From: an uncultured Ferrovum sp.
GTDB taxonomy: Bacteria; Pseudomonadota; Gammaproteobacteria; Burkholderiales; Ferrovaceae
Direction of reading: 5' to 3'
NCBI GenBank assembly: GCA_903909215.1
Contig: CAIVUX010000022.1
Span: 7,609-71,608, forward strand
DNA: 64,000 bases
In this document: in pieces, positions 1 to 64,000 of the stretch
How the letters are laid out: every line of letters starts with the position of its first letter
How positions within the stretch are numbered: position 1 is the first letter of the stretch
The notes under the pieces: model-generated
Seen by the model: the letters and a program-made list of their open reading frames with translations, nothing else
Told to the model about the DNA's origin: nothing
Databases searched by the model: none
Translations under genes and position numbers: made by a program

Positions 1-426
1 CACCTTAGCCACCGTGGGGGATAGGGCCACCGCACGATCGCGCGGGGCCACTACCGCTTGCACGCCCATGGCATCCGCCACACGGAGGCAGGCGCCCAGA
101 TTATGGGGGTCCTGAATACCATCCAATACCAGCAGCAACAGCCCCGCACCATTTTGTTCTACCAATTGATCCAAATCCGCCACCAAGGCCACCTCATCCA
201 CCTGTGCTACCACCCCTTGATGATGGCTGGTGCCTGCCATGCCGCTTAAACGGGCCGCGGGTACGGTATGGGGACGCACGCCCGCCCCTTCCGCCAGAGT
301 CAGGAAGTCGCGCGCACGGGGGTCTTTGCGGTCCACATCCACATACAATTCACGCACCGATTCTGGATGGTGGCGCAGACGACTGGCCACAGCATGAAAA
401 CCATAAATCACTTTAAGTCTAGACAC
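1..426 (-). CDS. rlmB: 23S rRNA (guanosine-2'-O)-methyltransferase RlmB, N-terminal part; the 3' end lies beyond the window start
   Basis: My own minus-strand translation gives VSRLKVIYGFHAVASRL...LLLVLDGIQDPHNLGACLRVADAMGVQAVVAPRDRAV. This matches the SpoU/TrmH RlmB N-terminus and the DGxxDPxNLGA motif. A GTG start at 426 lies just downstream of the rnr stop (430-432), the usual rnr-rlmB order. It is absent from the ORF track because it is open at the window edge. Confidence 0.85.
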   Translation of the reverse strand, partial: MSRLKVIYGFHAVASRLRHHPESVRELYVDVDRKDPRARDFLTLAEGAGVRPHTVPAARLSGMAGTSHHQGVVAQVDEVALVADLDQLVEQNGAGLLLLVLDGIQDPHNLGACLRVADAMGVQAVVAPRDRAVALSPTVAKV

Positions 427-429
427 GGC

Positions 430-2766
430 TTATTTCTTCTTTTTGGGTTTAGTGGGCACTGCTTTAGGTGCTTTAGAGGTCGCTTTAGGTGCTTTAGAGG
501 TCGCTTTAGGTGGTTTAGGGGTCTGACCCCGTTTTGCCGCTTTAGGGGTCTGACCCCGGGTTGCCTGTTTTGTCGGTTTTGGGGTCTGACCCCGGTCTGA
601 GGCGGTGACAGATTCTGGTACAAAGTCGATCTTATTGGTTTCCATATCCACCCGCACCAACTGCACACGCACGCGATCGCCTAGGCGATAACGCATGCCG
701 GTGCGTTCGCCCAATAACTGATGGCGTGTGGCGTCATAGCGGAAATAATCGGTGCCCAATTCAGAAATATGCACCAACCCTTCCACATACACTTCATCCA
801 ACGCCACAAACAAACCAAAACTGGTCACCGAGCTGACAGAGCCTGAGAACACTTCACCCACACGGTCTTTCATGTAGAAACACTTGAGCCACGCTTCCAC
901 ATCACGGGTGGCGTCATCCGCCCGACGTTCCGTAAGCGAACAATGAGCCCCAATGGCTTTCCAATCGCCTGGTGCGTAAGTGCTATTGCCCAACACCGCC
1001 CGAATGGCACGATGCACCAGCAAATCGGGATAGCGGCGAATAGGCGATGTGAAATGCGCATACGCTGCATACGCCAAGCCAAAGTGACCGACATTTTCTG
1101 GGTTGTACTGCGCTTGCTGCAAGGAGCGCAACAAGACCGTTTCCAGCAGGCGTTGGTCGGGGCGGCCTTGAATCTTTTTAATAAGCTCGGCGTAATCCGC
1201 CGCTTTGGGTTTATCGCCTCCGGCCAAGTGCAAACCAAATTCTCCCAAGAAATCACGCACCATGGTAAGGCGCTCTGGGGCAGGCACGGGATGAATACGA
1301 TACAAGCAAGCATGTTGATGGCTGGACAAATAATCCGCAGCACAGACGTTGGCCGCCAACATGCATTCTTCAATTAACCGATGGGCGTCGTTGCGCTCAA
1401 CCGGCAAAATGGTTTCAATTTTGCCGCGATCGTCAAATACCATGCGCGTTTCATCGCTGGCAAAATCAATAGCGCCGCGCACCGCACGAGCGGCCAAAAA
1501 TACATGGAAAACTTTTTCTAGGTTTTGCAGCTGAGGAATAATGGGGCGTCGTGCAGAATCCGCCCGCTGTGGGGCTTCCAGAATAGCCGCCACTTCTGTG
1601 TAGGTTAAGCGGGCATGAGAATGCATCACTGCAGGATAAAAACGATACTCGGAAATCTGGCCCTCAGCACTCACCTGCATATCGCACACCATGCATAGGC
1701 GATCTACATTGGGATTGAGTGAACAAAGGCCGTTACTTAAGGCTTCAGGCAGCATGGGTATAACGCGACGAGGAAAATACACACTGTTGCCACGCTCATA
1801 GGCGGTTAAGTCCAACGCATCCTTGGGGCGCACATAAAACGACACGTCCGCAATGGCCACCACCAAGCGATGTCCGTCGCCAGAGGGCTCGGCAAACACG
1901 GCATCATCAAAGTCGCGTGCGGTTTCGCCATCAATGGTGACGAGAGGCAGCTTGCGCAAATCCACACGGCCCTTAATATCCTCTTCCCGCACACCAGCGG
2001 GCAGTTGGGCCGCCAATGCTTCCGCCGCAGGCGAGAACTCGTGAGGCAATTCGTGTTTGCGCAGCGCAATTTCCACTTCCATACCGGGGTCAGCGTAATT
2101 GCCCAACACCTCTACCACACGAGCGATGGGCTCTGATTGTCGGCTGGGCTGCGCCATTAATTCAATCATCACCACTTGGCCGGGGTTAGCGCCATGATGT
2201 TGGCCAGGGGACACCAAAATATCTTGGCTGATGCGCTTGTTCTCCGCCACAGCAAACAGCACTCCTTGCTCTTGAAACAAACGCGCCACCAAACGCGTGT
2301 TCACATGCTCCAAAATTTCCACAATGGTACCCTCTGGGCGGCCACGGGTATCGGTACCAATGGTGCGCACCATGACGCGATCACCATGCAAGACGCGTTG
2401 CATTTCGCGCGTGCCCAAAAAGATGTCGCTGCCGCCGTCTTCACGAATGGCAAAACCGAAACCTTCTGGATGTCCTTCCACGCGCGCTGAAACCAAATCC
2501 AGTTTGGCCGGCAAACAAAGTGCGTTTTTGCGATTGCGCATCAATTGACCATCACGCTCCATGGCGCGCAGGCGACGAGAAAACAACTCGCGCTCGCTCT
2601 CTTGAATGGTGAGCAGTCGTTCAATGCGCTCCACGGTCACCGGCACCCCCTCTTGGGAGAGAATTTGCAAAATGAACTCACGGCTGGGCAAAGGCTCAGG
2701 GTATTGGGTTTTTTCACGCTCCAGATGAGGATCTTGGAGTCGCAGGGGGGTATTTTCTGTTGACAA
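430..2766 (-). CDS. rnr: Ribonuclease R (3'-5' exoribonuclease) with a Lys/Pro-rich repeat-bearing C-terminal tail
   Basis: 778-aa ORF. It carries RNB-domain motifs (VTIDGETARDFDDAV, HFGLAYAAYAHFTSPIRRYPDL), a C-terminal S1 domain and a basic tail. It is collinear with E. coli RNase R as I remember it. TTG at 2766 is the only in-frame start upstream of the conserved DPxxEREK N-terminus. Confidence 0.95.
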   Translation of the reverse strand: MSTENTPLRLQDPHLEREKTQYPEPLPSREFILQILSQEGVPVTVERIERLLTIQESERELFSRRLRAMERDGQLMRNRKNALCLPAKLDLVSARVEGHPEGFGFAIREDGGSDIFLGTREMQRVLHGDRVMVRTIGTDTRGRPEGTIVEILEHVNTRLVARLFQEQGVLFAVAENKRISQDILVSPGQHHGANPGQVVMIELMAQPSRQSEPIARVVEVLGNYADPGMEVEIALRKHELPHEFSPAAEALAAQLPAGVREEDIKGRVDLRKLPLVTIDGETARDFDDAVFAEPSGDGHRLVVAIADVSFYVRPKDALDLTAYERGNSVYFPRRVIPMLPEALSNGLCSLNPNVDRLCMVCDMQVSAEGQISEYRFYPAVMHSHARLTYTEVAAILEAPQRADSARRPIIPQLQNLEKVFHVFLAARAVRGAIDFASDETRMVFDDRGKIETILPVERNDAHRLIEECMLAANVCAADYLSSHQHACLYRIHPVPAPERLTMVRDFLGEFGLHLAGGDKPKAADYAELIKKIQGRPDQRLLETVLLRSLQQAQYNPENVGHFGLAYAAYAHFTSPIRRYPDLLVHRAIRAVLGNSTYAPGDWKAIGAHCSLTERRADDATRDVEAWLKCFYMKDRVGEVFSGSVSSVTSFGLFVALDEVYVEGLVHISELGTDYFRYDATRHQLLGERTGMRYRLGDRVRVQLVRVDMETNKIDFVPESVTASDRGQTPKPTKQATRGQTPKAAKRGQTPKPPKATSKAPKATSKAPKAVPTKPKKKK
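461..523. repeat. 21-bp tandem repeat (about 3 units of gctttaggtgctttagaggtc) inside the rnr 3' end
   Basis: Units at 461-481 and 482-502 are identical. A third diverged unit at 503-523 runs into the first palindrome copy. On the minus strand it encodes KATSKAP-KATSKAP in the RNase R tail. Confidence 0.9.
518..593. repeat. Three direct copies of the 13-bp palindrome GGGGTCTGACCCC (518-530, 545-557, 581-593) within the rnr tail
   Basis: Exact matches read from the sequence. Each is translated on the minus strand as R-G-Q-T-P-K. Spacing between copies is 27 and 36 nt, both multiples of 3. Confidence 0.95.
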
Positions 2767-2787
2767 AATCAGGGTGTCCTTTATAAT
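2760..2787 (+). promoter_or_regulatory. Near-consensus sigma70-type promoter (TTGACA-N16-TATAAT), probably driving tRNA-Leu
   Basis: TTGACA at 2760-2765 and TATAAT at 2782-2787, about 64 nt upstream of the tRNA 5' end. The -35 hexamer overlaps the rnr TTG start on the opposite strand. Confidence 0.5.
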
Positions 2788-2850
2788 CCTACGGTTACGC
2801 GCAGTGGGAAGTGTTTGCCGGTTGTTTTAGGCCGACCCTCTCACTATCGT

Positions 2851-2937
2851 GCCCAGATGGCGGAATTGGTAGACGCACTAGGTTCAGGTCCTAGCGGTGG
2901 CAACACTGTGGAGGTTCGAGTCCTCTTCTGGGCACCA
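2851..2937 (+). tRNA. tRNA-Leu (anticodon CAG), class II with long variable arm, CCA encoded
   Basis: Acceptor stem GCCCAGA/TCTGGGC. D-arm GCGGAATTGGTAGACGC. Anticodon stem-loop CTAGG-TTCAGGT-CCTAG. Long variable arm, T-loop GGTTCGAGTCC, and 3' ACCA. Confidence 0.95.
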
Positions 2938-2967
2938 CCTGAAGTTCCAAAAACGCCGCAGCGACGC

Positions 2968-4281
<1,314 letters not shown>

Positions 4282-4299
4282 TCAATCTAAAATAAAGAA

Positions 4300-5271
4300 T
4301 TATGCTGCTGTAGGCAATACGGGCAACAACTCGCGCAGGTCTAAGCTAAACCCTGTAGCGGGCCGTGCGCGACCAAAGGCGCGCCCCACCTCATCATAAC
4401 GACCACCCCGTGCCACGGCATCAGAAAAGCCCTCTGCGTAGGCTGCAAAAACCAACCCGCTATGATAGTGATAACCGCGCAACTCGGCCAAATCAAATGA
4501 TAAGGTAACCTTATCTGCAAAACGTTGCGCCACCGCTTCTAATTGCGTAAGCGCGTCATCCACTTCGGGAATGTTGGGCAACTGCTGGCGGGCCAATACC
4601 AATACTGCACTGTCGCCATTGAGCTGAGGCAGTAAGCGCATGGCGTCGCGCAACGCGGGTTCAAGTGCTTTAGACATTTCGTGCAAACTGGGCGCATCTT
4701 TATTTTGCAGCACCTGAAACCATTCGGCTTCGGTTTTGGCATCTAGCCCACAAAGGCGCGATAGACCACGAAACAAGCCCACATGCCCCACATCCAACGT
4801 CACGGTGGGTAAGCCCACTTCTTTTAGGGAATCCAGCATCAATTGTTGAATTTCTAGATCTCCTGCAATACCCTCAAGGCCATAAATTTCGGCACCTACT
4901 TGAAAGGGTTCGCGAGAGAGGCTTAAGCCCTCGGGCCGGGTATGCAAAATACTGCCGGCATAGCATAAGCGGTTAACTCCTTGGTGATTCATGCCATGAG
5001 CATCGATGCGGGCCACTTGTGGCGTCATATCCGCACGCAACCCAAGCTGACGGCCACTCATTTGGTCCACCAACTTGAAGGTGAGTAAATCCATGTCGCG
5101 ACCGGTGCCGGTAAAGAGCGAATCCACATATTCCAAAAGGGGTGGAATAACCAATTGGTAGTCGCGCGCACGGAATAAATCCAACAGACAACGGCGAGAG
5201 CCTTCCAGACGCCAGGCGTCGGGAGGTAAAATGTCTTCGAGGTTGTCGGGCAATAGCCAGCGATAGGTCAT
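4300..5271 (-). CDS. hisZ: ATP phosphoribosyltransferase regulatory subunit HisZ (HisRS paralogue without anticodon-binding domain)
   Basis: 323 aa with a class II aaRS-like core (GGRYDEVGRAFGRARPATGFSLDL). It sits in the conserved position upstream of purA and downstream of hflC. Confidence 0.8.
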   Translation of the reverse strand: MTYRWLLPDNLEDILPPDAWRLEGSRRCLLDLFRARDYQLVIPPLLEYVDSLFTGTGRDMDLLTFKLVDQMSGRQLGLRADMTPQVARIDAHGMNHQGVNRLCYAGSILHTRPEGLSLSREPFQVGAEIYGLEGIAGDLEIQQLMLDSLKEVGLPTVTLDVGHVGLFRGLSRLCGLDAKTEAEWFQVLQNKDAPSLHEMSKALEPALRDAMRLLPQLNGDSAVLVLARQQLPNIPEVDDALTQLEAVAQRFADKVTLSFDLAELRGYHYHSGLVFAAYAEGFSDAVARGGRYDEVGRAFGRARPATGFSLDLRELLPVLPTAA

Positions 5272-5293
5272 TTCACCACCCGGAAGAGTCCAG

Positions 5294-6175
5294 CTACTTT
5301 TTAGAAGTAGTGGCTGATGGATTTTTAAAGTATCGGAAAAAATCCGATGACGGATCGAGCATCAACACATCACCTTTGTTTTTAAGGCCCATTTGATAGC
5401 TTTCCAAACTGCGATAGAAGGCATAAAACTCAGGGTTATGGCTGTAAGCAGCGTTATAAATAGACGATGCTTTGGCGTCGCCCGCCCCTTTGATGTGCTG
5501 TGCATCACGAAAGGCTTCAGCCAAAATCACTTCCCGTTGTCGTTCGGCGTTGGCGCGAATTTTTTCTGCGTCCCCCGCACCGGTAGAGCGTAATTCATTG
5601 GCCACGCGTTTGCGTTCAGCTTCCATGCGACGATAGACCGATTCACTCACTTCAGGGGTCAGTTCCACGCGGCGAATGCGCACATCCAATACCTGCACAC
5701 CAATTTGCCGCGCTTCGCTGTCGGCGCGGGCGCGCATAGAGCCCATTATTTTTTCTCGCTCACCAGAGACCGCTTCATGCACGGTGCGTTTGGCAAACTC
5801 AGAGCGCAGGTCATCGTTAACGGTTTGGGTAAGCCGCACCTGGGCGCGACGCTCATCACCGCCCACGCTCACATAAAACTGTTTAACATCAGCGATGCGG
5901 TACTTTACAAAATAATCTACCAACAAAGGTTTCTTTTCTGAAGTAATAAAGCGTTCTGGGTCCTTGTTATCCAGCGTTTGAATGCGGGTATCGAAGGAGC
6001 GGATGTTTTGCACCAAAGGTAATTTAAAATACAACCCTGGAGTAGTGCGCACCGCAACGACTTCACCCAATTGAAACACCAAGGTGCTTTGTGTTTGGTT
6101 GACCGTGTAAATGCTGAGGGACGCCACCAACACGACCACCGCAATCCCAATTAAATAAGCCCCAATATCTTTCAT
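5294..6175 (-). CDS. hflC: Protease modulator HflC (SPFH/band 7)
   Basis: 293 aa with an N-terminal TM segment and an SPFH domain. Its start overlaps the hflK stop by 4 nt. Confidence 0.9.
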   Translation of the reverse strand: MKDIGAYLIGIAVVVLVASLSIYTVNQTQSTLVFQLGEVVAVRTTPGLYFKLPLVQNIRSFDTRIQTLDNKDPERFITSEKKPLLVDYFVKYRIADVKQFYVSVGGDERRAQVRLTQTVNDDLRSEFAKRTVHEAVSGEREKIMGSMRARADSEARQIGVQVLDVRIRRVELTPEVSESVYRRMEAERKRVANELRSTGAGDAEKIRANAERQREVILAEAFRDAQHIKGAGDAKASSIYNAAYSHNPEFYAFYRSLESYQMGLKNKGDVLMLDPSSDFFRYFKNPSATTSKK

Positions 6176-7446
6176 GGACGTACCTCCCGGTCGCGAGTGC
6201 GGAAGGTGTCGCGGGAACGGCTATCCGCGGAGGCATCCGTTTGTGGTGGTGTGGCTGGAGCCACGGTGCTAATCGGCGCTGCACTGGCAGGCACTGCAGG
6301 TGCAGCAGCACTGGTAGGGGCAGCTCCTGCTCCGGCGCGCGCGGCATCACCCGCAGCATCCGCTGCGCCACTGGCTTGAATCAACTTATCCAGCGGCAAG
6401 AATAATAAATTAGAGCCTGATTTTTGATCTGACACGACCTTGGTGGTGTTGCTTAACACTTGCTGCATCATGTCTTGATACAGGCGCTGGCGTGTCACTT
6501 CAGGTGCCTTCACATACTCGGCCAGCACTTGTTTAAAACGGCTGGCATCCCCTTCCGCGCGGGCCACCACCCGTTGGTTGTAGGCCTTGGCTTCTTCCAT
6601 TAATCGCGAGGCCATGCCGCGTGCTCGGGGCACAATGTCATTGGAGTAAGCTTGGCCTTCGTTGGTTTGGCGTTCACGGTCTTGGCCGGCCTTAACTGCG
6701 TCATCGAAGGCGGCCTGCACTTGTTCGGGCGGTTGCGCATTTTGCATGTTGACCTTACTAATGGAAATGCCTGCTTGATAGCGGTCTAAAATTTGCTGCA
6801 TCAACTTAGCGGAATCATCGGCAATTTGCGAGCGGCCCTCATACAGTACAAAATCCATTTTATTGCGCCCCACCACTTCACGGATGGAGGTTTCGGCCAC
6901 CTGCATCACCGCTTCATCAGGGTCGCGGTTGTTAAACAAAAAGGCTTGCGGGTCTTTAATGGTGTACTGAATGGCAAATTGGTTATCAATGATATTTTCA
7001 TCATCGGTAAGCATGAGCGATTCGTGCAGCACCTTAGACTTTAAATTGCTGCGATAGCCCAATTCCACCGTGCGCACCTGTGACACATTAAGCGGGCTGC
7101 CTTCGGCTTGGGTTTCGATGGGGAACGGCAGATGCCAATGAGGGCCGGGATTGGTGGTTTCTTGAAACTTACCAAAACGCAAAATAACGCCAATACGCCC
7201 AGCGTCCACAATGTAGAACCCGGAGAGGATCCACACCACCAACACGCCACCCAATACCACCATTAAGGCGCTGCGTCCGGAGGGTAACTTATCACCAAAA
7301 TTAGGCCCGGAGGGAGCTCCTGGAGGGTTTTGGCCAGGACCACGGCCAGAGGCCTTCAGTCGTTGCACAAAACGCCGCCAGATCTCATCAAGATCAGGGG
7401 GGGCACCGTTCTTATTCATGCCCCATTGGGGATCACTCATAGCCAT
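6172..7446 (-). CDS. hflK: Protease modulator HflK (SPFH/band 7) with Ala/Pro-rich C-terminal tail
   Basis: 424 aa. N-terminal GPPDLDEIWRRF, a TM segment and an SPFH domain. Order is hflX-hflK-hflC. Confidence 0.9.
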   Translation of the reverse strand: MAMSDPQWGMNKNGAPPDLDEIWRRFVQRLKASGRGPGQNPPGAPSGPNFGDKLPSGRSALMVVLGGVLVVWILSGFYIVDAGRIGVILRFGKFQETTNPGPHWHLPFPIETQAEGSPLNVSQVRTVELGYRSNLKSKVLHESLMLTDDENIIDNQFAIQYTIKDPQAFLFNNRDPDEAVMQVAETSIREVVGRNKMDFVLYEGRSQIADDSAKLMQQILDRYQAGISISKVNMQNAQPPEQVQAAFDDAVKAGQDRERQTNEGQAYSNDIVPRARGMASRLMEEAKAYNQRVVARAEGDASRFKQVLAEYVKAPEVTRQRLYQDMMQQVLSNTTKVVSDQKSGSNLLFLPLDKLIQASGAADAAGDAARAGAGAAPTSAAAPAVPASAAPISTVAPATPPQTDASADSRSRDTFRTRDREVRP

Positions 7447-7460
7447 TCGGGGTTATTTAC

Positions 7461-8675
7461 CTATGTTTCAGTTGAAAGTTCTGGGGTGTCGACGCTTTCC
7501 TGACGACGCTGGCACCATTCCACAAAGGCTTGCGAGATAAAACCCAAGCCATTGTTCGTCTGGGCACTGACCCTAATCGCACAAATTGTACCATAGGCGT
7601 CGCGTTCTACCCCCGCGGTTACTTGGGGCAAAAGGTCTTGTTTATTGTAAATCAAGAGTTGGGGAATATGCTCGGCACCAATTTCAGCCAGCACGTCATT
7701 AACCGCCTCAATATGCTGATTTCGCAGGGGATCTGCACCATCCACCACATGCAACAATAAATCAGCGTCTAGGGTTTCTTCTAATGTGGCACGGAAGGCG
7801 GCCACCAAGGCATGGGGTAGGTGGCGAATAAAACCCACCGTATCAGAAAGCACCACGCTCTCCTGAGGATTAAGGTAGAACTTACGCGTGGTGGTGTCTA
7901 GAGTGGCAAAGAGTTGATCCGCGGCATAGGACTGCGCACCCGTTAAGCGATTAAACAGGGTGGATTTGCCGGCGTTGGTGTAACCCACCAACGATACACG
8001 CAGCAACCCGGCACGGCTGCGCGCCTGACGTTGTGTGCGGTGATTGCGCCGCACCTTCTCCAAACGCTCTTTAAGACTTTTAACTCGCTTGGCCAATAGG
8101 CGACGATCGGTTTCCAATTGGGTTTCCCCCGGACCGCGCAAGCCAATCCCCCCTTTTTGCCGCTCTAAGTGGGTCCAACCCCGCACCAGGCGAGTAGCCA
8201 AGCGCTGTAATTGCGCCAGCTCCACCTGCAGCTGACCCTCGTGACTGCGAGCGCGTTGTGCAAAAATATCCAAAATTAAGCTAGTGCGATCAATCACGCG
8301 GCATCCTAAGGCGTTTTCTAGATTGCGCTCTTGGGCGGGAGAGATGTCGTGGTTAAAAATAACCAAACCAACCTGATCAGCTTGGACGCGATCGGCAATC
8401 TCTTGCAACTTACCGCTTCCCACAAAGGTGGCGGAATCGGGTTTGGCTCGCTTACCCAGAACCGCATTCACTACAGTGAGGGCCGCGCTTTGCGCCAATA
8501 GCCGCAATTCGTCCAGGTCATTGGCCGCGTTATTGCGACCCAGATCAAGACTGACCAACAAGGCGTGATCGGGCAAACCTAGGGCGCGATCGGTGCGCTC
8601 TAGAGCGCCAACAGTCAGCGGCCGGCTTTGGGGGGATTTTCGACCCCGGCCCGCCAATGGGCCAGAATCCGTCAT
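7461..8675 (-). CDS. hflX: GTPase HflX
   Basis: G-domain motifs are present (GYTNAGKSTLFN, DTVGF, NKQD). I trimmed the track ORF (..8810) to the ATG at 8675, just downstream of the hfq stop (8683-8685). The longer version would overlap hfq. Confidence 0.9.
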   Translation of the reverse strand: MTDSGPLAGRGRKSPQSRPLTVGALERTDRALGLPDHALLVSLDLGRNNAANDLDELRLLAQSAALTVVNAVLGKRAKPDSATFVGSGKLQEIADRVQADQVGLVIFNHDISPAQERNLENALGCRVIDRTSLILDIFAQRARSHEGQLQVELAQLQRLATRLVRGWTHLERQKGGIGLRGPGETQLETDRRLLAKRVKSLKERLEKVRRNHRTQRQARSRAGLLRVSLVGYTNAGKSTLFNRLTGAQSYAADQLFATLDTTTRKFYLNPQESVVLSDTVGFIRHLPHALVAAFRATLEETLDADLLLHVVDGADPLRNQHIEAVNDVLAEIGAEHIPQLLIYNKQDLLPQVTAGVERDAYGTICAIRVSAQTNNGLGFISQAFVEWCQRRQESVDTPELSTET

Positions 8676-8682
8676 TGCGCCA

Positions 8683-8928
8683 TCAATCCTCAGCGGCAGC
8701 GTCGGAGGAAGAAGGCATAGTAACCGAACGTGCCGGCACGACCGTAGAAATAGCGTGCTTATAGACCATTTGGGTGGTGGTATTTTTAAGCAACACCACG
8801 TATTGGTCAAAGGACTCTACCTGACCCTGCAATTTAATACCGTTGACCAAGTAGATAGAGACGGGAATATGCTCTTTGCGCAAAGCATTTAAGAATGGGT
8901 CTTGTAATAATTGCCCTTTAACACTCAT
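8683..8928 (-). CDS. hfq: RNA chaperone Hfq
   Basis: [47 protein letters not shown] is the canonical Sm1/Sm2 core. The start was moved to the ATG at 8928 (the track begins 4 codons earlier). Confidence 0.97.
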
Positions 8929-9014
8929 GTGATACTCCAATTTATTATTATTAAAAATGAAACAATGTTTAACTTTACTGCATTTTCACTGCAATTGCCA
9001 GAAGCCTCGCGGCA

Positions 9015-10421
9015 TTAGCGTTTACCGTACATTTTTCGACCGCGTCGGCGTTGGCGTCGTGCTTGATTTTCTTCTGACTCGGTAAGCGGTTTGGGCTTGC
9101 GGTCCGCGAAGGGGTTATGCCCCTGACGGAACTCCACCCGCAAAGGGGTGCCGCGCAATTTAAAGGCCTCACGAAAGGTGTTCTCTAAATAACGCTTATA
9201 CGATTCAGACACATGCGCCACGGCAGAACCATGCACCACCACAATCGGAGGGTTGTGACCCCCTTGGTGAGCGTAGCGCAGCTTAGGTCGAAACGGCCCT
9301 GCCTTGGGGGGTTGATGTTGCACCACCGCCGCCATTAAGACGCGCGTCAGTTTGGGCGTGGGCAGTCGCGACATGGCCGCACCATAAGCTGCATCCACCG
9401 CGGGCAACACCGCCTTAACCCCAGCACCCGTTAAAGCCGAAATAAACAAGGTGTCGGCAAAGCTTAAAAAGCCCAGTTTGCGCGACAACTCATTCTTCAC
9501 CATTTCACGCCGGTAATTGTCCGTGCCATCCCATTTATTTACGGCCACTACCACAGCGCGACCAGCATTCAACACATAACCTGCTATATGCGCATCCTGA
9601 TCTGAAATATCTTGTTGCGCATCGAGGGTTAACACCACCACATTACAATCTTCTACCGCTTGCATGGTTTTAATTACGGAAAACTTTTCAATAGTCTCAA
9701 ACACCTTACCGCGCCGGCGCAGGCCTGCGGTATCAATGAGAACGTAGCGTTTGCCGTTGCGTTCAAAATCCACTGCAATACTGTCGCGCGTAGTGCCCGG
9801 TTGATCGAAGGCAATCATGCGCTCCTCACCCAACAACTCATTCACCAAAGTAGATTTGCCCACATTAGGGCGACCGATAATGGCAATGCGTGGTATTTTT
9901 TCTTTTTCAGGTTCTGCAGGAGGTTCAGGCTGAAAGCCTGCCAAAACCTGCTCAACCAAGTCACCAATACCTTCCCCGTGCGCAGAAGAGATGGGGAGCG
10001 GTATTCCCAAACCCAGTTCATGAAATTCTGCGGTCACCACATCCACGCGCATCCCTTCCACTTTGTTCACCGCTAAGGCGACAATTTTTCCGCGCCGCCG
10101 CAACTCTTCTGCAATAAGATGATCTGCTGGCGTAAGACCGGAGCGGCCGTCGGTTAAGAAGATGACGCGATCAGCTTCATCAATGGCCTGCAGAGTTTGG
10201 CGCGCCATCTCCACCAAAATGCCATCGTCGGATACGGGTTCGAAGCCACCGGTGTCAATAACCAAATAGGCAATATCATCGGCTACGGCACGGCCATAAT
10301 GGCGATCGCGGGTCAACCCTGGCAAATCAGCAACCAGTGCATCGCGCGATTTGGTTAAGCGGTTAAAGAGCGTGGACTTGCCCACATTGGGGCGGCCCAC
10401 AATGGCTACGGTTGGTAACAT
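9015..10421 (-). CDS. der: Ribosome-associated GTPase Der/EngA (tandem G domains + KH-like domain)
   Basis: 468 aa with two [11 protein letters not shown]-loops, NKVE and NKWD motifs, and a basic C-terminal tail. Confidence 0.95.
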
Positions 10422-10448
10422 GGTGACAGGATTCGCCTAAAAGATTCG

Positions 10449-11582
10449 TTAAGGTGTCAGCGCAAACAATTTGCCGTCACGGGTTTGAACTAAAATTAGG
10501 TTGCCACCCAAAGCCAGAGGTTGTTGTGTAATGGGTTCGCCATCGGTTTTAATGCGGCCTGATACGCTGCCATCCACGCGCGACAGGAAATGCACCATCC
10601 CCTCGATGTCACCCACTACCACATAGTCCTCTGTGGCACCTGGTGCCGAGATGTGACGTCCTTGCAAGGATTCTTCCCGCCAGGCCACGGTGCCGCTCAT
10701 CCGGTTAAAGGCTGTCACGACACCTTTTTCATCCGACACGTACACTTTGTTGCCAGAGCTTGCAATGCCCCCCACGGTGGCCGTTTCGTGAGCCCATAAA
10801 GGAGTGCCTTTGTTGGCGTCAAAACAAGCGGTTTTTCCTTGGTAGCTGGCTGCACAGACGTCGGCCTCACCCAGCAATGGGTTGCCCAGCACATCACTAA
10901 CACGTTCTAGTTCAGTAGCTCCTTTGGGTAACGACACAGCCGCTTCCCAACCCACATTGCCCGTCCCCATATCGATGGCCAGCAAACGCCCACCGGGCTG
11001 ACCGACAAAGGCCGCGCCACGACTGGTTACAATTCCGCCTGCGCCACGCAACACCAAGGCCGGCATGGGACGCGCCACTAACCAGCGGCGTTTTCCGTCA
11101 ACAGCGTCCAAACCCACAATATGTCCATCTAGGGTGCGCGCCACCACCACACCGTCAGTGGCATGGGGCGGAACCGATAATTCACTGCTGAGCTGGCTAC
11201 GCCAACGCAATTCGCCCTTCAGGCTATAGGCCAACACCTCACCTTTTCTGGTGCCCAAAAACAATAAGTCATTTCCAGAACCCACGCCGGCAGAAAAATT
11301 TTCCTTGGTTTTAACGCTCCACAGGTTGTTGCCTGATTTTGCATCCAAAGCACTCAGTTCACCGCTTTCATTGGCCAAGTACAGCACGTCTCCCACCAAT
11401 GCAGGGTCCAATGGATGACCCAGACTGACCTTCCATTTTACATTTAAGGGTAGTGGCGATTTTAAAGGCTGCAACGGGCTTACAGGTACCGGATCAGACC
11501 CGCAACCCATGAGCAAAAAGGCCAACACGGAACCCACCATTAGGCCGCGCCACAGGTGGCCTGTACTGATTAAACGTCTCAT
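10449..11582 (-). CDS. bamB: Outer-membrane assembly lipoprotein BamB (PQQ-like beta-propeller)
   Basis: 377 aa with a lipobox LLMGC and repeated propeller blades. It sits in the conserved slot between yfgM and der. Confidence 0.85.
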   Translation of the reverse strand: MRRLISTGHLWRGLMVGSVLAFLLMGCGSDPVPVSPLQPLKSPLPLNVKWKVSLGHPLDPALVGDVLYLANESGELSALDAKSGNNLWSVKTKENFSAGVGSGNDLLFLGTRKGEVLAYSLKGELRWRSQLSSELSVPPHATDGVVVARTLDGHIVGLDAVDGKRRWLVARPMPALVLRGAGGIVTSRGAAFVGQPGGRLLAIDMGTGNVGWEAAVSLPKGATELERVSDVLGNPLLGEADVCAASYQGKTACFDANKGTPLWAHETATVGGIASSGNKVYVSDEKGVVTAFNRMSGTVAWREESLQGRHISAPGATEDYVVVGDIEGMVHFLSRVDGSVSGRIKTDGEPITQQPLALGGNLILVQTRDGKLFALTP

Positions 11583-12211
11583 TTGGATTCTCCAAGAGCA
11601 TCGCGCTTATAGGTATCCAATTGCTTTAGCACGCCGGTCGCAGGCGAGCGATCCATGGCAGTTTGATAGGCCGCGCGAGCATCGCTCCACTTTCCCTGCG
11701 CTGTGAGGATGTCCCCACGTCGATCCGCCGTAAGGGCCACGAAAGCAGGGTCATGATTGGCGTCTAATAATTTTAAGGCTTCATCAAATTTTTTCTCATC
11801 CGCCAGTAAGCCGGCCACACGGATGCGCGCCAAATCCACCATAGGTGCTTCACTGCTGTGCGCAATGACCCACTCCAACTCAAGGCGCGCACCAACATCA
11901 TCACCCTTCACATGGCCAACGGCAGCGGCAATCAGTGCCCCCCGTGTGGCCAAGGGGCTGGCTGGCTGTGCTTCTTGTAAGGCTTTGGCCGCTTGCAATG
12001 CCGCCACCGCATCACCGCCACGCGCTGCAGCGCGCACAGCATCAAACAAGACACCGGCTTTTTCAGCTTGACCCCGTTGGTAATAATGCCACCCTTGCAT
12101 GCTGGCATAAGACACCGCCAGAACCAAGACAAAAGCCCATACCCAAGAGGCATATTGCTTCCACCAGGCTTTAAGAATGTCTATTTTTTCCTGTTCTTCA
12201 AGATCAAGCAT
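11579..12211 (-). CDS. YfgM-family membrane-anchored TPR-like protein
   Basis: 210 aa with one N-terminal TM segment followed by a helical, Ala-rich TPR-like region. It sits in the conserved hisS-yfgM-bamB position and overlaps both neighbours. Confidence 0.7.
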
Positions 12212-13481
12212 GCGTGCGTTCCTGCTTCAGTAGTTGAATGGCGTGTGTCAATGACACGGTTTGTTGTTGCCCCTGACCGCGCAGTGGTTTAATGCTGACA
12301 GTCTGGTTACGAATTTCATCTTCACCCAAGATAACAGCATACCCTGCACCACTGCTGTCGGCCCGTTTGAGTTGGTTTTTAAAACCGCCTTCACCGCAAT
12401 AGAGCACCGCAGCCAACCCCGCTTGACGCAGCGCATCGGCGGTGAGAAAGGCGGCAGGTTGCGTGTCCTCTCCTTGATACACCACATAGACATCCGGTGC
12501 GCTGACGGGAATAGTGATGGATTGCGTTTCTTGTATCAAAGCCAATAAACGCTCCATGCCAAAAGCAAAACCACAAGCCGGTGCGGGTTTACCGCCCAAT
12601 TGTTCCACCAGACCATCATAACGACCGCCTGCGCAGATGGTGCTTTGTGCGCCCAACAGGGGTGTCGTCCATTCAAAAACAGTGCCGTTGTAGTAATCCA
12701 AACCGCGTACCAATCGATGGTTGAGCACAAAGGGGATGCCCGCGCTGCTCAACAAAAACTGCAAGCGCTCAAAATGCTGCGCGGATTCATCATCCAAATC
12801 ATCCGTCAGGCGTGGTGCCGATTCAATAATATGGGCCATAGCCGGATTCTTGCTGTCTAGGATGCGCAAGGGGTTAGAGTGCAGGCGACGCACGCCCTCA
12901 TCATCCAATTCGCTGCGATGCAGTTCTAAATAGGCAATCAATTTTTCACGGTGACGGGCACGGCAGGCGGCGCTGCCAATGCTGTTAATTTCTAACGTCA
13001 CTTCTTTAATACCCAGCAACGCCCAAAGGCGTGCTGTCATAACCATCAGCTCAGCATCAATATCAGGGCCCGCGAAGCCCAAGGCCTCCGCGCCGCATTG
13101 ATGAAACTGACGATAGCGACCCTTTTGAGGGCGTTCATGGCGAAACATGGGGCCCATGTACCACAAGCGCTGAGGCCCGGGATAGAGCACGTTATGTTGT
13201 ACCGCCAAACGCACGCAAGCGGCCGTGGCTTCTGGGCGCAAGGTGAGATTCTCGCCATTTAAGCGGTCCACAAAGCTGTACATTTCTTTTTCTACGATGT
13301 CGGTCACTTCACCAATGGAGCGCGTAAAGAGTCCGGTGCTCTCTAATATAGGCGAGCGCACCTCAAGGTAACCGTATTGCCCCAACCAGTGGCGCAGCAC
13401 AGCTTCCAAAAATGCCCAGGCGTGCGCCTCCTCTGGAAGGATGTCGTTCATACCGCGTACGGCTTGAAATTTTTCAGCCAT
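12204..13481 (-). CDS. hisS: Histidine--tRNA ligase
   Basis: 425 aa. N-terminus [12 protein letters not shown], class II motifs ([23 protein letters not shown]) and an anticodon-binding domain. Confidence 0.95.
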
Positions 13482-14735
13482 CTAACCGGCTCGCTTTTTG
13501 GCTGCGTCGCCATAACGACGCTCTACGTAATTTTCTACCAACACTTGAAACTCTTCAGCGATATGCGCGCCTTTTAAGGTGATAAATTTTTCGCCATCCA
13601 TGTATACAGGGGCCACCGGAAACTCACCGGACCCTGGCAGGCTAATGCCAATATCGGCCAACTTGCTTTCCCCTGGCCCATTCACCACGCAGCCCATTAC
13701 AGCCACATGCAGTGATTCCGCACCTGGGTATTGGACGCGCCAGCGTGGCATCGCATCACGCAAAAAACCTTGAATGTTTTGTGCCAATTCCTGAAAAACA
13801 GTGCTGGTGGTGCGTCCGCATCCAGGACATGCGGTTACCATGGGTGCGAAAGCGCGCAGCCCCATGGTTTGCAACAATTCTTGCGCCACCAACACTTCGC
13901 GTGTGCGATCACCATTGGGTTCTGGGGTAAGCGACACACGAATGGTGTCGCCAATACCCTCTTGCAGCAAAATAGCCATGGCTGCACTGGAGGCCACAAT
14001 CCCTTTACTGCCCATGCCCGCTTCGGTTAGTCCCAAATGCAATGGATAATCGCAGCGCTGTGCCAAATCGCGATACACGGCAATCAGTTGCTGCACACCA
14101 CTCACCTTGCAAGAGAGCGTGATGCGGTCCTGAGGCAATCCCAGTTGCACAGCGGTTGCAGCACTCTCTAAGGCAGAAGCCACCAACGCTGCACGCGTTA
14201 CGGCTTCCACTGGCTGCGGCTCTCTTAGGCGTGCGTTATCGTCCATGTAGCGCGACAGCACGAGAGGATCGAGGCTGCCAGAATTAACGCCAATGCGCAC
14301 GGGCTTGTTATAACGACAGGCCAATTCAATCAAGGTGGCGAATTGATGATCGCGCTTCGAGCCTAAGCCCACATTGCCAGGATTAATACGATATTTATCA
14401 AGCGCGCTGGCGCAGTCGGGGTAGTCGCTTAGTAATTTATGTCCGTTGTAATGAAAGTCACCCACCAATGGAACATCTAAGCCCATTAGGTTTAATTGTT
14501 CGCGAACGTGCGGCACGGCAGCAGCAGCCTCGGGACTGTTTACGGTAATGCGTACCAATTCAGAACCGGCTTTAAATAATGCCGCCACTTGTACCACCGT
14601 GCGCGTCACATCCACCGTATCGGTATTGGTCATGGACTGCACCACAATGGGCGCACCGCCTCCTATGGCCACGCCGCGCACCAGAACTGAGTGGCTGGTG
14701 CGTCGCAGAGGTAGGCCGCTGACAGAGAGCGTCAT
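13482..14735 (-). CDS. ispG: 4-hydroxy-3-methylbut-2-enyl diphosphate synthase IspG (GcpE)
   Basis: 417 aa. Contains VQSMTNTDT and cluster cysteines (ACPGCGRT ... GCVVNGPGE). Confidence 0.95.
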
Positions 14736-14738
14736 AAA

Positions 14739-15302
14739 TTAATAACTCATTCCGGGTTTAGAGGCCGACCGCTCCAAAGGAGCAATGATATTGGGCGGCG
14801 GTGCAGGAATATTGGCCGGCATTACGTCAGAAGTTGCGGGCGTTTCAGCCAATGGTGCAACAGCGTCGTTATGCGGTTTGCTTTCCACAAACCACCACAA
14901 ACCTGCAGCAACAGTAAGGGCCAACAATGCGCCGGCAGCCAACACCCAACGCCGGTTTAAGTGCCGTGAATTAATAGAAAAAGTAATATTTTGACTGGGC
15001 ACAGCGACCTTATGCATTTGCAAAGGCTTTACAATTGAGTCCGGACGCTCGCTCTCTAAAGCACGCAAAATAGGCGCCATATCGGCCCCTAGCAAACGCG
15101 CGTAACTGCGCACCAAAGCACGCACCACATTAATATCGGGTAGGGCATCATAATTCCCGGCTTCAAGCGCGCTAATTTGGCGTTCTCCAAAACGCAACTG
15201 CAAACTGATGTCGTGAATGCTAAAACCCATCTGTAAACGTAACGCCAACAACTGCGCTCCTGCGCCCTCTAGGGGTAACGCTTCTTGACGATTTTCACTC
15301 AT
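14739..15302 (-). CDS. RodZ-like HTH (XRE-type) membrane protein, short form
   Basis: N-terminal HTH ([30 protein letters not shown]) followed by one TM segment. It sits in the conserved slot between rlmN and ispG. The start was set at the ATG at 15302, which forms an ATGA overlap with the rlmN stop. The track extension (..15371) lies inside rlmN. Confidence 0.7.
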
Positions 15303-16387
15303 GCGTGTCGCTCCGCCATCTTGGCTTGTCTCTGGCTTCTGTCCACCACCTGCCCGGCCAATTGTCCGCAAGCGGCATCAATGTCTTCACCGCGGGTTTT
15401 GCGTACGGTTACCACAAAACCGGCTTGCATCAAGATGTCGCGGAAGCGCCGTACGGATTCAGGACGTGAGGTACGGTAACCAGAATCAGGAAATGGATTA
15501 AAGGGGATTAAATTAAATTTACAAGACACGCCATTCACACATTCAATGAGTTGACGCGCTTGCGCTTCAGAATCATTAACGCCTTCCAGCATGACATATT
15601 CGAAGGTGACAAAATCGCGCGGGGCTACTTCGAGGTAACGGTTGCAAGCGGCCATTAGTTCTTTTAAAGGGTACTTTTGATTGATGGGCACCAACCTATC
15701 GCGCAAAGCATCTGTAGGAGCGTGCAATGATACCGCCAAGGCCACGGGTGCGCGTTCGCGCAAGCGATCAAGAGCGGGTAACACGCCTGATGTGGAAACC
15801 GTTACGCGACGACGCGACAGACCATAACCGTGATCGTCCAACAAAATATCCAGCGCGTTCACCACCGCATCATAATTGAGCAAAGGCTCGCCCATGCCCA
15901 TCAATACCACATTGCTTATGACACGCTCACCCTTGGCTTCATGACCCAAGGCGCGATTGGCCCACCACACCTGTCCAATAATTTCAGCGATGGTGAGGTT
16001 GCGGTTAAACCCCTGTCGTCCGGTGGAGCAGAAGGTACAAGCCAGGGCGCAACCCACTTGAGAGGAGATGCACAAAGTGCCGCGTTCATCCTCGGGGATA
16101 AACACGGTTTCAATGGCATTACCCGGACTCAATTCCAATAACCATTTACGCGTGCCGTCCTGCGAAACCTGCTCAGAGAGCAGGCGGGGCACTTGCACGG
16201 TGGCTATGCTGGCAAGCTTTTCCCGGAAAGATTTGGCTATGTCCGTCATTTGGTTAAAGTCGGATTCGCCAAACTGGTGAATCCATTTCATCAATTGCCG
16301 GGCGCGAAAAGGCTTCTCGCCCAATTCTTCAAGGAATTGAGTGAGGGCCTCACGGTTTAAACCCAACAGATTAACGGGCATCAACAA
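15299..16387 (-). CDS. rlmN: Dual-specificity 23S rRNA/tRNA A2503/A37 C2-methyltransferase RlmN (radical SAM)
   Basis: 362 aa with a CxxxCxxC motif ([12 protein letters not shown]) and the C-terminal DIDAACGQL motif. Confidence 0.95.
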
Positions 16388-16396
16388 TGCTCCGAA

Positions 16397-16822
16397 TTAA
16401 CGGGAGTACACGTTCAAAGCAGGGAAAAAATAGGCAATTTCCACTGCAGCGGTTTCAGGGGCGTCCGAACCATGCACGGCATTGGCATCGATGCTGTCGG
16501 CAAAATCAGCTCGTATGGTGCCCGGAGCCGCTTTTTTAGGGTCTGTTGCCCCCATTAAGTCGCGATTTTTAAGAATCGCGCCTTCGCCCTCTAACGCCTG
16601 AATCATCACCGGGCCTGAAATCATGAAGGACACCAGGTCCTTAAAGAATGGGCGCTCACGATGAACAGCATAAAAACCTTCCGCTTCTGCTTGCGACAGG
16701 CGCGCCATACGGGCGGCAACCACCTTCAGTCCGGCACCTTCAAAACGAGTGATAATTTGTCCAATCACGTTTTTGGCAACGGCATCGGGCTTGATAATAG
16801 ATAGGGTACGCTCAACTGACAT
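16397..16822 (-). CDS. ndk: Nucleoside diphosphate kinase
   Basis: [15 protein letters not shown]...NAVHGSD (active-site His). Trimmed to the conserved N-terminus; the track starts 9 codons earlier. Confidence 0.95.
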
Positions 16823-16876
16823 GTCAACACTCCACATAAAAAGGATCACTAAACAGTCAATTTTAGCATGCCCGGC

Positions 16877-18247
16877 CTAGGCTTGTGGGGATGGTCCTTG
16901 CGGGGGCTGCCAATACAATTCCAGCCCGGCTTCCCCTGATCCTGCCTGAAAAGCCACGTCAACAGCAACGCCGGGCACACAAATGAGCGTATCTCCCTTA
17001 AAAACCAAGGGTAAGGCCGCCCGATACCATGGGGGCAGATGGGCCTCTTGCAGTAAATTGCGCAAACTGCGCGAGGGGCGATCCGCGTGGGGGCGCAGAC
17101 GCTCGCCGCCCTGACGGCGCTGCACCCGAATGTTGCCCTCTTGCAAAACGGTCTGCAAAACGCCCTGCCCGTGCACGGCCTTTTGATGCAATACCCCGGC
17201 CTGCGGAATGATGAGGTCTTGCGTGGGCCAGCACTCTAATTCAAGCGGCGTCCAATGTTTATCCAAAGACCGGCGCAATTGCCATAAGCCCTCGAAACGA
17301 TTCAACGTCCAGCCGCCCCAAGCCAACTCAGGCATGCGGTCCGCCGGAGCCGCGGATTGCATCAGCCATTGGGCCAGTTGCTCGCTGTGGCAAGCCGGTG
17401 CGCCCTGCCCTTTTAACCACCAACGCAGCAGGTTGGCCGCACGTGGTGGCCCCAAGGTCAGCACATCCGCCACACGTAACCCCTCTGTTTGACCACAGGC
17501 TGAAAAATCTTCTTCTGCTCGTTCATTGAGCAGCGTTTGTGCATCCGCAAAATGATGAGCGCTGCGCGCAAGAGTGGCACGCCAAGCCGGAAAACGAAGA
17601 TCCAGGACGGGGGAAAGCGCGTGGCGCAAATAATTGCGCACATGCGCCACATCCTGATTGGAGGAATCATCCACCCAGCGCAGGCCCTGGTTTTGTGCGT
17701 AGGCGGTTAAAGCCTTACGAGAACAATTGAGCAGCGGTCGCAACAGCTGTGGACGGGCTTGAAACACGGCAAAAGGTCGATCCGTGGGCATGGCAGAGAG
17801 ACCAGGCAAGCCTGCACCGCGCAGCAATTGGGTGAGCAGTGTTTCTGCTTGATCGTCTTGATGATGCGCTAACACAATAAAATCAGCATCCATGGCACCA
17901 AACACCGCATAGCGGGCACGTCGTGCAGCCGCTTCCAGTCCATCCGGGTCTTTGCGGTCCACGGACACCCTATGAGTACTGCACGGAATTTTCCACGCAG
18001 CACAGGCATCTTCTACCAATTGCTGCCATTGCGCGGCTTCGGGGTGCAGTTGGTGGTTAATGTGTACGGCGCATAAACGAAAAGGGAATTGCGCAGATAA
18101 AGGAATCAGTGCGTGCAACAGAACCATGGAATCCAGGCCACCACTGACCCCCACGCACAGACTGGAACCGGGAGGCACGGTTTCACAAAGGGTTTTTAAA
18201 ACCTCCGTGAGCGGATTAATTGGGTTCTGTTTCCTTAAATTTTCCAT
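16877..18247 (-). CDS. tilS: tRNA(Ile)-lysidine synthase
   Basis: 456 aa with the PP-loop SGGLDS near the N-terminus. It follows accA, as in many proteobacteria. The start is uncertain because the ORF overlaps the accA 3' end by 32 nt. Confidence 0.85.
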
Positions 18248-19184
18248 AGCCCATTAAGCGATCAAAACGACGGGCCAGTAACTCATCTACAGACAAGCCA
18301 TCGATTTGTTTGAGGGTATCTTGCAATGCACGGCGCAGGGATTGCGCCATGGTTTGCGGGTCGCGATGAGCGCCCCCCAAGGGTTCTGGAATAATTTTAT
18401 CCACTAACCCCAAGGCTTTCAGACGCGTGGCGGTAATGCCTAAGGTTTCCGCGGCCTCGCTGGTTTTATCTGCTGTTTTCCACAAAATGGCAGCGCAACC
18501 TTCCGGGGAAATGACAGAGTAAATGGAGTACTGCAAAATAAGCGTGGCATCCCCCACGGCAATGGCCAGCGCCCCACCGGAACCGCCCTCACCAATGATG
18601 GTGCTGATAATCGGTGTTTTCAGTGCCGCCATTTCATACAGGTTGCGCCCAATGGCTTCGGATTGACTGCGCTCTTCTGCATCAATACCCGGATAGGCGC
18701 CGGGAGTATCGATGAAGGTAAAAATGGGCAGGCTAAATTTTTCGGCTAAACGCATTAAGCGCAGAGCCTTGCGATAGCCCTCAGGGCGCGCCTGACCAAA
18801 GTTGCGATAAATACGGTCTTTGGTATCACGGCCTTTTTGATGGCCAATAATCATCACCGGCCGGCCGCCAAATCGAGCCATTCCGCCCACAATAGCCGGA
18901 TCATCGGCAAAGGCGCGATCACCATGCAATTCTTCAAAGTCGGTAAAGATGGCTTCAATGTAATCGAGCAAATAAGGGCGTTGACTGTGACGGGCCACTT
19001 GGGCAATTTGCCAAGCCTTAAGTCCAGCGTAGATGTCTTTGGTGAGCGTTACGCTTTTTTTCTTCAGGCGGTCAATTTCTTGCGAAATGTCCACAGCCGA
19101 ATCTTCCTGCACAAAGCGCAGCTCTTCAATCTTTGCTTCCAGCTCGCCAATCGGCTGTTCAAATTCAAGAAACACTGTTTTCAT
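18216..19184 (-). CDS. accA: Acetyl-CoA carboxylase carboxyltransferase alpha subunit
   Basis: [23 protein letters not shown]... and GGSGGALA motifs. Trimmed from the track start (19232) to the conserved ATG at 19184. Confidence 0.93.
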
Positions 19185-19284
19185 ACAATAAATAAGGCTC
19201 TGGGGTTGCAGCCTAAAGAGATAAAGGTGCATTATAATCCATCAAAGCGTTGCATCGCTAACCACCATTTATTAATAGGTCATT

Positions 19285-19836
19285 ATGGGTAATCGGCTGA
19301 CACAAATTTATACCCGCACCGGGGACGACGGAACCACTGGATTGGGCGATGGTTCACGGGTCAGTAAGGATCATCTGCGCGTAGAAACCATGGGGGACGT
19401 GGATGAACTGAACAGCTTAATAGGGGTCTTGCTGTGCGAGGCTCTGCCCGCAGAATCTGCCGCCCTACTCACCGACATTCAACATGACCTGTTCGATGTG
19501 GGCGCGGAAATATGCATACCCGGTCACCGTGTGGTGGCAGAATCACGTGCCGCTGAGTTAGAAAAAGAAATTGATGATATGAACCAACATTTGCTACCCT
19601 TGAAGAACTTCATCTTGCCGGGGGGCTCCCGTGCAGCGGGGCTTTGTCATCACGCCCGCACGGTGTGTCGGCGTGCGGAACGCCGTTTGGTGGCCCTAAG
19701 CCACTCAGAACCAATGGCCATAGCGCTGCATCTATACTTAAACCGCTTATCCGATCTGTTGTTTGTGTTGGCGCGCCACTTAAATCGTCACGTCAATGTG
19801 CCCGATGTATTGTGGCAACCCGAACGTCACAAATAG
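19285..19836 (+). CDS. ATP:cob(I)alamin adenosyltransferase, PduO/MMAB type
   Basis: 183 aa. The N-terminal IYTRTGDDGTTGL motif and helical-bundle length are typical of the family. Confidence 0.85.
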   Translation: MGNRLTQIYTRTGDDGTTGLGDGSRVSKDHLRVETMGDVDELNSLIGVLLCEALPAESAALLTDIQHDLFDVGAEICIPGHRVVAESRAAELEKEIDDMNQHLLPLKNFILPGGSRAAGLCHHARTVCRRAERRLVALSHSEPMAIALHLYLNRLSDLLFVLARHLNRHVNVPDVLWQPERHK

Positions 19837-20390
19837 GCCCATACAGACAGCGTAATACCGGTTACAGCACCCAACACAGCGGGCCCCAATAACCAACGGC
19901 GCTTGGTCAATACGGTAATGGATGCCAACGCAATAGCCACTTGAATAAAGGTCATGGCCAGAGCCAGCAGATGATGCGGATGAAAGGCTTTTTCAGCCAA
20001 CTCATCTTCCTGTTTTGATTTTTCTTCTAAGGCCTCAGCCTTGGCCTTAATCTCCGCTTTTTCTTTGTCGTAGCGCGCCGCTTCGTCCCGGTAATGAGAT
20101 TGCTTATCTTTTGGCGCCAACTCAGCCGCCATCCCCATAATATGGCCTTTGGTGCTTTTGGCTTGATAAAAGCTCCATTGATCACTGGCATGCGCTTTGT
20201 ACAGCACCGCGCCATTCTTATGAAAGAGCGCTTCGTTTTGCGCACTGCCACCCAAAAAACTAACCACCGCACCCACGGTGGCCAAGAGGGCAGTAAAAAT
20301 AGCCACTTGTTGGCCTAAACCGGGTCCATGTTCGGCCGCATGATCTACTTCATGATCATGGGCACCATGTACGTGAAATCCTTCAGACAT
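19827..20390 (-). CDS. Hypothetical membrane protein (DUF4337-like)
   Basis: 187 aa. His-rich N-terminus, a TM segment, a coiled Lys/Glu-rich middle, and a C-terminal TM pair. The family assignment is from memory only. Its 3' end overlaps the adenosyltransferase gene by 10 nt. Confidence 0.5.
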   Translation of the reverse strand: MSEGFHVHGAHDHEVDHAAEHGPGLGQQVAIFTALLATVGAVVSFLGGSAQNEALFHKNGAVLYKAHASDQWSFYQAKSTKGHIMGMAAELAPKDKQSHYRDEAARYDKEKAEIKAKAEALEEKSKQEDELAEKAFHPHHLLALAMTFIQVAIALASITVLTKRRWLLGPAVLGAVTGITLSVWAYL

Positions 20391-20411
20391 CTTTACCCCT
20401 CCTCGATCAGA

Positions 20412-21482
20412 TTAGGCGCCGCGACGACGGCGCACCGCTTCACCCAAAATGGACAGTGCAGTGACTGTATCTTCAAAAGAAATGCAGGCATCGGTAATGC
20501 TCTTCCCGTACTCTAGGGCGCCACCCTTCACCAAATCTTGACGGCCACCCTGAATATGGCTTTCAATCATCACGCCCATAATGCGTTTTTCGCCCGCCAT
20601 CAATTGGTTGGCCACATCGCGCGCCACCAACAACTGCTTCTGTGCATCTTTTAGGCTGTTGGCGTGACTAAAATCAATCATCACTTTGGGTTGTAATTGG
20701 GCTGCAGTTAATTCAGCGCAGGCCACGGCTACGCTGGCTGCGTCAAAATTAGTGGATTTACCACCACGCAAAATAACATGGCAATCGTTGTTGCCGTTGG
20801 TGGCCACAATTGCAGAATGACCCGCTTTGGTTACTGATAAAAAGTGATGGGGTTGTTGGGCGGCGCGGATGGCATCCACTGCAATGCGCAAATTGCCATC
20901 GGTGCCGTTCTTAAAACCAACGGGGCAGGATAAGCCGGAGGCCAGTTCACGATGCACTTGGCTTTCCGTAGTGCGCGCACCAATAGCGCCCCAGCTAATC
21001 AAATCAGCATAATATTGTGGGGTGATTAAATCGAGAAACTCCGTGCCAGCGGGCATACCCATTTGGTTGATATCCAGCAGTAAGCCACGCGCTAAGCTTA
21101 GCCCCTCGTTGATATGAAAGCTGCCATCCAGATGGGGGTCATTAATCAACCCTTTCCAACCCACAGTGGTGCGTGGTTTTTCGAAGTACACCCGCATCAC
21201 CACCAATAATTCATTGGCCCATTGCGCTTTTAATACACTCAGGCGCGTGGCGTATTCCAACGCAGCCTTTGGGTCGTGAATAGAGCAAGGCCCCACAATC
21301 ACCACCAAGCGATCATCTTCATCGTGCAAAATAGCGTGCACAGCACGACGTGCGTCATACACCACCTGAGCTGCGGCCTCAGACAGCGGGAATTCTTCCA
21401 ACAACTTTACCGGGGGGTTCAGTTCTTTAATTTCGCGAACCCGCACGTCGTCAATTTTATGTGTTTGGATATTCATAGACAA
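20412..21482 (-). CDS. aroG: 3-deoxy-D-arabino-heptulosonate-7-phosphate synthase, class I (AroF/G/H type)
   Basis: 356 aa. Contains DDRLVVIVGPCSIHD, KPRTTVGWKGL and IDFSHANS. The feedback specificity of this isozyme cannot be called from sequence. Confidence 0.9.
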   Translation of the reverse strand: MSMNIQTHKIDDVRVREIKELNPPVKLLEEFPLSEAAAQVVYDARRAVHAILHDEDDRLVVIVGPCSIHDPKAALEYATRLSVLKAQWANELLVVMRVYFEKPRTTVGWKGLINDPHLDGSFHINEGLSLARGLLLDINQMGMPAGTEFLDLITPQYYADLISWGAIGARTTESQVHRELASGLSCPVGFKNGTDGNLRIAVDAIRAAQQPHHFLSVTKAGHSAIVATNGNNDCHVILRGGKSTNFDAASVAVACAELTAAQLQPKVMIDFSHANSLKDAQKQLLVARDVANQLMAGEKRIMGVMIESHIQGGRQDLVKGGALEYGKSITDACISFEDTVTALSILGEAVRRRRGA

Positions 21483-21537
21483 CTATTAGGCCTCATGCCA
21501 GTGCTTCAAAATAATTAAACGGATAATTTTAACAGAC

Positions 21538-22980
21538 CTAAGCCGTGCCGCCCACTGTTAGAGAATCAATCTTCAATGTGGGCTGCCCCACACCCACAGG
21601 AACGCTCTGCCCTTCCTTGCCGCATACCCCCACACCAGGGTCTAGGGCCATATCATTGCCAATCATAGAAACGCGCGTCAGTACGTCTGGGCCATTACCA
21701 ATTAAGGTGGCGCCTTTTACAGGCGTGGTGAGCTTGCCATTTTCAATTAACCAAGCTTCGGCTGCTGAAAAAACAAACTTACCACTTGTGATATCCACTT
21801 GCCCACCTCCAAAGTTAACCGCGTACAGACCGTTTTTCACGGAAGCGATAATTTCTTCTGGGGGGCGGTTGCCATTCAACATATAGGTGTTGGTCATTCG
21901 CGGCATGGGGATATGGGCAAAGGATTCACGTCGCGCGTTACCCGTAATAGGCATTTTCATTAAACGGGCGTTGAGGGTGTCTTGCATATACCCTTTTAAG
22001 ATGCCGTCTTCAATTAAGGTGGTGCATTGCGTGGGGTTGCCCTCATCATCGCGGGTCAGTGAACCCCGGCGATTGGGCAAAGTGCCATCATCGCGTACCG
22101 TTACGCCCGGTGCGGCCACGCGCTCACCGATACGGCCAGCAAAAGCCGAGCTGCCTTTGCGGTTAAAGTCGCCCTCCAAGCCATGACCAATGGCTTCATG
22201 CAACAAAATGCCCGGCCAACCCGATCCCAACACCACAGTCATGGTGCCTGCGGGTGCCGGACGCGCGGCCAAGTTGGTTACCGCTTGGTGCACCGCTTGT
22301 GCGGCGTAATCGCGCAATTGCGCTTCGGTAAAATATTCATAACCATGTCGCCCACCGCCACCAGCCGAGCCTTGCTCGCGCACGCCGCCTTGCTCGGCAA
22401 TAACCTGAATGGACACCCGTACCAGAGGGCGAATATCGGCGCTGAGTTGCCCATCGCTGCGCGCCACCAAAATCACTTCAAACTCGCCCGCTATGGATGC
22501 CATCACTTGTGTCACACGCGGGTCTAATGCTTTGGCATATCCCTCAAGGCGTTCCAAGAGTTGAACTTTTTCAGCATCAGCCAGAGTAGCCAATGGATCT
22601 TGAGGCACATACAGTTGCGCTGTGATCGGGCTGACGCGCAGCACCCGTTGCGCGGCCTCTTGCCCCGCGCGACCAATGGCGCGCGTAGCCAGAGCGGCTT
22701 GCTGTAATGAATGCAGATTAATGTCATCAGAATAAGCAAATGCCGTGCGCTCGCCACTTACCGCGCGCACGCCCACCCCTTGCTCGATATGAAACGAGCC
22801 GGACTTTACCTGCCCCTCTTCCAAGCTCCAGCCTTCCATACGGCTGTATTGAAAATACAGATCGGCATAATCCACATTATGGGTCATCATCTGACCGAAA
22901 ACGCGCTCCAAATGAGCGCTGTCTAACCCGTAGGGGCTAAGCAGCGTGGCCTGGGCGATGTCAATGGCGGTACTGGGCAT
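21538..22980 (-). CDS. tldD: Metalloprotease TldD
   Basis: 480 aa with an HEAIGHGLEGD motif. It sits in the conserved tldD / CN-hydrolase / yhdP neighbourhood. Confidence 0.93.
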   Translation of the reverse strand: MPSTAIDIAQATLLSPYGLDSAHLERVFGQMMTHNVDYADLYFQYSRMEGWSLEEGQVKSGSFHIEQGVGVRAVSGERTAFAYSDDINLHSLQQAALATRAIGRAGQEAAQRVLRVSPITAQLYVPQDPLATLADAEKVQLLERLEGYAKALDPRVTQVMASIAGEFEVILVARSDGQLSADIRPLVRVSIQVIAEQGGVREQGSAGGGGRHGYEYFTEAQLRDYAAQAVHQAVTNLAARPAPAGTMTVVLGSGWPGILLHEAIGHGLEGDFNRKGSSAFAGRIGERVAAPGVTVRDDGTLPNRRGSLTRDDEGNPTQCTTLIEDGILKGYMQDTLNARLMKMPITGNARRESFAHIPMPRMTNTYMLNGNRPPEEIIASVKNGLYAVNFGGGQVDITSGKFVFSAAEAWLIENGKLTTPVKGATLIGNGPDVLTRVSMIGNDMALDPGVGVCGKEGQSVPVGVGQPTLKIDSLTVGGTA

Positions 22981-22990
22981 TAAGTGTTTC

Positions 22991-23902
22991 CTATTTTGGT
23001 TTCTTGGGGGCGGTTAACCCCAAGGTGCGGTGTGTGAGAGCGGGCAAGCTTAAACGCAAATCGGCCAAGTGAATGGGGTTTACGCCGGCAATGACAATGC
23101 CAGAACCGCGCGGCAATTGGTCGAGAACCACGCCCCAAGGATCCACAATCATACTGGAGCCATGGGTTTCACGACCATTCTTGTGATAACCCCCTTGCGC
23201 GGGCGCCACCACATAGGCCAGGTTTTCAATGGCGCGTGCACGGATCAGGGTTTCCCAATGGGCGCGGCCCGTGGTCTCGGTAAATGCTGAGGGGATAAAA
23301 ATTAAATCCACCGAACCCATGGCGCGGTAGAGCTCGGGAAAGCGCAAGTCGTAGCAGATGGATAGACCAATACGTCCGAAGGGGCTGTCGAGAGCCACTA
23401 CTTCATCGCCCGGTTGAATGGTTTTTTCTTCTTCGTAATGCTCAGCGCCCCGCCTAAAGCCAAACAAATGAATTTTGTCGTAACGGGCTACGCAATGGCC
23501 TTCGCTATTAAACACCAGGCAACTGTTGCGAATTTTTTTAGGGTCAGACCCCGTTAAGGGGGCTGACCCCTTAATCGTTTTAATCGGCACCGAGCCGCCC
23601 ACAATCCACACGCCATAACGCACCGCGGCACGTGCCAGAAATTCTTGAATGGGGCCTTTGCCAAAATCTTCTGCAGCGTTAATTTTATCTGTTTCACGCA
23701 TGCCCATAATGGCGAAATATTCTGGTAATGCCACAATAGAGGCACCTTGATCTGCCGCCATTTTAATGAGTCGACCGGCTTCAGATAGGTTTCCACCCAC
23801 ATTAGGACCCGAGGCCATCTGGATGGCGGCCACGCGAAAACTACCCGGTAAAGGGCGCGCTTTACCAAATCCTGAATCAATTTTTTTAGGGGAAACGCTC
23901 AT
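22991..23902 (-). CDS. Carbon-nitrogen hydrolase (nitrilase superfamily) protein
   Basis: The Glu-Lys-Cys triad contexts are present: VALPEYF, RYDKIHLF, GLSICYDLRFPE. The start was trimmed to the ATG at 23902 (MSVSPKK...), 10 nt downstream of the yhdP stop. The gene carries a palindrome pair in a loop (KGSAPLTGSDPKK). Confidence 0.85.
   Translation of the reverse strand: MSVSPKKIDSGFGKARPLPGSFRVAAIQMASGPNVGGNLSEAGRLIKMAADQGASIVALPEYFAIMGMRETDKINAAEDFGKGPIQEFLARAAVRYGVWIVGGSVPIKTIKGSAPLTGSDPKKIRNSCLVFNSEGHCVARYDKIHLFGFRRGAEHYEEEKTIQPGDEVVALDSPFGRIGLSICYDLRFPELYRAMGSVDLIFIPSAFTETTGRAHWETLIRARAIENLAYVVAPAQGGYHKNGRETHGSSMIVDPWGVVLDQLPRGSGIVIAGVNPIHLADLRLSLPALTHRTLGLTAPKKPK
23540..23570. repeat. 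Degenerate inverted pair of the 13-bp palindrome (AGGGTCAGACCCC, then gttaa, then GGGGGCTGACCCC)
   Basis: Each copy differs from GGGGTCWGACCCC at one position. On the minus strand it is read as G-S-A-P-L-T-G-S-D-P inside the CN-hydrolase gene. Confidence 0.85.
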
Positions 23903-23912
23903 CACAAACCTC

Positions 23913-26900
23913 TTAACGTGTCTCGGGGTTGTTCGGAGTGGCATGATTAACAGGTGCAGGCGTAGTGGCCGCACTGACCGACTGAATCAGCGGATCATCC
24001 CAGCCACCTTCGATGGAATATTCATAAGTTAAGGCTTTATCCAATGGGTTCTTTAACAATTTCTGCAGCAGGTAAGAGGCGGCGCCCGCTACCGGCCCGC
24101 CAATTAAGGTGGTGGCTAAGGACACGCTGCTGCCCACATCAGGGGAGACCCGTGCGCGCATTTGCGTGGTTTCATCGGGAATATTAATTTTGCCCGATAA
24201 CAATACGCGCGCCGCCGGGCCGGTCATATCAAAGTCACGGGTACTTAACACACCATGATCCATGACGAAATTTCCAGTGAGGGAATCAAAACCAAAACCA
24301 TCTGAAAAGAAATCATGAAAGTCTAAGGTGATGCGGCGCGGCAAAGCCTGCAAGCTTAACAACCCCATCAACCGTCCGGCTCCACCGGGCTCTACTTTTG
24401 AAAACTGACCGTCATGTAAATCTAAGTTGATCATGCCTGCGGTTTTATTTATAGCGAAGTTCGTGGGGTTACCTCGCCAGGAAAGCTGGCCGCGCACATC
24501 GCCCTTGGTGCGCACCAAAGTTTTTGGGTAACCCAAATTATTGAGGAATTTTCCAAAATCAGTGGCTTTAAGCCGCACATTAAATTGTGATTGCGGGATA
24601 GCGCCGCCTGTCCAGCGACCATCGCCCTCAACCGAGGCTTCCGGCGTGGTGATCGACATGCGTTCCACACGCCAAACCACGCCTTCGCGCAGTGCCACCA
24701 ATTGTAAGCGACCCATGGGTTTTCCTAGGGCGCTGAATTGATCCGCGATGACATCCACATTGGGCATATTTTGCTCTTGTATATCCAAGTTGGGCTCAAT
24801 GACCCCCGTGGAGGGGGCCGCGGCTGGAACAGTGAGACGTGTGAAATGGCCCTTCAGACGACCGTTTTCAGCAGCAGACCAAGTCAGATCGCCCTCCACT
24901 TCAGAGCCCCGGCTTTGCACATTCCAATGATCGCCTTCTTGGTTGGCTTTTATTTGATGAAGCCCCCAGGTGCGGCCAGCCCAACGCACATCTTCCAGGA
25001 CCATATCCACACGACTGATGGGCCCAAAAGAAGAGACTTCCTTAGCAGCGTCCGGTTTTGCCTCTATTAATTTTTGCCAGGCACTAAGATCGGCATGTGC
25101 CAGACGACCGGTGAGGGCATAGCCCTCGCCAGCAACGGCCTTAACAGGCCCGCCTATATTCACAACACCCCGCAGAACTTGCATAACCCCTTTTGGTGTA
25201 TTGGCGGCCCAAGCTTCTGCACCCAACCAATTACCCAACACTACATTCACGCGCGTCAGGCTATTGTCCGTGGATTCTGTACGCACCTGCAGGGGTAGGT
25301 TTTCACGGGGGCGTTTATTGAACGGGGCGGGTAAATCGATACTTACCCCCACCAATGATGAAGTGAGCATGCTGCGCATTTGATCGCCCTGCTGCTCGAT
25401 GCGCGCTGCCCAAGAAAAACCGCCTTTGGCATGGTCGGTAATCCAACCATAACCCAAGCGACGCACATTAGTCACATTGGCATGGCCCGACGCGTTGGCC
25501 ACAATAACCCCAGGGGATGAACCTGTAATCAATACCGTGGCAGGTTCTTGCAGCACCAAGGCGGCACCTGAGAAGCTGACATCGTGATGCTCTGAACGCA
25601 GGGCCACATGGCCATTCCAATTCAGGGGGCTGTCTAACAATTTAAATGGACCATTGGGATAACGGCGCGTTAGGGCAGCCGCCGAACTGCGGCCCTTTAG
25701 GGTTAAATCAACAGTGCCGTCTTGTAATGTTCCAAGATGCACGTTCACGGGCTCGCCCAGATAAGCCACTTTGGAATCCACCGTCAACTCTGTGGTCTTG
25801 GCTGTAAAACGAAAATGTCCTTGCCATGCTTCTTTACCCGATACATCAGCCAATATGGGTTCGTGATACACCTGAATCAGTTTCGCCATATCCCCTGTCC
25901 CATCGGCCTCTAAGGTGATGTCGCCATTGGGTAGAGTATTTAAGGAAAAATGGGCGGGGCCTGCCAAAATAGTGCCACTTAAGGCTTGCGATGAAACACC
26001 TTGCTCAGTAAACAACAGGTGGCCGGTAACCTGCATGATGGGCGGAATGCCCACAGCAGTACCATCAATATTGGAATCTTGAAATTGATAATCCCCCTTA
26101 ACTGTGGTGGCATCGGCATTGCGCAAGGGTACGTGTAAGTCCAGCAGTAAGTGGCCAGCCCCCACGCCCTGAATAGCATCAGACACGTGATGGATGTAAC
26201 CTGACACCGGGCTTTTAACAATAAAGCCCAAGGCATCCGAGAGCGTGCCATCCAGCTCGCCTTGTATGTATAAATGCTCATCGCCTTGTGTGAGATCTGG
26301 GATACGTGCATGGGCAGAGCGAATATGTGAATTTAAAGTAACCCCATCCACGGCCGCAATGGACAGCTGTTCACCGCGCAAAGACAAAGTACCGCGAATC
26401 CCTGTAATCGCCGGCCAAGCGGGATCGTAGCGCAACTGTGCGTCCACTAAATCGGCCGATACTCTGAACACCCCTCCCTTATCATGCGGGAAGGGAAATT
26501 TTTGCAAATCCCCTTTCATCTGAAAGGTGACATGTTGCCCCATACCGCCTTGCAATGATTGACGCAACCAAACACGTGCATCATCAGATATCCCTACGGG
26601 CAAATAACGCCACACGGCGGCCACTTGCGCACGTTGCAGCTCCCCGCTTAAAGTGCTCTCGCCTGGTCCATCGGGACCTAAGGTGACAGCACCTGTCACG
26701 TAGCCGGCTGCATCAGCATTGGCTACCTCTAATCGTGTTACGGTTAGGCGTGTATTGACGCCTTGCACGACCCAACCTGCATCGACGCTGTAACTTTGAA
26801 AATCCAAGGGGGTTGGAAACACTGTGGGTGCGTTTACCGTAATCAGATCGCCGTGCCCTTTTAGCGCGCCGCTTTCTGGATTACTGGCCACATACCCGGT

Positions 26901-28169
26901 AAAGTTGTGAATGGCAGGCCATCCATTGAGTGCGCTGACAGAAAAACCCACTAGATTGGCTTGCATCGACAAAGCGCTCATGGATTCTAAGGTACCGTTC
27001 CAGCTTAACGACAGCTTGCTGGCCACACCTTTAAGCCCTGCGTTATTCCATTGCGTGCGCTGCACGGCGCTTAAGGGCAATAAATCCAACACCGCAGAGG
27101 CTTGCGCTGCGCTCAATTGATTAACAGTTAAAGCGCCCCCTTTTTGCGTATTGAGAAAGCGCGCTTCCAAAGGTTGGGTTATGTGAACACTGCAAACCCC
27201 ATCGCAGCTTAGGTGATGCGCCGACATCTCATAACCACCTGTTACATGCATAAAGCCCAGTTGCCCTTTGAGATGATCAAATTGCAACGCTGCTAAGTGC
27301 GGGTCAACATGCACGATCACCTGACGCAGATCGGTCTCTATATCCACGCCCCACTGCTGTTGTTCTCTGGCGCTTATTGTGGCTGTGACAGTGCCATAGG
27401 CACGCTCAATCAAACCCAACTGTGGCAACCACGGTTTTAGGGCCGCCGCATCTATGCGTTCGGCATGAACCACAGCTTTGCCGCGCCAATCGGCAAAGGT
27501 TGTAATGTCGCTTCCGTTAAAATCGGCTTCTAGGTGCGTATGCGTGGCCAAGGCGTCTGGTGGATCGAAATCTGCCTCCATGCGATGCCGGTTGCCGCTG
27601 TTGCGAATACGAATCTGTCCATTTTGCAAAACCAAGGGGGCGGCTGCCAACTGATCATCAAACCATGTAATCCGTGCATGGGTAATCCGAATTTCGCCTT
27701 GGTTGAGTAGCCAATCCAGAAAATTACTGGGCCCCTCTGGGTTGCGCGGTAGGGGAATGCCGGAGAGCAGCAACAAACCATCAGGGGCCCGGCGCAAGGT
27801 CAACGTGGGTTCATTAATAATCAGCGTGCTGAGATCCAGACGACCGCGCAACAGGCCCCATAAGGATAAACGCCCCTGCACATGATCCAACGCCAAGCCG
27901 GGCTTGCCTTGCGGGTCATAAATCGTAATCTGGTCCATGGATAGGGTCGGCAAAAGCCCTATTCCGGTGGAATTTAGCTGGCCAATCTCCACCCGAGTGC
28001 CTATGGCCTTACTCAGCGCCTCTATGACCTGTGGACGATAACGACCCACATCATTGAGGACCGTAAATTGCAATACCAGCCATCCAAATAGGACTAAAAC
28101 TGTCAAAAAGAGGCTGGCCCATAGCAATAGGCGGCGGGAATGGCGCAGGACTGTAAGAAAATGATTCAT
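23913..28169 (-). CDS. yhdP: YhdP-family (AsmA-like, TIGR02099-type) large envelope protein
   Basis: 1418 aa with a single N-terminal TM segment followed by a very long beta-rich periplasmic region. Size and neighbourhood match betaproteobacterial yhdP. Confidence 0.8.
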   Translation of the reverse strand: MNHFLTVLRHSRRLLLWASLFLTVLVLFGWLVLQFTVLNDVGRYRPQVIEALSKAIGTRVEIGQLNSTGIGLLPTLSMDQITIYDPQGKPGLALDHVQGRLSLWGLLRGRLDLSTLIINEPTLTLRRAPDGLLLLSGIPLPRNPEGPSNFLDWLLNQGEIRITHARITWFDDQLAAAPLVLQNGQIRIRNSGNRHRMEADFDPPDALATHTHLEADFNGSDITTFADWRGKAVVHAERIDAAALKPWLPQLGLIERAYGTVTATISAREQQQWGVDIETDLRQVIVHVDPHLAALQFDHLKGQLGFMHVTGGYEMSAHHLSCDGVCSVHITQPLEARFLNTQKGGALTVNQLSAAQASAVLDLLPLSAVQRTQWNNAGLKGVASKLSLSWNGTLESMSALSMQANLVGFSVSALNGWPAIHNFTGYVASNPESGALKGHGDLITVNAPTVFPTPLDFQSYSVDAGWVVQGVNTRLTVTRLEVANADAAGYVTGAVTLGPDGPGESTLSGELQRAQVAAVWRYLPVGISDDARVWLRQSLQGGMGQHVTFQMKGDLQKFPFPHDKGGVFRVSADLVDAQLRYDPAWPAITGIRGTLSLRGEQLSIAAVDGVTLNSHIRSAHARIPDLTQGDEHLYIQGELDGTLSDALGFIVKSPVSGYIHHVSDAIQGVGAGHLLLDLHVPLRNADATTVKGDYQFQDSNIDGTAVGIPPIMQVTGHLLFTEQGVSSQALSGTILAGPAHFSLNTLPNGDITLEADGTGDMAKLIQVYHEPILADVSGKEAWQGHFRFTAKTTELTVDSKVAYLGEPVNVHLGTLQDGTVDLTLKGRSSAAALTRRYPNGPFKLLDSPLNWNGHVALRSEHHDVSFSGAALVLQEPATVLITGSSPGVIVANASGHANVTNVRRLGYGWITDHAKGGFSWAARIEQQGDQMRSMLTSSLVGVSIDLPAPFNKRPRENLPLQVRTESTDNSLTRVNVVLGNWLGAEAWAANTPKGVMQVLRGVVNIGGPVKAVAGEGYALTGRLAHADLSAWQKLIEAKPDAAKEVSSFGPISRVDMVLEDVRWAGRTWGLHQIKANQEGDHWNVQSRGSEVEGDLTWSAAENGRLKGHFTRLTVPAAAPSTGVIEPNLDIQEQNMPNVDVIADQFSALGKPMGRLQLVALREGVVWRVERMSITTPEASVEGDGRWTGGAIPQSQFNVRLKATDFGKFLNNLGYPKTLVRTKGDVRGQLSWRGNPTNFAINKTAGMINLDLHDGQFSKVEPGGAGRLMGLLSLQALPRRITLDFHDFFSDGFGFDSLTGNFVMDHGVLSTRDFDMTGPAARVLLSGKINIPDETTQMRARVSPDVGSSVSLATTLIGGPVAGAASYLLQKLLKNPLDKALTYEYSIEGGWDDPLIQSVSAATTPAPVNHATPNNPETR

Positions 28170-28246
28170 AACCTTAGGATTATATCGCCTTTGTAGCCAC
28201 CCCCAACATCCGCTAAACTGTTTGTTTTAGCGAATGGAGCACGACA

Positions 28247-29173
28247 ATGTCAATGTCCGACCGGGACGGGATGATCTGGCAAGATGGCCAACTGATCAAC
28301 TGGCGAGACGCCACGACCCACGTATTAACCCATTCCCTGCATTATGGCTTGGCGGTATTTGAGGGTGTGCGCGCCTATAAAACCGCCCGCGGAACTGCCA
28401 TTTTCCGGCTGCGCGAGCATACAGAGCGCCTGCTGCGTTCGGCCCATATCCTGCAAATGCCTATGCCCTACACATTAGAGGTCTTAATGAAGGCGCAGAT
28501 GGAGACCGTAGCGACCAATCAATTGGAAGAATGCTATATCCGCCCCCTGGCTTTCTTGGGCTCAGAAAAAATGGGTGTTTCCCCACGTGGCGCCAAAACC
28601 CACGTCATCATCGCCGCCTGGCCTTGGGGGGCCTATTTGGGTGAATCGGCCTTGGAACAGGGTATTCGCGTCAAAACATCCTCATTTACGCGCCATCACC
28701 CCAATATCACCATGACCAAGGCCAAGGCCAGTGGCAATTACATGAACTCCATCTTGGCCAACAACGAAGCCACCACCGATGGCTACGATGAAGCCCTATT
28801 GTTGGATGTGGATGGTTTTGTGGCGGAAGGCTCTGGTGAAAATATATTCATCATTAAACGCGGCATCCTCTCAACTCCCGATCTTTCTAGCGCGCTAGAG
28901 GGCATCACGCGCGATTGCATTTTTCAGTTGGCGGCGGAAGAAGGCCTTACGGTTTTAGAGCGCCGCATTTCACGCGACGAGCTCTATAGCGCGGATGAAG
29001 CCTTCTTTACGGGTACTGCTGCTGAAGTCACCCCCATTCGTGAAGTGGATAATCGCATCATCGGTACAGGCAGTCGCGGCCCCATCACCACGCGCTTGCA
29101 ATCACTGTATTTTGATTGCGTGAAAGGCCGCTCGCCCCAACATCAGGATTGGTTAACCCTCATAGGAGCTTAA
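28247..29173 (+). CDS. ilvE: Branched-chain amino acid aminotransferase (fold type IV)
   Basis: 308 aa. Contains HSLHYGLAVFEGVRAY, a PLP-lysine region (TKAKASGNYMNS) and EGSGENIF. Confidence 0.93.
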   Translation: MSMSDRDGMIWQDGQLINWRDATTHVLTHSLHYGLAVFEGVRAYKTARGTAIFRLREHTERLLRSAHILQMPMPYTLEVLMKAQMETVATNQLEECYIRPLAFLGSEKMGVSPRGAKTHVIIAAWPWGAYLGESALEQGIRVKTSSFTRHHPNITMTKAKASGNYMNSILANNEATTDGYDEALLLDVDGFVAEGSGENIFIIKRGILSTPDLSSALEGITRDCIFQLAAEEGLTVLERRISRDELYSADEAFFTGTAAEVTPIREVDNRIIGTGSRGPITTRLQSLYFDCVKGRSPQHQDWLTLIGA

Positions 29174-29176
29174 ATA

Positions 29177-29380
29177 ATGTCTGACCTTGCTCAATTAGAT
29201 CAAAAAATTGTCGCAGTAACAGCGCAAGATCTGCCCCTGCATTGCCCGCAACCTGCGGTAAAGCTGTGGGACACGCACCCCAGAGTGTTTTTAGATGTGG
29301 CGCGCACCGGTCATGCGCAATGCCCTTACTGCGGCACGCGCTATGAATTAAAGGGCGACGCGCCCCGCGGCGGGCATTGA
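29177..29380 (+). CDS. Small zinc-finger (zf-CHCC-like) protein
   Basis: 67 aa. LHCP ... HAQCPYCGTRY provides the metal ligands. It is tightly packed between ilvE and waaF, with a 4-nt overlap with waaF. Confidence 0.6.
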   Translation: MSDLAQLDQKIVAVTAQDLPLHCPQPAVKLWDTHPRVFLDVARTGHAQCPYCGTRYELKGDAPRGGH

Positions 29381-30378
29381 GCTCACGCATTCTTATTGTC
29401 GGCGCCGCCTGGGTGGGCGACGCTGTACTGTCACAACCCTTGCTGGCCACACTGGCCGCACGCACTCCCCAACCTGAAATTCATATATTGGCTCCTGCTT
29501 TTACACAGGGGGTGTTGGCCCGCATGCCCGCAGTAACACGCATTATTGACAGTCCATTCAAGCATGGGGAATTGGGTTTGTTGACACGCTGGAGGTTGGG
29601 GCGATTTTTATCGCAACAGCAGTACAGCCAAGCCATCGTATTGCCCAACTCATTTAAATCTGCCTTAGTACCGTACTTTGCCAGCATTCCACTGCGCACA
29701 GGTATGGTGGGTGAATGGCGCAAGGGATTATTAAACGATGCGCGGGTATTGAATAAAACAACTTTGCCCTTGATGGTGGAACGTTTTGCTTCACTGGCAC
29801 TTGCCGCTGACGCGCCCCTGGCGCGTCCAGTGCCTCCGCCCCAATTGGTGGTAGAGCCTGCGGCACAAGCGTTGGCGTTGCGACGCTTAAATCTTTCAAC
29901 CCAGCAGCCCATCGCGGCGTTATGTCCAGGCGCTGAGTATGGCACCGCCAAGCGCTGGCCTGCCCGACACTTTGCCACCTTGGCGCGCACGTGGTTGGCT
30001 CAGGGGTTTCAAATTTGGTTGATGGGTTCCCCTAAAGATAGCCCCGTGGCACAGGCGGTGATGGATGGGTTGGTGGGCCCCATTCACAACCTATGCGGCA
30101 AAACTTCTCTTGCAGAAGCGGTGGATTTGATGGCCTTGAGCCAGCGTGTGGTGAGCAATGATTCAGGGTTGATGCATGTGGCTGCCGCTTTAAATCGCCC
30201 CCTGGTGGCCGTGTTTGGTTCTTCCAGTCCAGAATTCACACCACCCCTATCCAATCAGGCGCATGTGGTGCGTTTGGGTTTGCCCTGCAGCCCCTGTTTT
30301 CAACGTGAATGCCCATTGGGTCATTTAAATTGTTTAGAGCAGCTCACACCCGAGCATGTTTTGCAGGTGTGGACTTAA
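29377..30378 (+). CDS. waaF: ADP-heptose:LPS heptosyltransferase II (GT9)
   Basis: 333 aa. N-terminus ILIVGAAWVGDAVLSQPL, C-terminal NDSGLMHVAAAL and CSPCFQRECPLGH motifs. Confidence 0.85.
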   Translation: MSSRILIVGAAWVGDAVLSQPLLATLAARTPQPEIHILAPAFTQGVLARMPAVTRIIDSPFKHGELGLLTRWRLGRFLSQQQYSQAIVLPNSFKSALVPYFASIPLRTGMVGEWRKGLLNDARVLNKTTLPLMVERFASLALAADAPLARPVPPPQLVVEPAAQALALRRLNLSTQQPIAALCPGAEYGTAKRWPARHFATLARTWLAQGFQIWLMGSPKDSPVAQAVMDGLVGPIHNLCGKTSLAEAVDLMALSQRVVSNDSGLMHVAAALNRPLVAVFGSSSPEFTPPLSNQAHVVRLGLPCSPCFQRECPLGHLNCLEQLTPEHVLQVWT

Positions 30379-31037
30379 CTGTTTTGAAATACGTCGGCCA
30401 GTAAGTCCACGTCCTGCAAAATACCTTTATCCTCCACATCCACCCAAGTAATGCTTAGAGCATGGCGTTGCAACAGTGAGCGCGCCCCTTCATCACCTCG
30501 CAGTGCCATAAGCTCATTCCAATAGCGTCGAGAAAAGCCCACCGGATTACCCCGTGACCCCTGATAACACGGCACCACGATATCCGCCCCTTGCTCTAAG
30601 GCTTCTCGCAGCGCCGACACGGTGGAGGACTGTACCCAAGGCATATCGCCCAAGGCAACAATCCAGCCTGCAGCATCCGCGCTGCCCATAAGACCGCTGC
30701 GCAAGCTGAGCGACTGGCTTGGGATTAGTAAATATGGGGTCTGACCCCTGGGGGGGTCAGACCCCATATTTACCGTGTTTACCATGCTGACTAACTTCAA
30801 GTCAGCGGAGGTTACAGACACCACTGTTAAATTGGGACGCGAGGCGCCTATGGGGTTTTGTTGCAAAACGGCGCATAGGGGGGATGAGTCATCAGGCACC
30901 ACCGCCAGACTTTGCTGCAACGAGACCAAGCATTGAGCGGCGCGTACCACTACCGGCACGCCTTCTAATGCATGCAGTAATTTGTTGCTGCCAAAGCGTG
31001 AACTCTGCCCTGCGGCCAACAAAATTCCCACGATCAT
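30375..31037 (-). CDS. MobA-like NTP transferase (MocA-type molybdenum cofactor cytidylyltransferase) carrying a palindromic-element insertion
   Basis: N-terminus GILLAAGQSSRFGSNKLL and GDMPWV are typical of the MobA/MocA family. An ATGA overlap links it to xdhC. At 220 aa it is about 25 aa longer than the family members I remember, and the extra segment coincides with the repeat at 30729-30772. Confidence 0.8.
   Translation of the reverse strand: MIVGILLAAGQSSRFGSNKLLHALEGVPVVVRAAQCLVSLQQSLAVVPDDSSPLCAVLQQNPIGASRPNLTVVSVTSADLKLVSMVNTVNMGSDPPRGQTPYLLIPSQSLSLRSGLMGSADAAGWIVALGDMPWVQSSTVSALREALEQGADIVVPCYQGSRGNPVGFSRRYWNELMALRGDEGARSLLQRHALSITWVDVEDKGILQDVDLLADVFQNS
30729..30772. repeat. Perfect 20-bp inverted repeat: TAAATAT-GGGGTCTGACCCC, a 4-nt spacer (tggg), then GGGGTCAGACCCC-ATATTTA
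   Basis: Read directly from the sequence. On the minus strand it is translated in frame as V-N-M-G-S-D-P-P-R-G-Q-T-P-Y-L inside the MocA-like gene. A second 7-bp-stem hairpin, GCTGACT/AGTCAGC, lies at 30786-30806. Confidence 0.95.
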
Positions 31038-32020
31038 AATGGAGGTGGTGGCGCGCCTGTGGTTTGGCTGTCCTCGCGCCCTAGAGTAATGCCGTTGCGG
31101 ATGGCAGTGAGCTCTGCCAATATGGATATGGCTATTTCCGGAGGCGTGCGGCTGCCAATGGGTAAGCCTGCAGGACCGTGCAACGCTGCGCGCTGTGCAA
31201 CGCTTAAATCAAATAGAGCCAAACGTTCGCGGCGTGCCACTTGTGTGGCACGCGAACCTATGGCGCCCACATAAAACGCAGGGGATTTTAAGGCTTCTAT
31301 AAGCGCTAAATCATCTTGTTTTAAATCGTGCGTCAATGCCACGATGGCCGTATGGGGGTCGGGATTTAGCGCCAGGATAAAATCATCAGGCATCGCACTG
31401 TCGATAAGAACGTGATGCAAGCGCCACGACTTTTGAAATTCAGGACGCGGATCACAAATAAACACTTGATAATCTAACGCCAAAGCCATTTCAGCCAAAT
31501 AGCCACTGACCTGCCCGGCACCAATCATTAACAGTCGCCAGCGCGGTCCATGAATGGTGCGCAACACTGTGTCGGTACACAGCAGCGCATCAGACCGGTT
31601 GGCGGGCATGACATGCGCCGCACCTGTGGTGAGGTTTAACTCGCGTGCCACCACCAATTGCTCGGAGACGGCTTGCAGTAATTCATCAATGCCGCTTTCG
31701 GCATGCAAGGGCTCTAACACCACTTCCAAGCGGCCGCCACAGGGCAAGCCAAAACGTGCCGCCTCTTCTGCGCTTACGCCGTATGTGCATTTTTCGGGAT
31801 GAGCAATGGGGTGTTGTTGCACGCGTTCCAGTAAATCATCTTCAATACACCCGCCGGAAAGTGAGCCCACCAAGCGGCCATCCGAAGTGAGGGCCAGCAA
31901 CGCCCCAGCGGGGCGCGGCGCCGAACCCCAGGTGCGCACCAAGGTGGCCAACGTAACGACTGCCCCCTCTTGCTGCCAGGCGCTGACGGTTTTGAGCACT
32001 TCAAGATCGACACTATCCAT
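31034..32020 (-). CDS. xdhC: XdhC/CoxI-family molybdoenzyme maturation protein
   Basis: 328 aa. N-terminal XdhC_CoxI region ([35 protein letters not shown]) and a C-terminal Rossmann-like domain (LLMIGAGQVSGYLAEMA). Confidence 0.85.
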   Translation of the reverse strand: MDSVDLEVLKTVSAWQQEGAVVTLATLVRTWGSAPRPAGALLALTSDGRLVGSLSGGCIEDDLLERVQQHPIAHPEKCTYGVSAEEAARFGLPCGGRLEVVLEPLHAESGIDELLQAVSEQLVVARELNLTTGAAHVMPANRSDALLCTDTVLRTIHGPRWRLLMIGAGQVSGYLAEMALALDYQVFICDPRPEFQKSWRLHHVLIDSAMPDDFILALNPDPHTAIVALTHDLKQDDLALIEALKSPAFYVGAIGSRATQVARRERLALFDLSVAQRAALHGPAGLPIGSRTPPEIAISILAELTAIRNGITLGREDSQTTGAPPPPL

Positions 32021-32087
32021 AGGCCGTTATGATAGCGCGTAATACTGATGAGGTTAAAGTTCCTGGTGCAAAAGATAAGGGCAGGTA

Positions 32088-32351
32088 CTAAAAAAAACGG
32101 TGCAACTGCTTATAAATCCACAGCAATAGATAGCTGCTGGTGGCGATTAAACCCAATACGGTAACAAGGGGACGATCTTGCAACTCCATCATCAACGCCC
32201 ACCAAACCTGCCCACTACCCGTATGAGACAAGGCCTCTGGGGTTGAAAAAGCCTCGCGGCCCGATGCATTTAAAGCGGCACGTTCGGTTAGTGCTGCAAA
32301 CAAACATTTGCGTTGAGAAAACGACAGTCCGGGCATAGGCAGGTGTTTCAT
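32088..32351 (-). CDS. Hypothetical small membrane protein translationally coupled to trbL
   Basis: 87 aa with a single C-terminal TM segment (LVTVLGLIATSSYLLLWIY). Its ATG shares one nucleotide with the trbL TAA (TAATG at 32349-32353). I recognise no family. Confidence 0.45.
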   Translation of the reverse strand: MKHLPMPGLSFSQRKCLFAALTERAALNASGREAFSTPEALSHTGSGQVWWALMMELQDRPLVTVLGLIATSSYLLLWIYKQLHRFF

Positions 32352-33364
32352 TATTCATCTCCGTAATGGCGTTCTCTGGCGCTTTGTGCGCGCAACTGTT
32401 TGCCCATCCAATCATTGGCCTTATTCATACCCGATTGAATGCTGCGGCTGGAGGTGGTGGCAAAACCGGTGTCCACACGGGCATGCCCCACTAGGGCTGC
32501 GGCAATCTGTGGCACATGGCCCATCAAATAAGCCATGATGGAGGCCGTAATAATCAGCAACACAGCCAGCGCCATGGAATCTGTGGGACTGGCGTTGGTT
32601 AAGGTGGAGGAATTGGCTGTAATCCATTGTTGCAGCTGAATAAAGACCGGTTTGCTCATGGCCAGAACGGTGACAGAAATAACACGGTAGAAACAAGCGA
32701 TAAACAAAAACCGCACCCAGGACATGAAGAATTCTTTGGTGATATCCCACAGCAGCCATGGAATAAAAAACGGCCCCAAGGCCAAAGCCAAACCCGCCAA
32801 TGCGCTGCCCATCACATGAATGACGGCCAGGATGGCCAAAGCCACAATGAACACGCAAAGCGCCACAAAGAGCAGCAACACCGTCACCATCCAGCCCCCC
32901 AAAGCCCCCCAAAAAGCCCACGACAGTGGCGTGGCGCCACTGATAAAACGATCGGGGCTGCCGGCAATGGAATCCCAAACGGTCACGATGATGTCCATGA
33001 ACACGCTCCACGCACTGGCAAACCCTTGTGTATCACCATTGGAACCTGCAATGGCGGTCACCAATGCCTCGCACCCTTGATAAATACCTTGGTAAAAAAT
33101 AAAGTCGTAAGACTGCATAAACCACGCAACCAAACCGGCTAAAAAGAGAAAACGCAGGAGGCGCGATAGAATTTTTCCGAGACTATCCCCAGCCAAGGAC
33201 TCCAACAGCACATTCACGCCAAACCAAGACAAGGTAAGCAGTAACAGCGATCCGTATAAACTGTTTGAGACATCCGTCAGTTTGGTATTTAATGCGTGGC
33301 CTCCTTCCAAAAAAGCCTGTGCAAACTGATCGATAATGGCAGGTGATAAGGTGACGGTCGTCAA
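32351..33364 (-). CDS. trbL: P-type T4SS inner-membrane protein TrbL/VirB6
   Basis: 337 aa, polytopic (5-6 TM segments), in the canonical position after trbJ. A TTG start lies 3 nt after the trbJ stop. It is shorter than many TrbL proteins because it has no long C-terminal Pro/Gly tail. Confidence 0.75.
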   Translation of the reverse strand: MTTVTLSPAIIDQFAQAFLEGGHALNTKLTDVSNSLYGSLLLLTLSWFGVNVLLESLAGDSLGKILSRLLRFLFLAGLVAWFMQSYDFIFYQGIYQGCEALVTAIAGSNGDTQGFASAWSVFMDIIVTVWDSIAGSPDRFISGATPLSWAFWGALGGWMVTVLLLFVALCVFIVALAILAVIHVMGSALAGLALALGPFFIPWLLWDITKEFFMSWVRFLFIACFYRVISVTVLAMSKPVFIQLQQWITANSSTLTNASPTDSMALAVLLIITASIMAYLMGHVPQIAAALVGHARVDTGFATTSSRSIQSGMNKANDWMGKQLRAQSARERHYGDE

Positions 33365-33367
33365 GGC

Positions 33368-34177
33368 CTATCGCCCTGTACTCATAATGCCCCAACCCAA
33401 AGTAGATTCCTGTCCCTGCAATTGCAGGTGAAGTTGCTGAACCTTAGCCGCATCATCCTGCCGACGCTGCTGAATGATTTCACCAGCCATCTGATTGGCA
33501 CTCGCCTCATCTTGCGCTTTGGCTGTGGTATTGGCCTGAGAACCCGCCATAAGTGCAATCAGTTGCGCATTTTGACCGGCCATTAAATTAAGATGTTGGT
33601 TAACGGTTTGAAAGCTTTGTTGCAATCCACTACTGGCAGGAATTTGCTCTTGCAACAACAGCACGCGCGCATACGCATCATTTACCCCTTGCAATGCAGC
33701 AACCTGCCCCTGGAAAACGGTCTGCAGGCTCTGGCCGCGGTATTGCGCCACTTGCATCTCACGACTCATGTAGTCGCTGGGAGTAACACCCATGGCCGCC
33801 ATTTGGCGAAACTGCGTGTTAAATGTTGATTGCGCACCGTTTTGTTGGATCAGTAGCGTGGTTAATGATTGCGATAACGACTGTGCTGTGCTGAGTTCGC
33901 TGCTATACGAATTTAAAGTCTGGTTGAATGTGGTTTGTGGAAATTTTTGTAGGTTTTGTAATTCGATGATGTATTGCTGAACCTGCAACAGATAGGATTG
34001 CACCATTTGTGCCGTTTGGCGAATAGAGTTGGCAGCCGTTACGGCAGTTTCTGCGTAATTGGCAGGATCAAATACGGTGATACCCATTCCTTCACACGCC
34101 AGCGCGAGCAGAGAGAGGCTTAGCGCGCCCAACAGACGCACAAATAATGCCGGCCGCACGTGATGCAACACATTCAT
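33368..34177 (-). CDS. trbJ: P-type T4SS protein TrbJ/VirB5-like
   Basis: Signal peptide followed by a VFDPANYAETAVTAANSIRQ motif and a long Gln-rich helical region typical of TrbJ. An ATG at 34177 forms an ATGA overlap with the trbE stop; the track starts one TTG codon earlier. Confidence 0.75.
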   Translation of the reverse strand: MNVLHHVRPALFVRLLGALSLSLLALACEGMGITVFDPANYAETAVTAANSIRQTAQMVQSYLLQVQQYIIELQNLQKFPQTTFNQTLNSYSSELSTAQSLSQSLTTLLIQQNGAQSTFNTQFRQMAAMGVTPSDYMSREMQVAQYRGQSLQTVFQGQVAALQGVNDAYARVLLLQEQIPASSGLQQSFQTVNQHLNLMAGQNAQLIALMAGSQANTTAKAQDEASANQMAGEIIQQRRQDDAAKVQQLHLQLQGQESTLGWGIMSTGR

Positions 34178-36663
34178 CAAACACCCCGCCCTATTTCTAA
34201 CAAATACTCACTGGCCCAATCTGGGTGGGTTGAGTGATAATGCCGATCAAACACCGCCTGAGCCTTGGCATCCGAACGCAACCAACCCAGCAACGCTTGC
34301 GGAAAGGCCGCCTCCACCAGTTGGCTGCCGGCCGGGGTTTCGATGTAGTAATGTCGCTTTTCTATGGCACGCTCAATACGGTGAATTTGCGCATCATTCA
34401 AACCAAATTGCTTTCGGTACAGTTCACGATGCACAAAGGCTTGTCGATTGGGTAAAAACACACGGGTGGGGATATTATCGGCAATAGTCGAAAATATTTC
34501 TGAGCTGGATAAATCATCTAAGGATTGCGTAGCCAATACCAATGAACCCAATTTTTTAGGTATGGTTTTTAGCCAATCGCGAATACGTGCTGAAAAGTAC
34601 GGATCGGATAACATAAACCAAGCTTCCTCCACGTAAATCAGGGTAGGAATGCCCGGCCCACTATTAAGCGCCTCGCTCACTCTAAAAAAAGCATATTCCA
34701 AAAACGCTCTGGCCACACGGGTGTCGCGCAGCACCGCCGCCATTTCAATGCATGTAAAAGCAGTTAATGTAAACGTGTCTTCCAATTGATCAAAATAACC
34801 GCCCATGGGGCCACCGGCCAACCAAGGCTCTAGTTCAGCACTCAGGTGGCGGGGCAATAAGCCATGCAGACTTTTAAGTTGATGCAGATGGGGCGATAAG
34901 GCCGCCAATCCCTCAATGGCCTGCCACAGGGCATTGTCATCACCCGCCACCAAATGGTAACCGCGTGCGGTAATTAAGATCTCAATCCATTGTGCCAACC
35001 ATTGATGATGGCGCTCTTGTGCAACCAATAGCAGTGGATTTAGTCGTACCCGCCCATCCGACACATCAATACATCGCCCGCCTTGCAGCAAGGTGGGAAT
35101 GCGGCATGAGCGGTCTTTATCAAAAATGATGGTGCGTACAGGATGGTATTTTTGAAACTGGCTGAGCACAAAATTAACCCATACGGATTTACCGCTGCGC
35201 GAGGGGCCCACCACAAAGGCGTGAGCCAAATCGTGGTGATGCAAATTAAAGTAATAAGGACTACCAGTGGGTGTATTAAATAAAGTGAGCGCTGGAGCAG
35301 GACGACTTGTTTGCTGTGCTAGGTAAACGTTTACTCGTTCACCATTAGTATTAGAACGAATGGGACATAAATCGGACCAGTTGGCGGTATTGATAAAATG
35401 CCAACGCACCAACTCGCCCCACTGACCGGGCAAGGTTCCTGCCCACGCCGAATTAAGATGCAAACGTTCGCGCAACAATAAAAAACCGTGAGTTCGAATG
35501 GAAGAAGCCACTAACCCCAATCCTTCATCGAGCGCATCCAAGGTTTTGGCGTAAACCATGGCCGTGAGGTTATGATACCCAAACACCCGTTGTGAGGACG
35601 CCATCTCTGTTAAGGCATCCCGTGCATCACCTGCAGAAATGGCGCGCCCCGTGTCTTTTACCACGCTCTCTTCCCCGGACAACGCTTCTCGCACAAAACT
35701 GAACAAAGATTTTTGCAAGTTAAGATGAAATCTTTGCACATTCTTGATATAACTCTTGGCCGAGTCCGTATCCACCAAGCGAAACACTTGCGACAATGTT
35801 AATTCAGCGGGTACGGTAAGCACGTCATCTAACATCTGCGGAAATGTCGTGCTGGGCCATCCTTTAATGGCCAATGCGCCACCCAAGCGCAAATGTTCCA
35901 CTCCTTCAAAACGAATATGATCTCCATTGACCACCACCCGATCTTCTCCTAAGGCGGTATCCAAATATCCCTCTGCCGGAATGCATGGCGCCGCCTCACG
36001 CCGCGTGGCGGGACTGGTGACTTCATGCAAAAAACCAATTAAATCCACCCCTTCTAAGCGCACAGGGCCCAAAGACTGTAAGGTGCCAGAAAAATAACCG
36101 AGCAATTCTTCAAATCGTTCTATGCGCCGCAATAAAACTTGCTCATCATGAAGGTAGGCTTCACTGTGAAAAAAATGCCGACTCGTGGTTTTCCATAATC
36201 GGTACAGCACCCCTCCGTCACCGTGCCCCGCAGCCCTCGCCAGCTCACTCCATAATCCATCATGGTGCTTGTCCAGTGAAAATAACACGCTGATGAAATG
36301 ACGATTGTAAAAATGAGGTTCGCCGGCAAGAGACTGTCGATAGAGGGCGTCGATGGTGGCGCTGCCCAGATGTTCAAAAGTGCCTTGTGGGTAATCGTGC
36401 CATTCACGACGCAACACCGTAGACCATAGGGTAAAACGATGGTCAAAATTACGCAGTGCCTGTTCAAATAACACAACACCGTGATCAATAGCCCCACCCT
36501 CTAAACCCTCCACCGCCATACCACGCAACGAAAAGCAGGCCAGCAAACCACCATCTTTATTAAGGATTAGCCCAGGTTTTATATGAATCAGCCACGGCAA
36601 CACTTCAGCCAGACCACGCGAACGGCCATCAAAACCCAAGGCCCGTCGTTTAATATTTAGCAT
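34177..36663 (-). CDS. trbE: T4SS ATPase TrbE/VirB4
   Basis: 828 aa. Walker A GPSRSGKS, a Walker B-like IYVEEAW, and the LATQSLDD motif. Size and position match TrbE. Confidence 0.9.
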   Translation of the reverse strand: MLNIKRRALGFDGRSRGLAEVLPWLIHIKPGLILNKDGGLLACFSLRGMAVEGLEGGAIDHGVVLFEQALRNFDHRFTLWSTVLRREWHDYPQGTFEHLGSATIDALYRQSLAGEPHFYNRHFISVLFSLDKHHDGLWSELARAAGHGDGGVLYRLWKTTSRHFFHSEAYLHDEQVLLRRIERFEELLGYFSGTLQSLGPVRLEGVDLIGFLHEVTSPATRREAAPCIPAEGYLDTALGEDRVVVNGDHIRFEGVEHLRLGGALAIKGWPSTTFPQMLDDVLTVPAELTLSQVFRLVDTDSAKSYIKNVQRFHLNLQKSLFSFVREALSGEESVVKDTGRAISAGDARDALTEMASSQRVFGYHNLTAMVYAKTLDALDEGLGLVASSIRTHGFLLLRERLHLNSAWAGTLPGQWGELVRWHFINTANWSDLCPIRSNTNGERVNVYLAQQTSRPAPALTLFNTPTGSPYYFNLHHHDLAHAFVVGPSRSGKSVWVNFVLSQFQKYHPVRTIIFDKDRSCRIPTLLQGGRCIDVSDGRVRLNPLLLVAQERHHQWLAQWIEILITARGYHLVAGDDNALWQAIEGLAALSPHLHQLKSLHGLLPRHLSAELEPWLAGGPMGGYFDQLEDTFTLTAFTCIEMAAVLRDTRVARAFLEYAFFRVSEALNSGPGIPTLIYVEEAWFMLSDPYFSARIRDWLKTIPKKLGSLVLATQSLDDLSSSEIFSTIADNIPTRVFLPNRQAFVHRELYRKQFGLNDAQIHRIERAIEKRHYYIETPAGSQLVEAAFPQALLGWLRSDAKAQAVFDRHYHSTHPDWASEYLLEIGRGV

Positions 36664-36980
36664 GGTAGTGCACGCCCAAAACCATCAGGACGTGGGTTGC
36701 GTTTTATGCGCACATGCGGCCATGGGTCGTAACTGTCTGCTTGATGGTTGTAACGCACATAAATAAGCCGTGTGAAGGGGTCATCTAAGGTGATGCGGCG
36801 CAAAATGAGATGCGCCAATACGGCGATGGGTACCCAGCCCCAGAGGTGTAAATCGCCCACCAGGGCTATGGCCAAGGTGCCGTTTACGATGGCAAATGGT
36901 TTTTCAACGCCGGCAATGAGCAAGGGCTCTACCAAGGCCAAATGCAATGCGCTGCGACGACGCTGAGATACCGTGCTCAC
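36657..36980 (-). CDS. trbD: T4SS protein TrbD/VirB3
   Basis: About 107 aa with a hydrophobic hairpin (LAIALVGDLHLWGWVPIAVLAHLIL). A GTG at 36980 forms a GTGA overlap with the trbC stop, and the gene overlaps trbE by 7 nt. Confidence 0.75.
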   Translation of the reverse strand: MSTVSQRRRSALHLALVEPLLIAGVEKPFAIVNGTLAIALVGDLHLWGWVPIAVLAHLILRRITLDDPFTRLIYVRYNHQADSYDPWPHVRIKRNPRPDGFGRALPC

Positions 36981-37327
36981 AAACAACCCGGTATGCTAAC
37001 GCCTGGGAACAATGCGGTAATGATACTGGCTACAGAAAGCGCGCAGGAAAGGCCCAACAACCATCCCCCAATGCGCGCCACGATACCCCCTGTTTCAGAA
37101 TACATAAACATAATGCCAATCATGATGGTGGCCACCACGGATAACATGACGGCCACTTGGTCCTTAAGGCTGGCGGCTACGGCACACATGGGGCCTTCCC
37201 AGGGCATTGCGGTGCTGGCCTCAAGCGGGCCTGCTGCGGCACATAGCAAGAACAGCAATAGTGCGCTTGCACCCAGATGCAAATTAATGGCTAAATAAAA
37301 CGTGCGTTTGGTAGTGGCCATCGCCAT
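36977..37327 (-). CDS. trbC: T4SS pilin precursor TrbC/VirB2
   Basis: Signal-like N-terminus plus two hydrophobic helices (VAVMLSVVATIMIGIMFMY / WLLGLSCALSVASIITALF). GGAGGGG lies upstream of the ATG codons at 37327 and 37321, so the exact start is uncertain. The longer track ORF runs back into trbB. Confidence 0.7.
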   Translation of the reverse strand: MAMATTKRTFYLAINLHLGASALLLFLLCAAAGPLEASTAMPWEGPMCAVAASLKDQVAVMLSVVATIMIGIMFMYSETGGIVARIGGWLLGLSCALSVASIITALFPGVSIPGCL

Positions 37328-38300
37328 ACCCCTCCACAGAAATAAGCTTTTCAATTTGGCGCACACCATTGCGTCGTGTAAGGTGCACCACGCCATCAAT
37401 ACAATTGGAAATATGCCGAGCAATAGCCTCTATTGCCAAACCCACGCCGCTTTGCATGACCAGTTGCTCCAGGCGATGCAAGGCGTCTTGCGCACTATTG
37501 GCATGCAAGGTGCCCAAGCAGCCGTCATGACCGGTGTTCATGGCCTGAATTAAATCGAAGGCTTCGCCTCCACGCACTTCACCCACCACAATTCGATCTG
37601 GGCGAAAGCGCAAGGATTGACGCACCAAATCGCGCACCGTCACACCCAATGTTTGGTTGGCCTCAAAGGTCACATAATTGGGAAGATCGATAGTCAATTC
37701 GCGCGGGTCTTCAATCGCAATAATGCGATCACTGCAGGACATGACCTTAATTAAGGCATTTAAAAAAGTGGTTTTCCCTGTACTGGTTCCACCGCTCACC
37801 AAGATATTCTTGCGATACTTAACCCAATCCGTAAGCTGATCCAATGGTTCTGCGCCCACTTGGAACTCTTTGCTCAACAGATTCTGGGCTTCTTGAGCGC
37901 TGGTTGCGGAGGGGGTTTGTGGCAGATAGTCAGACAGTGACCGTAGAGCGCCGGACAACTTGCGAATGCATAGCGCATGGCCTTTTGTGGCAATAGGCGA
38001 GAGCACAGCGGACACCCGCATGCCACTAAAAGCAGCGTCCAATAGCGAAGGGCCATTGTGCCGACCCACATCACGCTGGGCCATGGTGCCTAAAATATGA
38101 ATGGCATTGCGTGCTTCATGACTTGAAAACGCATGTTCGGTTTTATGCAAACACCCTGCGCGCTCTACCCATACATCGTCAGCACCATTAATCATGACCT
38201 CGCGCACCATGGGGTCGTCCAACAACGCCACCAAGGGGTTTAAGGAATCGCGCAACATAAGAGAGAGGTGTTGGTGCATGTCTGGGTTCATGCAAACCAT
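37284..38300 (-). CDS. trbB: T4SS/secretion ATPase TrbB/VirB11
   Basis: 338 aa. Walker A GGTSTGKTTFLNAL, a DRIIAIEDPREL Asp box, a RPDRIVVGEVRG Walker B, and a His box (GHDGCLGTLHAN). The exact start (one of the M codons at 38300-38259) is unclear, and no good SD is present. Confidence 0.88.
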   Translation of the reverse strand: MVCMNPDMHQHLSLMLRDSLNPLVALLDDPMVREVMINGADDVWVERAGCLHKTEHAFSSHEARNAIHILGTMAQRDVGRHNGPSLLDAAFSGMRVSAVLSPIATKGHALCIRKLSGALRSLSDYLPQTPSATSAQEAQNLLSKEFQVGAEPLDQLTDWVKYRKNILVSGGTSTGKTTFLNALIKVMSCSDRIIAIEDPRELTIDLPNYVTFEANQTLGVTVRDLVRQSLRFRPDRIVVGEVRGGEAFDLIQAMNTGHDGCLGTLHANSAQDALHRLEQLVMQSGVGLAIEAIARHISNCIDGVVHLTRRNGVRQIEKLISVEGYGDGHYQTHVLFSH

Positions 38301-38360
38301 GCTAGGGCCAGAGAAGATTTTTAGGCGGTCAAATAACAGAAGATTTTGTTGCTTTTAAAA

Positions 38361-39425
38361 TTAGATGCGTGGTGCTCGCTTGGCATTACACAGCAATTCA
38401 TAGGCCACCGTGCCGGCCCTTTGCGCCACCTGCTCCACGGGAACCTGATCGCCCCACAGTTCTACTGCAGCCCCTAAACCCACGTGTGGCAAGTCGGTTA
38501 AATCCACCATCAGCATATCCATGGACACGCGCCCGATAAGCGGTGCACTATGCCCCATCACCGCTATGGGCGTGCCCTGCACCGCACTGCGCGGATAACC
38601 ATCGGCATAACCACAGGGAACCACCCCCACACGCGTGGTGCGCTGAGCCCGAAAAACCCCACCATAACCCACCGATTCACCCGGGGCGATGGTGCGCACC
38701 GCACTGATGGCAGATTCAAGGGTCATGACGCGCTCCAAGCCACCGCGCGGTGCCACATCCGGTGCGCCAGGATCTATGCCATACAACATCAGCCCCGGAC
38801 GAGCCCAATCACCGCGCACGTCGCTATGGCCCAAAATGGCACCGGAATTACACAGACTGGTGGGTGCTGTAAGGCCTTGGGTGGCGTTTTTAAAACGCTG
38901 CATCGGCATTATGAGGGTCTGTGCATCCGCGCCGTCGGCATTGGCAAAATGCGTCATGAGGGTAATGCTGCTGACATAAGTGCTGGCACGCAACGATTCA
39001 AACGTAGTGCCGCATTCTTCCGGTGCCACACCCAAACGGTGCATACCCGTATCCACCTTCAACCACACATCCAGTTTTTGATTGGATTTTAATCCGGACA
39101 ACCCTTTTACCTGTTCTGCGTGATGAATGACCGGTGTGAGTTGATGCGCCACCACCTCAGCCATTTCGGCTGCGGCAAACACCCCTTCTAGCAGCACAAT
39201 AGGCCCTGTAAGCCCTGCTTGACGCAAATGCAGAGCTTCATCCAATGTGGCCACCGCAAAACCATCAGCAGAAGACTGCAGCGCTTGAGCGCAAGCCACA
39301 TCCCCATGCCCGTAAGCATTGGCCTTAATCACCGCCAAAATACGCCCGCCATGGAGTTGACGCGCCTTGGCGCAATTGCGCACCAAGCGGTCTAGATGAA
39401 TCAGGAATCGAGTAGGACGGGTCAT
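38361..39425 (-). CDS. alr: Alanine racemase
   Basis: PLP-lysine motif AVIKANAYGHG and a C-terminal beta domain. Trimmed to MTRPTRFLIHLD (ATG at 39425). Confidence 0.92.
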   Translation of the reverse strand: MTRPTRFLIHLDRLVRNCAKARQLHGGRILAVIKANAYGHGDVACAQALQSSADGFAVATLDEALHLRQAGLTGPIVLLEGVFAAAEMAEVVAHQLTPVIHHAEQVKGLSGLKSNQKLDVWLKVDTGMHRLGVAPEECGTTFESLRASTYVSSITLMTHFANADGADAQTLIMPMQRFKNATQGLTAPTSLCNSGAILGHSDVRGDWARPGLMLYGIDPGAPDVAPRGGLERVMTLESAISAVRTIAPGESVGYGGVFRAQRTTRVGVVPCGYADGYPRSAVQGTPIAVMGHSAPLIGRVSMDMLMVDLTDLPHVGLGAAVELWGDQVPVEQVAQRAGTVAYELLCNAKRAPRI

Positions 39426-39469
39426 GGGCGCATAATAGCGGCTTTTGACCTGTTGGGACGCAGCTTTTG

Positions 39470-40510
39470 ATGAATCCATCGCCACTTTTCTCCTCAAACC
39501 CTAAGGCTAGCCCCTTTCGAGCCCCCAGATGGCTGGGTGATCCTCATGCACAAACCCTCTATGGCGCCCTATTAGCACCCGTCGGCACGCCGCTCTGGCA
39601 ACGCGAAACATGGACCACCCCCGACAATGACTTTATCCATGTGGATACCCTAGAGGGGGCGCCCGACGCACCCTTACTGGTGATTTTTCATGGGCTGGAA
39701 GGCAGTACCAACTCACGCTACAGCCGCGCGTTAGCCCTTGCAACACAGGCACGGGGTTGGCGTGTATGCGCGCCCAACTTTAGAAGTTGTAGCGGCATCA
39801 TGAATCGCGCTCCGCGTCTGTATCATGCAGGCGACAGTGCCGAGATTGACTGGATTTTAAAACGCGCCTGGACCTTGGGGTCAGACCCCACTACTCTTGT
39901 GGGGTCTGACCCCAAAGTGCAACGACCCATGTTCGCGGTAGGCGTATCTTTGGGCGGCAACATGTTGCTGAAGTGGTTGGGCGAGCAAGGCGCTACAGCC
40001 AAACCTATCCTACATGCCGCCGCCGCCGTGTCTGCACCCCTGGATTTGGCTGCTGTGGCGGAAAACCTGTCTTTGGGTTTTAACCGCGTCTACACCCACC
40101 ATTTCTTAAGCACCCTTAAACAAAAGGCGCGCGCCAAATACGCACAGCACCCACACCTGTTCGACTTACACCGCACGCTGTCCTCGCGCACCATGCGTGA
40201 CTTTGACGATCACTTCATGGGACCGGTGCATGGCTTTCGTGATGCCGAAGATTATTGGGCACGCTCTAGCAGCACACCGTTTTTGCCGCTGATTCAGGTG
40301 CCCACGCTGTTATTAAACGCTCAGGATGACCCTTTTATGCCCGCCGGCGTGTTGCCTAATGCCCGCCAATGCGCCACGGCTGTTAGACGCGACTTTTCAG
40401 CACAAGGCGGTCATGTGGGATTTGTGTCTGACGGTTTTCCCGGCCATTTAAAGTGGATGCCGCAGCGGGTATTGGATTTTTTGGCGTCCTCTTTAAACCC
40501 AATCAGGTAA
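39470..40510 (+). CDS. Alpha/beta hydrolase, YheT/ABHD1-3-like, carrying a palindrome-pair insertion
   Basis: Contains HGLEGS, a nucleophile elbow GVSLGGN, and a C-terminal DDPF...GGHVGF. An ATG at 39470 follows the TTG used by the track. An extra segment, LGSDPTTLVGSDPK, lies just before the nucleophile elbow. Confidence 0.8.
   Translation: MNPSPLFSSNPKASPFRAPRWLGDPHAQTLYGALLAPVGTPLWQRETWTTPDNDFIHVDTLEGAPDAPLLVIFHGLEGSTNSRYSRALALATQARGWRVCAPNFRSCSGIMNRAPRLYHAGDSAEIDWILKRAWTLGSDPTTLVGSDPKVQRPMFAVGVSLGGNMLLKWLGEQGATAKPILHAAAAVSAPLDLAAVAENLSLGFNRVYTHHFLSTLKQKARAKYAQHPHLFDLHRTLSSRTMRDFDDHFMGPVHGFRDAEDYWARSSSTPFLPLIQVPTLLLNAQDDPFMPAGVLPNARQCATAVRRDFSAQGGHVGFVSDGFPGHLKWMPQRVLDFLASSLNPIR
39877..39913. 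repeat. Inverted pair of the 13-bp palindrome (GGGGTCAGACCCC, an 11-nt spacer, GGGGTCTGACCCC)
   Basis: Both copies are perfect. It is read on the plus strand as G-S-D-P-T-T-L-V-G-S-D-P within the hydrolase gene. Confidence 0.95.
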
Positions 40511-40550
40511 CATTCTCTTTTTAACTGAGTGCATTCCTCGGAGACGTCCC

Positions 40551-41924
40551 ATGATTCCCGCGCGCGAGATATTCAAAGCCTATGACATCCGCGGTATTGT
40601 GGATAAAACCCTCACCGCAGCGGGCGTTGAAACCATTGGGCACGCTATCGGCTCGGAAGCCTTGGCGCGCGGCCTCACCACTATAGCCATTGGGCGCGAC
40701 GGCCGTCTATCCGGCCCAGCGTTGAGCAGTGCGCTGGCAAGCGGCATTCAAAAAAGCGGTGTGCAGGTGGTGGATGTGGGTATGGTGGCCACCCCCATGC
40801 TGTATTTTGCCGCTCATCAATTGGCGCAATCCTCGGGTGTAATGGTGACGGGCTCTCATAACCCACCCGACTATAACGGCCTTAAGATGGTATTGGGCGG
40901 CGACACGCTGTCTGGTGAGGCCATTGTGGGCTTGCGCACACGCATTGAAAAAAACCACCTCAACCACGGCGCGGGAAGTTACAGCACTGCAGACATTGCC
41001 GAAGAATATCTCACCCGTATTGTGAGGGATATTAAACTCAACCGCCCCATGACCATTGTGGTGGATTGCGGCAATGGCATACCCGGACGCTTTGCTCCAG
41101 AACTGTTTCGCCGCTTAGGTTGCACCGTGGTGGAATTATTTTGCGAGGTGGATGGCCATTTTCCCAACCATCACCCGGACCCCTCGCAACCGGAAAACCT
41201 GCGCGATTTACAAGCGGCCTTGGCCGCTGGCCACGGCGAACTGGGTTTGGCCTTTGACGGCGATGGCGATCGCTTGGGCGTGGTGACAAAAGACGGCCAT
41301 ATCATCTACCCCGACCGTCAACTCATGCTTTACGCGGCTGACGTATTGACGCGCAACCCGGGTGCCGAAATTATTTTTGATGTGAAATGCACACGCAATT
41401 TATTTTCATGGATTAAAGAACGCGGCGGCAAACCCACCTTATGGAAAACCGGCCACTCACTGATTAAAGGCAAAATGAAAGAAACAGGCGCACTGTTGGC
41501 GGGTGAAATGAGCGGCCACACCTTCTTTAAAGAGCGCTGGTACGGCTTTGATGATGGCCTCTATACAGGGGCCCGGTTATTAGAAATAGTAAGCCGCACA
41601 CAGGATGTGGCAGGTTTACTCAATGCTCTGCCCGATGCCATCACCACACCCGAATTGCAAATCATGCTCAGGGAAGGAGAAAATTACGCCCTTATCGCCC
41701 AGTTGCAAGAGCAGGGAAAATTTGAGGGGGCCCAAGAAATCATTACCTTGGATGGGGTGCGTGTGGAATATGCCGATGGTTTTGGCTTGGCGCGCTCCAG
41801 CAATACCACGCCGGTAATTGTGTTGCGTTTTGAGGCCGATAGCGCCGCCGCATTAGCGCGTATACAAAGTCAATTTTCCCGCGAGTTACAAAAACTAAAA
41901 CCCGATGTGGTGGTGCCCTACTAA
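40551..41924 (+). CDS. Phosphomannomutase/phosphoglucomutase (AlgC/ManB type)
   Basis: 457 aa. Phosphoserine loop [11 protein letters not shown], Mg site FDGDGDR, and GEMSGH. Confidence 0.92.
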
Positions 41925-42406
41925 ACGTGGATTAACAAACAAATGGCTTGTGCGGCAATGCCTTCGCCACGCCCTGTAAAGCCCAATTGTTCTGTGGTGG
42001 TGGCTTTCACGTTTACACCCTCCACCACCAACCCCAAATCGGCTGCAATATGCGCCACCATGGCTGGAATATGCGGCGCCATGCGGGGGGCTTGCGCAAT
42101 GATGGTGGCATCCACATTAACTGGCGCAAACCCCGCCGCCTTAATCAACACCAATACTTGGCGCAGCAAGGTACGACTGTCCGCGTCACGATAGGCGGCA
42201 TCACTATCCGGGAAATGCTGCCCAATATCGCCCAAGGCCGCAGCTCCCAATAGGGCGTCACTTATGGCGTGCAGCAACACATCCGCATCAGAGTGCCCCT
42301 GCAGCCCAAGGGGATAGGGAATCTCTACACCGCCCAAAATTAAACGGCGGCCTTTTACCAAGGCGTGCACATCAAAACCCTGCCCAATTCGCAAATCCGT
42401 GCTCAT
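41921..42406 (-). CDS. ispF: 2-C-methyl-D-erythritol 2,4-cyclodiphosphate synthase
   Basis: Contains [10 protein letters not shown] and [11 protein letters not shown]. The ATG at 42406 forms an ATGA overlap with the ispD stop. Confidence 0.95.
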
Positions 42407-43098
42407 GCCGATTCCCTTGCCGCTAAAATATATTCTGCCCATTTAAGATCGGCAGGAGTAGTCACCTTAAGATTGGAGGCCTCGCCCATCACCAGCAAGG
42501 GATGATGCCCCAAAGCTTCTACCGCTGAGGCCTCGTCGGTGGCCAATGGGTTATCCTGCAGTGCTTGACACAATAATCCATAACGAAACATTTGCGGGGT
42601 TTGGGCGGCCCATAATCCGGTACGATCCACAGTGCGCGCTACACGCCCTGCCCCATCCTGATGCTTTAGGGTATCTGCCACAGGCACGGCCAGCAAGCCA
42701 CCCACAGCATCCTCGCCCACGGTGGCCATTAGCCGCTGTAGCGCGATGGGGGACAAACAAGGGCGCGCTCCGTCATGCACCAGCACCCAATCCATCGCGT
42801 GAAGCTGGTCTTGTATGGCATGCAAAGCGTTTTGCACGGTTATGGCGCGTGTTTCTCCAGCGCACCATAGAGGCGTTACCCGCGCACCCAGAAGCGCCCA
42901 ATTGATGGACGTGTGGGACTGTTGGTGCTCGGGCGACAGCGCCACAAACACATGCTCCACGGCACCGGGTGCCAGCAGCGCAGCAATAGTATGCACCAAC
43001 AGCGGCTGACCGCGGAGCAGGGTAAACTGTTTGGGGCTTGGGGTCCCAAAGCGGGATCCGGAGCCTCCAGCCGGTACAATAGCAAAACGACGACTCAT
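42403..43098 (-). CDS. ispD: 2-C-methyl-D-erythritol 4-phosphate cytidylyltransferase
   Basis: 231 aa with N-terminus [13 protein letters not shown]. It forms an ispDF operon. Confidence 0.93.
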
Positions 43099-43118
43099 GG
43101 CAATTTAATTATCAGACG

Positions 43119-46547
<3,429 letters not shown>

Positions 46548-46558
46548 TAATAAGACCC

Positions 46559-46885
46559 CTAGAAAGGGAGCTTCAGACCGGGGGGCATGGCCATGCCCGC
46601 ACCAAAGCCCGCCATGCGCTCTTTGGAGGCGGCTTCCGCGTGACGGTGCGCCTCTTTTAGAGCGGCCACTATTAAATCTTCTAACATTTCGCGATCATCC
46701 ATGGCCGCCGGGTCGATATGGACGCGCTTGACCACATGGTCGCAGGTCATGGTGACCTTAACGCTGCCCGACCCGGCCTGCCCTTCAACCTCCTGCACGG
46801 CCAATTCTGCTTGCGCGCGTTTCATGTTTTCTTGCATCTGCTGAGCCTGCTTCATGAGGCCCGCCAACCCACCTTTCATCATCAC
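46559..46885 (-). CDS. ybaB: Nucleoid-associated protein YbaB/EbfC
   Basis: 108 aa. Contains [20 protein letters not shown]. It sits in the dnaX-ybaB-recR operon and overlaps the dnaX stop by 4 nt. Confidence 0.92.
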
Positions 46886-48501
46886 GCATCTCCCTTAGGC
46901 ATCAGCTTAGGCTTAATGGAAGATTCTACCAGTTTGCCTCCCAAAGACTCCACCATGGTCTTCACAAACGGATCATCCAGAATGGCTTGTGTGGCGCCTT
47001 GTTGACGTATATCGGCAGCCACATTTTCACTACGGGCCACGGTATCCAAATCAGCAGAACCCACCTCCACCATGACGCGAACATCGGCCTTCAGCAATGT
47101 GGCCAGCGCCGTGCGCAAGCGGTCTTTGTAGGGTGCCAATTGTTTTTGTGCTTGATCTAAAATCAGATGCAAAGTACCCCCCTCATAGCGCACCAACTGA
47201 GAATTGCGCGCCAACTCGTAGGCCATGCCCATACCGGTCAGCTGGCGCACCAAGGCCGACCAATCGCCCAAGCTCTCCGGTGCGTTGGCGCTAGGCACCA
47301 CTGGCACCGCTGGCGCCGCTTCAGTTTTGGCTGGCGCGCTGGGGGCGGGCGTTGCAGGTTTGGCAGGGGCTGCACGAGGCGCTGGCGCCACGATGACAGG
47401 AGGCGCTGTGCCGGAATCGGTTGGTTGAAACGCCAACAGACGCAGCAAAGCCATCCGGAAGCCGGACACTTCATCGGGAGCCAAAGATAAGTCACGGCGG
47501 CTTTGAATGGCGATTTGGTAGAGGAGTTGCAACGTTTCTGCATCCCAATGTTGCGTGAAGGGCAATACCGCAGCACTGATACCCAACGCTTCACGCTGAT
47601 CGGGTAACGCGCGCGCCAAAGTCACCTCATGCAATAAAGCCGCCAGTTCTTGCAAGGCTTGCTCAAACGACAGGTTGCGATTATTCATGGTCTGCGCCAC
47701 TTGAATCAGTGCGGCGGCATCTTGTTGAGCCAAGGCCTGCAGAATGTCGAACAAATGCTCTTGCTCAATACTGCCCAACATATCCCCCACTTCCGCTTGC
47801 GTCACCTTGCCCGCACCAAAGGCGATGGCTTGATCCAATAAGCTTAAGCTGTCGCGCATGCTGCCTTGGGCGGCGCGCGCGATTAATGGCAATGCCGCGG
47901 CTTCGAATGCAATCCCTTCTTCTTTGAGCACATACGAGAGCCGCTCGCCAATGACTTCAGGCGGTATTTGTTTTAAATTGAATTGCAAACAACGCGACAG
48001 CACGGTTACCGGAACTTTTTGTGGATCGGTGGTGGCTAAAATAAACTTCACATGTTCGGGCGGCTCTTCTAAGGTTTTCAGCATAGAATTGAAAGCTGAG
48101 CGCGACAGCATATGCACTTCATCGATGATGTACACCTTAAAGCGGCCCGCTACGGGCATATATTGCGCATTGTCTAGCAGTTCGCGCATTTCTTCCACTT
48201 TGGTATTGGTGGCCGCATCCACTTCCAACATGTCCGGATAGCGCCCGCTGTCAATTTCGACACACGCACCGCAGGTGCCACAAGGGGTAGCGGTAATACC
48301 GCTTTCACAATTAAGACATTTGGCCAAAATGCGCGCGATGGTGGTTTTACCCACACCGCGCGTACCGGTAAACAAATAGGCATGGTGCAGGCGACCGCTT
48401 TGCAAAGCGTTGCCCAAGGCCCGCACCACATGGTCCTGCCCCACCAATTCAGTGAATAAACGGGGGCGCCATTTGCGCGCTAATACCTGAGAAGTGGCCA
48501 T
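46882..48501 (-). CDS. dnaX: DNA polymerase III subunit tau/gamma
   Basis: Contains [13 protein letters not shown]..., Walker [10 protein letters not shown], a zinc module CxxxxxxxxCGxCxxC, DEVHML, and a Pro/Ala-rich linker. Trimmed to the ATG at 48501. Confidence 0.93.
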
Positions 48502-48514
48502 GATGCGAACTGGC

Positions 48515-49054
48515 CTAGAACCAGTGACCCACACGCAATTGAAGAAAGTTAATGCCTGGGTTGGGGTTTTGAATGCCCGCGTTGGAGAGATGCTGAAAGC
48601 GGACCATCACATCCCAATCTTGCTTTTCACCCACCGTAATGCCGGCGCCAATATGATCGCCAAACTGAAAATGGGTACTCATATTTTTATCATAAAAAAT
48701 ACGCGATTGACTGAGGTAATGCACGCCCACCGCCAACTCTACGAAAGGCGTGACGCTGCCGATTTTCGTCTGGCGAGCACGCCATACGGGGGTAATCGAA
48801 AAGTCCGTGGTGACCTGATTGCCGCCCGTGGCGGCATGGGGGTTCCAAGTTCCGATACTGGCATCCCAATACCCGCCCAGTGACCACGTATGATCAGTAA
48901 ACCAACGGGTTTCCCAAGCATGGGATAAGGATAGGCGCTCCATGTTGGTGTGATCGCCATAACCGGCTTCTATGGAGATGGCGTCAGCGGGATAGGCGCT
49001 TTTGGCTACCAACAGGGTTAAGGCGCATAAGATGAAATAGATTTTTTTAATCAT
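48515..49054 (-). CDS. PagL-family lipid A 3-O-deacylase / acyloxyacyl-hydrolase-type outer-membrane beta-barrel
   Basis: Signal peptide MIKKIYFILCALTLLVAKSAYPADA, a beta-barrel pattern, a C-terminal FQHLSNAG (His/Ser catalytic motif context) and a terminal aromatic residue. The track ORF is over-extended across the SRP RNA gene. Confidence 0.7.
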   Translation of the reverse strand: MIKKIYFILCALTLLVAKSAYPADAISIEAGYGDHTNMERLSLSHAWETRWFTDHTWSLGGYWDASIGTWNPHAATGGNQVTTDFSITPVWRARQTKIGSVTPFVELAVGVHYLSQSRIFYDKNMSTHFQFGDHIGAGITVGEKQDWDVMVRFQHLSNAGIQNPNPGINFLQLRVGHWF

Positions 49055-49090
49055 GGTGTGCAAAAACCCATCAGTAGTCGTGAATAAAAG

Positions 49091-49190
49091 GGGTGGCGAG
49101 CCTAACCCCCGGCACTTACAGGATGTAGTTGTGGCTGCTTCCTTCCGGACCTGACCAGGTTCACTACGCTGCAATGCGGGGAGGCCCGCC
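49091..49190 (-). ncRNA. ffs: Signal recognition particle RNA (4.5S, small bacterial type)
   Basis: The minus strand reads GGCGGGCCUCCCCGC...ACCUGGUCAGGUCCGGAAGGAAGCAGCCAC...GCCGGGGGUUAGGCUCGCCACCCC. The GGUCAGGUCCGGAAGGAAGCAGCC core is the conserved domain IV motif of E. coli 4.5S RNA. The 5' GGCGGGCC pairs with the 3' GGCUCGCC, and a U-run follows. The ends are accurate to a few nt only. Confidence 0.88.
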
Positions 49191-49248
49191 ATAGAAAGAG
49201 AGGATGCGGGAAAAACCCGATAAATTCAAGAGCTGAGCACATAAAGCT

Positions 49249-50607
49249 TTAAAGGGCCACACGAAAGTCGCAACCGGTCTTGGCTCTCACTTGCTCGAGG
49301 GTTACCCCCTCATGAAGCTCCGTGAGCACCAGGCCTGCTCCCGGCTCCACTTGAAATACGCATAGTTCTGTAATGATGGTGTTTACCACGGCGCGCCCGG
49401 TAATGGGCAACGAACATGATTTGAGAATTTTAGGTTCGCCATGTTTGGAGGCATGCTCCATCAGCACAATGACGCGGCCCACACCAGACACCAAATCCAT
49501 GGCCCCACCGGGACCTTTCACCATTTTACCCGGCACCATCCAATTGGCCAGATCACCGTTTTCTGCCACCTCAAGCCCGCCTAAAATAGAGAGGTCCACG
49601 TGACCCCCGCGGATCATGGCAAAAGAATCGGCACTGGAAAAAGTGCTGGAGCCTGGCAGAGTAGTAATGGTTTGCTTGCCCGCATTAATCAAATCAGCGT
49701 CCACCGTGTCTTCTGTGGGAAAAGGGCCAATACCCATCAAGCCATTTTCTGATTGCAACGTGACATGAATGTCTTCAGGGATGTAATTGGCCACCAAGGT
49801 GGGGATGCCAATTCCCAAATTAACATAGAAGCCATCTTTTAATTCCTTTGCTGCCCGCATGGCCAATACTTCACGTACCGATAAATGATGGTGATCCACA
49901 TGATGCCCGCCTGTCAGCGTGCGAAACTCGATGCGTTTTTGGTAGTTTTTACCCTGAATGATGCGGTCCACATAAATGCCAGGGGTGTGAACGCTGTCTG
50001 GATCCAGTTCGCCCGGTTGCACCAGTTCTTCCACCTCCGCCACGGTAATACGCCCGCAAGTGGCCACCATGGGGTTAAAGTTGCGCGCTGTTTTACGAAA
50101 CACCAAGTTGCCTAAGGTGTCGCCCTTCCAGGCTTTCACAATCGACAGATCTGTTTGAATGGCTTCTTCTAATACGTATTCGCGCCCTTTAAACTCGCGC
50201 GTGGGCTTCCCTTCTGCCAATAATGTTCCGACAGCGGTGCGGGTATAAAACCCAGGAATACCAGCGCCCCCGGCGCGGAGCTTTTCTGCCAAAGTGCCCT
50301 GCGGCGTCAATTCTAACTCCAGTTCATGGGCCAACACCTGACGCTCAAATTCCTTGTTCTCGCCCACATAAGAGGCAATCACTTTTTTAACCTGATGGGT
50401 TTTTAGCAGTAAGCCCATGCCAAAATCATCCACGCCGGCATTGTTGCCCACAATGGTTAGGCCTTTAGCTCCGCTGTCCACCAACGCTTCAATAAGGTTT
50501 TCTGGAATTCCGCATAAACCAAAACCACCTGCGGCAATGGACATATCATCATGAAGCAAACCGGCCAATGCACTTTTGGCATCGGGAAACACCTTATTGA
50601 GGGCCAT
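49249..50607 (-). CDS. 3-oxoacid (succinyl-CoA:3-ketoacid) CoA-transferase, subunits A and B fused in one polypeptide
   Basis: 452 aa. The N-terminal half resembles subunit A (AAGGFGLCGIPENL). The C-terminal half resembles subunit B, with the catalytic-Glu motif LQSENGLMGIGP. The two halves are joined by a His-rich linker (TGGHHVDHHHL). Confidence 0.85.
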   Translation of the reverse strand: MALNKVFPDAKSALAGLLHDDMSIAAGGFGLCGIPENLIEALVDSGAKGLTIVGNNAGVDDFGMGLLLKTHQVKKVIASYVGENKEFERQVLAHELELELTPQGTLAEKLRAGGAGIPGFYTRTAVGTLLAEGKPTREFKGREYVLEEAIQTDLSIVKAWKGDTLGNLVFRKTARNFNPMVATCGRITVAEVEELVQPGELDPDSVHTPGIYVDRIIQGKNYQKRIEFRTLTGGHHVDHHHLSVREVLAMRAAKELKDGFYVNLGIGIPTLVANYIPEDIHVTLQSENGLMGIGPFPTEDTVDADLINAGKQTITTLPGSSTFSSADSFAMIRGGHVDLSILGGLEVAENGDLANWMVPGKMVKGPGGAMDLVSGVGRVIVLMEHASKHGEPKILKSCSLPITGRAVVNTIITELCVFQVEPGAGLVLTELHEGVTLEQVRAKTGCDFRVAL

Positions 50608-50703
50608 TGAATAATCAATCCGTGAAATAAAAGGAGGGGAAAGCCCATTTTACCGCAGCGCAGCAAACTGTGGTGAAAGTTTAACGCCAGACAAAGCCGA
50701 ATT

Positions 50704-51351
50704 TTAGGGTGGTAATAGCTTGTTTCTTAAGGCTATTAAAGTTAACTCGGCTTGGTTTTTCGCGGCCAGCTTTTGTTTGATGTTGTACAGATGGGTCCCC
50801 ACAGTGCGGGGGCTTAAAAACAAGGTTTCGGCAATCTGTGCCACAGACTGTCCGGCTGCCAAATGCATAAACACTTCAAACTCACGCTCAGAGAGCACTT
50901 CCACGGGGTTAGAAGACCCAGAAAGAGATTCTTCAACCAGCGCTGAGGCCAAGTGAGGGTCCAGATAGGTTTCATTGCGCGACACTTGCCAGAGGGCTTT
51001 GATGAGCTCTTCTGCCGCACTGCGTTTGGACAAATAACCGCGCGCGCCGGCGGCCATGAGGCGCCGTGGGTGCACGGTATCTTCATGAGCCGAGAGAATC
51101 AATATGCGCGCATCGGGGTGATGGGCCAGAATGCGACTTAAGGCCTCCATGCCTCCAATGCCTGGCATAGACACATCCATCACCAGTACATCGGGCAAGG
51201 CCTCAGGGTAAATACGGCACGCCGCCTCGCCACTGTCGGCCTCGGCGCATACCACCATGTCACCACCGCCCTCCACCAACATACGAAATCCCATGCGCAC
51301 CACCGCATGATCATCTGCCAACATGACACGCAAAGGATGCGCACTCTTCAC
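50704..51351 (-). CDS. NarL/FixJ-family response regulator (REC + LuxR-type HTH)
   Basis: REC motifs (LADDH, DVLVMDVSMPG) and a C-terminal LSEREFEVFMHLAAGQSVAQIAETLFLSPRTVGTHLYNIKQKL. A GTG at 51351 forms a GTGA overlap with the kinase stop. An alternative ATG lies at 51324. Confidence 0.85.
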   Translation of the reverse strand: MKSAHPLRVMLADDHAVVRMGFRMLVEGGGDMVVCAEADSGEAACRIYPEALPDVLVMDVSMPGIGGMEALSRILAHHPDARILILSAHEDTVHPRRLMAAGARGYLSKRSAAEELIKALWQVSRNETYLDPHLASALVEESLSGSSNPVEVLSEREFEVFMHLAAGQSVAQIAETLFLSPRTVGTHLYNIKQKLAAKNQAELTLIALRNKLLPP

Positions 51352-52709
51352 GAAGGTCCCCCTAAGGGCAAGAATACCTCCACACAAAATCCTTGACCGG
51401 GTGTACTGGTCACGTCAAAACGCCCACCCAACGCCTGCACACGCTCACGCATACCCAATACACCAAAACGGTTATCCTTCATTTCGTCCAACGCCATACC
51501 ACGGCCATCATCCGCCACGCGAATGGTTAATTCCTGAGGTTGCGCCGTCACCGTCACCTCGATGGTTTCGGCTTCGGCGTGACGCACAGTGTTGGTCAAA
51601 CATTCTTGCACCACACGATAAACAGTAATGCGCAAAAAGTCAGGCAACGCTTCTAAGTCACCAACCAACGTAATCAACAGATGATGCTCTGGATAGAGGT
51701 TGCGATGCGTGCGCACCAAATCATTGAGCGCCTCGCTAAGGCCTAAATTATCCAAGGCCAAGGGGCGCAATTGCCGCACCATACGGTGCATGGCGTCATA
51801 CATGGTGCCCGATACGGAAACAATCGCTTGTGCGCGCTCAGTCATTTCAGGATGAGTGGCAGCGCTCTGCTGTGCAATCGTGGTGGCAATGGTGCGCACG
51901 GCGGTCACCGACTGCCCCAACTCATCATGCAATTCACGGGCCAAGTTACGCCGCTCGTCTTCTAAGTGCGACTGAATAAGGGCCGACACTTCGCGACTGT
52001 CTTGTAGCTCTTGTGCGGTTCTGGCCGCAGCTTTTTTAATCAGAAAGCTCTCTTCCACTGCTTGAGCCATACGATTAAAAGCCCGTCCCAACAATGCCAT
52101 CTCGCGCATACGCCAATTGGGTAAGCGGGTGTGAAATTCCTTTCTCTCCATTTGCTCTAATCCCAAAATGAGATCACGCAAAGGCGCCAAAGCACGCCCC
52201 ACAATCACATACAGTACCGCATTCACCAAAACGAAAAAAGCCAGTACCAACCAAAGAATTTTTTGCAATTCATCCCATGCGTCCACCACAGAACGCGAGG
52301 CATCGGGGGCAATGACCATATGCCCCCCTGGAAACTCAATGGATACAGGGGACGCTTGCGGAGTTACCCATTCGGCAAACCAAAGTGGGGCGTAATGACC
52401 GGCTTTATATTGAAAAGGAGGAGATTTATAAACCAATAGATCCGCAGCATTGTAGAGCGCAATGTCATGTGCCCGTACGCGCCCCACACGGTTCATGAAC
52501 TCCACCAACAGTTTGGGCGTAACGGCCTGTCCATTAGAAACCACGTCATGCATCATGGTGCCCAATAGTTGCACCGTAATACGAGTGGATCCTTCCATCT
52601 CCTCTCGAATACTGCGCCGTGATGCATCCACTTCTAAAAACAGCAAGGCCGAGATGAACAGAATCATCAAGGTGGTAATGAGCAAGTTAATTTGATTGCG
52701 CAGCGTCAT
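51348..52709 (-). CDS. Sensor histidine kinase, HisKA_3 (NarX/UhpB-like) with two TM segments and a HAMP domain
   Basis: H-box ELHDELGQSVTAV and an HATPase_c region (DDGRGM ... GVLGMRERV ... GGRF). Trimmed to MTLRNQ (ATG at 52709). The track extension reads through the intergenic palindromic element. Confidence 0.85.
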   Translation of the reverse strand: MTLRNQINLLITTLMILFISALLFLEVDASRRSIREEMEGSTRITVQLLGTMMHDVVSNGQAVTPKLLVEFMNRVGRVRAHDIALYNAADLLVYKSPPFQYKAGHYAPLWFAEWVTPQASPVSIEFPGGHMVIAPDASRSVVDAWDELQKILWLVLAFFVLVNAVLYVIVGRALAPLRDLILGLEQMERKEFHTRLPNWRMREMALLGRAFNRMAQAVEESFLIKKAAARTAQELQDSREVSALIQSHLEDERRNLARELHDELGQSVTAVRTIATTIAQQSAATHPEMTERAQAIVSVSGTMYDAMHRMVRQLRPLALDNLGLSEALNDLVRTHRNLYPEHHLLITLVGDLEALPDFLRITVYRVVQECLTNTVRHAEAETIEVTVTAQPQELTIRVADDGRGMALDEMKDNRFGVLGMRERVQALGGRFDVTSTPGQGFCVEVFLPLGGPS

Positions 52710-52775
52710 AAAAAAACAAACCAAAATTTCAATCACATATGATACCAGAGCGAGCGCTCTGCCCCGCTCTGGGGC

Positions 52776-52819
52776 ATAATTTGGGGTCAGACCCCGCATG
52801 GGGTCTGACCCCAAATTAT
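52776..52819. repeat. Perfect 20-bp inverted repeat: ATAATTT-GGGGTCAGACCCC, a 4-nt spacer (gcat), then GGGGTCTGACCCC-AAATTAT. Intergenic.
   Basis: Read directly from the sequence. It has the same architecture as 30729-30772. It lies in the divergent kinase/folA promoter region and ends 13 nt before the folA ATG at 52833. Confidence 0.95.
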
Positions 52820-52832
52820 GAAATGGACGACC

Positions 52833-53333
52833 ATGACACAACCCAAGCTATCCCTCATTGTGGCCATGACCCCCGAGCGGGTGATTGGGGCCCATAACAC
52901 CATGCCCTGGCATTTGCCGGCGGACTTGGCTTTTTTTAAGGCCACCACCATGGGTTGCCCTATTGTTATGGGCCGAAAAACCTTTCAATCCATTGGTCGG
53001 CCCCTGCCTGGTCGGCGCAACATTGTGCTGACCCGTGATAAACAATTTTCAGCTGCCGGCATTGAAGTAGCCTATTCCATCGAAAAAGCACTGGAGAGTT
53101 GCGCGGGTGTAGGAGAGGTTTTTGTTATTGGCGGCGCTGAATTATTTGAGTCCACCTTGAGCGCTGCGCAACGCATTTATCTCACACACATTGACGCCCA
53201 CCTAGAGGGCGATACGTTTTTTCCAGAATTAGAAAACGGAGCCTGGCATGAAACGTCGCGCCGCACTCATCCACGGGATGAGCGCAACGCGTACAACCTA
53301 AGTTTTAGAGTGCTGGAACGTACGGCCTGCTGA
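52833..53333 (+). CDS. folA: Dihydrofolate reductase
   Basis: Contains LSLIVAMTPERVIGAHNTMPWHLPADLAFFK and GRKTFQSIGRPLPGRRNIVLT. An ATG at 52833 is preferred over the track start at 52818, which lies inside the repeat arm. Confidence 0.93.
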   Translation: MTQPKLSLIVAMTPERVIGAHNTMPWHLPADLAFFKATTMGCPIVMGRKTFQSIGRPLPGRRNIVLTRDKQFSAAGIEVAYSIEKALESCAGVGEVFVIGGAELFESTLSAAQRIYLTHIDAHLEGDTFFPELENGAWHETSRRTHPRDERNAYNLSFRVLERTAC

Positions 53334-53762
53334 TTAACGCTTTGGCGTTTCTGTTTTTTTGGCTGTTGCAGACGATGCCGTGGAAGCCGATGAGAAAGGA
53401 TTCGCCGTGGGCGTACCCTTGGATGAGCCCTCGGCTGGTTTTTCCATGCCCATCATGGCCCAAGGCCAAAGAGCCGGATTCATCATAGGGTTATCCCCCG
53501 CAGCCATACTCCCAGGCTTAGGCGCCCCCTCTTTGGCAGGAGTAACCAACGCTTTTTGGTATTCCAAGGTTTTAATGGTGAGTTCTAGCATGCTGACATT
53601 GGTGCTGAGCCAATACTTAACAGTAGTGAGCTCATTAATTTTCTTCTCTAATTCTTCAGGGTTTAAAGCGCCCATCATTAAACTTTGTAATGGAAAAGAC
53701 ATGGGGTTAATCATCTTCTGAAACATTTCAAATACTTCACCGGACGGTTTTTCGTTAGACAT
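53334..53762 (-). CDS. Hypothetical protein, possibly a PhaM-like PHA-granule-associated protein
   Basis: 142 aa. It has a coiled-coil segment (PEELEKKINELTTVKYWLSTNVSMLELTIKTLEYQKAL) and a low-complexity basic C-terminus. It lies immediately downstream of phaZ. The family call is from memory and context only. Confidence 0.4.
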   Translation of the reverse strand: MSNEKPSGEVFEMFQKMINPMSFPLQSLMMGALNPEELEKKINELTTVKYWLSTNVSMLELTIKTLEYQKALVTPAKEGAPKPGSMAAGDNPMMNPALWPWAMMGMEKPAEGSSKGTPTANPFSSASTASSATAKKTETPKR

Positions 53763-53764
53763 GA

Positions 53765-54985
53765 TTAAGATGCGCTCTGAATAAATTTTTGAATTTCGGG
53801 GTAAATGGTTTCACGAAAACGGCGTCCACTAAAAATGCCGTAATGCCCTACATCGCGTGCCAAATAATGTTGTTTGCGGTGCTCTGGAATCTGTGTACAC
53901 AGCTTATGGGCCGCTGCGGTTTGGCCGACCCCTGAAATATCATCAAATTCGCCTTCCACTGTCAGCAATGCTGTGCGGCTAATGGTTTTGGGGTCAACCC
54001 GTTGTCCGCATGACATTAAGGTGCCTTCAGGCAGTGCATGGCGATGAAAAACGATATCCAATGTTTCTAAATAATACTCTGCGGGTAAATCCATCACCGC
54101 ATTATATTCATCATAAAAAGCGCGATGGGCATTGGCGCTTTCGCCGTCCCCTTTAACCAAATGATGGTAAAAATCACGGTGTGATTCCACATGGCGCCCG
54201 GGGTTCATAGAAACGAAACCGGCATGCTGCAAAAAGCCGGGGTAGACGCGGCGCATATAGCCGGGGTATTTAACCGGTACTCGATAAATGACTTTGTTTT
54301 CAAACCACGAGAGCGAACGTTCTTTGGCAAACGTATTGACAGAAGTGGGGCTATTGCGTGTATCAATGGGACCCCCCATCATAATCATAGAGCTCGGCAC
54401 AGAAGCATCGTTGGCCGCAGACATCAAGGACACCGCCACCAATGTGGGAACAGTAGGCTGGCATACCGATACCACATGGACGTTCGGTCCTAGAAAGCGA
54501 ATAAACTCCTGTACATAGCGCACATAGTCATCAAAGTGGAATGGACCTTCTGAAAGCGGGACGATCTTGGCATCACGCCAATCGGTAATGGTCACTTCAA
54601 AATCGCGTATGAAGGTGCGCACGGTATCGCGCAGCAACGTGGCGTAATGCCCAGATAGGGGCGCTACGATCAACACCTTGGGTTGATGCCCAAAATTTCC
54701 CACGCGCACAAAACGGCGCAGCTGACAAAACGGTTTATCCAGGGTGACTTGCTCAACCACTTGTACGGCCATACCGTCAATGGTTGTTTCGGTTATCCCA
54801 AATATGGGTTTTTCGTAACGTTGCGTGGTACGCAACAGCAGTTCAGAACCGGCGGAGACCATGCGGCCTAGGGGGGTATAACTTAGGGGGCTATAGGGAC
54901 TGCCATACAACTGTGCAGTAGATTGTGCCAAAACCCGCAAAGCTGTCATGGAGCCGTGCTGCATTTCATGGAGTTCGTATAGCAT
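53765..54985 (-). CDS. phaZ: Intracellular polyhydroxyalkanoate (PHB) depolymerase PhaZ type
   Basis: 406 aa. The MLYELHEMQH... N-terminus and overall length match the intracellular PHB depolymerase family as I remember it. Confidence 0.7.
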   Translation of the reverse strand: MLYELHEMQHGSMTALRVLAQSTAQLYGSPYSPLSYTPLGRMVSAGSELLLRTTQRYEKPIFGITETTIDGMAVQVVEQVTLDKPFCQLRRFVRVGNFGHQPKVLIVAPLSGHYATLLRDTVRTFIRDFEVTITDWRDAKIVPLSEGPFHFDDYVRYVQEFIRFLGPNVHVVSVCQPTVPTLVAVSLMSAANDASVPSSMIMMGGPIDTRNSPTSVNTFAKERSLSWFENKVIYRVPVKYPGYMRRVYPGFLQHAGFVSMNPGRHVESHRDFYHHLVKGDGESANAHRAFYDEYNAVMDLPAEYYLETLDIVFHRHALPEGTLMSCGQRVDPKTISRTALLTVEGEFDDISGVGQTAAAHKLCTQIPEHRKQHYLARDVGHYGIFSGRRFRETIYPEIQKFIQSAS

Positions 54986-55039
54986 TCACATCCTCTGGGC
55001 CAACGGCCCCATACAACGATTTATAACCGTTACAGACTC

Positions 55040-55069
55040 ATTATGTTGCGTTGCACAAGCCGCTGTCAA
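55040..55069 (-). promoter_or_regulatory. Candidate sigma70 promoter for phaZ (TTGACA-N18-CATAAT on the minus strand)
   Basis: The reverse complement of 55064-55069 is TTGACA and of 55040-55045 is CATAAT, about 55 nt upstream of the phaZ ATG. A GAGGA SD precedes the start. Confidence 0.45.
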
Positions 55070-55095
55070 CGCTGTATATCAAATGGATGCCCTAA

Positions 55096-55755
55096 TCATC
55101 GACGCGCTGGCCCAGGTGCTTGATTTAATACCTGATATAGCTCCACCAGAATACCGGCCGTGGCACCCCAAATATGCCAATCCTGATAGGGAATGCTGTA
55201 ATAGCGCCGTTTCTGGCCCGCCCTCATAACTTCCTTAATCACGTGACGCGTTGGATCAAAGAAATGTTCCAGGGGCACTTCAAAAATTTCAGCCACTTCA
55301 AACTCATCGGCTTTAAGGGTTAGCGGGGGCTGCACCCAACCCACCACAGGAATGACGCGATACCCCGTGGGAATAAAATATTCCCGCAAGGTGCCCAGCA
55401 CCTTGACCTGTTGTGGCAACAGACCAATTTCCTCTTCGCTCTCGCGCAAGGCCGTGTGAATTGGATTGGGGTCTGACCCCTCAATGCGTCCACCGGGAAA
55501 GCTAATTTGTCCCGCATGATCACTCAGATGCAAAGTGCGTTTGGTGAGCAGTACATGAACGCCTTCAGGTCGATCCACCAAGGCCACCAATACGGCGGCT
55601 GGAACGGCGGCCAGACAGGCTTCCTCAGTCATCATGATGCGACCATCAAAAAAGGGCGCTGCAGGTGCGGCATTCAAAGAATCTTGAATCCATTCCTGCA
55701 GCGCTTCACGTGCTACTGATGCGTGACGCAAACGCTGAATCAGTGGCATCACCAT
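55096..55755 (-). CDS. NUDIX hydrolase, CoA pyrophosphatase (NudL-like)
   Basis: Nudix box GGRIEGSDPNPIHTALRESEEEIGL preceded by HAGQISFPGG. It is collinear with E. coli NudL as I remember it. Confidence 0.8.
   Translation of the reverse strand: MVMPLIQRLRHASVAREALQEWIQDSLNAAPAAPFFDGRIMMTEEACLAAVPAAVLVALVDRPEGVHVLLTKRTLHLSDHAGQISFPGGRIEGSDPNPIHTALRESEEEIGLLPQQVKVLGTLREYFIPTGYRVIPVVGWVQPPLTLKADEFEVAEIFEVPLEHFFDPTRHVIKEVMRAGQKRRYYSIPYQDWHIWGATAGILVELYQVLNQAPGPARR
55468..55480. repeat. Single perfect copy of GGGGTCTGACCCC inside the Nudix box region
   Basis: Exact match. On the minus strand it is read as E-G-S-D-P-N. Confidence 0.95.
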
Positions 55756-55783
55756 TGGATCCGGCGCTGGCGTAAAAAGTTTC

Positions 55784-57811
55784 TCAATGCAACAGCGGAA
55801 TAATCATCAAAGCCACGATGTTGATGATCTTAATCATCGGGTTAACAGCAGGTCCCGCTGCATCCTTGTAGGGGTCGCCCACGGTGTCACCGGTTACAGC
55901 CGCTTTGTGAGCGTCTGAACCCTTGCCACCAAAGTGACCATCTTCAATGTATTTCTTGGCATTGTCCCACGCGCCACCGCCGGTGGTCATGGAAATGGCC
56001 ACAAACAGACCCGTAATGATGGTGCCCATCAATACGCCACCCAAGGCTTTAGGGCCTAAGGTTAAGCCCACCACCACAGGAACCAAGATGGGCAGCAAAG
56101 ACGGCACAATCATTTCCTTAATGGCGGCTTTGGTTAATAAATCCACCGCACGGGAATAATCGGGTTTTTGTTCGCCGGTCATAATGCCTTTAATTTCTCG
56201 GAACTGGCGACGCACCTCCACCACCACAGCTCCCGCCGAGCGACCCACCGCTTCCATGGCCATGGCTGCGAAGAGGTAAGGGATCATGCCGCCGATAAAG
56301 AGACCCACAATCACCATGTGGTCTGATAGATCAAATCCTGTTTCATGGCCTAAGGAACCCGATAATCCATGGGTGTAATCGGCAAACAGCACCAATGCCG
56401 CCAAGCCCGCTGAGCCAATGGCGTAACCCTTGGTAACGGCTTTGGTGGTATTGCCTACAGCATCCAGAGGATCGGTAATGGCGCGAATTTCAGGAGGCAT
56501 GCCGGCCATTTCTGCAATTCCACCGGCATTATCCGTAATGGGTCCATACGCATCGAGGGCCACAATAATCCCCGCCATGGACAACATGGACGTGGCTGCA
56601 ATGGCAATGCCATACAGGCCGCCTAAGGCATGCGCACCCAAAATACCCAAACAGATAATCAGCACTGGAGCGGCCGTTGCCTTCATGGAAATGCCCAAGC
56701 CTGCGATGATGTTGGTGGCATGGCCCGTGGTGGAAGCTTCAGCCACGGTGCGTACAGGCGCGTATTCCGTAGCGGTGTAATACTCCGTAATCACCACCAA
56801 GGCCGCCGTAACACCCAGCCCAATTAAGGACGCCAACCATAAGTTCATGGTTGAAATACCGGCTGGGTTATCCGCCATCAGCATGTTGGTTAGGGGGTAG
56901 AACGCCGCCGCCGCAATCACTGCGGACACCGCCAAACCACGATACAGAGCATTCATTACTTTGCCGCCGTCACGGGCTTTGACAAAATACGTACCCACAA
57001 TGGAAGAAATAATCGAGATGCCGCCCAACGCCAGAGGATAGGTAAAGGCGTTTTCAAAACCCTTCATCAACAAGGCCCCCAACAACATGGTGGCGATGAT
57101 GGTGACCGCGTAGGTTTCAAACAAATCAGCCGCCATACCGGCGCAATCGCCCACGTTATCACCCACGTTATCGGCAATCACCGCAGGGTTGCGTGGATCA
57201 TCTTCTGGAATACCGGCCTCTACTTTACCCACCAAATCCGCACCCACGTCGGCGCCTTTGGTAAAAATGCCACCACCCAAACGAGCGAAGATCGAAATGA
57301 GTGAGCCGCCAAAAGCCAAACCCACCAAGGGGGCGGGATCAAAGGCGCTACCGGCGGGAGTCATGTTTTGCAAAACGGCATAATAGCCTGCCACACCCAT
57401 GAGGCCTAAACCCACCACCAATAACCCGGTGACGGCACCACCGCGAAAAGCCACGGCCAGTGCAGCATTTAAACCGTCGTGGGCGGCTTGTGCGGTACGC
57501 ACATTGGCCCGTACGGAAACATTCATACCGATAAAGCCGGCCGCACCAGAAGCCACTGCGCCAATTAAAAAGCCGATGGCGGTTTTGGCACCCAGGGCAT
57601 AGGCAATCACCACAAACAACACAGCACCCACAATAGCAATGGTGGTGTACTGGCGATTAAGGTAAGCCGAAGCCCCTTCTTGAATGGCCGCGGCAATTTC
57701 TTGCATGCGGGCATTACCAGCGGGTTTGGCAATGACCCAACGGTACGAAACAAATCCGTACAGTAGAGCAATCACAGAACAGATCAGGGCAAAAAGAACA
57801 CCTTGTGACAT
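55784..57811 (-). CDS. hppA: H+-translocating membrane pyrophosphatase, K+-independent type
   Basis: 675 aa and highly hydrophobic. Contains DNVGDNVGD and GNTTKA; Lys at the A/K position marks the K+-independent class. Confidence 0.93.
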
Positions 57812-57830
57812 TATGATTCTCCCAATTAAA

Positions 57831-59093
57831 TTACACGTTAAAACGAGTTTTCAGTTTTTTGGTAACGGCTACGTTTTTTAACACCACGTAGTCGGGCAAC
57901 CCTCTCTTAAACGGAGGGTAATCCTCTCCCGCAATCAATGGGGAGAGGTAGCGTCGGCATTTGGCAGTAATGCCATAACCATCCTCGGTAATAAAATCAC
58001 GTGGCAACTTTTTTTCACGATTCGCCACATCACACAGATTCACCATGCCCACTTTCCATTTATAGGGCTGGTTAGACACTCGAACCACAATGGGCATCAC
58101 CGCATTATGGCCTTTTAAAGCAAATTGCACTGCTGCTTTTCCCATGGCGTACGCTTGAGCCACATCCGTTTTAGAGGCGATGTGACGTGCCGCACGTTGC
58201 AGATAATCGGCCACCGCCCAATGATATTTATAGCCCAAGTGATGGCGTACCAATTGTGCGATAACCGGAGCGACGCCGCCCAATTGCGCATGACCAAACG
58301 CATCACGCAGGCCACTATCGGCTAAAAATTCACCTTTCTCGTTTTGCAGTCCCTCAGAAACCCCAACCACGCAATAGCCCTCTTTTTTTACAGTGGCCTC
58401 CACGCGCGCTAAGAATTTATCCTGCTTAAACGGAATTTCAGGAAACAATAAAATATGAGGCGCCTGGCCCGGTTTTTCTGCAGCCAATCCACAGGCGGCT
58501 GTTATCCAGCCGGCGTGACGGCCCATCACTTCCAAGACAAATACTTTGGTAGAAGTGCGCGCCATGGAGGCCACATCAAAGGAGGCCTCACGAATGGAGG
58601 TGGCCACATATTTGGCCACCGAACCAAAGCCAGGACAGCAATCAGTGAGCGGTAAATCATTGTCCACGGTTTTTGGAACGCCCACGCAAATAATGGGGTA
58701 GCCCAATTGGACACCAATTTGCGATACTTTTAAGGCTGTATCTTGTGAATCGCCTCCCCCGTTGTAAAAAAAATAGCGAATATTATGGGCTTTAAACACT
58801 TCGATTAAGCGCTCATATTCAGCGCGGTTTTCGTCCAACCCTTTCAATTTATAGCGTGCCGAACCAAAAGCTCCGGAGGGGGTGTGGCGCAGGGCGCGAA
58901 TATCGGCAGTACTCTCACGGCTGGTATCGATTAAGTCTTCGGTTAATGCACCCAAAATACCGTGACGACCCGCATACAGTTTGCCCATTTGGTCTGTATG
59001 TTTGCGTGCCGTTTCAATAACGCCGCAAGCACTGGCGTTAATCACGGCGGTGACGCCGCCGGATTGTGCGTAAAAGGCGTTTGCTTTGGCCAT
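57831..59093 (-). CDS. pfp: Pyrophosphate-dependent 6-phosphofructokinase
   Basis: 420-aa PFK-A family protein. GGGDS places Asp at the position equivalent to E. coli Gly104. PKTVDND places Lys at the Gly124 position. Both are the classical PPi-dependence signatures. The gene is adjacent to hppA. Confidence 0.8.
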
Positions 59094-59110
59094 GGATAAA
59101 ATCGAAGTCC

Positions 59111-59767
59111 TTACGCGTTTAAAGCGTTGAAGATGGCGTCGCGAATACTTTCCACGGAGCCCGTGCCGGGCACAGAGATGACGCGCGGCGCCACGGCATC
59201 ACCGCTGGCTGACCATTGTGTGTAGTAATCCACCAGAGGGCGGGTTTGTGCGTGATACACCGCGAGGCGCTTGCGCACAATTTCTTCGCGATCATCCTCG
59301 CGTTGCACCAAGGCTTCTCCGCTGACGTCATCCTGGTTGGGGTTTTTAGGAGGGCTGAAAGTGGTGTGATAGACGCGACCCGAAGCCACATGCACGCGCC
59401 GTCCTGACATGCGCGCAATAATGTCTTCATCCGCCACATTAATTTCCACCACGAAATCCAACTGTACATCTGCGTGGCGCATGGCATCGGCTTGAGGAAT
59501 AGTGCGTGGAAAACCATCAAACAAAAAGCCAGGGGCGCAGTCGGGTTCTTGAATGCGATCGCGAACCAGCCCAATAATGATGTCGTCAGAGACCAATCCG
59601 CCACTGTCCATTACTTTTTTAGCAGCCAACCCCAGAGAGGACCCTGCTTTAACGGCGGCACGCAGCATATCGCCTGTGGAAATTTGTGGAATGCCATAAC
59701 GCTGCTTAATAAAGGCCGCCTGAGTTCCCTTTCCGGCACCGGGGGCTCCTAGTAAAATCATTCTCAT
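59111..59767 (-). CDS. adk: Adenylate kinase
   Basis: Begins [17 protein letters not shown]. 218 aa, with a long lid lacking the Cys4 zinc site. Confidence 0.96.
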
Positions 59768-59809
59768 GTGAACTCCTAGCGCTATTTTATTTATTGTTAG
59801 AACGCGAAA

Positions 59810-60589
59810 CTACCCCGAAACTATGCTCCGGTCAAATAAGCTCTGCACTTTTTTAAGATCTTCTGGGGTATCCACACCCGGCGCAGGCGCTTCTTTGTCC
59901 ACCACCACCGCAATGCGATAGCCATGACTTAAGGCGCGCAACTGCTCTAAAGATTCGAATGTTTCTAAAACCGAGCGGCTCAATTGCGTAAAGGCCTGGA
60001 GAAATTCAGCACGATATGCATATAAACCCACATGGTGCCAGGCCGGCAACCCTGCAGGCCAACGGGTATCTGTGCCGCTAAACGCCTCGCGCGGCCAAGG
60101 GATGGGCGAACGGCTAAAGTACAGCGCCTCGTGCTGCAGGTTCAACACCACTTTCACCACATTGGGGTTTTCAAATTGTGCTCGGCTGCTGATCGGGTAA
60201 CAGGCCGTCGCTATGGCGCAATGGGGGCTGTCTTGCAAGCGTTGCGCCACCTGTCGCACAGCCACTGGATTGACCAAGGGCTCATCGCCCTGCACATTCA
60301 CCACCAACGTCTGCGCGGGCAATTTAAGCAGGGTCACGCATTCAGCCAAGCGGTCGGTTCCGGTGTCGTGGTCGCTGCGGGTGAGCAACGCTTCAAAACC
60401 CGCCGCTTCTGCCGCAGCCTTAATGTCTGGATGGTCACAGGCCACTACCACACGACTGGCCCCGCTCTCTCTCGCCCGTTTGGCGCAGTGCACCACCATG
60501 GGCACACCGCCAATTAACGCGAGAGCCTTGCCCGGGAAGCGCGTGGAGGCCATGCGAGCCGGCACAATGGCCATGAAATTTAAACTCAC
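59810..60589 (-). CDS. kdsB: 3-deoxy-manno-octulosonate cytidylyltransferase
   Basis: AIVPARMASTRFPGKAL resembles E. coli IIPARYASTRLPGKPL. The start is either GTG at 60589 or ATG at 60574. Confidence 0.93.
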   Translation of the reverse strand: MSLNFMAIVPARMASTRFPGKALALIGGVPMVVHCAKRARESGASRVVVACDHPDIKAAAEAAGFEALLTRSDHDTGTDRLAECVTLLKLPAQTLVVNVQGDEPLVNPVAVRQVAQRLQDSPHCAIATACYPISSRAQFENPNVVKVVLNLQHEALYFSRSPIPWPREAFSGTDTRWPAGLPAWHHVGLYAYRAEFLQAFTQLSRSVLETFESLEQLRALSHGYRIAVVVDKEAPAPGVDTPEDLKKVQSLFDRSIVSG

Positions 60590-60591
60590 TC

Positions 60592-60771
60592 TTAAACTTC
60601 TTCTTGCTCGGACAGCTGTCGAGCCTCTGCTTCCAGCATGACCGGAATATCTTCACGCACGGGAAAGGCCAGTCGACAAGGCGAGCACACCAGTTCTGGT
60701 GCGTTGGCACGGTGAATTAAAGGCCCTTTGCATAAAGGGCATACCAAAATTTCAAGCAGCTTTGCGTCCAC
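60592..60771 (-). CDS. Trm112-family small zinc-ribbon protein (YcaR-like)
   Basis: Not in the ORF track (59 aa). My own translation is (V)[62 protein letters not shown] start at 60771 is preceded by GGAGG. It sits in the conserved lpxK-trm112-kdsB position. Confidence 0.85.
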
Positions 60772-61774
60772 GCAACCTCCGACGAATGAGATGCTCCATT
60801 AAATCCAACAATGCCACGTCCACCACGGGCGTGATTTGCAACATCCACACTTGGGGACCTGCGAATCTGGTGCATTTTATCCCATCTTTCTCTGTCATTA
60901 GAATAGGCTGATGTCCCGCGAACGCCAGATCTTTAGCGCTGAAGAAATAATGATCGGGGAAGGCATGACATATAGGGTTAACGCCCAATCCGGTTAGGGC
61001 ATCAAAAAAACGTTGTGGGTTGCCGATTCCCGCCAGCGCATGACAAGTGCTGCCTGAAAAGGCCTGCAACGGCAGGGTCTGGGTGGCGTTGCGCACATTG
61101 AGCCATTGCGTTCCTTGTAAACCTAGGCCATACAGTAACAACCCTTTTGCCAAGGGGCGCATCAGCGGGCCATTGACCACCACGGCATCCGCTTGGCGCA
61201 AGCGTGTGGCGGGTTCGCGCAAAGGACCGGCAGGCAATAAGGCCCCGTTGCCCAAACCGCGCGCGCCATCCATCACCACAATTTCCATGTCCCGATTCAG
61301 CGCCAGATGCTGCAACCCATCATCGCTTAGCACCACGTCCACTTCTGGATGCCTGGCAAGCAATTCTTGCGCGGCGGCCACGCGATCGCGCCCCACCCAC
61401 ACCGGAACGCCACTGTGACGCGCCATGAGAGCCGGCTCATCCCCGACGCGACGCGGGTCGTCTTGCACACTCACTTCGCTAACCCCCGTCAAGGTGGAGC
61501 CATAACCGCGGCTGACAATACCCGGATGCCAACCGCGCTCTTTTAAGGCGGCCACCAAACCCAAGGTTAAAGGCGTTTTGCCCGTTCCCCCTACGGTGAT
61601 GTTGCCCACCACCACCACGGGCACGGGCAAGGTGGTGGATTGAATGAGGTGCATGCCATATAAGGCTCGGCGCAATCGTACCGCCCAACCAAACAACCCC
61701 GAAAAGGGAATTAACCAGAATGGGGGCGCGCGGTGCCCATACCACACCTCCGTTAGCCAGGTGGCCACCATCAA
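60752..61774 (-). CDS. lpxK: Tetraacyldisaccharide 4'-kinase
   Basis: 340 aa with P-loop [16 protein letters not shown]. The start overlaps the exbD stop by 4 nt. Confidence 0.92.
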
Positions 61775-62193
61775 GGAGTCGTCACCTGAGTCACCACAGT
61801 GAGGTGGTGATAGCCCGCCTGACGCGCAGCCTCCATCACCGCCACCACGCTGCCATGGGTGGCGCTGGCATCAGCGCCAATTAAAATAGCGGGTTCTTCC
61901 CGCCCCTGCGCGGCTTCTTTTAGCGCTGCCGCCAAGTCCACCACAGTGCGCGTACTCAGAAGCCGATGATTAACTTCAACAGCACCATCCTTATGCACGT
62001 TTACTTCAATAGATTCAGGGCCCTGAGCCAACGGGGCAGTATTACCGGCAGTGGGGAGGGTTATTTTTAAGCCAGAAAAGCGGTTGTACGTGGTGGTGAT
62101 CATGAGAAAAATCAAAATTACCAACAACACATCAATCATGGGAATGAGGTTGATCTCGGGTTCTTCGCGCATGCGCCCCTTACGAAAGTTCAC
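61771..62193 (-). CDS. exbD: Biopolymer transport protein ExbD/TolR family
   Basis: 140 aa. Contains EINLIPMIDVLLVILIFLM (conserved Asp in the TM segment) and a periplasmic domain. Confidence 0.88.
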   Translation of the reverse strand: MNFRKGRMREEPEINLIPMIDVLLVILIFLMITTTYNRFSGLKITLPTAGNTAPLAQGPESIEVNVHKDGAVEVNHRLLSTRTVVDLAAALKEAAQGREEPAILIGADASATHGSVVAVMEAARQAGYHHLTVVTQVTTP

Positions 62194-62798
62194 GAGCGGC
62201 GCTGTCCTTGCAATAACTCCACAAGCTTCAAAGCCTGTTGTTCCATTTCTACCGCTAAGACATCAATGCGAGCACGGAACATGCGGTAAAAAATCATACT
62301 GGGCACCGCCACTACCAAGCCATAAGCCGTATTGTAGAGCGCAACGGAAATGCCTTGTGCCAACACCGCAGGGCTGGAGCCTGTGGGGGTTTCGCTGCCG
62401 AAGAGGATGATCATGCCCACCACCGTACCAAATAAGCCCAACAGAGGGCTGATGGTGGCAATAGTGCCCAACATGGACAGGGATCGCTCCAATTCCACCA
62501 CCACCGCACGCCCAGCTTCTTCAATGGCGTCCTTCATGGCTTCTCGAGTGGCCTGCTGGTTGCGTAGCCCCGCCGCCAGAATACGGCCCAAAGGGGGACC
62601 GTTTTCCAAGGTTTCAATAAGCGAGGCGGACACACCCTGCGTTTGCACCTCTGTAAGTACTTGTTGTAATAGGCCACGCGGGACTACACGGGCCGCACGC
62701 AATACGATCAATCGTTCTAGAATAATGGCCAAACCCACAACGGAGGCCACCAACAACAACACAATAGGCCATCCCGCCGCTTCAATGAGGTGTAACAC
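62190..62798 (-). CDS. exbB: MotA/TolQ/ExbB proton-channel family protein
   Basis: 202 aa with three TM segments and an LGLFGTVVGMI motif. It forms an operon with exbD-lpxK. Confidence 0.88.
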   Translation of the reverse strand: MLHLIEAAGWPIVLLLVASVVGLAIILERLIVLRAARVVPRGLLQQVLTEVQTQGVSASLIETLENGPPLGRILAAGLRNQQATREAMKDAIEEAGRAVVVELERSLSMLGTIATISPLLGLFGTVVGMIILFGSETPTGSSPAVLAQGISVALYNTAYGLVVAVPSMIFYRMFRARIDVLAVEMEQQALKLVELLQGQRRS

Positions 62799-62913
62799 TA
62801 AAATGACCCCGCGGTTATGATTGAGCCCTTAGTGTAATGGAACAGACCGGGCTTGGCGAACCCGGCGCCCGTGCCACCCAGGCCCAACAAGTCTTCGTGA
62901 GGGCATGACAAAG

Positions 62914-62943
62914 TTACCCACAAAGTCTGTGGATAACTTTGTG
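62914..62943. promoter_or_regulatory. Candidate operator: one perfect and one near DnaA-box 9-mer embedded in an 8-bp inverted repeat
   Basis: TTACCCACA at 62914-62922 matches TTATCCACA at 8 of 9 positions. TGTGGATAA at 62928-62936 is the perfect reverse-complement box. CACAAAGT at 62919-62926 pairs with ACTTTGTG at 62936-62943. The site lies in the 285-nt exbB/xseA divergent intergenic region, the largest intergenic region in the window. Confidence 0.35.
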
Positions 62944-63083
62944 AACAGTTCTAATATAGAGCACTCAACCACTTAATCTGTTAGGGATTTTTTTGCACCG
63001 TTTAAATTTTAAACAGAAATATTTTTCTTGCTTTTTCACAAAACTGTAAAATATTTATCTTATTTCAATAGGCTACTCACACC

Positions 63084-64000: not shown

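Follow-up and report, generated by a model that had tools for sequence, protein, structure and literature searches.

The 64-kb stretch of DNA analysed here (the window) carries a palindromic 13-mer, GGGGTCWGACCCC. The most likely explanation is a small mobile repeat of the REP/MITE type with this 13-mer as its core, which an IS200-type (Y1/RAYT/TIRYT) transposase has spread. Specifically, the 13-mer is probably the core that is conserved, as a recognition site, among non-autonomous miniature elements (REP/REPIN-like) that stem from the terminal inverted repeats (TIRs) of a Y1 HUH (TIRYT) transposase. In our reading the elements form a previously undescribed sequence family of the TIRYT kind (RAYT group 1 / TnpAY1 subclass 2.1-like), which is unusually intragenic here; the placement in subclass 2.1 / group 1 is a putative one, based on the TIR consensus and the literature rather than on a phylogeny. 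The host is a free-living freshwater betaproteobacterium with a compact genome.

With up to one mismatch allowed, the window holds 12 copies over six loci, all where the preliminary description had placed them. Ten are perfect (518, 545, 581, 30736, 30753, 39877, 39901, 52783, 52800 and 55468) and two have one mismatch each (23540 and 23558). The chance expectation, from 100 dinucleotide-preserving shuffles at the same tolerance, is 0.06 copies with a maximum of 1. Copies with 0, 1, 2 and 3 mismatches number 10, 2, 1 and 12, respectively, so that perfect copies are dominant, and GGGGTC is the only palindrome arm of the 6+1+6 type that occurs more than twice in the window. Comparison with scaffold_72 of ENA ERZ18623939 (100% identity across the comparable 11.8 kb) added three further copies in the 8.8 kb past the right end of the window, within the last codons of amiC, which brings the count to 15 copies in 72.8 kb. 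The density in three related lineages is 2-6 copies per 12-21 kb, and the syntenic DNA compared in the nearest relatives with 63% GC (41 kb) has zero copies. At least seven phyla have the identical 13-mer in multiple copies. The loci of the window are the following:

518-530, 545-557 and 581-593: three direct 13-mers in the RNase R gene (430-2766, minus strand)
23540-23570: decayed inverted doublet with one mismatch per copy, in the CN_hydrolase gene (22991-23902, minus strand)
30728-30773: perfect hairpin of 46 nt in the MocA-like (MobA-like NTP_transf_3) gene (30375-31037, minus strand)
39875-39915: inverted doublet (13 + 11 + 13 nt) in the alpha/beta-hydrolase (Abhydrolase_1) gene (39470-40510, plus strand)
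52775-52820: perfect hairpin of 46 nt in the short divergent spacer between a histidine-kinase gene and folA (DHFR)
55468-55480: lone 13-mer in the Nudix/CoA-pyrophosphatase gene (55096-55755, minus strand)

Pfam verified the host genes at five of the six loci (RNase R, CN_hydrolase, NTP_transf_3 for MocA, Abhydrolase_1 and NUDIX), in agreement with the earlier claim that these copies lie inside intact genes. When the extension is included, coding sequence holds six of the seven loci and an extragenic location is not the rule, although intergenic-looking pairs are present in Duganella, Rugamonas and Paracandidimonas. At the RNase R locus the motif is part of a 27-nt tandem unit, and the three copies translate as RGQTPK three times. 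They sit in the lysine-rich C-terminal tail beyond aa 715, the end of the S1 domain, thus in a low-complexity tail able to tolerate insertions. The MocA hairpin, laid out as GTAAATAT-13-mer-TGGG-13-mer-ATATTTAC, is translated GSDPPRGQTP, the alpha/beta-hydrolase doublet is translated GSDPTTLVGSDP, and the Nudix copy, which adjoins the Nudix box, gives EGSDPN. The GSDP or G(Q)TP readings noted previously are correct, but the avoidance of the stop-containing frame cannot serve as independent evidence, because it is automatic for any ORF that is still open. The spacer hairpin is laid out as CATAATTT-13-mer-GCAT-13-mer-AAATTATG, and the ATG of folA (52833) begins 13 nt downstream of it; the genes on both sides were confirmed.

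Adjacent copies have opposite central bases in four out of four pairs and the rnr trio is direct, both as first described. The inverted pairs form perfect hairpins of 30-46 nt with stems of up to 21 bp; folding energies are -24.4 kcal/mol as DNA for the MocA hairpin (z = -9.3), -21.4 kcal/mol for the alpha/beta-hydrolase doublet (z = -7.5) and -25.0 kcal/mol for the folA-spacer hairpin (z = -11). A typical unit is an inverted doublet composed of an AT-rich arm of ~8 nt, GGGGTCAGACCCC, a loop of 2-14 nt, GGGGTCTGACCCC and the second arm (arm'). Doublets with 'ends facing inward' (A..T) number 64, versus 32 in the opposite orientation. Inverted doublets with a long hairpin, high copy number and the dominance of perfect copies are shared with REP/REPIN elements. 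The copies lack the T-tract signature of terminators, and the GT[AG]G foot that tags canonical REPs is absent from their flanks, which are variable and AT-rich (GTAAATAT, CATAATTT, CCTT).

Syntenic contigs from three related uncultured lineages were used to study the gain and decay of individual copies. The CN-hydrolase and alpha/beta-hydrolase doublets are in-frame insertions of 39 nt (~13 aa) that are present in the window and in lineage L127 and missing in L125, the most distant one; an alignment of orthologues, proposed at the outset, thus revealed differences of +39 nt between lineages at exactly these sites. The CN-hydrolase gene of L125 is 39 nt (13 aa) shorter and has just the half-site TCAGACCCC at that position, while in L127 the doublet is perfect and 12 nt longer than that of the window, where the copy is decaying via a 12-nt deletion. 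The alpha/beta-hydrolase doublet of L127 has a loop 3 nt shorter, and the L125 protein is 13 aa shorter. The empty sites already hold the half-site TCAGACCCC or CAGAACC. The MocA hairpin lies within a segment of ~26 aa that is missing from homologues at up to 50% identity. Residues added amount to 13 in CN-hydrolase, 12-13 in alpha/beta-hydrolase and ~26 in MocA, and the lineage-specific insertions neither close the host ORF nor prevent alignment of the protein on either side, as in the Rickettsia palindromic elements (RPE). The pairs in MocA and upstream of folA are of earlier date, and compensatory substitutions have altered the arms that flank them. MocA arms covary between lineages (GTAAATAT/ATATTTAC vs GTAAGCAT/ATGCTTAC vs TTAACTTT/AAAGTTAA), and those of the folA spacer are CATAATTT/AAATTATG vs CGTAATTC/GAATTATG, this hairpin being found at the same place in L170, with the compensatory arm changes, and in L129. 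The Nudix copy arose differently: protein length is unchanged, eight substitutions are clustered, and relatives read GAG CCC TCA GAC ACC/AGA at this position, which indicates that the copy was written over a 9/13 seed. Neither a copy gained with no change of length nor half-sites at 'empty' sites is predicted by simple insertion.

Concerning the origin of the repeat, an all-against-all ORF comparison of 118 motif-bearing genome loci and 12 viral loci, selected by the motif only, yielded one ORF family near the motif, at a median distance of 40 nt. This family is Y1_Tnp (PF01797, 35-50 bits) and possesses the HuH and Y---NP signatures. Four of the transposases also match NF047646, the REP-associated tyrosine transposase, at 59-77 bits, which is below the NCBIfam cut-off of 80 and hence short of equivalog status. 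In four genomes the 13-mer directly flanks the gene of such a Y1 HUH (IS200-like, RAYT-related) transposase, so that the same core is physically associated with Y1 transposase genes outside the window organism. The gene lies between three and two perfect copies in Halomonas getboli (L110) and is bracketed by an 18-bp TIR, AAATCGGGGTCAGACCAC, in a Burkholderiales MAG (L070); a doublet is established immediately upstream of it in a Comamonadaceae (L080) and a Desulfobulbales (L109) genome. Adjacency was seen in Pseudomonadota and Desulfobacterota only, and none was detected at the Actinomycetota, Bacillota or Planctomycetota loci. The suggested search for a RAYT/IS200-like transposase was therefore successful in other genomes but not at home, since tblastn found no Y1 transposase gene in the window, its 8.8-kb extension (L182) or ~75 kb of relatives' DNA. 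Even so, the window organism presumably has, or formerly had, a transposase of this family that mobilised its copies.

The transposases are 209-241 aa long with a C-terminal extension of ~80 aa. Pfam gives Y1_Tnp alone, even at E <= 5, and no C-terminal HTH domain at that threshold; similarity to E. coli TnpA(REP) (PDB 4ER8) is remote (E = 0.002). A single search returned more than 8000 relatives at E <= 1e-20. Relatives that were sampled independently have TIRs starting with GGGG(T/A)CAGA, namely GGGGACAGACCAC (L175-L178), GGGGTCAGAGCAAA in a 21-bp TIR with an AT-rich outer part on an Iodobacter plasmid, and GGGGACAGATTTA on a P. aeruginosa plasmid. Another TIR start seen in the family is GGGGTCAGACCAC, and these starts agree with the published consensus GGGGWSAS. 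One of the sampled elements breaks an IS gene and another was found in three different contexts, showing that the units move.

The preliminary description regarded the motif as undescribed. This is true of the exact 13-mer, which is not in the searchable literature, whereas the element class and its degenerate TIR consensus GGGGWSAS were published in 2013 as TIRtrons/TIRYT (PMC3733652). TIRYT corresponds approximately to TnpAY1 subclass 2.1 (Quentin et al., 2018; PMC6006769) and roughly to RAYT group 1 (Bertels et al., 2017; PMC5581495). As in TIRtrons, a Y1 HUH transposase gene is bracketed here by inverted repeats that fit GGGGWSAS (GGGGTCAG, in the four genomes above), the repeat is scattered in single copies, dimers and clusters, certain TIR families being self-complementary (PMC3733652), and a broad span of taxa is covered, Proteobacteria and Clostridia among them. 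The difference lies in abundance and location, with ~1 copy per 5 kb here, mostly intragenic and in frame; published TIR families are only 'moderately abundant', no REP-like structures were reported beside subclass 2.1 genes, and group 1 was credited with flanking 16-mers at low frequency only (PMC3733652; PMC6006769; PMC5581495).

Canonical REP/REPIN-RAYT systems (E. coli, Pseudomonas; RAYT groups 2 and 3) share with the present elements short G/C-rich palindromes, a prevalence of perfect copies, long-hairpin inverted doublets as the likely mobile unit and a cognate Y1 gene flanked by its own repeats (the REPtron, as in H. getboli). However, the 13-mer elements have no GT[AG]G foot, their transposases are only remotely similar to TnpA(REP), their core is common across phyla, whereas REPs are particular to each lineage, and their copies are mostly intragenic, whereas REPs are extragenic. 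In-frame intragenic REPs encoding 20-30 aa are nevertheless known, and intragenic REPs occur in Opitutus terrae and Thauera (PMC3733652). These and the RPEs are likewise in-frame palindromes in functional genes, often dimers, that add ~13-30 residues in tolerant regions and vary in presence among related lineages. The RPEs probably belong to a different sequence family. RPE-4 and RPE-6 have been described as CGTC-tagged, which the 13-mer is not, and as lacking an associated transposase; RPE-1 is of much greater length. Their host is obligately intracellular, unlike the free-living host of the 13-mer. The REP-like or in-frame palindromic mini-element (RPE concept) offered earlier is accordingly upheld by the +39 nt insertions, the long hairpins and the flanking of transposase genes elsewhere.

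A doublet may represent two transposase ends brought face to face by deletion of the gene between them, and when single-stranded it would fold into a hairpin whose stem reaches 21 bp. If the transposase works in the manner of IS200/IS605 and TnpA(REP), it would bind the small G/C hairpin where the DNA is single-stranded, at the replication fork, then cut and rejoin the DNA, copying singlets or doublets to new sites. Most new copies would land in genes, since this genome has almost no intergenic space, and those surviving would be only the ones in loops or tails that stay open in the host frame, adding ~13 residues (GSDP...G(Q/L)TP).

Spread without a transposase is an unlikely alternative that some observations would suit. 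In this case sequences resembling the motif would be turned into it when a hairpin serves as template for quasi-palindrome correction and short patches undergo gene conversion between copies, or through a bias in repair or methylation such as has been proposed for cyanobacterial HIP1. The Nudix copy grew from its 9/13 seed at constant length, and its CCC->GGG change is the outcome expected of copying from the opposite arm; the half-sites in empty sites, the compensatory changes from arm to arm and the dominance of perfect copies also agree. However, template switching perfects any quasi-palindrome, which leaves the recurrence of a single 13-mer in many phyla unexplained, the +39 nt doublets bring in new AT-rich arms and are insertions rather than corrections, and the core matches the ends of a transposase family. 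It is rather improbable that selection by the host, and not mobility, keeps the motif, as a site for a dimeric protein or as an RNA or DNA hairpin acting in mRNA stability, attenuation or chromosome structuring. E. coli REPs have been co-opted for such roles (cited in PMC3733652), one copy precedes the folA start by 13 nt, and the 13-mer is exactly conserved with compensatory stem changes while its flanks diverge. Yet five of the six loci are in loops or tails of unrelated genes and keep no constant place with respect to starts or stops, one copy is decaying, presence differs among close lineages, and the terminator T-tract is absent.

The DNA-uptake reading offered previously, accumulation of a DUS/USS-like sequence by biased uptake in natural transformation, is very improbable. 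According to the preliminary description, Neisseriaceae DUS share a GTCTGA-like core with the 13-mer, perhaps by coincidence. Like the DUS of this family and the USS of Pasteurellaceae, the motif is short, over-represented, dense in coding DNA at variable positions and found in inverted pairs, and the Nudix copy was gained by substitutions with no indel. Unlike them it is palindromic, forms transposase ends and spreads by insertion. A sequence of this kind would be gained by substitution in a single competent lineage; the identical core is multi-copy in at least seven phyla, several copies are 39-nt hairpin insertions, one copy (Nudix) arose by substitution, the motif is absent from the 41 kb of the nearest 63%-GC relatives, and no competence or ComP-type genes were noticed in the window.

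Returning to the TIRYT-derived mobile repeat, we tentatively extend it to the whole group: GGGGTCWGACCCC might be the hairpin that members of the largest RAYT group (group 1 / TnpAY1 subclass 2.1, TIRYTs) recognise in common. This group, hitherto deemed repeat-less, would maintain REPIN-like populations with approximately one core across at least seven phyla; in streamlined genomes these populations would invade coding sequence in frame and repeatedly give rise to short peptide insertions. For the Y1 'transposases', a very large family that is widespread, the motif is a definite DNA substrate that can be tested; published surveys have treated the repeats of this family as absent or minor. The motif also suggests that REP-type elements can persist chiefly in genes where there is little intergenic space, and reshape the loops and tails of proteins, and its presence or absence among closely related lake populations can serve as a marker to track strains and to date the activity of the element. 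Furthermore, gene callers start or extend ORFs within these palindromes, and recognition of the element can improve annotation. The 497-aa ORF with a TTG start that spans the copies at 52783 and 52800 is over-extended.

The palindromic 13-mer is a real and striking feature of this DNA; the kind of element is already known, and the sequence family within that kind is new. Searching the window for GGGGTCWGACCCC with up to one mismatch led to 12 positions, compared with 0.06 expected from dinucleotide-preserving shuffles, and these were all of the coordinates listed in the preliminary description and no others. Perfect copies predominate (ten, with two copies at one mismatch and one at two mismatches), while other palindrome arms of the 6+1+6 layout occur at most twice each in the window. 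An Rfam scan of the window returned the SRP RNA and one tRNA only, with no match at the motif. The copies occupy six loci, and the gene identities that had been proposed for the five intragenic ones were confirmed with Pfam (first five lines):

RNase R gene (rnr): copies in the tail after the S1 domain
CN-hydrolase gene: one locus
MobA/MocA-like nucleotidyltransferase gene (MocA): one locus
Alpha/beta hydrolase gene: one locus
Nudix CoA-pyrophosphatase gene: one locus
Short divergent spacer between a histidine-kinase gene and folA: sixth locus

The long TTG ORF spanning the folA-spacer locus is an over-extension. Because the element is open in frame, ORF finders and public gene calls also place the start of the histidine-kinase gene, or an extension of it, within the doublet of inverted copies (window 51348-52841; 10232 in L170, a related lineage; 20000 in L182, the same scaffold past the right end of the window), which is an annotation artefact. 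Each doublet orientation leaves two of three frames open, and the remark that the motif is never read in the stop frame was dropped as evidence, since an ORF that has stayed open cannot be read in it. A distinct tandem repeat of three 21-nt units (KATSKAP; window 461-523) abuts the three 13-mers of the RNase R tail. The window matches the ENA scaffold ERZ18623939 BUCK21-1_72 at 100% over the compared portion, and the 8.8 kb past its right end (L182) contain three further perfect copies at 17-nt spacing, located in the last ~20 codons of amiC (L182 7401-7447, ~1.4 kb beyond the window), so that the density is ~1 copy per 5 kb. The amiC site of the related lineage L125/L129 also bears three copies, but their spacing and orientation differ (L129 353, 382, 399). 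The host is an uncultured lake betaproteobacterium whose closest named relatives are Ferrovum-like.

Neighbouring copies with opposite central bases, a pairing already noted from the sequence alone, form long perfect hairpins together with their flanks. The MocA and folA-spacer units are 46 nt each and consist of an 8-nt AT-rich arm, a 13-mer, a 4-nt loop, a second 13-mer and the complementary arm, with DNA folding energies of -24.4 and -25.0 kcal/mol, respectively (z = -9 to -11). The alpha/beta-hydrolase unit is arranged as 13 + 11 + 13 nt (-21.4 kcal/mol) and the CN-hydrolase unit is degenerate, while rnr and amiC harbor clusters of copies in the protein tails, direct in rnr, as previously described, and of mixed orientation in amiC. 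Concerning the 8-nt arms, they read GTAAATAT/ATATTTAC, GTAAGCAT/ATGCTTAC and TTAACTTT/AAAGTTAA by lineage in MocA and CATAATTT/AAATTATG and CGTAATTC/GAATTATG in the folA spacer. Between lineages both sides are always altered together, which suggests that the hairpin is constrained or that one arm is copied from the other.

Syntenic contigs from three related lineages (L127/L170, L125/L129 and the 63%-GC L168/L169) were compared with the window. The window, L127/L170 and L125/L129 all carry the MocA and folA-spacer doublets. Those of the CN-hydrolase and alpha/beta-hydrolase genes are present in the window and L127 and missing from L125, where both genes are 39 nt (13 aa) shorter at the doublet site and still in frame. 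In L127 the CN-hydrolase doublet is perfect; a 12-nt deletion has shortened that of the window. The ~26-aa segment holding the element is missing from MocA homologues of at most 50% identity, and no copy of the motif was found in 41 kb of the 63%-GC relatives. This pattern shows that the element is acquired, retained and lost over the times in which species of the clade diverge. The Nudix copy (window 55462-55486) differs from its L170 and L129 counterparts by eight substitutions within 18 nt, without any indel, beside the Nudix box and clustered about a TCAGAC that existed beforehand; it has the look of a substituted stretch and not of an insertion. Similarly, the "empty" sites of L125 already contain TCAGACCCC or CAGAACC. 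Plain insertion explains neither the Nudix copy, which came without a length change, nor these half-sites.

When 185,579 species genomes were scanned for pairs of copies within 20 nt, at least 118 loci emerged. About 30 of those listed have 3-14 copies in 8 kb, and they belong to Pseudomonadota, Actinomycetota, Acidobacteriota, Planctomycetota, Bacillota, Omnitrophota and Gemmatimonadota. Flanks at the listed loci are genome-specific and often lengthen the palindrome. The 13+4+13 form also occurs in Duganella, Rugamonas, Massilia, Parapusillimonas and Paracandidimonas, where it is apparently intergenic; intragenic copies are not claimed for Duganella, Rugamonas and Paracandidimonas, since the long ORFs over the pairs look like high-GC artefacts. 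Among viral contigs, 12 stretches carry the real pair, vs. 0, 2 and 0 for three control palindromes of the same composition.

Clustering of the ORFs from motif-bearing loci, in search of families recurring beside the motif, led to one family that stood out, with a median distance to the motif of 40 nt. It is a Y1 HUH transposase (Pfam Y1_Tnp) with HuH and Y---NP motifs, remote similarity to the E. coli TnpA(REP) (PDB 4ER8) and, as top NCBIfam match under the cut-off, "REP-associated tyrosine transposase". Perfect copies flank the Y1 gene of Halomonas getboli, three on one side and two on the other; that of a Burkholderiales MAG has the 18-bp inverted repeat AAATCGGGGTCAGACCAC on either side; and in a Comamonadaceae and a Desulfobulbales contig a doublet lies immediately upstream of the gene. 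Placement next to the transposase was observed in only two phyla. The family exceeds 8000 proteins (E-value ≤ 1e-20), and the inverted repeats of members sampled regardless of the motif start with GGGGACAGACCAC, GGGGTCAGAGCAAA or GGGGACAGATTTA, the GGGGTCAGAGCAAA repeat (21 bp, outer part AT-rich) being from an Iodobacter plasmid. A complete Y1 unit with GGGGACAGACCAC inverted repeats is lodged in a DDE_Tnp_1_6 IS gene (L178 4475-6081), and an identical transposase has three differing flanking contexts (L175, L176, L177). Therefore these Y1 units move, and both cases indicate that the autonomous form has moved recently. Among the inverted doublets of the at least 118 listed loci, which are not phylogenetically independent, both GGGGTCAGA ends point inward in 64 vs. 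the reverse in 32; inward ends are the arrangement expected of an interior-deleted transposon. Thus the RAYT/IS200-like gene that the preliminary description proposed to look for does flank the motif in other genomes, whereas tblastn of all fetched DNA (window, L182 and relatives' loci) gave no match for a Y1 gene of the host. Two abundant environmental members of the family (P0319, P0294) were rejected as the host's own transposase because they belong to other organisms. One control palindrome, GGGGCTWAGCCCC, had 24 matches in metagenomes and was rejected as neutral: it is another REP, adjoining or inside Y1 transposase genes, which supports the general rule of REPs beside such genes. Its doublet inside a Y1 transposase gene (metagenome contigs L157, L162, L165, L167) resembles the REPs inserted in frame that have been described for TnpAY1 subclass 2.4.

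TIRtrons are Y1 transposase genes (TIRYT) with flanking inverted repeats sharing GGGGWSAS, and TIRYT repeat families occur as dispersed singles, dimers and clusters, some self-complementary (Di Nocera et al., PMC3733652). GGGGTCAG fits this consensus. In-frame intragenic REPs are known, mainly as dimers encoding 20-30 aa, including the Rickettsia RPE-4 and RPE-6 (PMC3733652). TIRYT are equated with TnpAY1 subclass 2.1, and no REP-like structures were reported beside these genes (Quentin et al., PMC6006769). High-frequency repeats were tied to RAYT groups 2 and 3 only, while group 1 is the largest and most widespread, with Clostridia in its range (Bertels et al., PMC5581495). No GGGGTC-type strings appear in the supplement of PMC3733652. 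The 13-mer core would be a longer counterpart of the GTAG tag in canonical REPs. That the exact motif is not a described element holds in the searchable literature, where full text contains the 13-mer or its 11-mer core in unrelated primer and viral sequences only. Anticodon-loop mimicry (a U33/A37-like loop) was dropped as unsupported. The Tn3 terminal repeat starts with GGGGTCTGAC; this was rejected as a 10-nt coincidence, the element being 13-46 nt and tied to Y1, not DDE, transposases.

The best reading of these data is that the 13-mer units are REP/REPIN-like, TIR-derived miniature elements that a TIRYT-type Y1 transposase mobilises in trans, the assignment of the transposases to TIRYT or subclass 2.1 being indirect. 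The early proposal of a REP-like or in-frame mini-element is supported by the in-frame 39-nt gains, the long hairpins and the Y1 gene beside the motif elsewhere. By analogy with IS200/IS605 and TnpA(REP), the transposase would recognise the hairpin in single-stranded DNA, and cleavage and rejoining would follow at the replication fork. Landing sites would mostly be genes in a gene-dense genome, and the surviving copies would be those open in frame, in loops or tails. Under this reading, the core is identical across phyla because one transposase family recognises its ends by this conserved sequence.

The Nudix copy and the half-site seeds favor a rival, transposase-independent drive by conversion or template switching, but such a drive leaves unexplained both the same sequence everywhere and its coincidence with transposase ends. 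Selection by the host for a binding site or an RNA hairpin may be involved as a secondary use, through co-option. A DNA-uptake signal, also suggested at the outset, is poorly compatible with the distribution and the insertions. For specialists, two aspects are of interest: how heavily genes of a free-living bacterium have been colonised in frame, and the conserved repeat partner implied for the "orphan" RAYT group.

Apart from the motif, L125 has a BrnT/BrnA toxin-antitoxin pair inserted upstream of xdhC (8440-8983), which is missing from the window and L127. The window also encodes a VirB/Trb-type type IV secretion set at 32351-38300 (VirB11-like T2SSE, TrbC, VirB3, an 828-aa VirB4 and TrbL). 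This set is kept in the related lineages, and in L125/L126 the VirB4 gene is broken into pieces of 202 aa and 342 aa, suggesting decay.

Follow-up and report, generated by a model that had tools for sequence, protein, structure and literature searches.

A palindromic hairpin within the MocA-like gene of an uncultured Ferrovum sp. and the genome-wide family of 13-bp repeats to which it belongs

The MocA-like gene of an uncultured Ferrovum sp. contains a perfect inverted repeat within its reading frame. The locus was analyzed within a window of 64,000 nt (the whole stretch of DNA under study), together with the genome to which it belongs and the corresponding loci of relatives from metagenome assemblies.

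The hairpin and its host gene

The features of the locus are as follows.

30375..31037, minus strand: gene of 220 aa for a MocA-like protein, a putative molybdenum cofactor cytidylyltransferase, in which the hairpin lies (ORF, Pfam, TIGR03310, dN/dS, AF2)
31034..32020, minus strand: XdhC-family maturation factor gene, overlapping the start of the MocA-like gene (ATGA); synteny retained in relatives
30720..30860, minus strand: genus-specific extra segment, aa 60-106, about 33 aa over the orthologues of other genera (alignments, dN/dS, pLDDT)
30728..30773, unstranded: perfect hairpin with 21-nt arms (30728-30748 and 30753-30773, 100% complementary) and a 4-nt loop
30736..30748, unstranded: core copy 1, GGGGTCTGACCCC on the plus strand
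30749..30752, unstranded: loop TGGG, CCCA in the mRNA; the most frequent loop of the family (TGGG/CCCA in 16 of 115 doublets)
30753..30765, unstranded: core copy 2, GGGGTCAGACCCC on the plus strand
30786..30806, unstranded: second hairpin GCTGACT-N7-AGTCAGC, 7 bp, incidental; single occurrence in the genome, outside the repeat family

The 46-nt palindrome codes in frame for aa 89-103 (VNMGSDPPRGQTPYL) of the 220-aa ORF, and both of its arms contain the 13-bp palindrome GGGGTCWGACCCC. An earlier note on this DNA had described a perfect 20/20 inverted repeat with a 4-nt loop; the perfect pairing and the loop, TGGG, were recovered, but the arms are 21 nt long. The ORF does stay open as had been stated, the minus-strand frame running over all 220 aa and reading ..VNMGSDPPRGQTPYLL.. 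across the palindrome. The second hairpin is likewise present where it had been reported. The suggestion that it might belong to the inserted unit is not upheld, since it occurs once in the genome under study and was lost in the relatives L045 and L043. Folding of the region predicted the strong stem that had been supposed, with 22 pairs (one G-U pair beyond the 21) and -58.8 kcal/mol for a 121-nt context (z -8.7). There is no U-tract at the hairpin, a terminator and promoter scan gave no signal above chance, and an Rfam search with the hairpin returned only sub-threshold microRNA noise.

The MocA-like protein matched Pfam NTP_transf_3 (PF12804) at 1.7e-30, with 189 residues placed on 157 profile positions. 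Its score against TIGR03310 (MocA) was 101.8 bits, below the cutoff of 186, and covered aa 108-213 plus a short N-terminal stretch; the low value results partly from the insert. The N-terminal LAAGxSxRxG and the GDMP motifs are invariant. The adjoining xdhC-family gene lies upstream and overlaps the start of the gene, and a convergent heptosyltransferase gene overlaps its stop.

Comparison with PDB 3d5n indicated about 36 extra residues in the MocA-like protein between aa 46 and 109. Among approximately 1900 database homologues, most are 185-200 aa long. The orthologues from other genera have 185-202 aa (197-202 aa in genera of the same family), keep the synteny and lack the segment; a stretch of about 33 residues that follows the strand LTVVSV and precedes the helix SLSLRSGL is missing from homologues and orthologues outside the genus. 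The alignments with these shorter orthologues support the earlier proposal that a segment was inserted in frame after the N-terminal nucleotide-binding part and before the GDMPW motif. The AF2 model had a pLDDT of 85.6 overall and of 52-69 over aa 81-110, and aa 89-107 were modelled as coil. The MocA hairpin sits in a length-variable surface loop. The orthologue of G002 (L033) carries an unrelated 45-aa insert, without the inverted repeat, in the same loop, which indicates that the loop tolerates insertions.

The dN/dS ratio of the gene was 0.09-0.18 outside aa 60-106 and 0.4-1.0 inside, and by this measure the segment appears to evolve almost neutrally within a gene under purifying selection. 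This selection persists in four lineages with stems of 21-35 bp, an argument against a loss of expression of the MocA-like gene through the hairpin.

The repeat family and its link to RAYT

The hairpin had been treated as a singular element; it is actually one of approximately 115 doublets of a genome-wide REP-type family. The genome under study (1.53 Mb in 51 contigs, 52.6% GC, 99.85% complete) contains GGGGTCWGACCCC in 336 exact copies, or 403 copies with at most one mismatch, which form 232 clusters, while a control word (reversed) had no exact copy. Within the window, 22 matches to the core GGGGTCTGACCCC with at most one mismatch were found against 0.03 expected, and the core therefore occurs there far beyond chance. 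The other 32 genomes of the same family (Ferrovaceae) have only 0-8 copies of the 13-mer each. Within its family, the 13-mer is specific to the lineage of the genome under study. The clusters are evenly spread, at least one being present in 53 of 56 20-kb bins, and 25 of the 102 contig ends lie within 45 nt of a core. No mention of the 13-mer was found in the literature searched.

The doublet unit measures 30 nt (about 10 aa), and approximately 96 clusters consist of a single 13-mer. The commonest doublet, GGGGTCAGACCCCN4GGGGTCTGACCCC (A..T), occurs 64 times and the opposite orientation (T..A) five times; the MocA copy belongs to the rare T..A type. Triplets and quadruplets of cores form nested palindromes with reverse-complementary spacers. 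The similarity of the MocA copy to other copies is confined to 30734-30767 with one exception on contig C1, where the flank GGTAAATAT and the loop CCCA are common to both.

Short palindromic elements of this kind are known as REP, BIME or REPIN, together with RAYT (REP-associated tyrosine transposase) genes, from E. coli, Pseudomonas and Stenotrophomonas, including the GTAG-tagged REPs (Di Nocera et al., 2013; PMC3733652). A doublet scan across genomes, with one genome per species, found the doublet very abundant in Parapusillimonas sp. JC17 and present also in Paracandidimonas, Duganella and Rugamonas. The sole Y1_Tnp gene of JC17 is a RAYT (NF047646, 62.8 bits); it lies between doublet clusters, and GTAG plus core includes its stop codon. 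With 86 clusters in 376 kb, 82 of them outside genes and only one a single core, the repeat of JC17 acts like a classical REP. The preference for A..T doublets is common to both genomes (96 vs 1 in JC17). At least seven metagenome RAYT homologues (48-60% identical, on contigs with 47-70% GC) are core-flanked as well. Since the same doublet flanks RAYT genes elsewhere, among them that of another member of the Burkholderiales, the hairpin is considered a REP-type element of a RAYT clade.

In the draft assembly under study, no RAYT was detected with the Pfam PF01797 profile or by tblastn with the JC17 RAYT. The metagenome RAYT homologues gave no tie to this organism, blastn yielding a short 75% match and tblastx one weak match of about 50% identity. 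Core-flanked RAYT genes assemble on contigs of approximately 1.3-3 kb as well as on longer ones. As contigs break at the repeat and some RAYT contigs reach only this size, a RAYT could have escaped binning. A GTAG tag was sought before the doublets of the genome and not found; the bases 5' of the doublets are ATA, TTA, TTT or ATT, and GTA is absent from the 12 commonest.

The family therefore resembles REP/RAYT systems in some respects and departs from them in others. It consists of short GC-rich hairpins, the 30-nt doublet falling within the 20-40 nt of such high-copy palindromes, with hundreds of copies, inverted pairs and clusters, and a higher density per base between genes; an identical doublet brackets the RAYT of JC17 and of metagenome contigs. 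On the other side, neither a cognate RAYT nor a GTAG/CGTC tag was found in the draft assembly, the location is not mainly extragenic (53% of the clusters are intragenic), and many of the approximately 96 single 13-mers appear to have been written in place. These points speak against the REP/RAYT reading.

In-frame intragenic REPs and the Rickettsia palindromic elements (RPE) have been described (PMC3733652). As in those cases, the palindromes here are in frame and mostly dimers, and occupy tolerant loops of unrelated housekeeping proteins whose genes stay functional. The MocA copy itself is such a case, an in-frame repeat in a conserved ORF that is absent from homologues while the host remains functional. 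The intragenic share and the single cores written in place exceed what is reported in PMC3733652.

The units also differ, the one here being 30 nt long and unrelated in sequence to RPEs. The latter, described by Ogata et al. in 2000, reportedly measure 100-150 bp.

Age and growth of the MocA doublet

Three metagenome relatives, with 95.2%, 93.5% and 81% nt identity across the locus, carry a doublet at the same position and in frame, and it was present in the MocA-like gene of all genus-level relatives found, down to 81% nt identity. Since position and frame are shared, the insertion most likely predates the split of these relatives. The copy of the 81% relative has the A..T orientation, the loop GTAC and flanks different from those of the window copy. 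Because of these differences, the two copies may represent independent insertions at a hot spot. The rare T..A orientation of the window copy, with a loop and flanks wholly unlike those of the 81% relative, weakens the case for a single ancestral insertion.

Other copies within the window indicate when doublets were gained.

518..593, unstranded: three cores (RGQTPK x3) that fall in the C-terminal tail of a protein of 778 aa
23540..23570, unstranded: imperfect doublet in a CN-hydrolase gene
39877..39913, unstranded: doublet in an alpha/beta-hydrolase gene, +39 nt in frame vs the 81% relative, which has none
52783..52812, unstranded: intergenic doublet in the folA/sensor kinase spacer, kept in relatives with the loops ATGC, GTAC and ATTA
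55468..55480, unstranded: single core within a Nudix box, length unchanged

The CN-hydrolase and alpha/beta-hydrolase doublets are both present in the 93.5% relative. The CN-hydrolase gene of the 81% relative (L200) has no core, its site is unaligned, and its protein is 13 aa shorter than that of the relative L201, which has perfect cores. As these window doublets are present at 93.5%, whereas at 81% the alpha/beta-hydrolase one is missing and the CN-hydrolase gene has no core, doublets were still inserting while the genus diversified. Tandem duplications of 12 nt also adjoin cores, and the CN-hydrolase gene of L201 provides one of them.

The flanks of the MocA copy vary between relatives yet remain complementary. 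They are TAAATAT / ATATTTA in the window, TAAGCAT / ATGCTTA in L045 and TTAACTTT / AAAGTTAA in L043. The exception is L048, in which TAAATAT / ATGCTTA represents a mismatched intermediate. Over 513 aligned sites outside the insert, the gene copies of L048 and L045 have no differences, whereas inside it they differ by an 18-nt indel (the length of six codons) and four substitutions. The arms of L048 are 21 nt long and 90% complementary, with two mismatches. L045 has a left flank that matches the right one exactly as its reverse complement, so that its arms are perfect over 35 nt. The palindrome was thus extended in one event, as judged from two near-identical gene copies of related metagenome assemblies. 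One intrastrand template switch would explain the difference between the two copies, and the covariation of the flanks would therefore be explained without selection on RNA structure.

Among the 115 doublets of the genome, 21 are extended by complementary flanks that are specific to the locus and measure at least 4 nt; in 12 doublets these flanks reach at least 8 nt. Pairing of flanks from different loci, used as control, gave 2.2% at 4 nt or more and less than 0.6% at 6 nt or more. Palindrome flank extension thus appears to be a general process in this genome. Quasipalindrome template-switch mutagenesis, which is reportedly known from Ripley in 1982 and from the Lovett laboratory, is similar in that a single event rewrites an imperfect palindrome, one arm serving as template for the other, as for L045 vs L048. 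It differs in that here natural alleles of a coding gene are involved, a length of six codons was changed, and the mechanism is deduced from sequence comparison.

Taken together, the MocA hairpin is very probably a REP-type doublet that lies in frame in a functional MocA-like gene, has long been tolerated there and was lengthened by palindrome extension. It contains the 13-bp GGGGTCWGACCCC twice, in inverted orientation, with a loop of 4 nt between the copies. The doublet would have landed in frame in the tolerant loop, probably in the ancestor of the genus, and the original insertion was presumably made by a RAYT-like enzyme. Since then it would have been carried as approximately 15 extra, nearly neutral residues while the enzyme remained functional, and further slippage and duplication may have taken the loop to about 33 extra residues. 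The stem of 21 bp rather than 13 bp would be due to the growth and self-repair of the family's palindromes by intrastrand template switching. One flank would be overwritten with the reverse complement of the other, and this would yield seemingly compensatory flank changes.

Copies within genes and alternative readings

Our own gene calls, which are crude, gave 1392 genes over 91% of the genome and place 122 of the 232 clusters (53%) within genes, 92 of them deep inside. The cluster density per base is several-fold higher in the non-coding 9%, with enrichment between convergent genes. Cores in genes use all five stop-free frames, and the frame reading TGA is never used. Their effect on the proteome is visible in the tetrapeptides GSDP (86 occurrences, 83 core-encoded), GLTP (60, 44), GQTP (48, 44) and GVRP (29, 20), while scrambled control tetrapeptides occurred 2-12 times.

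Segments around 30 sites were joined as a single query and searched against G006, a relative from another genus, and 54 in-gene sites were confirmed by orthologue alignment. Multi-core sites and single cores behaved differently. At 23 of 28 multi-core sites, 3-20 residues are added relative to the G006 orthologue; doublets lengthen proteins by about 9 residues genome-wide. The host proteins of doublets and cores are presumably Fmt, PurL, HrpA, UvrD, Mpl, a secretin and an ABC ATPase, as named from sequence. For Fmt, a database-checked host, approximately 10 extra residues are located in the interdomain linker by comparison with PDB 5uai. By contrast, 22 of the 26 alignable single-core sites have the same length as the G006 orthologue, the DNA of which departs from the core at 4.8 of the 13 positions on average. 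Three such sites lie in proteins that we take, from their flanking peptides, to be CarB (carbamoyl-phosphate synthase large subunit), Ugd (UDP-glucose dehydrogenase) and an ABC-ATPase; the peptide across the core is identical to that of G006, and all differences are synonymous. GAG GGG TCA GAC CCC is the Nudix-box sequence of both the window and a 98% relative. A 90% relative reads GAG CCC TCA GAC ACC and an 85% relative GAG CCC TCA GAC AGA, at equal length; the 13-mer was thus written over four bases. These comparisons suggest that single cores were written over existing codons with the length unchanged. Transposition fails to account for such length-neutral single cores.

The single cores lead to a first alternative, which we regard as possible but clearly weaker than the REP-type reading: the 13-mer would be a DNA word comparable to HIP1 or uptake sequences, either functional or driven, or else a site bound by a dimeric protein. 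A short-patch process, or one directed by a template or biased by uptake, would write it, and selection or drive would preserve it; the MocA doublet would then belong to this word system instead of being left over from transposition. HIP1 (GCGATCGC) of cyanobacteria and the DNA uptake sequences of Neisseriaceae and Pasteurellaceae (PMC5861425, PMC4390886, PMC13756078) are likewise hyper-abundant short words in coding and non-coding DNA and in all stop-free frames. They also arise by substitution at constant length and are exact at old sites. In-place substitution of this kind was seen for single cores here, but not for the MocA doublet, which adds length.

The length-neutral sites with 4.8 of 13 positions changed, the unchanged peptides of the predicted CarB, Ugd and ABC-ATPase, the core gained in the Nudix box at constant length and the excess of GSDP over scrambled peptides are all in accordance with a DNA word. 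The mismatch spectrum is as well: for exact copies, one mismatch and two mismatches, it was 336/67/34 for the 13-mer and 0/4/32 for a control word. As the spectrum peaks at perfect copies with almost no two-mismatch excess, old copies seem to be kept exact. Letter-perfect old cores and scarce two-mismatch copies thus point to maintenance beyond selfish spread. The RAYT-bearing JC17, with its 82 of 86 clusters outside genes, has hardly any single cores, and the genome under study, where they abound, yielded no RAYT in our searches.

Against this, the doublets act as true insertions, both at the alpha/beta-hydrolase site (+39 nt vs the 81% relative) and at the 23 of 28 multi-core sites with extra residues. 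HIP1 and uptake sequences are also unlike the 13-nt word in that the latter forms inserting REP-type doublets, with an identical hairpin that is RAYT-linked in other genomes. ComEC and a ComEA-like protein are present in the genome, but ComEC is nearly universal and hence uninformative. Type IV pilus genes were not found there, the search for a type IV pilin revealing only four T2SS pseudopilins, and a recogniser of the 13-mer is hypothetical.

The DNA-word and REP readings are mutually compatible. We tentatively suggest, with less confidence than for the REP-type origin of the doublet, that the REP core could be a self-maintaining DNA word, in which a length-neutral short-patch process overwrites look-alike codons and keeps copies exact. 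Candidate processes would be templated copying from other copies, uptake-biased drive, or selection by a dimeric binding protein. Alongside this, hairpin doublets would go on inserting and would grow through template switching, and more than 170 tetrapeptides (GSDP, GQTP, GLTP, GVRP) in housekeeping proteins would have been respelled.

A second alternative is that the hairpin is a selected mRNA element, acting through RNase III cleavage, pausing of translation or attenuation, and adjusts MocA expression with respect to the xdhC-like gene upstream. The very stable predicted stem and its retention in four lineages with changed but complementary flanks would fit such a role. Stems of 21-35 bp are long enough for RNase III. 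However, the same hairpin is found at approximately 115 places in unrelated genes and spacers, and the single template switch between L048 and L045 would account for the flank covariation. Moreover, the arms of L048 tolerate two mismatches, and the scans for a U-tract, for terminators above chance level and for an Rfam match were negative. A regulatory element is therefore unlikely, and the RNA hairpin probably has no selected role.

Finally, the idea of a decaying pseudogene, raised in the earlier note as a functional pseudogene, or of an assembly artefact, to which the contig ends close to cores might point because the repeat disturbs assembly, is highly improbable and was rejected. Four assemblies, independent of one another and made from different samples, have the hairpin at one and the same position. 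The reading frame is uninterrupted, the gene retains its catalytic motifs, structure prediction gives an intact fold, and purifying selection (dN/dS about 0.1) speaks against a pseudogene.

The MocA hairpin alone is an ordinary case of a known oddity, namely in-frame palindromic repeats tolerated in genes. Its setting is unusual, a genome of 1.5 Mb and 91% coding in which a REP-type repeat is located mostly in genes and its transposase was undetected in the draft assembly. A repeat that is usually confined to intergenic spaces has reshaped many proteins here. REPs are not known to have most of their copies in genes, to lack a RAYT and the GTAG tag or, most notably, to be written as single cores at constant length. 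Related metagenome assemblies display the dynamics of the family: in-frame gain of doublets, palindrome extension in one event and length-neutral writing of the 13-mer. If the length-neutral writing is a distinct process, it would connect REP/RAYT biology with the unexplained HIP1 and uptake sequences and, if true, would represent a DNA-level driver of coordinated protein-sequence change.

Flanks and loops of the doublets

The doublets are each formed by two inverted 13-bp cores around a 4-nt loop. The doublet located between the folA and kinase genes (window 52783-52812) was retained in relatives (L235, 8944-8973; L233, 8943-8972), although with different loops: the window reads ATGC, whereas a 98% relative has GTAC and an 85% relative ATTA. 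Across the genome, the loop types were found to pair as reverse complements (GCAT/ATGC, TGGG/CCCA and CCTA/TAGG), which suggests rapid flipping or turnover of the loops.

A doublet on contig C1 of this genome (1806-1845) has a CCCA loop, as does the copy in the MocA-like gene (window 30735-30774), and both carry the 9-nt flank GGTAAATAT, but their centre bases are opposite. The probability of this flank being common to both by chance was estimated at about 1e-3; therefore, the copied unit may sometimes include a flank.

The CN-hydrolase site of the 93.5% relative (L201, 17440-17495) displayed perfect cores together with a 12-nt tandem duplication (TTAAGGGGTCAG x2), whereas the site in the window (23540-23570) is an imperfect and shorter version. 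The CN-hydrolase gene of the 81% relative contained no core and its protein was 13 aa shorter than that of L201, as compared at the level of the whole gene and of protein length. The imperfect pair in the window is therefore probably not older, as an insertion, than the MocA copy.

The MocA-like gene

The MocA-like orthologue from another genus (L033 of genome G002, 1468-2208) carries an unrelated insert of its own, about 45 aa long, in the loop that holds the MocA doublet, and this insert contains no inverted repeat. This loop of MocA-like proteins is generally tolerant of insertions. The representative of the 90% protein cluster P0001 reads VNMGPDPP compared with VNMGSDPP in the window, which would correspond to a T-to-C change within core 1 and possibly to a population variant of the core. 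A further repeat lies at the end of the gene:

30353-30427, inverted repeat GTGGACTTA..TAAGTCCAC, separate from the MocA hairpin, located where the convergent heptosyltransferase and MocA-like genes overlap at their stop codons

This repeat may act as a bidirectional terminator, and sub-threshold microRNA noise from Rfam was all that it matched in the databases.

Mobile genes and an apparently repeat-derived protein tail

RAYT genes with the same core on their flanks were identified on four metagenome contigs of only 1.2-1.9 kb (L241, L244, L246 and L251), showing how such genes can be lost from binned genomes. Apart from one weak tblastx match of about 50% identity, these contigs had no match in this genome.

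Upstream of xdhC, the 81% relative (L043/L200) encodes a BrnT/BrnA toxin-antitoxin pair next to Trb-type conjugation genes, the pair lying between these and xdhC, and its TrbE is split over two called ORFs. The pair is missing from the window and from the 93.5% relative, in both of which TrbE is intact.

Cores also occur within a coding sequence at the following site:

518-593, three cores in direct orientation, each of which codes for RGQTPK, forming part of the tail at the C-terminus of a 778-aa protein

In this protein, called RNase R in the earlier note, repeat copies seem to have served as building material of the C-terminal tail.

Follow-up and report, generated by a model that had tools for sequence, protein, structure and literature searches.

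The window analysed here, a stretch of 64,000 nucleotides from an uncultured Ferrovum sp., contains at positions 32088-38300 six co-directional open reading frames on the minus strand which Pfam and NCBIfam profile searches place in type IV secretion system (T4SS) families. The first, trbB (37284..38300), encodes a VirB11-type hexameric traffic ATPase of 338 residues (Pfam T2SSE, 6.7e-46; NCBIfam TrbB_P, 7.5e-65, and VirB11, 5.7e-62), whose nearest solved structures are CpaF (2.9e-46) and Brucella VirB11 (3.2e-30). It is followed by trbC (36977..37327), for a VirB2 pilin precursor of 116 residues (Pfam TrbC/VirB2, 1.2e-8), and by trbD (36657..36980 or 36986), for a small VirB3-type inner-membrane protein (Pfam VirB3, 5.9e-7). 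The start of trbC is probably the ATG at 37327, the upstream TTG given by the ORF finder being less likely; trbD starts at the GTG at 36980 or the TTG at 36986, giving 107-109 residues. Next come trbE (34177..36663), encoding a VirB4 ATPase of 828 residues (NCBIfam TrbE, 5.9e-119, and VirB4_CagE, 3.2e-118; R388 TrwK structure, 2.9e-38), trbJ (33368..34177), encoding a probably secreted, all-helical protein of 269 residues from the ATG at 34177, and trbL (32351..33364), encoding a polytopic VirB6-type inner-membrane protein of 337 residues (Pfam TrbL/VirB6, 4.8e-15). Since the NCBIfam scores of all the cluster genes lie far under the equivalog cut-offs, the cluster represents a divergent family.

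The genes are tightly packed. The 3' end of trbB is overlapped by trbC over 44 nt, the trbC stop shares the sequence GTGA with the GTG start of trbD, a 7-nt overlap joins trbD to trbE, and the stop-start junctions of trbE with trbJ and of trbL with the small frame that follows it read TGATG and TAATG, respectively. Inspection of the ATPases shows the Walker A motif GPSRSGKS in TrbE, along with a Walker B motif, IYVEEAW, common to conjugative relatives, while in TrbB the Walker A motif GGTSTGKT, Asp box, Walker B motif and His box are all intact. The original prediction of a tightly coupled trbB-C-D-E-J-L half operon amid housekeeping genes, with both Walker A motifs preserved, is thus borne out. 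TrbL is shorter than the 400-455 residues of its counterparts in conjugative relatives, from which it differs in lacking a C-terminal extension.

For TrbJ, the match to NCBIfam TrbJ_Ti (3e-10) spans positions 19-229 of the 253 in the profile and falls below the cut-off, and there was no match in Pfam. The gene lies between virB4 and virB6, and its product starts with a signal-like segment and contains a conserved G-rich/VYDP-NH-ETA motif. The AlphaFold2 (AF2) model is all-helical (pLDDT 62), and a Foldseek search with this low-confidence model gave no informative match. The sub-threshold profile match and the gene order together suggest a VirB5-like protein. A lipoprotein was also considered and rejected, the cysteine of the LALAC sequence seen in the window not being conserved.

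The pilin is, by comparison, strikingly uniform. A variable signal peptide precedes a nearly invariant mature helix-loop-helix of ~78 residues, about 96% identical within the clade of the window (group A of the VirB4 tree described below) against ~64% for VirB4, and alignment columns show Cys48 and Cys115 to be invariant. Its dN/dS is about 0.01-0.15, with normal dS. The AF2 model is a two-helix hairpin with a pLDDT of only 67. Homologues fall into 63 clusters, every one from Ferrovum or betaproteobacterial sources, and in one complete relative (L006) a DsbG-like gene adjoins trbC.

Immediately upstream of the cluster lies the alanine racemase gene alr (38361..39497, minus strand; Pfam Ala_racemase_N and _C), which marks the boundary of the insertion site; downstream, and outside the machine, is the molybdenum-cofactor maturation gene xdhC-mocA (30375..32020, minus strand; Pfam and NCBIfam). 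As originally predicted, genes for VirB8, VirB9, VirB10, a coupling protein and a relaxase were found nowhere in the 64 kb by tblastn and purpose-built HMMs, nor was an integrase, the other large frames of the window being housekeeping genes by Pfam, and no att-like repeats flank the cluster. The sole tRNA gene of the window is 29 kb away. VirB7, VirB1 and oriT-processing genes, present in conjugative T4SSs, are likewise missing from the system, and Pfam annotation of the large frames revealed no competence genes near the cluster. Flanks of ±10 kb per locus, about 25 in all, yielded no VirB8-10, and those of group A no other conjugative genes. The Ferrovaceae are ordinary diderms, and the window also carries genes for an LPS heptosyltransferase, LpxK, BamB and YhdP.

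The cluster occupies the same site, adjoining alr and upstream of xdhC or the glycosyltransferase gene GT9, in about 20 species-level Ferrovaceae genomes (loci L001, L002/L003, L009-L026, L033 and L055), which include F. myxofaciens P3G and metagenome-assembled genomes labelled Ferrovaceae or Ferrovum; alr adjoins trbB in those group A loci that reach that far. F. myxofaciens has kept the trb genes in the absence of xdhC. Ferrovum JA12 and PN-J185 have xdhC-mocA and no trb genes, and the consecutive locus tags of xdhC and alr show their site to be empty (Ullrich et al. 2016, supplement). The alr-to-xdhC comparison proposed alongside the original prediction therefore gives an empty interval in these two strains and the trb genes in the corresponding position in the others. 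The cluster has been lost in the genome-reduced JA12/PN-J185 lineage.

In every group A locus not cut by a contig end all genes are intact. The VirB4 tree recovers group A and its sister clade, group B, each in 200 of 200 bootstrap replicates and their union in 140 of 200 (70%), with both nested among conjugative relatives. Pairwise divergence of TrbB, TrbD, TrbE, TrbJ and TrbL correlates with that of Alr, PGM, AT4, GT9 and a hydrolase (r 0.89-0.98), and does so even among loci whose Alr identity is down to 53-68%. For the six trb genes dN/dS (NG86, unsaturated pairs) is 0.01-0.20: 0.12-0.19 for trbB, 0.03-0.20 for trbD, 0.06-0.12 for trbE, 0.09-0.13 for trbJ and 0.04-0.05 for trbL. These figures are as low as those of the housekeeping neighbours (alr 0.12-0.15, GT9 0.12-0.16, PGM 0.08) and may be compared with 0.05-0.33 in bona fide conjugative relatives; the high-GC part of clade B has higher values, 0.26-0.42. 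Sequence comparison thus indicates that the cluster is vertically inherited under strong purifying selection at one chromosomal site in the iron-oxidising Ferrovaceae. The earlier impression that the genes do not look like random decay is supported by their intactness and by this selection.

Base composition, by contrast with what had been predicted, does not set the cluster apart. A GC content of 40-50% against 55-65% in neighbouring genes had been proposed as consistent with horizontal acquisition; the actual dip is about 3 points (50.6% in the cluster, 53.3% elsewhere in the window), with overlapping GC3 values. Across loci, cluster GC tracks that of the host flanks (r 0.96) from 47 to 70%, implying that acquisition was ancient and that the genes have since ameliorated. 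Nor did the proposed link to DNA uptake through an abundant palindromic word find support: the word is a mini-repeat located inside genes and specific to one lineage, and it occurs neither in the cluster nor in any related locus.

The 87-residue frame after trbL (orf87, 32088..32351, minus strand), predicted to encode a small protein with a C-terminal transmembrane helix, had been treated as incidental, a view contradicted by its distribution. With an HMM of its orthologues the gene is recovered immediately behind trbL in every complete group A locus, and a similar gene in conjugative relatives (L028, L036, L037, L038, L043, L048, L050 and L053). Its dN/dS is 0.17-0.37. No family was found in Pfam or NCBIfam, and only 10 representative clusters were present among 1.84 billion proteins. 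On sequence grounds orf87 belongs to this T4SS family as a seventh, conserved member of its gene set.

Fuller versions of the system, missed in the original prediction, are found in clade B, with regulators and a coupling protein, and as complete elements in other Betaproteobacteria. In clade B, genes for FlhD-like and FlhC-like regulators and for an SXT_TraD-type coupling protein lie upstream of the same trb module, the last with Walker A and B motifs retained; the context is again housekeeping, with xdhC-mocA or GT9 downstream, and no VirB8-10 was seen near these modules. A coupling protein, relaxase and VirB8-9-10 all accompany the module at L006/L035, L007, L008, L028, L032, L037, L043, L048, L050 and L051. 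The parent elements have VirB8-10 in a block of their own, either downstream of trbB-trbL or at a distance from it.

We favour, with a probability of roughly 0.6, the interpretation that the cluster derives from a conjugative T4SS whose inner-membrane or pilus-assembly core was domesticated (exapted) and now serves a host function. Vertical inheritance under strong selection points to a working, repurposed half-machine rather than a decaying mobile-element remnant. The ancestor would have been a conjugative element of Betaproteobacteria that encoded FlhDC-like activators, a relaxase of the TraI_2 type and a coupling protein of the SXT-TraD type, and that had trbB-C-D-E-J-L-orf87 in one block and virB8-virB9-virB10 in another. 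The trbB-to-orf87 block may have become fixed in the chromosome next to xdhC in the Ferrovaceae ancestor, the regulators and coupling protein persisting in clade B and presumably being lost in the clade of the window; in no descendant are the relaxase and the VirB8/9/10 block linked to the trb block. By homology with the R388 cryo-EM structure, what has been kept matches the inner-membrane complex (VirB3 and VirB4) and the stalk (VirB6 base and VirB5 tip) (PMC9259494). Judging from homologous machines, the VirB11 ATPase and VirB2 pilin would also be retained, and the missing parts would be the VirB8 arches and the VirB7/9/10 outer-membrane core. VirB4, modulated by VirB11, could extract the signal-peptide-processed pilin, probably with a disulfide between its two invariant cysteines, from the inner membrane and polymerise it on a VirB6/VirB5 platform. 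This would yield an envelope filament or pseudopilus-like structure with a host function other than DNA self-transfer. We know of no route by which a VirB2 filament crosses the outer membrane without a VirB7/9/10 core, so a stand-alone machine would be without experimental precedent. In diderm T4SSs that have been studied, pilus production requires VirB2-VirB11, VirB7-10 included (PMC9259494).

One alternative is a split but complete T4SS, its VirB8, VirB9 and VirB10 (and VirB7) encoded elsewhere in the chromosome, after the manner of rvh in Rickettsiales, or borrowed from co-resident T4SSs. Physical separation would be easy, VirB8-10 being already a separate block in the parent elements; the intact coupling protein of clade B suggests continuing substrate recruitment in that clade; F. 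myxofaciens P3G has additional T4SS genes including VirB8/9/10 homologues; and inspection covered 64 kb here and ±10 kb at each locus. However, beyond the alr-linked genes the published inventory of F. myxofaciens Z-31 has a stand-alone TrbL-TrbF-TrbG fragment and a single TrbD, with neither VirB10 nor VirD4. The extra systems differ between P3G and Z-31 and so cannot explain family-wide selection, while JA12 and PN-J185 have other T4SS loci yet lack this module. With none of the flanks containing VirB8-10, we consider such an arrangement unlikely. The same clade B coupling protein, with FlhDC-like activators directly upstream of the module, lends something to a further possibility, an inner-membrane translocase in which the ATPases with VirB3 and VirB6 move DNA (in uptake or release) or protein between cytoplasm and periplasm, the pilin acting as periplasmic conduit or pseudopilus and another system handling the outer membrane. 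H. pylori ComB and crenarchaeal Ced, both domesticated relatives of T4SSs, do transport chromosomal DNA, but in ComB the passage of DNA through the outer membrane depends on the VirB7-10 homologues. The clade of the window has neither coupling protein nor relaxase in the 64 kb or the ±10 kb flanks, competence genes are not seen near the cluster, and the palindromic word, being lineage-specific, is no family-wide uptake signal; we regard this reading as quite improbable. An inert remnant of an integrative conjugative element, by chance undecayed so far, would fit a gene set incomplete for conjugation among neighbours unrelated to it, and published genome papers saw in these genes no more than marks of horizontal transfer. 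Selection and synteny already contradict it: intact genes and catalytic motifs, dN/dS of 0.01-0.20, full GC amelioration and co-divergence with the flanks down to 53-68% Alr identity make it scarcely credible.

An exapted half-machine, the reading we prefer, can be set beside several known systems. With the conjugative MPF-T 'P-type' VirB/Trb T4SSs (R388 Trw, RP4 Tra2/Trb and Ti-plasmid Trb) the cluster shares homologous VirB11 and VirB2-VirB6, the canonical gene order, intact ATPase motifs and a signal-peptide-bearing pilin with a two-helix mature part. Unlike them it is chromosomal, vertically inherited and not mobile, its TrbL has no C-terminal extension, and it includes orf87 as an extra transmembrane component. 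H. pylori ComB is a chromosomal T4SS derivative with a host function and without relaxase or coupling protein (review PMC12857230). The Ferrovaceae cluster too is chromosomal and has neither. ComB, however, has retained its outer-membrane and periplasmic components (VirB7-10) and has no VirB11 or VirB5, so that Ferrovaceae have kept the opposite half. The crenarchaeal Ced/Ted and 'minimised' monoderm T4SSs consist of just a VirB4-type ATPase, a VirB6-like membrane protein and a VirB2-like pilin; they are chromosomal, not self-transmissible and without an outer-membrane core, but their hosts have no outer membrane, whereas Ferrovaceae are diderms. The rvh genes of Rickettsiales are scattered over chromosomal loci and vertically inherited, without a relaxase; as a whole rvh is complete (VirB8-11 and VirD4 at other loci) apart from VirB5, while in Ferrovaceae a second locus was not found in the 64-kb window or the ±10 kb flanks, and at least one published genome inventory has no VirB10. 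The direct parent family is that of the complete betaproteobacterial elements listed above, L008 excepted. These differ in carrying a TraI_2-type relaxase, a coupling protein, a DtrJ-like protein, VirB8-VirB9-VirB10 and a second CagX/TcpQ-like protein, but their VirB4 is 31-43% identical, their gene order is the same down to an orf87-like gene after trbL, and they have the same unusual Walker B motif (EEAW) and the same pilin cysteine pair.

The cluster comprises seven co-directional ORFs on the minus strand (window 32088-38300), six of which were identified through Pfam and NCBIfam profiles. These encode a TrbB/VirB11 traffic ATPase (37284-38300; NCBIfam TrbB_P 7.5e-65, VirB11 5.7e-62), a TrbC/VirB2 pilin (36977-37327; Pfam TrbC 35.4 bits), TrbD/VirB3 (36657-36980/86; Pfam VirB3 30.1 bits), a TrbE/VirB4 ATPase (34177-36663; TrbE 5.9e-119, VirB4_CagE 3.2e-118), a TrbJ/VirB5-like protein (33368-34177; TrbJ_Ti 3e-10, below cut-off) and TrbL/VirB6 (32351-33364; Pfam TrbL 56.3 bits), the three Pfam matches all lying above their gathering cut-offs. 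The NCBIfam scores are all far under the equivalog cut-offs (398 bits against 1020 for TrbE, for example), which places the cluster on a divergent branch of this family. Matches to known structures were obtained for TrbE (R388 TrwK, 2.9e-38) and for TrbB (CpaF, 2.9e-46; VirB11, 3.2e-30). The tight gene junctions and intact ATPase motifs of the original prediction were both confirmed. Inspection of the sequence shows GTGA at trbC/trbD, a 7-nt overlap of trbD and trbE, TGATG at trbE/trbJ and TAATG between trbL and the 87-aa ORF (orf87), while the Walker A, Walker B and ATQS motifs of VirB4 are conserved, as are all four motifs of TrbB (Walker A, Asp-box, Walker B and His-box). The 'EE' of the VirB4 Walker B sequence IYVEEAW was considered as a sign of degeneration and rejected: the same motif is present in complete conjugative relatives and is thus no defect. 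A promoter and terminator scan of 30300-39600 gave matches fewer than or equal to those in shuffles, so that no operon boundaries were called.

TrbJ may be VirB5 on two indications, namely the weak TrbJ_Ti profile match, which has near full-length coverage but falls under the 100.55-bit cut-off and has no Pfam counterpart, and the position of the gene between virB4 and virB6, which fits VirB5/TrbJ. AlphaFold2 models of TrbJ (20-sequence alignment; pLDDT 62, pTM 0.41) and of the pilin (34 sequences; pLDDT 67) gave no Foldseek match in the PDB at E <= 0.001, the T-pilus VirB2 chain 8exh_A surfacing only at E 6.8, and sequence and profile searches of the PDB yielded nothing for the pilin, TrbJ or TrbL. 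A lipoprotein assignment for TrbJ, suggested by an LALAC motif in the window, was discarded as the Cys is not conserved among orthologues. The 87-aa ORF, to judge from its distribution, belongs to the T4SS. An HMM of its orthologues matches directly after trbL in every complete locus of the window's own clade, including cases missed by the gene caller, and also in eight elements of the mostly complete conjugative group described below; relatives are rare, at only 10 among 1.84 billion representative proteins.

A VirB4 search returned 67 protein clusters, and a scan of one genome per species gave 45 loci which fall into three groups. Group A, the window's own clade (Ferrovaceae), contains about 22 loci, including those of Ferrovum myxofaciens P3G, Ferrovum sp. 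and Ferrovaceae MAGs, with VirB4 55-96% identical to that of the window. Their site is constant, with alr, a hydrolase gene and pgm on one side and heptosyltransferase, aminotransferase and yhdP on the other; xdhC-mocA are interposed in the subgroup nearest the window and absent in F. myxofaciens. Within 10 kb to either side, none of the group A loci has genes for VirB8/9/10, a relaxase or a coupling protein. Group B, the sister clade, consists of five lake MAGs labelled uncultured Ferrovum (GC 47-70%; VirB4 43-46% identical) having the same trbB-to-trbL module in a housekeeping context without VirB8-10, and with xdhC-mocA or heptosyltransferase a few kb downstream. Directly upstream of group B trbB lie genes for FlhD-like and FlhC-like proteins and a 294-aa ORF, along with the gene for a coupling protein of the SXT_TraD type whose Walker motifs are intact, and this arrangement looks like an intermediate stage of domestication. 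The set occupies 3829-7424 in one group B locus (L031), recurs in three other loci (L034, L039 and L045) and is unaccompanied by a relaxase. A further candidate component in clade B, orf319, was rejected, its dN/dS being above 1, and is therefore probably not a gene. Group C (VirB4 <= 43% identical) is mostly made up of complete conjugative systems of other Betaproteobacteria, in which a TraI_2-type relaxase, a coupling protein, a DtrJ-like protein and the trbB-trbL block are followed by VirB8-VirB9-VirB10, frequently with a second CagX/TcpQ protein. The fuller versions whose existence the original prediction had raised are thus found in clade B, with its regulators and coupling protein, and as complete systems in group C.

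Some trbB-C-D-E-J-L blocks lie outside the Ferrovaceae clade, in an Acidiferrobacter MAG (L004/L005) and in REEB MAGs (L030/L036), and the available flanks of these blocks contain neither VirB8-10 nor a coupling protein. They may represent independent partial retention, or the other block may lie beyond those flanks; L030 and L036 have flanking genes in common and dN/dS values of 0.10-0.19. A separate observation concerns a CoA-transferase and a LuxR-type response regulator (window 49249-52841), about 11-14 kb from the cluster, whose clade B counterparts are immediately beside the module (L031 15440-16807 and 21444-22439). The window CoA-transferase is 74% identical to its counterpart, and the placement points to a wider ancestral synteny, since rearranged.

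Searches by tblastn and by iterated HMMs of the relatives' proteins found VirB9 and VirB10 neither in the window nor in any group A or B locus, VirB8 neither in the window nor in the group A and B flanks, and no relaxase or coupling protein in the window or the group A loci, the latter protein occurring only in clade B and the complete relatives. The scope of these absences is 64 kb of the window's genome and +/-10 kb around each relative's locus. The tightly packed cluster leaves no room to encode a VirB7-like lipoprotein. No integrase is present among the window ORFs, no convincing att-like direct repeats flank the cluster, and the nearest tRNA, the only one in the window (2851-2937), is 29 kb away. 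PADLOC detected no defence system, only weak P-loop matches to mad8 (4.7e-5 and 7.7e-7). An SRP RNA gene (49092-49190; Rfam 80.8 bits) is overlapped by a 225-aa minus-strand ORF (48515-49192) that is probably spurious. The picture of a half operon set among housekeeping genes accordingly holds, since everything else in the window is of that kind: rnr, purA, hisZ, hflKC, hflX, der, bamB, hisS, ispG, rlmN, ndk, tilS, accA, aroG-like and tldD; then yhdP, the class-IV aminotransferase gene, the heptosyltransferase gene, mocA and xdhC before the cluster; alr, the hydrolase gene, pgm, ispF, ispD, mltF, serS, recR and dnaX past it; and genes for a CoA-transferase, a two-component pair, a PHB depolymerase and an H+-PPase, with pfk, adk, kdsB and lpxK.

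The cluster is an old, vertically inherited, family-level trait. In a neighbour-joining tree of VirB4, groups A and B were each monophyletic in 200/200 bootstraps, and together in 140/200 (70%), nested among conjugative systems. Pairwise divergences of TrbB, D, E, J and L within group A correlate with those of the flanking Alr, PGM, AT4 (the aminotransferase), GT9 (the heptosyltransferase) and hydrolase at r = 0.89-0.98, and mean divergences are similar (TrbE 0.36, Alr 0.38). The GC dip noticed originally is real but small (50.6% in the cluster against 53.3%), and its reading as a sign of recent horizontal origin is rejected: across genomes of 47-70% GC the cluster tracks its flanks (r = 0.96; mean offset -1.5 points). 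Apart from loci truncated at contig ends, all carry every gene without interruption. Selection was assessed through pairwise Nei-Gojobori counts, not codon models. Between the window and a related locus, L054 (dS 0.25-0.32), dN/dS is 0.03 for TrbD, 0.08 for TrbE, 0.09 for TrbJ and 0.04 for TrbL. In the F. myxofaciens group the values are TrbB 0.12-0.19, TrbC 0.02-0.15, TrbD 0.07-0.20, TrbE 0.06-0.10, TrbJ 0.10-0.13, TrbL 0.05 and orf87 0.17-0.37. For comparison, the flanks yield 0.12-0.15 (alr), 0.12-0.16 (GT9), 0.08 (PGM) and 0.02-0.04 (AT4), and functional conjugative relatives 0.05-0.33. The earlier view that the cluster is not in random decay is thus sustained by the intact ORFs and by dN/dS of 0.01-0.20 for the six genes; together with the GC tracking (r 0.96) these speak against a pseudogenised remnant. 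The fixed site, the co-divergence with the flanks and the lack of a relaxase, a coupling protein, an integrase or att repeats speak against a conjugative ICE or plasmid. Gene content, integrity, selection and inheritance of the module are what these data show.

The alr-to-xdhC interval, which the original prediction proposed comparing among relatives, is filled in group A and empty in two strains. In published locus tables of Ferrovum sp. JA12 and PN-J185, the tags run consecutively through heptosyltransferase, MobA-like protein, XdhC, Alr, hydrolase and PGM, so that the xdhC-alr junction of these strains is an empty site; that of F. myxofaciens Z-31 places T4SS genes between heptosyltransferase and alr. 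Clades A and B both show linkage of the module to xdhC-mocA, and the history is therefore most economically explained by a single ancient fixation and two later losses, of the module in the genome-reduced JA12/PN-J185 lineage and of xdhC-mocA in F. myxofaciens. A different T4SS locus, known from the literature, is conserved in both genome-reduced strains (JA12 FERRO_12270-12480; PN-J185 FV185_04060-04320). It runs VirD4-TrbB-VirB2-TrbD-VirB4-TrbJ, about 8 unrelated genes, TrbL, an ABC-transporter/MFP set and TrbF-VirB9-VirB10, and is another chromosomally embedded, interrupted T4SS.

The pilin is nearly invariant. Behind a variable signal peptide, mature TrbC (MPWEGP-C to PGCL, about 78 residues) has a mean identity of 96% among group A members and 79% between groups A and B, compared with 64% and 45% for VirB4. 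Synonymous divergence of TrbC is normal, and selection, not recent exchange, is therefore responsible. Given how pilins generally diverge, a near-invariant conjugation-type pilin beside a diverging machine is unusual, and suggests that an interaction with some host component constrains it. A dedicated search produced 63 clusters, all of this type, those with names coming from Ferrovum or Betaproteobacteria. Near the two ends of the mature pilin (window 36977-37327) Cys48 and Cys115 are invariant, a similarly placed pair is present in most conjugative relatives aligned, and in one complete relative (L006) the gene for a DsbG-like thiol:disulfide interchange protein (8870-9667) separates trbC from trbD. 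From the Cys pair and this gene a terminal disulfide may reasonably be predicted, in place of cyclisation. RP4 TrbC and Ti VirB2 undergo head-to-tail cyclisation, to which such a disulfide would be functionally comparable.

DNA uptake had also been suggested, on account of a palindromic word, an idea that finds no support here. The 13-mer GGGGTCWGACCCC has 10 copies in the window, where shuffles predict 0 (518-593, 30736-30765, 39877-39913, 52783-52812 and 55468-55480), in pairs or a triplet spaced 4-23 nt apart plus one single copy, and has no copy in the cluster or in any of the 55 related loci. All copies are intragenic, in the genes for RNase R, MocA, the hydrolase, a histidine kinase and a NUDIX protein; the window MocA has 220 aa compared with about 202 aa in relatives. 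Given its absence from the related loci the word looks like a set of lineage-specific intragenic palindromic mini-insertions, a phenomenon separate from the cluster.

In the R388 structure the inner-membrane complex is built from VirB3 and VirB4, the stalk from pentamers of VirB6 and VirB5, the arches from VirB8 and the outer-membrane core from VirB7/9/10, and it has been proposed that VirB4 levers VirB2 out of the membrane onto an assembly site on VirB6, with VirB5 at the tip and VirB11 as a possible trigger (PMC9259494). The genes kept in Ferrovaceae correspond exactly to this pilus-assembly core, and those missing to the arches and outer-membrane core; pilin extraction and polymerisation is therefore the most likely activity. 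Such assembly chemistry, which we infer by homology, would consist of ATP-driven extraction of the invariant pilin from the membrane and its polymerisation on a VirB6/VirB5 platform, the product serving a host function rather than conjugation. A bolder reading, to which we give a probability of about 35%, takes the seven genes to encode a self-sufficient envelope machine belonging to a new functional class, in which a T4SS-derived inner-membrane motor would assemble a VirB2 filament without VirB7/8/9/10. The filament might be a periplasmic pseudopilus, or a fibre with an unrelated outer-membrane exit. The relaxase and outer-membrane core would have been lost first and the coupling protein and FlhDC regulators later, steps still visible in present-day lineages, with the machine retained across Ferrovaceae diversification for a host function unrelated to conjugation. 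Since pilus biogenesis in the systems studied requires all of VirB2-VirB11 (PMC9259494), a stand-alone machine would be new biology.

One alternative, a split but complete system with VirB8-10 elsewhere in the genome, is conceivable, but the published inventory of F. myxofaciens Z-31 lacks VirB10 and VirD4 and offers only an isolated TrbL-TrbF-TrbG fragment, and the additional T4SS genes of P3G are not common to Z-31. The module might instead be an inner-membrane translocase for DNA or protein, as the coupling protein of clade B favours for that clade; the window's clade has lost this protein. An inert remnant is contradicted by the inheritance, integrity, composition and selection data alike.

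That a conjugation apparatus can lose its relaxase and then be exapted is well established (PMC3158045; PMC8987985), and a recent T4SS review lists VirD4-less systems, noncanonical DNA translocators and archaeal systems. Our literature search found no description of a diderm lineage keeping only VirB2/3/4/5/6/11, the mentions of such a half-system being confined to annotation in two Ferrovum genome papers and to the general concept of T4SS exaptation. Those two papers counted the cluster genes together with fragments of other loci, presenting the whole as a 'nearly complete' T4SS and as a mark of horizontal transfer, a view to be corrected, the genes being an old vertical family trait and not evidence of a near-complete conjugation system. 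The loci form a staged domestication series, from complete element through module with regulators and coupling protein, then module alone, to empty site.

Diderm T4SSs are held to need the VirB7/9/10 core and VirB8 for pilus production and secretion. The Ferrovaceae module provides a natural test of a minimal T4SS, in which selection has kept VirB11/2/3/4/5/6 and one small membrane protein family-wide, and it raises the question of what the inner-membrane complex, stalk and pilin do alone, for which F. myxofaciens P3G is culturable. Each of the closest functional analogues departs from it in one respect: the minimal systems of monoderms and archaea, Ced/Ted among them, have no outer membrane to cross; ComB keeps the opposite half of the machine; and the rvh system of Rickettsiales, although split, is complete.

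Follow-up and report, generated by a model that had tools for sequence, protein, structure and literature searches.

We find that the hairpin directly upstream of folA is probably a tolerated, at most mildly modulatory, local doublet of a short iterated palindrome that is maintained throughout the genome, and that this doublet has probably grown to its present length by templated inverted copying. The iterated word, referred to below as P, is the 13-nt palindrome GGGGTC[A/T]GACCCC. A dedicated regulatory role for the folA copy is possible but unsupported. The window, by which we mean the whole stretch of 64,000 nucleotides that was analysed, belongs to a 1.53-Mb assembly of a small freshwater bacterium (51 contigs, 99.85% complete, 52.6% G+C). 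A literature search for P returned no published description, only unrelated primer and viral matches, and the only repeats mentioned in the Ferrovum genome paper are CRISPR.

The features to which the analysis refers are the following, in window coordinates.

50704-51387: LuxR-type response regulator gene, downstream of the sensor kinase gene (domain search).
51348-52709, minus strand: sensor kinase gene with HAMP, HisKA_3 and HATPase domains and its ATG at 52709 (domain search).
52739-52747, minus strand: conserved extended -10-like box TGGTATCAT (plus strand ATGATACCA), now facing the kinase gene; a putative promoter, judged from the kept sequence ATnATACCAGAG.
52745-52772, unstranded: second, smaller inverted repeat CCAGAGCG...CGCTCTGG between two promoter-like boxes (-15 kcal/mol, z = -3.1).
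52775-52820, unstranded: the whole perfect palindrome, 46 nt, consisting of an 8-nt arm, P, a 4-nt loop, P and an 8-nt arm (repeat finder, folding).
52775-52782, plus strand: left flank arm CATAATTT, in which CATAAT (52775-52780) is the probable folA -10 hexamer (match to GGCATAAT of relatives).
52783-52795, unstranded: left P copy GGGGTCAGACCCC, with centre A (word counts).
52796-52799, unstranded: loop GCAT, which is either GCAT or GTAC in the natural population (strain sequences).
52800-52812, unstranded: right P copy GGGGTCTGACCCC, with centre T (word counts, repeat finder).
52813-52820, plus strand: right flank arm AAATTATG, which repeats the ancestral left flank in inverted form and holds an ATG at 52818-52820.
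52833-53333, plus strand: folA, dihydrofolate reductase, 166 aa (DHFR_1, E = 8e-62).
30729-30772, unstranded: sister doublet in a MobA-like gene, read in frame, with arms GTAAATAT/ATATTTAC and loop TGGG.
39877-39913, unstranded: sister doublet whose P copies stand 11 nt apart, within an alpha/beta hydrolase gene; 19 orthologues lack the 12 aa that it inserts.
55468-55480, unstranded: single P in a Nudix gene, kept in all 6 covering 20-kb strain sequences.

At 52775-52820 the window reads CATAATTT-GGGGTCAGACCCC-GCAT-GGGGTCTGACCCC-AAATTATG, and a repeat finder returned two arms of 21 nt (52775-52795 and 52800-52820) that are 100% complementary around the 4-nt loop. The first-pass annotation, made from the letters of the window, had described an arm-palindrome-loop-palindrome-arm design at this site; the sequence and the repeat finder bear out the design but not the arm length, as one further base pair belongs to the inverted repeat. 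Folded as RNA, the 46-mer reaches -39.5 kcal/mol (z = -9.9 against shuffles) and the 30-nt doublet core -29.1 kcal/mol. Allowing at most one mismatch, GGGGTCAGACCCC has 22 strand-matches in the window, compared with 0.05 in shuffled sequence. The dimensions given by the same annotation are also correct: 123 nt (52710-52832) separate the kinase start at 52709 from the folA start at 52833, the latter being backed by the N-termini of orthologues (MTQP[KR]LSL), which align from that ATG. The hairpin ends 12 nt before the folA AUG, and its right arm does create an upstream ATG at 52818, in frame with folA and 15 nt upstream of the folA ATG. A search of Rfam with the hairpin returned no family, only sub-threshold matches to generic hairpins (miRNA precursors) and a weak match to sucA-II, at 21 bits compared with a gathering score of 70.

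The copy in the MobA/MocA gene has, as the first-pass annotation stated, the same architecture with other arm sequences, in this case 8-nt arms. Its view of the folA site as the one place in the window where the element would not be coding filler also stands, in so far as no other copy detected there is clearly intergenic: a crude gene call puts four of the remaining five loci deep within ORFs, and the fifth is a decayed pair at 23540-23570.

Across the genome, P occurs in 336 perfect copies, 67 copies with one mismatch and 34 with two, compared with 0, 4 and 32, respectively, for a control word. More than half of the one-mismatch copies (38/67) differ at the outermost base only, so that the inner 11-mer is almost never imperfect. 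The copies fall into 226 loci, comprising 102 singles, 99 doublets and 25 larger arrays, at a density of about 1 per 4.6 kb and with an even, approximately exponential spacing along the contigs. Adjacent copies are separated by 4 nt in 96 cases and by 5 nt in 15. Among the 96 pairs with a 4-nt spacer, 64 have the A..T orientation (centre A in the 5′ copy, on either strand), and these 64 doublets carry more than 30 different loops; those that recur among doublets are CCCA/TGGG (11 times), GCAT (10 times) and GATTT (several times). P is preferentially preceded by W-T-W and followed by the complement of this triplet (WTW...WAW), which makes the 5′ side T-rich and the 3′ side A-rich. By the same crude gene call, 98 of the 226 loci (43%) lie deep inside ORFs, compared with 78% expected, and 34% are intergenic, compared with 6.5% expected, a five-fold enrichment; intergenic P favours gaps between convergent genes (38% versus 17% by length). 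P is present at 26 of the 102 contig ends, which means that some sequence close to copies is absent from the assembly and that the counts given here are lower bounds. The centre base of P shows no strand polarity relative to GC skew, and a Chi- or KOPS-like role was rejected on this ground. Dcm/Vsr-type biased repair was likewise rejected, since neither a C5 methylase (PF00145) nor a Vsr endonuclease was found in the genome. Each of the family's 32 other genomes contains 0-8 copies of P; genus g7 accounts for 0-8, including one doublet, and the remaining genera have essentially none, the expansion within the family being seen only in the genome studied.

Within genes, P leaves a recognizable trace in the proteome. 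The peptide GSDP occurs 96 times, compared with 5 expected, and 87 of the 96 occurrences are encoded by P; the peptides GQTP, GLTP and GVRP are likewise over-represented and P-encoded. We aligned 14 P-bearing protein segments to their orthologues in three genomes, which represent the two nearest genera. Eight of nine aligned coding singles show no change in length, the exception being the MurE site with a gap of 1 residue. Some singles lie on peptides that already fitted P, such as ELGGSDP in aldehyde dehydrogenase, QSGSDP in MiaB and ISGQTP in LivG, and others on ancestral peptides that nearly fitted it, where GEDP or GQDP became GSDP and GQNP became GQTP. Given this near-zero length change at fitting codons, we conclude that single copies are written by substitution, also where the amino acid changes. 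Coding doublets, by contrast, are insertions, which add 12 aa to the alpha/beta hydrolase relative to its 19 orthologues and 6, 5 and 3 aa to other proteins. A doublet core measures 13 + 4 + 13 = 30 nt and therefore keeps the reading frame.

Comparison of the sequences flanking doublets provides evidence on how the palindromes lengthen. Among 65 isolated doublets, 12 have flanks that are complementary over at least 5 additional nt, whereas permuting the right flanks of these 65 doublets gave 0.78 such cases on average and never more than 4; complementarity over at least 8 nt was found in 9 of the 65, compared with a permutation mean of 0.17. In triples of the form P-s-P-s′-P, the two spacers are exact reverse complements in 8 of 15 cases, each with a chance probability of 1/256. 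Direct target duplications are absent: a repeat of at least 3 nt flanks one of the 65 doublets, compared with a permutation mean of 3.2. Complementary flanks, complementary triple spacers and the absence of duplications together are the pattern expected of hairpin-templated (template-switch) synthesis at quasipalindromes, a form of mutagenesis that has been experimentally established in E. coli (PMC7202029, PMC6357072).

The folA leader was also compared with that of relatives. We found folA in 28 genomes of the family's other genera, at 45-64% identity, and the kinase gene is never its neighbour there. In those relatives that were checked (L086, and others by eye), the gene on the other side is GTP cyclohydrolase II-like, with the motif HSECLTGD...CDCG, and it has no adjacent orthologue in the genome studied. 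A contig search with folA retrieved only distant homologues of at most 56% identity, which are of no use for synteny. Two short boxes are conserved. Box 1, ATnATACCAGAG, is kept in 16 relatives, and its minus strand reads as an extended -10, TGGTATnAT. Box 2, GGCATAAT, lies upstream of folA in 12 relatives (genera g3, g7 and g8) and in the genome studied, 31-48 nt to the right of box 1 and 8-46 nt before the folA ATG. From this conservation we infer that the two boxes may be back-to-back divergent promoters and that CATAAT (52775-52780) is probably the folA -10, although a consensus sigma-70 scan of 52400-53100 detected no promoter and no convincing -35 is present. The smaller inverted repeat at 52745-52772 has a tandemly duplicated 3′ arm (CGCTCTG CCC CGCTCTG) and is partly present in some relatives; a conserved RNA structure between the two boxes was rejected, as the stem CCAGAGC/GCTCTGG is present in some relatives only.

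P begins 2 nt after CATAAT, and AAATTATG is an exact inverted copy of CATAATTT. Because GGCATAAT is kept in relatives while neither P nor any sequence resembling AAATTATG is found there, the left flank is ancestral and the right flank is new, in keeping with templated growth. Read on the minus strand, the right flank arm gives a mirror CATAAT (52820 to 52815), which would represent a second candidate -10-like hexamer facing the kinase gene. The leaders of folA in relatives extend about 1 to 38 nt past the predicted start, and on account of this variation the leader can be regarded as evolutionarily loose. The ATnATACCAGAG box can also be read as a plus-strand -10, in which case the whole 46-nt hairpin would be in the leader, would end 3 nt before the Shine-Dalgarno GGA and could affect translation.

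If CATAAT serves as the folA -10, transcription should begin inside the left P copy, at about 52787-52790. An RNA folded from a predicted start at 52788 forms an 8-9-bp GC-rich stem (CAGACCCC/GGGGUCUG) with a 4-nt loop, lying within 1-2 nt of the 5′ end and followed by about 24 unpaired nt that include a weak Shine-Dalgarno sequence (GGA) and the AUG. The main local effect is thus most likely a short 5′-terminal hairpin on the folA mRNA, and such a hairpin would not be expected to mask the folA ribosome-binding site. Stem-loops at the 5′ terminus, exemplified by the ompA 5′ hairpin, protect bacterial mRNAs from 5′-end-dependent decay. The folA transcript would likewise open with a hairpin, with the difference that its start is a predicted one.

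These predictions bear on several roles that had been assigned to the element at first sight. As regards its placement in the folA 5′ UTR, the element lies between the probable folA promoter and the start codon, so that at least part of it is probably in the UTR. Its placement on the divergent kinase promoter does not hold: relative to a predicted leftward kinase start near 52732, the element occupies about -43 to -88, and it therefore lies upstream of the predicted kinase promoter and would not be transcribed from it. A terminator or insulator was also considered and rejected. No intrinsic terminator was called at the element, where the hairpin is followed by AAATTATGAAAT with no U-tract, and flanks in the family as a whole are T-rich before P and A-rich after; the kinase gene and folA are transcribed away from each other, an arrangement in need of neither insulator nor terminator. 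Nor does a role for the upstream ATG at 52818 find support: it is lost in one natural strain, and orthologues align from 52833.

Metagenome searches yielded ten strain-level sequences of the folA locus. A full alignment, over 4.5 kb, was made for L166 and gives 97.4% identity with the window; a variant DHFR protein was found in 113 blocks of the public collection. The element is at the same place with invariant P arms in 10 of 10 strain-level sequences. At the Nudix gene, P is invariant in 6 of 6 covering sequences while neighbouring bases vary, and in total three P words show no variation across 6-10 strain-level sequences (one of them aligned in full, at 97.4%). Two of the four differences between L166 and the window in the 123-nt spacer fall inside the 4-nt loop, which implies that loops turn over faster than arms. 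The loop alleles GCAT and GTAC occur on different flanking haplotypes, with no intermediates in the 10 sequences. Simple quasipalindrome correction was rejected as the source of this two-base difference, which it does not fit; ectopic conversion between doublets is a possible source. In strain L249 the right flank reads AAATTACG, with ATG changed to ACG, and both the upstream ATG and the terminal stem pairs are lost. Public gene calls give the kinase 483 aa in GCAT strains and 453 aa in GTAC strains because the minus strand of the GCAT allele adds an ATG in frame with the kinase ORF, and we regard the 483-aa form as an annotation artefact. The presence of the folA element in every strain sequence seen fits neutrality and also fits function.

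We propose the following course of events. A sequence-specific process would maintain P throughout the 1.53-Mb genome. Single copies would arise by point substitution into nearly fitting codons, to be read as GSDP, GQTP, GLTP or GVRP, and the addition of a second, inverted P 4 nt away would create a hairpin. Fold-back or template-switch synthesis could then copy one flank in inverted form to the other side, so that the palindrome would grow outward. At folA, the doublet would have arisen 2 nt downstream of the ancestral -10 box CATAAT, and CATAAT together with TT would have been mirror-copied rightward to yield AAATTATG, leaving a leader about 38 nt longer.

Four other explanations have to be weighed against this one. 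Were the element a dedicated cis-regulator of folA, the full hairpin would lie in the 5′ UTR beside the ribosome-binding region, would tune translation or mRNA stability and would have been kept for that purpose. Its great stability, its end only 12 nt before the AUG and its retention in all ten strain-level sequences are in keeping with such a role, and, should the upstream box work as a plus-strand -10, the leader would take in the entire hairpin. Nevertheless, the same core is found at about 226 loci, roughly 43% of them deep inside ORFs, and inspection of the corresponding region in relatives revealed no P in the folA leader of any of the 28 other-genus genomes, where the leader is itself loose. 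Moreover, the hairpin has no Rfam match and no ligand- or protein-specific feature, and in the population its loop and flank vary while only the generic P arms are fixed. We consider a dedicated regulator rather unlikely. A related proposal treats P as the genome-wide word of a DNA-binding protein, that is, a nucleoid, segregation or HIP1-like tag, such that a bound protein or a cruciform over the folA start and above the kinase promoter would repress or couple the two genes. This proposal draws on the very sharp mismatch spectrum of P, on substitution-written singles even at the cost of an amino acid change, on the even, near-exponential spacing and lack of strand polarity, and on the invariance of the P arms between strains that are 2.6% diverged; HIP1, too, is thought to be selected, and its function at the DNA level is unexplained (PMC5861425). 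Against it, no candidate protein was found, only one genus is affected, and both the fixed 4-nt spacer of doublets and the complementary spacers of triples speak for the chemistry of single-strand hairpins, not for binding to a duplex. We regard it as unlikely, if somewhat less so than a dedicated folA regulator.

The two remaining explanations invoke DNA movement. P could be an uptake sequence of the DUS/USS type, enriched by biased uptake and recombination of own-species DNA, with the inverted pairs as by-products. ComEC is present in the genome, singles do accumulate by substitution at fitting codons, and the core of P presumably shares GTCTGA with the Neisseria DUS, which we take as a lead only. 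However, P is palindromic, and the receptor domain ComP_DUS (PF16732), which is present in genus g6 of the family, was not found in the genome studied; on these two grounds a Neisseria-type DUS was rejected. The only cluster of genes with prepilin-like N-termini that a motif search detected, four genes in all, resembles type II secretion pseudopilins, the density of 1 per 4.6 kb is below that of DUS or USS, and P doublets insert within genes, all of which leaves an uptake sequence very unlikely. Alternatively, the folA copy could be a simple transposition of a REPIN- or MITE-like non-autonomous element, moved whole by a transposase whose gene lies elsewhere, perhaps in a stretch missing from the assembly. 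The inverted hairpin doublet is REPIN architecture (PMC3116915), doublets are true insertions, some loops recur (CCCA/TGGG, GCAT and GATTT), and the P-bearing contig ends mean that sequence is missing near copies. Yet a search for the RAYT family of Y1 transposases (PF01797) gave no match in this 99.85%-complete genome while matching control genomes, and the seven genes with P on either side, judged by their first 60 residues, begin like ordinary housekeeping-type proteins and in no case like a transposase. A REPIN/RAYT system was rejected on the lack of a Y1 transposase and because P is not confined to extragenic sites, and a MITE because direct target duplications are absent. The variety of loops, more than 30 among the 64 A..T doublets, also argues against movement of an intact element, and singles made by substitution are beyond the reach of transposition. 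We consider this explanation the least likely of the four.

A tolerated doublet of a genome-wide word, lengthened by templated inverted copying, is therefore the reading we retain. The P family as a whole is a more important object than the folA copy alone. A single 13-nt word occupies more than 220 loci in one genus and is almost absent from sister genera, and comparison of orthologues directly reveals its substitution and insertion as well as the growth of palindromes. HIP1 and similar lineage-specific iterated palindromes are still unexplained, and the small genome studied here offers an unusually clean case. The folA copy would illustrate an element landing in a promoter, with the -10 kept and mirror-copied and the mRNA 5′ end changed, as far as this can be deduced from sequence. 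Lake metagenomes already contain segregating alleles of both loop and flank, and folA is essential and relevant to trimethoprim; with such natural alleles at hand, the effect of the repeat on folA is directly testable with simple reporters. We raise one broader idea tentatively and think it doubtful: P may be the recognition word of an undescribed sequence-specific system that writes it into fitting codons and seeds hairpins, which then grow by templated inverted copying, and iterated palindromes may generate promoter and leader rewiring rather than act as passive tags. If this is true, one event at folA would have given a 5′-hairpin-capped mRNA, a new CATAAT facing a two-component operon and new start codons on both strands.

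Several known systems resemble P in part. Quasipalindrome template-switching (PMC7202029, PMC6357072) makes inverted repeats more perfect and can account for the mirror flank at folA and for the P-s-P-s′-P triples; it differs in being a general mutational mechanism and not an element family, whereas at P it would have been repeated on one seed word to give long palindromes. HIP1 (GCGATCGC) and other cyanobacterial highly iterated palindromes are found both in genes and between them, are made by substitution and are conserved between close genomes (PMC5861425, PMC4390886). Like P, HIP1 is a short perfect palindrome that is hugely over-represented, has more perfect than near copies, occurs in several frames and yields singles by substitution. 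HIP1 is 8 nt long and reaches up to 1 per gene, whereas P is 13 nt long and occurs about once per 4.6 kb; unlike HIP1, P is restricted to one genus of Betaproteobacteria, pairs up into hairpin doublets whose loop is fixed at 4 nt, and also builds nested palindromes of larger size.

REP elements can act on mRNA stability. In REPINs, an inverted doublet forms a hairpin (PMC3116915), and REP sequences and REPINs are mobilised by RAYT transposases (PMC3116915, PMC3337134). P shares with them inverted pairs of palindromic units in a hairpin, hundreds of copies and a bias towards convergent genes and gene 3′ ends. It differs from them in the absence of a RAYT, the presence of about 43% of its loci in coding sequence, its highly variable 4-nt spacers and its substitution-made singles.

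The DUS of Neisseriaceae and the USS of Pasteurellaceae are words of about 10-13 nt with frequent inverted pairs and a sharp mismatch spectrum, and they resemble P in a DNA-level drive that enriches the word at already fitting codons. Unlike them, P is palindromic, lacks ComP and an evident type IV pilus, forms pairs without U-tracts and inserts into genes as doublets. Rickettsia palindromic elements (RPE) measure 100-150 bp, spread by insertion only and are translated in frame as extra loops. P doublets, but not P singles, share with RPE the in-frame insertion into coding genes; the P unit is only 13-46 nt, and single copies of P are substitutions. Taken together, the P family behaves like HIP1 in its abundance, the substitution origin of its single copies and its presence inside genes, and like REP/REPIN in its hairpin doublets.

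The protein repertoire of G000, the 1.53-Mb genome (51 contigs) that holds the window, is visibly shaped in its tetrapeptide content by a DNA word, the 13-nt palindrome P, because P is the coding source of almost all of four tetrapeptides enriched across the proteome: GSDP (96 observed versus 5 expected), GLTP (66 versus 11), GQTP (51 versus 4) and GVRP (32 versus 9). A 779-aa protein has RGQTPK repeats in its C-terminal tail, encoded by three direct P copies at window positions 518-593 with spacings of 27 and 36 nt. Elsewhere in G000, a single P occupies the identical position (LTGLGSDPILLVDNGS) in two paralogous-looking genes (C21:429 and C34:3512).

Across the whole genome, P is present at 26 of the 102 contig ends, often arranged as P-TGGG-P, and the 5′ end of contig C3 is the reverse complement of the 5′ end of C19 along a stretch exceeding 60 nt. 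Long palindromes are thus where the assembly breaks, and P is undercounted in G000.

C3:1-45, C9:1-50, C17:1-30, C27:1-45 and C33:1-30: example contig ends with P

Fifteen triple arrays of the form P-s-P-s′-P, where s and s′ are spacers, occur genome-wide; in eight of them the 4-nt spacers are exactly reverse-complementary, making these arrays nested palindromes centered on the middle P. Among doublets, in which two inverted P copies flank a short loop, one subfamily has longer common arms (GGGGTnnGTATT-P-loop-P-AATACnnACCCC) with GGGG-N8 units at a 12-nt period. Given these shared arms, some extended doublet arms may be inherited rather than locally made.

C6:5792-5838, C19:54295-54341 and C45:2507-2553: example triple arrays with reverse-complementary spacers
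C7:3568, C19:64, C23:106, C42:1-45 and C3:1-45: doublets of the longer-arm subfamily

Upstream of folA, the short boxes ATnATACCAGAG and GGCATAAT (window 52739-52780) are conserved in several genera (L082-L098); the gene beside them is GTP cyclohydrolase II-like in relatives and belongs to a kinase/response-regulator operon in G000. The same region carries a second inverted repeat, whose 3′ arm is duplicated in tandem (CGCTCTG-CCC-CGCTCTG); slippage or templated copying beside the P element may have been at work here too.

52745-52772: second inverted repeat, CCAGAGCG...CGCTCTGG

Within the P doublet itself, the loop allele GCAT (52796-52799), read on the minus strand, supplies an ATG in the reading frame of the divergent sensor kinase ORF, and public gene calls give a kinase of 483 aa in GCAT strains versus 453 aa in GTAC strains.

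L246 and L248 versus L247 and L249-L251: public records compared for loop allele and kinase call

P exists at a low level outside the expanded genome G000. Genomes of the nearest genus, g7, each contain zero to eight perfect P words and no copies of the control word; among these P words is one doublet, with a 5-nt spacer (G043:C83:2223-2253). Several ComP_DUS-domain proteins (up to 78 bits; L162-L164) are encoded in the larger genomes of the family, namely G005, G011 and G017 of genus g6, which may possess their own uptake sequence.

What the first reader, a model, noticed from the sequence alone, without database searches (positions are those of the whole stretch)
55468..55480. A single palindrome copy inside the Nudix box with no apparent length change, suggesting the motif can arise without insertion
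The Nudix signature here reads GGRIEGSDPNPIHTALRESEEEIGL. The stretch between GG and LRE has the same length as in E. coli NudL as I recall it (AVDDTDASAIAAA versus RIEGSDPNPIHTA). The perfect GGGGTCTGACCCC therefore seems to have been written into pre-existing codons rather than inserted. Pure transposition does not predict this. It fits better with selection or biased conversion for the DNA word itself. That is how uptake sequences and Chi-like signals spread into coding regions through tolerated codons.
Basis: partly seen in the sequence, partly recalled or inferred. Interest (0 to 1): 0.6.

Follow-up and report, generated by a model that had tools for sequence, protein, structure and literature searches.

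The report
Palindromic DNA word written into nudL
A 13-base palindrome repeated over 300 times in this small genome sits inside the catalytic motif of a CoA pyrophosphatase gene, and close relatives show it was made there by changing four bases of existing codons rather than by insertion, so the DNA word itself is being favoured.

Summary
Observation confirmed. GGGGTCTGACCCC lies at 55468-55480 inside the Nudix box of an intact CoA pyrophosphatase gene (E92-G-S-D-P96). Alignments with 30 orthologues and solved structures show no length change.

Same-genus relatives settle the origin. Where this genome reads GAG GGG TCA GAC CCC, they read GAG CCC TCA GAC ACC or AGA. So the word was made in place by CCC->GGG plus ACC->CCC.

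This is the rule genome-wide:
- The genome holds 336 perfect copies.
- Of the isolated in-gene copies with orthologues, 26 of 34 are gap-free and only 3 are clear insertions.
- Of the in-gene pairs and triples, 18 of 20 make the protein 3-21 residues longer.

The word is also kept at the DNA level. Across five copies shared with a 16%-diverged relative, 0 of 60 motif positions differ (P=2e-5). That includes 0 of 20 synonymous third positions (P=0.002).

The family is REP-like. It forms hairpin pairs that come and go as indels, and in another genus the same word flanks a RAYT-like transposase. This genome has no detectable RAYT, and half its copies lie in ORFs.

Selection or drive versus templated conversion remains unresolved.

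The parts
55468..55480 (.). Isolated perfect copy of the 13-nt word GGGGTC(W)GACCCC. It covers the last base of the E92 codon plus codons G93 S94 D95 P96 of nudL.
   Evidence: No partner with 3 or fewer mismatches lies within 60 nt. Alone it forms only a 5-bp, 3-nt-loop hairpin of -4.3 kcal/mol as ssDNA.
55096..55755 (-). nudL-like CoA pyrophosphatase gene, 219 aa, intact.
   Evidence: NCBIfam NF007980 at 151.6 bits (cut-off 134). Pfam NUDIX. PDB CoA pyrophosphatases are the best hits. Orthologues were found in 33 of 41 related genomes.
55420..55491 (-). Nudix box G89-L112 (GGRIEGSDPNPIHTALRESEEEIGL). The word occupies the variable loop between GG and the REx2EE helix, but it includes the invariant Asp codon GAC.
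   Evidence: In the alignment of 30 orthologues the D is invariant (GAC or GAT) and E/D precedes it. The two residues replaced here (P->G, T/R->P) are variable columns.
52783..52812 (.). Family member: hairpin pair GGGGTCAGACCCC-N4-GGGGTCTGACCCC with AT-rich arms, between folA and the sensor kinase gene.
   Evidence: It is conserved in four lineages (G000, L031, L270, L268). The 26 motif bases are intact in three of them, the loops differ, and the arms change in a compensatory way. The pair folds at -19.9 kcal/mol.
39877..39913 (.). Family member: in-gene pair (GSDPTTLVGSDP) in an alpha/beta hydrolase gene. It serves as the insertional contrast to the nudL copy.
   Evidence: G000 is 11-12 residues longer than G006, G007 and G010 across this cluster (cluster 7).
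30736..30765 (.). Family member: in-gene pair with a perfect extended palindrome.
   Evidence: C22:38344, extension 8. No orthologue match was obtained for it.
518..593 (.). Family members: three direct copies (RGQTPK x3) in the C-terminal tail of the RNase R gene.
   Evidence: The orthologue hits stop before the tail (cluster 5).
23540..23570 (.). Family members: a pair with one mismatch in each copy.

Best explanation
The nudL copy is one of at least 336 copies of a genus-specific, REP-like palindromic word.

Shown:
- The word was created in place, after this lineage split from the lineages of L270 and L268. The ancestral codons GAG CCC TCA GAC ACC already matched 9 of 13 positions, including the invariant Asp codon. 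They became GAG GGG TCA GAC CCC through CCC->GGG (Pro->Gly) and ACC->CCC (Thr->Pro), with no change in length.
- Isolated in-gene copies generally arise this way. Hairpin pairs and triples arise as insertions.
- Once present, the word is held constant at synonymous sites.

Inferred: the driver is a directional pressure on the double-stranded DNA word itself. Word-creating substitutions are preferentially fixed and word-destroying ones removed, as with uptake sequences and HIP1. Protein-level selection then allows the word only where G-S-D-P, G-Q-T-P, G-L-T-P or G-V-R-P is tolerated.

What reads the word is not known. It could be a binding, uptake or recombination protein, or a hairpin-specific enzyme. 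The symmetry of the word and the lack of any strand bias relative to transcription point to recognition of duplex DNA or of either strand, not of mRNA.
For: In-place origin:
- The codon alignment of G000, L031, L270 and L268 shows the change directly.
- Both relatives are collinear with the window (89.6% identity over 12.4 kb with 5 gaps; 84.9% over 20.7 kb).
- Both already carry the word elsewhere, so the family predates this copy.

Generality:
- There are 64 isolated copies, 40 of them in ORFs.
- 34 of those have orthologues in G006, G007 or G010. 26 are gap-free, 4 have a 1-aa indel nearby, 3 are clear insertions and 1 is unclear.
- In many cases the orthologues already encode GSDP, GADP, ASDP, GGQTP or GGLTP.
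- Contrast: 18 of 20 in-gene multi-copy clusters make G000 longer by 3-21 aa.

Pressure at the DNA level, not the protein level:
- 73 of 82 GSDP tetrapeptides use exactly the motif codons. GSDP is 16 times more frequent than composition predicts.
- Between G000 and L284, 0 of 60 fixed motif positions differ in five shared mnmC copies, against 16.3% background divergence (P=2.3e-5). Also 0 of 20 synonymous third positions differ, against 27.6% background (P=0.0016).
- The centre base shows no bias relative to gene strand.
- The frame that would give a TGA stop is absent, though my ORF-based gene calls exclude it by construction.

Chance is excluded. A third-order Markov model expects 0 perfect and 2.3 one-mismatch sites; 336 and 68 are observed.
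Against: - No reader of the word was identified. ComEC is present, but that does not show competence.
- The word is absent or nearly absent (0-5 copies) from 24 other genomes of the family. Uptake sequences, by contrast, are usually shared family-wide.
- Two-mismatch sites are at background (55 against 50), so there is no visible pool of intermediates climbing towards the word.
- In nudL three adjacent bases changed together, which a single templated event would explain more simply than three separate fixations.
- Synonymous-site conservation is equally expected from ongoing homogenisation.
- Only one young copy (nudL) could be polarised with close relatives. The mnmC single is older than the split, so its origin was not seen.
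Confidence: 0.6

Rival explanations
1. One-step templated short-patch conversion. The whole word, or each half of it, was copied into a near-matching site from one of the hundreds of other copies by copy-choice or template switching at stalled forks or during repair. Continuing conversion then keeps the copies identical.
For: - In nudL three contiguous bases changed (CCC->GGG) together with one more, all towards the word. Neighbouring codons show only scattered single differences.
- The mismatch spectrum is sharp (336 perfect, 68 one-off, two-off at background). 38 of the 68 one-off mismatches sit at the outermost positions.
- Isolated in-gene copies show a flank preference (TT before, AA after) beyond the 13-mer.
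- At the first mnmC site G000 has perfect copies where L283 has a longer, decayed version. That fits refreshing of old copies.
- Synonymous-site identity is expected under homogenisation.
Against: - No known bacterial mechanism converts a 13-nt patch without flanking homology.
- The ancestral nudL site offers only a 6-nt core (TCAGAC) of microhomology and does not fold (-0.1 kcal/mol), so intrastrand quasi-palindrome correction is unlikely.
- The nudL copy lacks the AA flank on one side.
- Orthologue matches show no core-outward pattern.
Confidence: 0.28
2. Classical REPIN/RAYT transposition put the copy there as an insertion, and a later compensating deletion restored the length. Alternatively the copy is the remnant of a decayed pair.
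For: - The family has REP hallmarks. In G039 the same word, as abutting tandems, flanks both sides of a RAYT-like gene (NF047646, 74.2 bits).
- Pairs are gained and lost as indels within the genus.
Against: - Same-genus orthologues keep every flanking codon and already match 9 of 13 bases in register.
- There is no degenerate partner within 60 nt.
- G000 shows no Y1 transposase by PF01797 or by tblastn with the G039 proteins.
Confidence: 0.03
3. Protein-level adaptation: NudL was selected for Gly93 and Pro96, and the match to the word is incidental.
For: The two changed residues lie in variable columns of the Nudix-box loop.
Against: - A perfect 13-mer by chance has an expectation of about 0 genome-wide.
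- 73 of 82 GSDP peptides use exactly the same codons.
- 25 other isolated copies were written into unrelated genes in the same way.
Confidence: 0.02

Closest known systems
DNA uptake sequences (USS of Pasteurellaceae, DUS of Neisseriaceae)
   Same: - Hundreds of copies of a short word occur in both orientations.
- Copies inside genes arise by substitution at tolerated, poorly conserved positions and skew the proteome's peptide content (Findlay and Redfield 2009, PMC2817400). Here GSDP is 16-fold enriched, and motif sites are more variable among relatives than their flanks (0.385 against 0.285).
- Inverted pairs form hairpins between genes.
   Different: - The word here is itself a palindrome.
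- Density is lower, about 1 per 4.6 kb.
- It is restricted to one genus rather than shared across a family.
- Paired copies are inserted in frame into genes.
- Competence and biased uptake are untested; only ComEC was found.
HIP1 (GCGATCGC) of cyanobacteria
   Same: - It is a hyper-abundant palindrome found within and between ORFs without indels.
- Its sites are conserved between genomes beyond codon constraints, which has been read as selection rather than neutral replenishment (Xu, Lawrence and Durand 2018, PMC5861425). The same kind of test is positive here.
   Different: - This word is 13 nt rather than 8.
- It also exists as hairpin pairs and triples that behave as insertions.
- No cognate methyltransferases were examined (for HIP1 see Elhai 2015, PMC4390886).
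- It occurs in a single betaproteobacterial genus.
REP / REPIN elements with RAYT transposases
   Same: - It is a short GC-rich palindrome that is the genome's dominant repeat.
- Inverted doublets are the commonest form (64 A-T pairs with a 4-nt loop).
- Doublets are gained and lost as indels between close lineages.
- The identical word flanks a RAYT-like gene in G039 and occurs in 9 of 15 genomes of that genus. For the concept see Bertels and Rainey 2011 (PMC3116915).
   Different: - No RAYT is detectable in this 99.85%-complete assembly.
- 164 of 336 copies lie in ORFs.
- Isolated copies arise by substitution, which replicative transposition does not predict.
- The doublet spacer is only 4-5 nt.
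Rickettsia palindromic elements (RPE)
   Same: Palindromic repeats are inserted in frame into protein-coding genes of a small genome and tolerated as extra peptide segments. This parallels the pairs and triples here.
   Different: By my recollection RPEs are roughly 100-150 bp and always insertional. The nudL copy is 13 nt and length-neutral.

Membership tests
Nudix CoA pyrophosphatase (NudL / PRK10707) | Whole-protein score above the curated equivalog cut-off, with an intact Nudix box (REx2EE). | tested here: met
   NF007980 at 151.6 bits against a cut-off of 134. The RESEEEIGL motif is present. PDB CoA pyrophosphatases are the best hits.
REP/REPIN-RAYT system | A short palindromic repeat that is highly over-represented, commonly as inverted doublets. 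| tested here: met
   336 perfect copies against 0 expected. 89 pairs, 18 triples and 4 quadruples were found, and 64 adjacent A-T pairs have 17-nt spacing.
REP/REPIN-RAYT system | A cognate RAYT (Y1/HUH transposase) gene in the same genome, typically flanked by the REPs. | tested here: not met
   G000 has no PF01797 match and no tblastn hit with the G039 RAYT-like proteins. None of the six genes flanked by clusters is a transposase. The feature is met in G039. The assembly has 51 contigs and about 19 contig ends fall in the repeat, so a small unbinned contig cannot be excluded.
REP/REPIN-RAYT system | Extragenic location. | tested here: not met
   164 copies lie in ORFs, 153 are intergenic and 19 sit at ORF edges, by my own crude gene calls. 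Intergenic density is still about 10-fold higher.
REP/REPIN-RAYT system | New copies arise by insertion (replicative transposition). | tested here: not met
   Not met for this copy or for 26 of 34 isolated in-gene copies. Met for pairs and triples, 18 of 20, and seen as indel polymorphisms.
DNA uptake sequences (USS/DUS) | Copies in coding regions arise by substitution at tolerated sites. | tested here: met
DNA uptake sequences (USS/DUS) | Natural competence with sequence-biased uptake of the word. | not testable with these tools
   Only ComEC (PF03772, 184.7 bits) was found.
DNA uptake sequences (USS/DUS) | The word, or dialects of it, is shared across the family. | tested here: not met
   24 other genomes of the same family hold 0-5 copies. 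The 17-spaced pair occurs only in G000 among 401 genomes of the order.
HIP1-like iterated palindromes | Sites are conserved between genomes beyond protein constraint. | tested here: met
   0 of 60 motif positions and 0 of 20 synonymous third positions differ between G000 and L284 (P=2.3e-5 and 0.0016). The folA pair is intact in three of four lineages.
HIP1-like iterated palindromes | Cognate orphan DNA methyltransferases recognise the word. | not tested

The most novel reading that the evidence does not exclude
The word is the target of a system not yet described in Betaproteobacteria. That system actively rewrites near-matching DNA into the perfect 13-mer and keeps copies identical. It would be either a REP-derived word that escaped dependence on its RAYT and now spreads by short templated conversion, or a palindromic uptake or recombination signal read by the cell's DNA-import machinery (ComEC, perhaps together with the domesticated half type IV secretion system in this window). 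Recent work links HIP1 to transformation and to type IV secretion in a similar way (bioRxiv 10.1101/2024.09.10.611283; PMC13756078). Either way, one word would have two modes of spread, insertion of hairpin pairs and substitution of single copies. It would be strong enough to change residues inside a catalytic motif.
Probability: 0.2. Interest if true: 0.8.

Novelty: new variant of a known kind. Interest (0 to 1): 0.6.

Why it matters
Repeated palindromes in bacteria are usually filed in one of two ways. Either they are mobile elements that insert (REP/REPIN, RPE), or they are favoured words that accumulate by substitution (uptake sequences, HIP1, Chi).

Here a single 13-nt word does both in a 1.5-Mb genome, and the two modes separate cleanly by architecture. 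Pairs and triples insert. Single copies are written into existing codons. The same word is a RAYT-flanking REP in a distant genus.

This gives a tractable case for asking how a REP-type sequence can become a selected or self-homogenising genomic word. It also shows how far DNA-level pressure can override protein sequence. GSDP is 16-fold enriched, and two residues were replaced inside the Nudix box of an enzyme under purifying selection.

It matters for annotation too. In this genus, GSDP, GQTP, GLTP and GVRP peptides and 10-residue loops are signatures of the repeat, not of protein function.

Tried and rejected
- Literature search for the 13-mer and its 11-mer core found only unrelated primers and viral sequences. 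The Ferrovum comparative-genomics paper mentions only CRISPR palindromes.
- A metagenome scan with NudL gave only a 97% relative that keeps the motif, which is uninformative. The informative 84-88% relatives came from the protein-cluster search.
- I compared divergence in the motif and in its flanks against the distant G006 and G007. There was no excess of G000-specific changes in the motif (0.151 against 0.170). At about 35% divergence the comparison is saturated and cannot polarise origins.
- Per-position matching of distant orthologues to the word showed no core-outward pattern.
- My order-wide census used the 17-spaced pair pattern rather than the single word. It therefore shows only that the pair architecture is unique to G000 among 401 genomes. 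The single word was counted in just 41 relatives plus 15 genomes of G039's family.
- I looked for G000's missing RAYT among homologues of the G039 enzyme. All close homologues sit at a conserved mgtE-mtgA locus in 66-69% GC contigs and are flanked by related but different words (GGGTCAGACACG...). None came from a contig of about 52% GC. G000 has mtgA but no RAYT or mgtE beside it.
- The genome search could not search the metagenome records behind L268 and L270.
- I considered intrastrand quasi-palindrome correction as the source of CCC->GGG and judged it unlikely. The ancestral site has almost no stem, and that mechanism gives no reason for this particular word.

Full report
**What is there**

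The window holds the perfect 13-mer GGGGTCTGACCCC at 55468-55480. It lies in ORF 55096-55755 on the minus strand (219 aa). That ORF scores above the curated NCBIfam cut-off for CoA pyrophosphatase (NF007980, 151.6 bits against 134) and carries a Pfam NUDIX domain.

On the coding strand the word reads G|GGG|TCA|GAC|CCC. That is the last base of the Glu92 codon followed by Gly93-Ser94-Asp95-Pro96. It sits inside the Nudix box GGRIEGSDPNPIHTALRESEEEIGL (G89-L112, window 55420-55491).

**Length**

- Thirty orthologues from related genomes (42-66% identity) align without a single gap from the GG to the LRE of the box. The Asp is invariant (GAC or GAT), and it coincides with the GAC of the word.
- phmmer alignments to solved CoA pyrophosphatases are gapless through the box for human NUDT7 and for 'Nudix hydrolase 11'. 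D. radiodurans 1nqz is one residue shorter.
The PRK10707 profile matches 162 positions to 163 residues, which leaves no room for a 4-5-residue insertion.

**The family**

The whole assembly (1.53 Mb, 51 contigs, 52.6% GC) has 336 perfect copies of GGGGTCWGACCCC in 199 clusters: 88 single, 89 double, 18 triple and 4 quadruple. A third-order Markov model expects 0 perfect and 2.3 one-mismatch sites. 336 and 68 are observed, and two-mismatch sites are at background (55 against 50). Of the 68 one-mismatch sites, 38 differ at the outermost positions 1 or 13.

The commonest arrangement is GGGGTCAGACCCC-N4-GGGGTCTGACCCC, often with complementary AT-rich arms. As single-stranded DNA it folds at -19.9 kcal/mol, against -4.3 for a single copy.

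By my own crude ORF-based gene calls (91% coding), 164 copies lie in ORFs, 153 are intergenic and 19 overlap ORF ends. The reading frame that would give a TGA stop is absent, and there is no bias of the centre base relative to gene strand. About 19 contig ends fall inside the repeat, so the true copy number is higher.

**Origin of the nudL copy**

The species-representative genomes contain no member of the same genus. The nearest NudL there is 66% identical. A metagenome scan gave only a 97% relative (L031) that keeps the word.

The protein-cluster search found intermediates at 88% (P0008) and 84% (P0009) identity. Their contigs are collinear with the window: L270 at 89.6% nucleotide identity over 12.4 kb with 5 gaps, and L268 at 84.9% over 20.7 kb.

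At the site in question the four lineages read as follows:

| Lineage | Codons |
|---|---|
| G000 and L031 | GAG GGG TCA GAC CCC AAT |
| L270 | GAG CCC TCA GAC ACC GAC |
| L268 | GAG CCC TCA GAC AGA AAC |

The number of codons is the same, and the ancestral state matches 9 of 13 positions in register. The word was completed by CCC->GGG (Pro->Gly) and ACC->CCC (Thr->Pro).

Both relatives already carry the word elsewhere. For example, the folA/kinase hairpin pair is shared by all four lineages. So the family was active before this copy was made.

**Is this the rule?**

I defined true singles as copies with no partner of 3 or fewer mismatches within 60 nt. There are 64, of which 40 lie in ORFs. 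I concatenated the 65-residue segments around these 40 and searched them in three good genomes of the family. I then fetched the matching DNA and made codon alignments.

Thirty-four have an orthologue spanning the site:
- 26 are gap-free around the word.
- 4 have a one-residue indel nearby.
- 3 are clear insertions of 7, 8 and 14 residues.
- 1 is unclear.

In many neutral cases the relatives already encode the same or a similar peptide (GSDP, GADP, ASDP, GGQTP, GGLTP, GLSP) with other codons. In one case G006 carries 12 of the 13 bases. The relatives differ from each other more at motif positions than in the flanks (0.385 against 0.285 differences per site), so the word sits at less constrained positions.

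As a control I treated in-gene pairs and triples the same way. Of 20 with an orthologue spanning the cluster, 18 make the G000 protein 3-21 residues longer, judged by hit spans. Within the genus, pairs come and go as indels:
- L270 has a pair at about window 50640 that G000 and L268 lack.
- The amidase C-terminus has two copies in G000 and three in L268.

So architecture predicts mode. Paired copies insert, and single copies are written into existing sequence.

**DNA-level pressure**

GSDP occurs 82 times in the predicted proteome against 5.1 expected from composition, and 73 of those are encoded by the perfect word. GQTP, GLTP and GVRP are enriched similarly, whereas related or reversed peptides are not.

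The mnmC gene (outside the window) carries five copies that are shared with L285 (93% protein identity) and L284 (83%). Between G000 and L284 the gene is 16.3% diverged, yet 0 of the 60 fixed motif positions differ (P=2.3e-5). Also 0 of 20 synonymous third positions differ, against a 27.6% background (P=0.0016).

The folA pair keeps all 26 motif bases in three of four lineages, while its loop changes and its arms change in a compensatory way.

The word is therefore maintained beyond what the proteins require. This rules out a recent neutral burst and fits selection or continuing homogenisation.

**Relation to REP/RAYT**

G000 has no Y1 transposase (PF01797). It also has no tblastn match to the G039 enzymes, and no transposase among genes flanked by clusters.

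In G039, a high-GC genome of another family in the same order, the same word occurs 75 times, mostly as directly abutting 13-nt tandems. Arrays of it flank both sides of a gene that matches NCBIfam 'REP-associated tyrosine transposase' at 74.2 bits, just below the cut-off of 80. Nine of 15 genomes of that genus carry the word.

Homologues of that enzyme (60-88% identity) sit at the same mgtE-mtgA locus. They are flanked by related but different words. So in that lineage the word is a bona fide REP.

In G000's family the word is nearly absent outside this genus (0-5 copies). The 17-spaced pair is unique to G000 among 401 genomes of the order.

**Mechanism**

Shown:
- In-place, length-neutral origin of the nudL copy.
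- Generality of this mode for isolated copies.
- An insertional mode for paired copies.
- DNA-level maintenance of the word.

Inferred: a directional pressure on the word itself, filtered by protein constraints. I lean (about 0.6) to preferential fixation of word-creating substitutions and removal of word-destroying ones, as documented for uptake sequences (PMC2817400) and argued for HIP1 (PMC5861425).

The main rival (about 0.28) is one-step templated patch conversion. The following favour it:
- the three adjacent changes in nudL;
- the sharp mismatch spectrum;
- the flank preference of single copies;
- perfect copies in G000 where L283 has a decayed, longer version.

Against it, there is no known mechanism, and the ancestral site lacks usable microhomology or hairpin.

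Three other explanations are effectively excluded: insertion followed by a compensating deletion, protein-level adaptation, and chance.

What reads the word is unknown. ComEC is present, but that is weak evidence for competence.

**Limits**

- Gene calls are my own heuristic.
- The pair control rests on hit spans rather than alignments.
- Only one young single copy could be polarised with close relatives.
- The conservation test rests on five copies in one gene plus one intergenic pair.
- The assembly is fragmented at the repeat.
- The family name Ferrovaceae comes from an earlier agent's note. It is only loosely supported here by a 67%-identical hit that NCBI labels Ferrovum sp..

**Verdict**

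This is a new variant of known kinds: a REP-like word with USS/HIP1-like substitutional spread into genes. It is of moderate to high interest because one word shows two cleanly separable modes of spread and measurably reshapes a proteome, including a catalytic motif.

Noticed in passing
window 52776-52819 (folA / sensor-kinase intergenic hairpin): Across four lineages the 26 motif bases are unchanged in three. The 4-nt loop varies (ATGC, GTAC, ATGC, ATTA). The AT-rich arms change in a compensatory way (AATTT...AAATT in G000 against AATTC...GAATT in L270). That suggests constraint on, or self-correction of, the whole hairpin.
   Followed up: partly
about window 50640-50700 (intergenic, between ORFs 49249-50607 and 50704-51387): The 89.6%-identical relative L270 carries a hairpin pair inserted here, and its contig ends inside it. 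G000 and L268 lack it. This is a presence/absence polymorphism of the paired form within the genus.
   Followed up: partly
G000 C22:82602-82631 (mnmC, outside the window) against L283:1-260: G000, L285 and L284 have a perfect in-frame pair at this site. The 84% lineage (L283) has a longer stretch of decayed motif-like units at the same site. Either old copies decayed there, or they were refreshed or re-inserted in the G000 lineage.
   Followed up: partly
L262 (G039:C26:4100-8500), gene 1673-2518(-): A RAYT-like gene is flanked on both sides by abutting tandem copies of exactly the same 13-mer. Its homologues at the same mgtE-mtgA locus in related high-GC contigs are flanked by variant words such as GGGTCAGACACG. 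So the word seems to co-evolve with the enzyme in that family.
   Followed up: partly
whole genome G000 (predicted proteome): The tetrapeptides GSDP, GQTP, GLTP and GVRP are 3- to 16-fold over-represented, and most instances are encoded by the perfect word. In-gene pairs favour spacings of 18, 24, 27 and 30 nt (multiples of three), so both copies are read in one frame (GSDPxxGSDP). Intergenic pairs are almost all spaced 17 nt.
   Followed up: partly
contig ends of G000 (for example C3:9, C12:4, C17:1, C33:1, C50:10): About 19 contig ends fall inside the repeat. Several share a longer unit (GGGGTTAGTATT-pair-AATACTAACCCC). So the assembly breaks at a larger repeat family, and copy number is underestimated.
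   Followed up: no
window 32088-38300: An earlier agent described a conserved 'half' type IV secretion system here. Recent papers link the cyanobacterial palindrome HIP1 to transformation and to type IV secretion. G000 also has ComEC. No link to the 13-mer was tested, and the half-system is said to be family-wide whereas the word is genus-specific.
   Followed up: no
window 518-593: Three direct copies of the word, each read as RGQTPK, build part of the C-terminal tail of RNase R. Orthologue matches in G006 and G007 stop before this tail.
   Followed up: no
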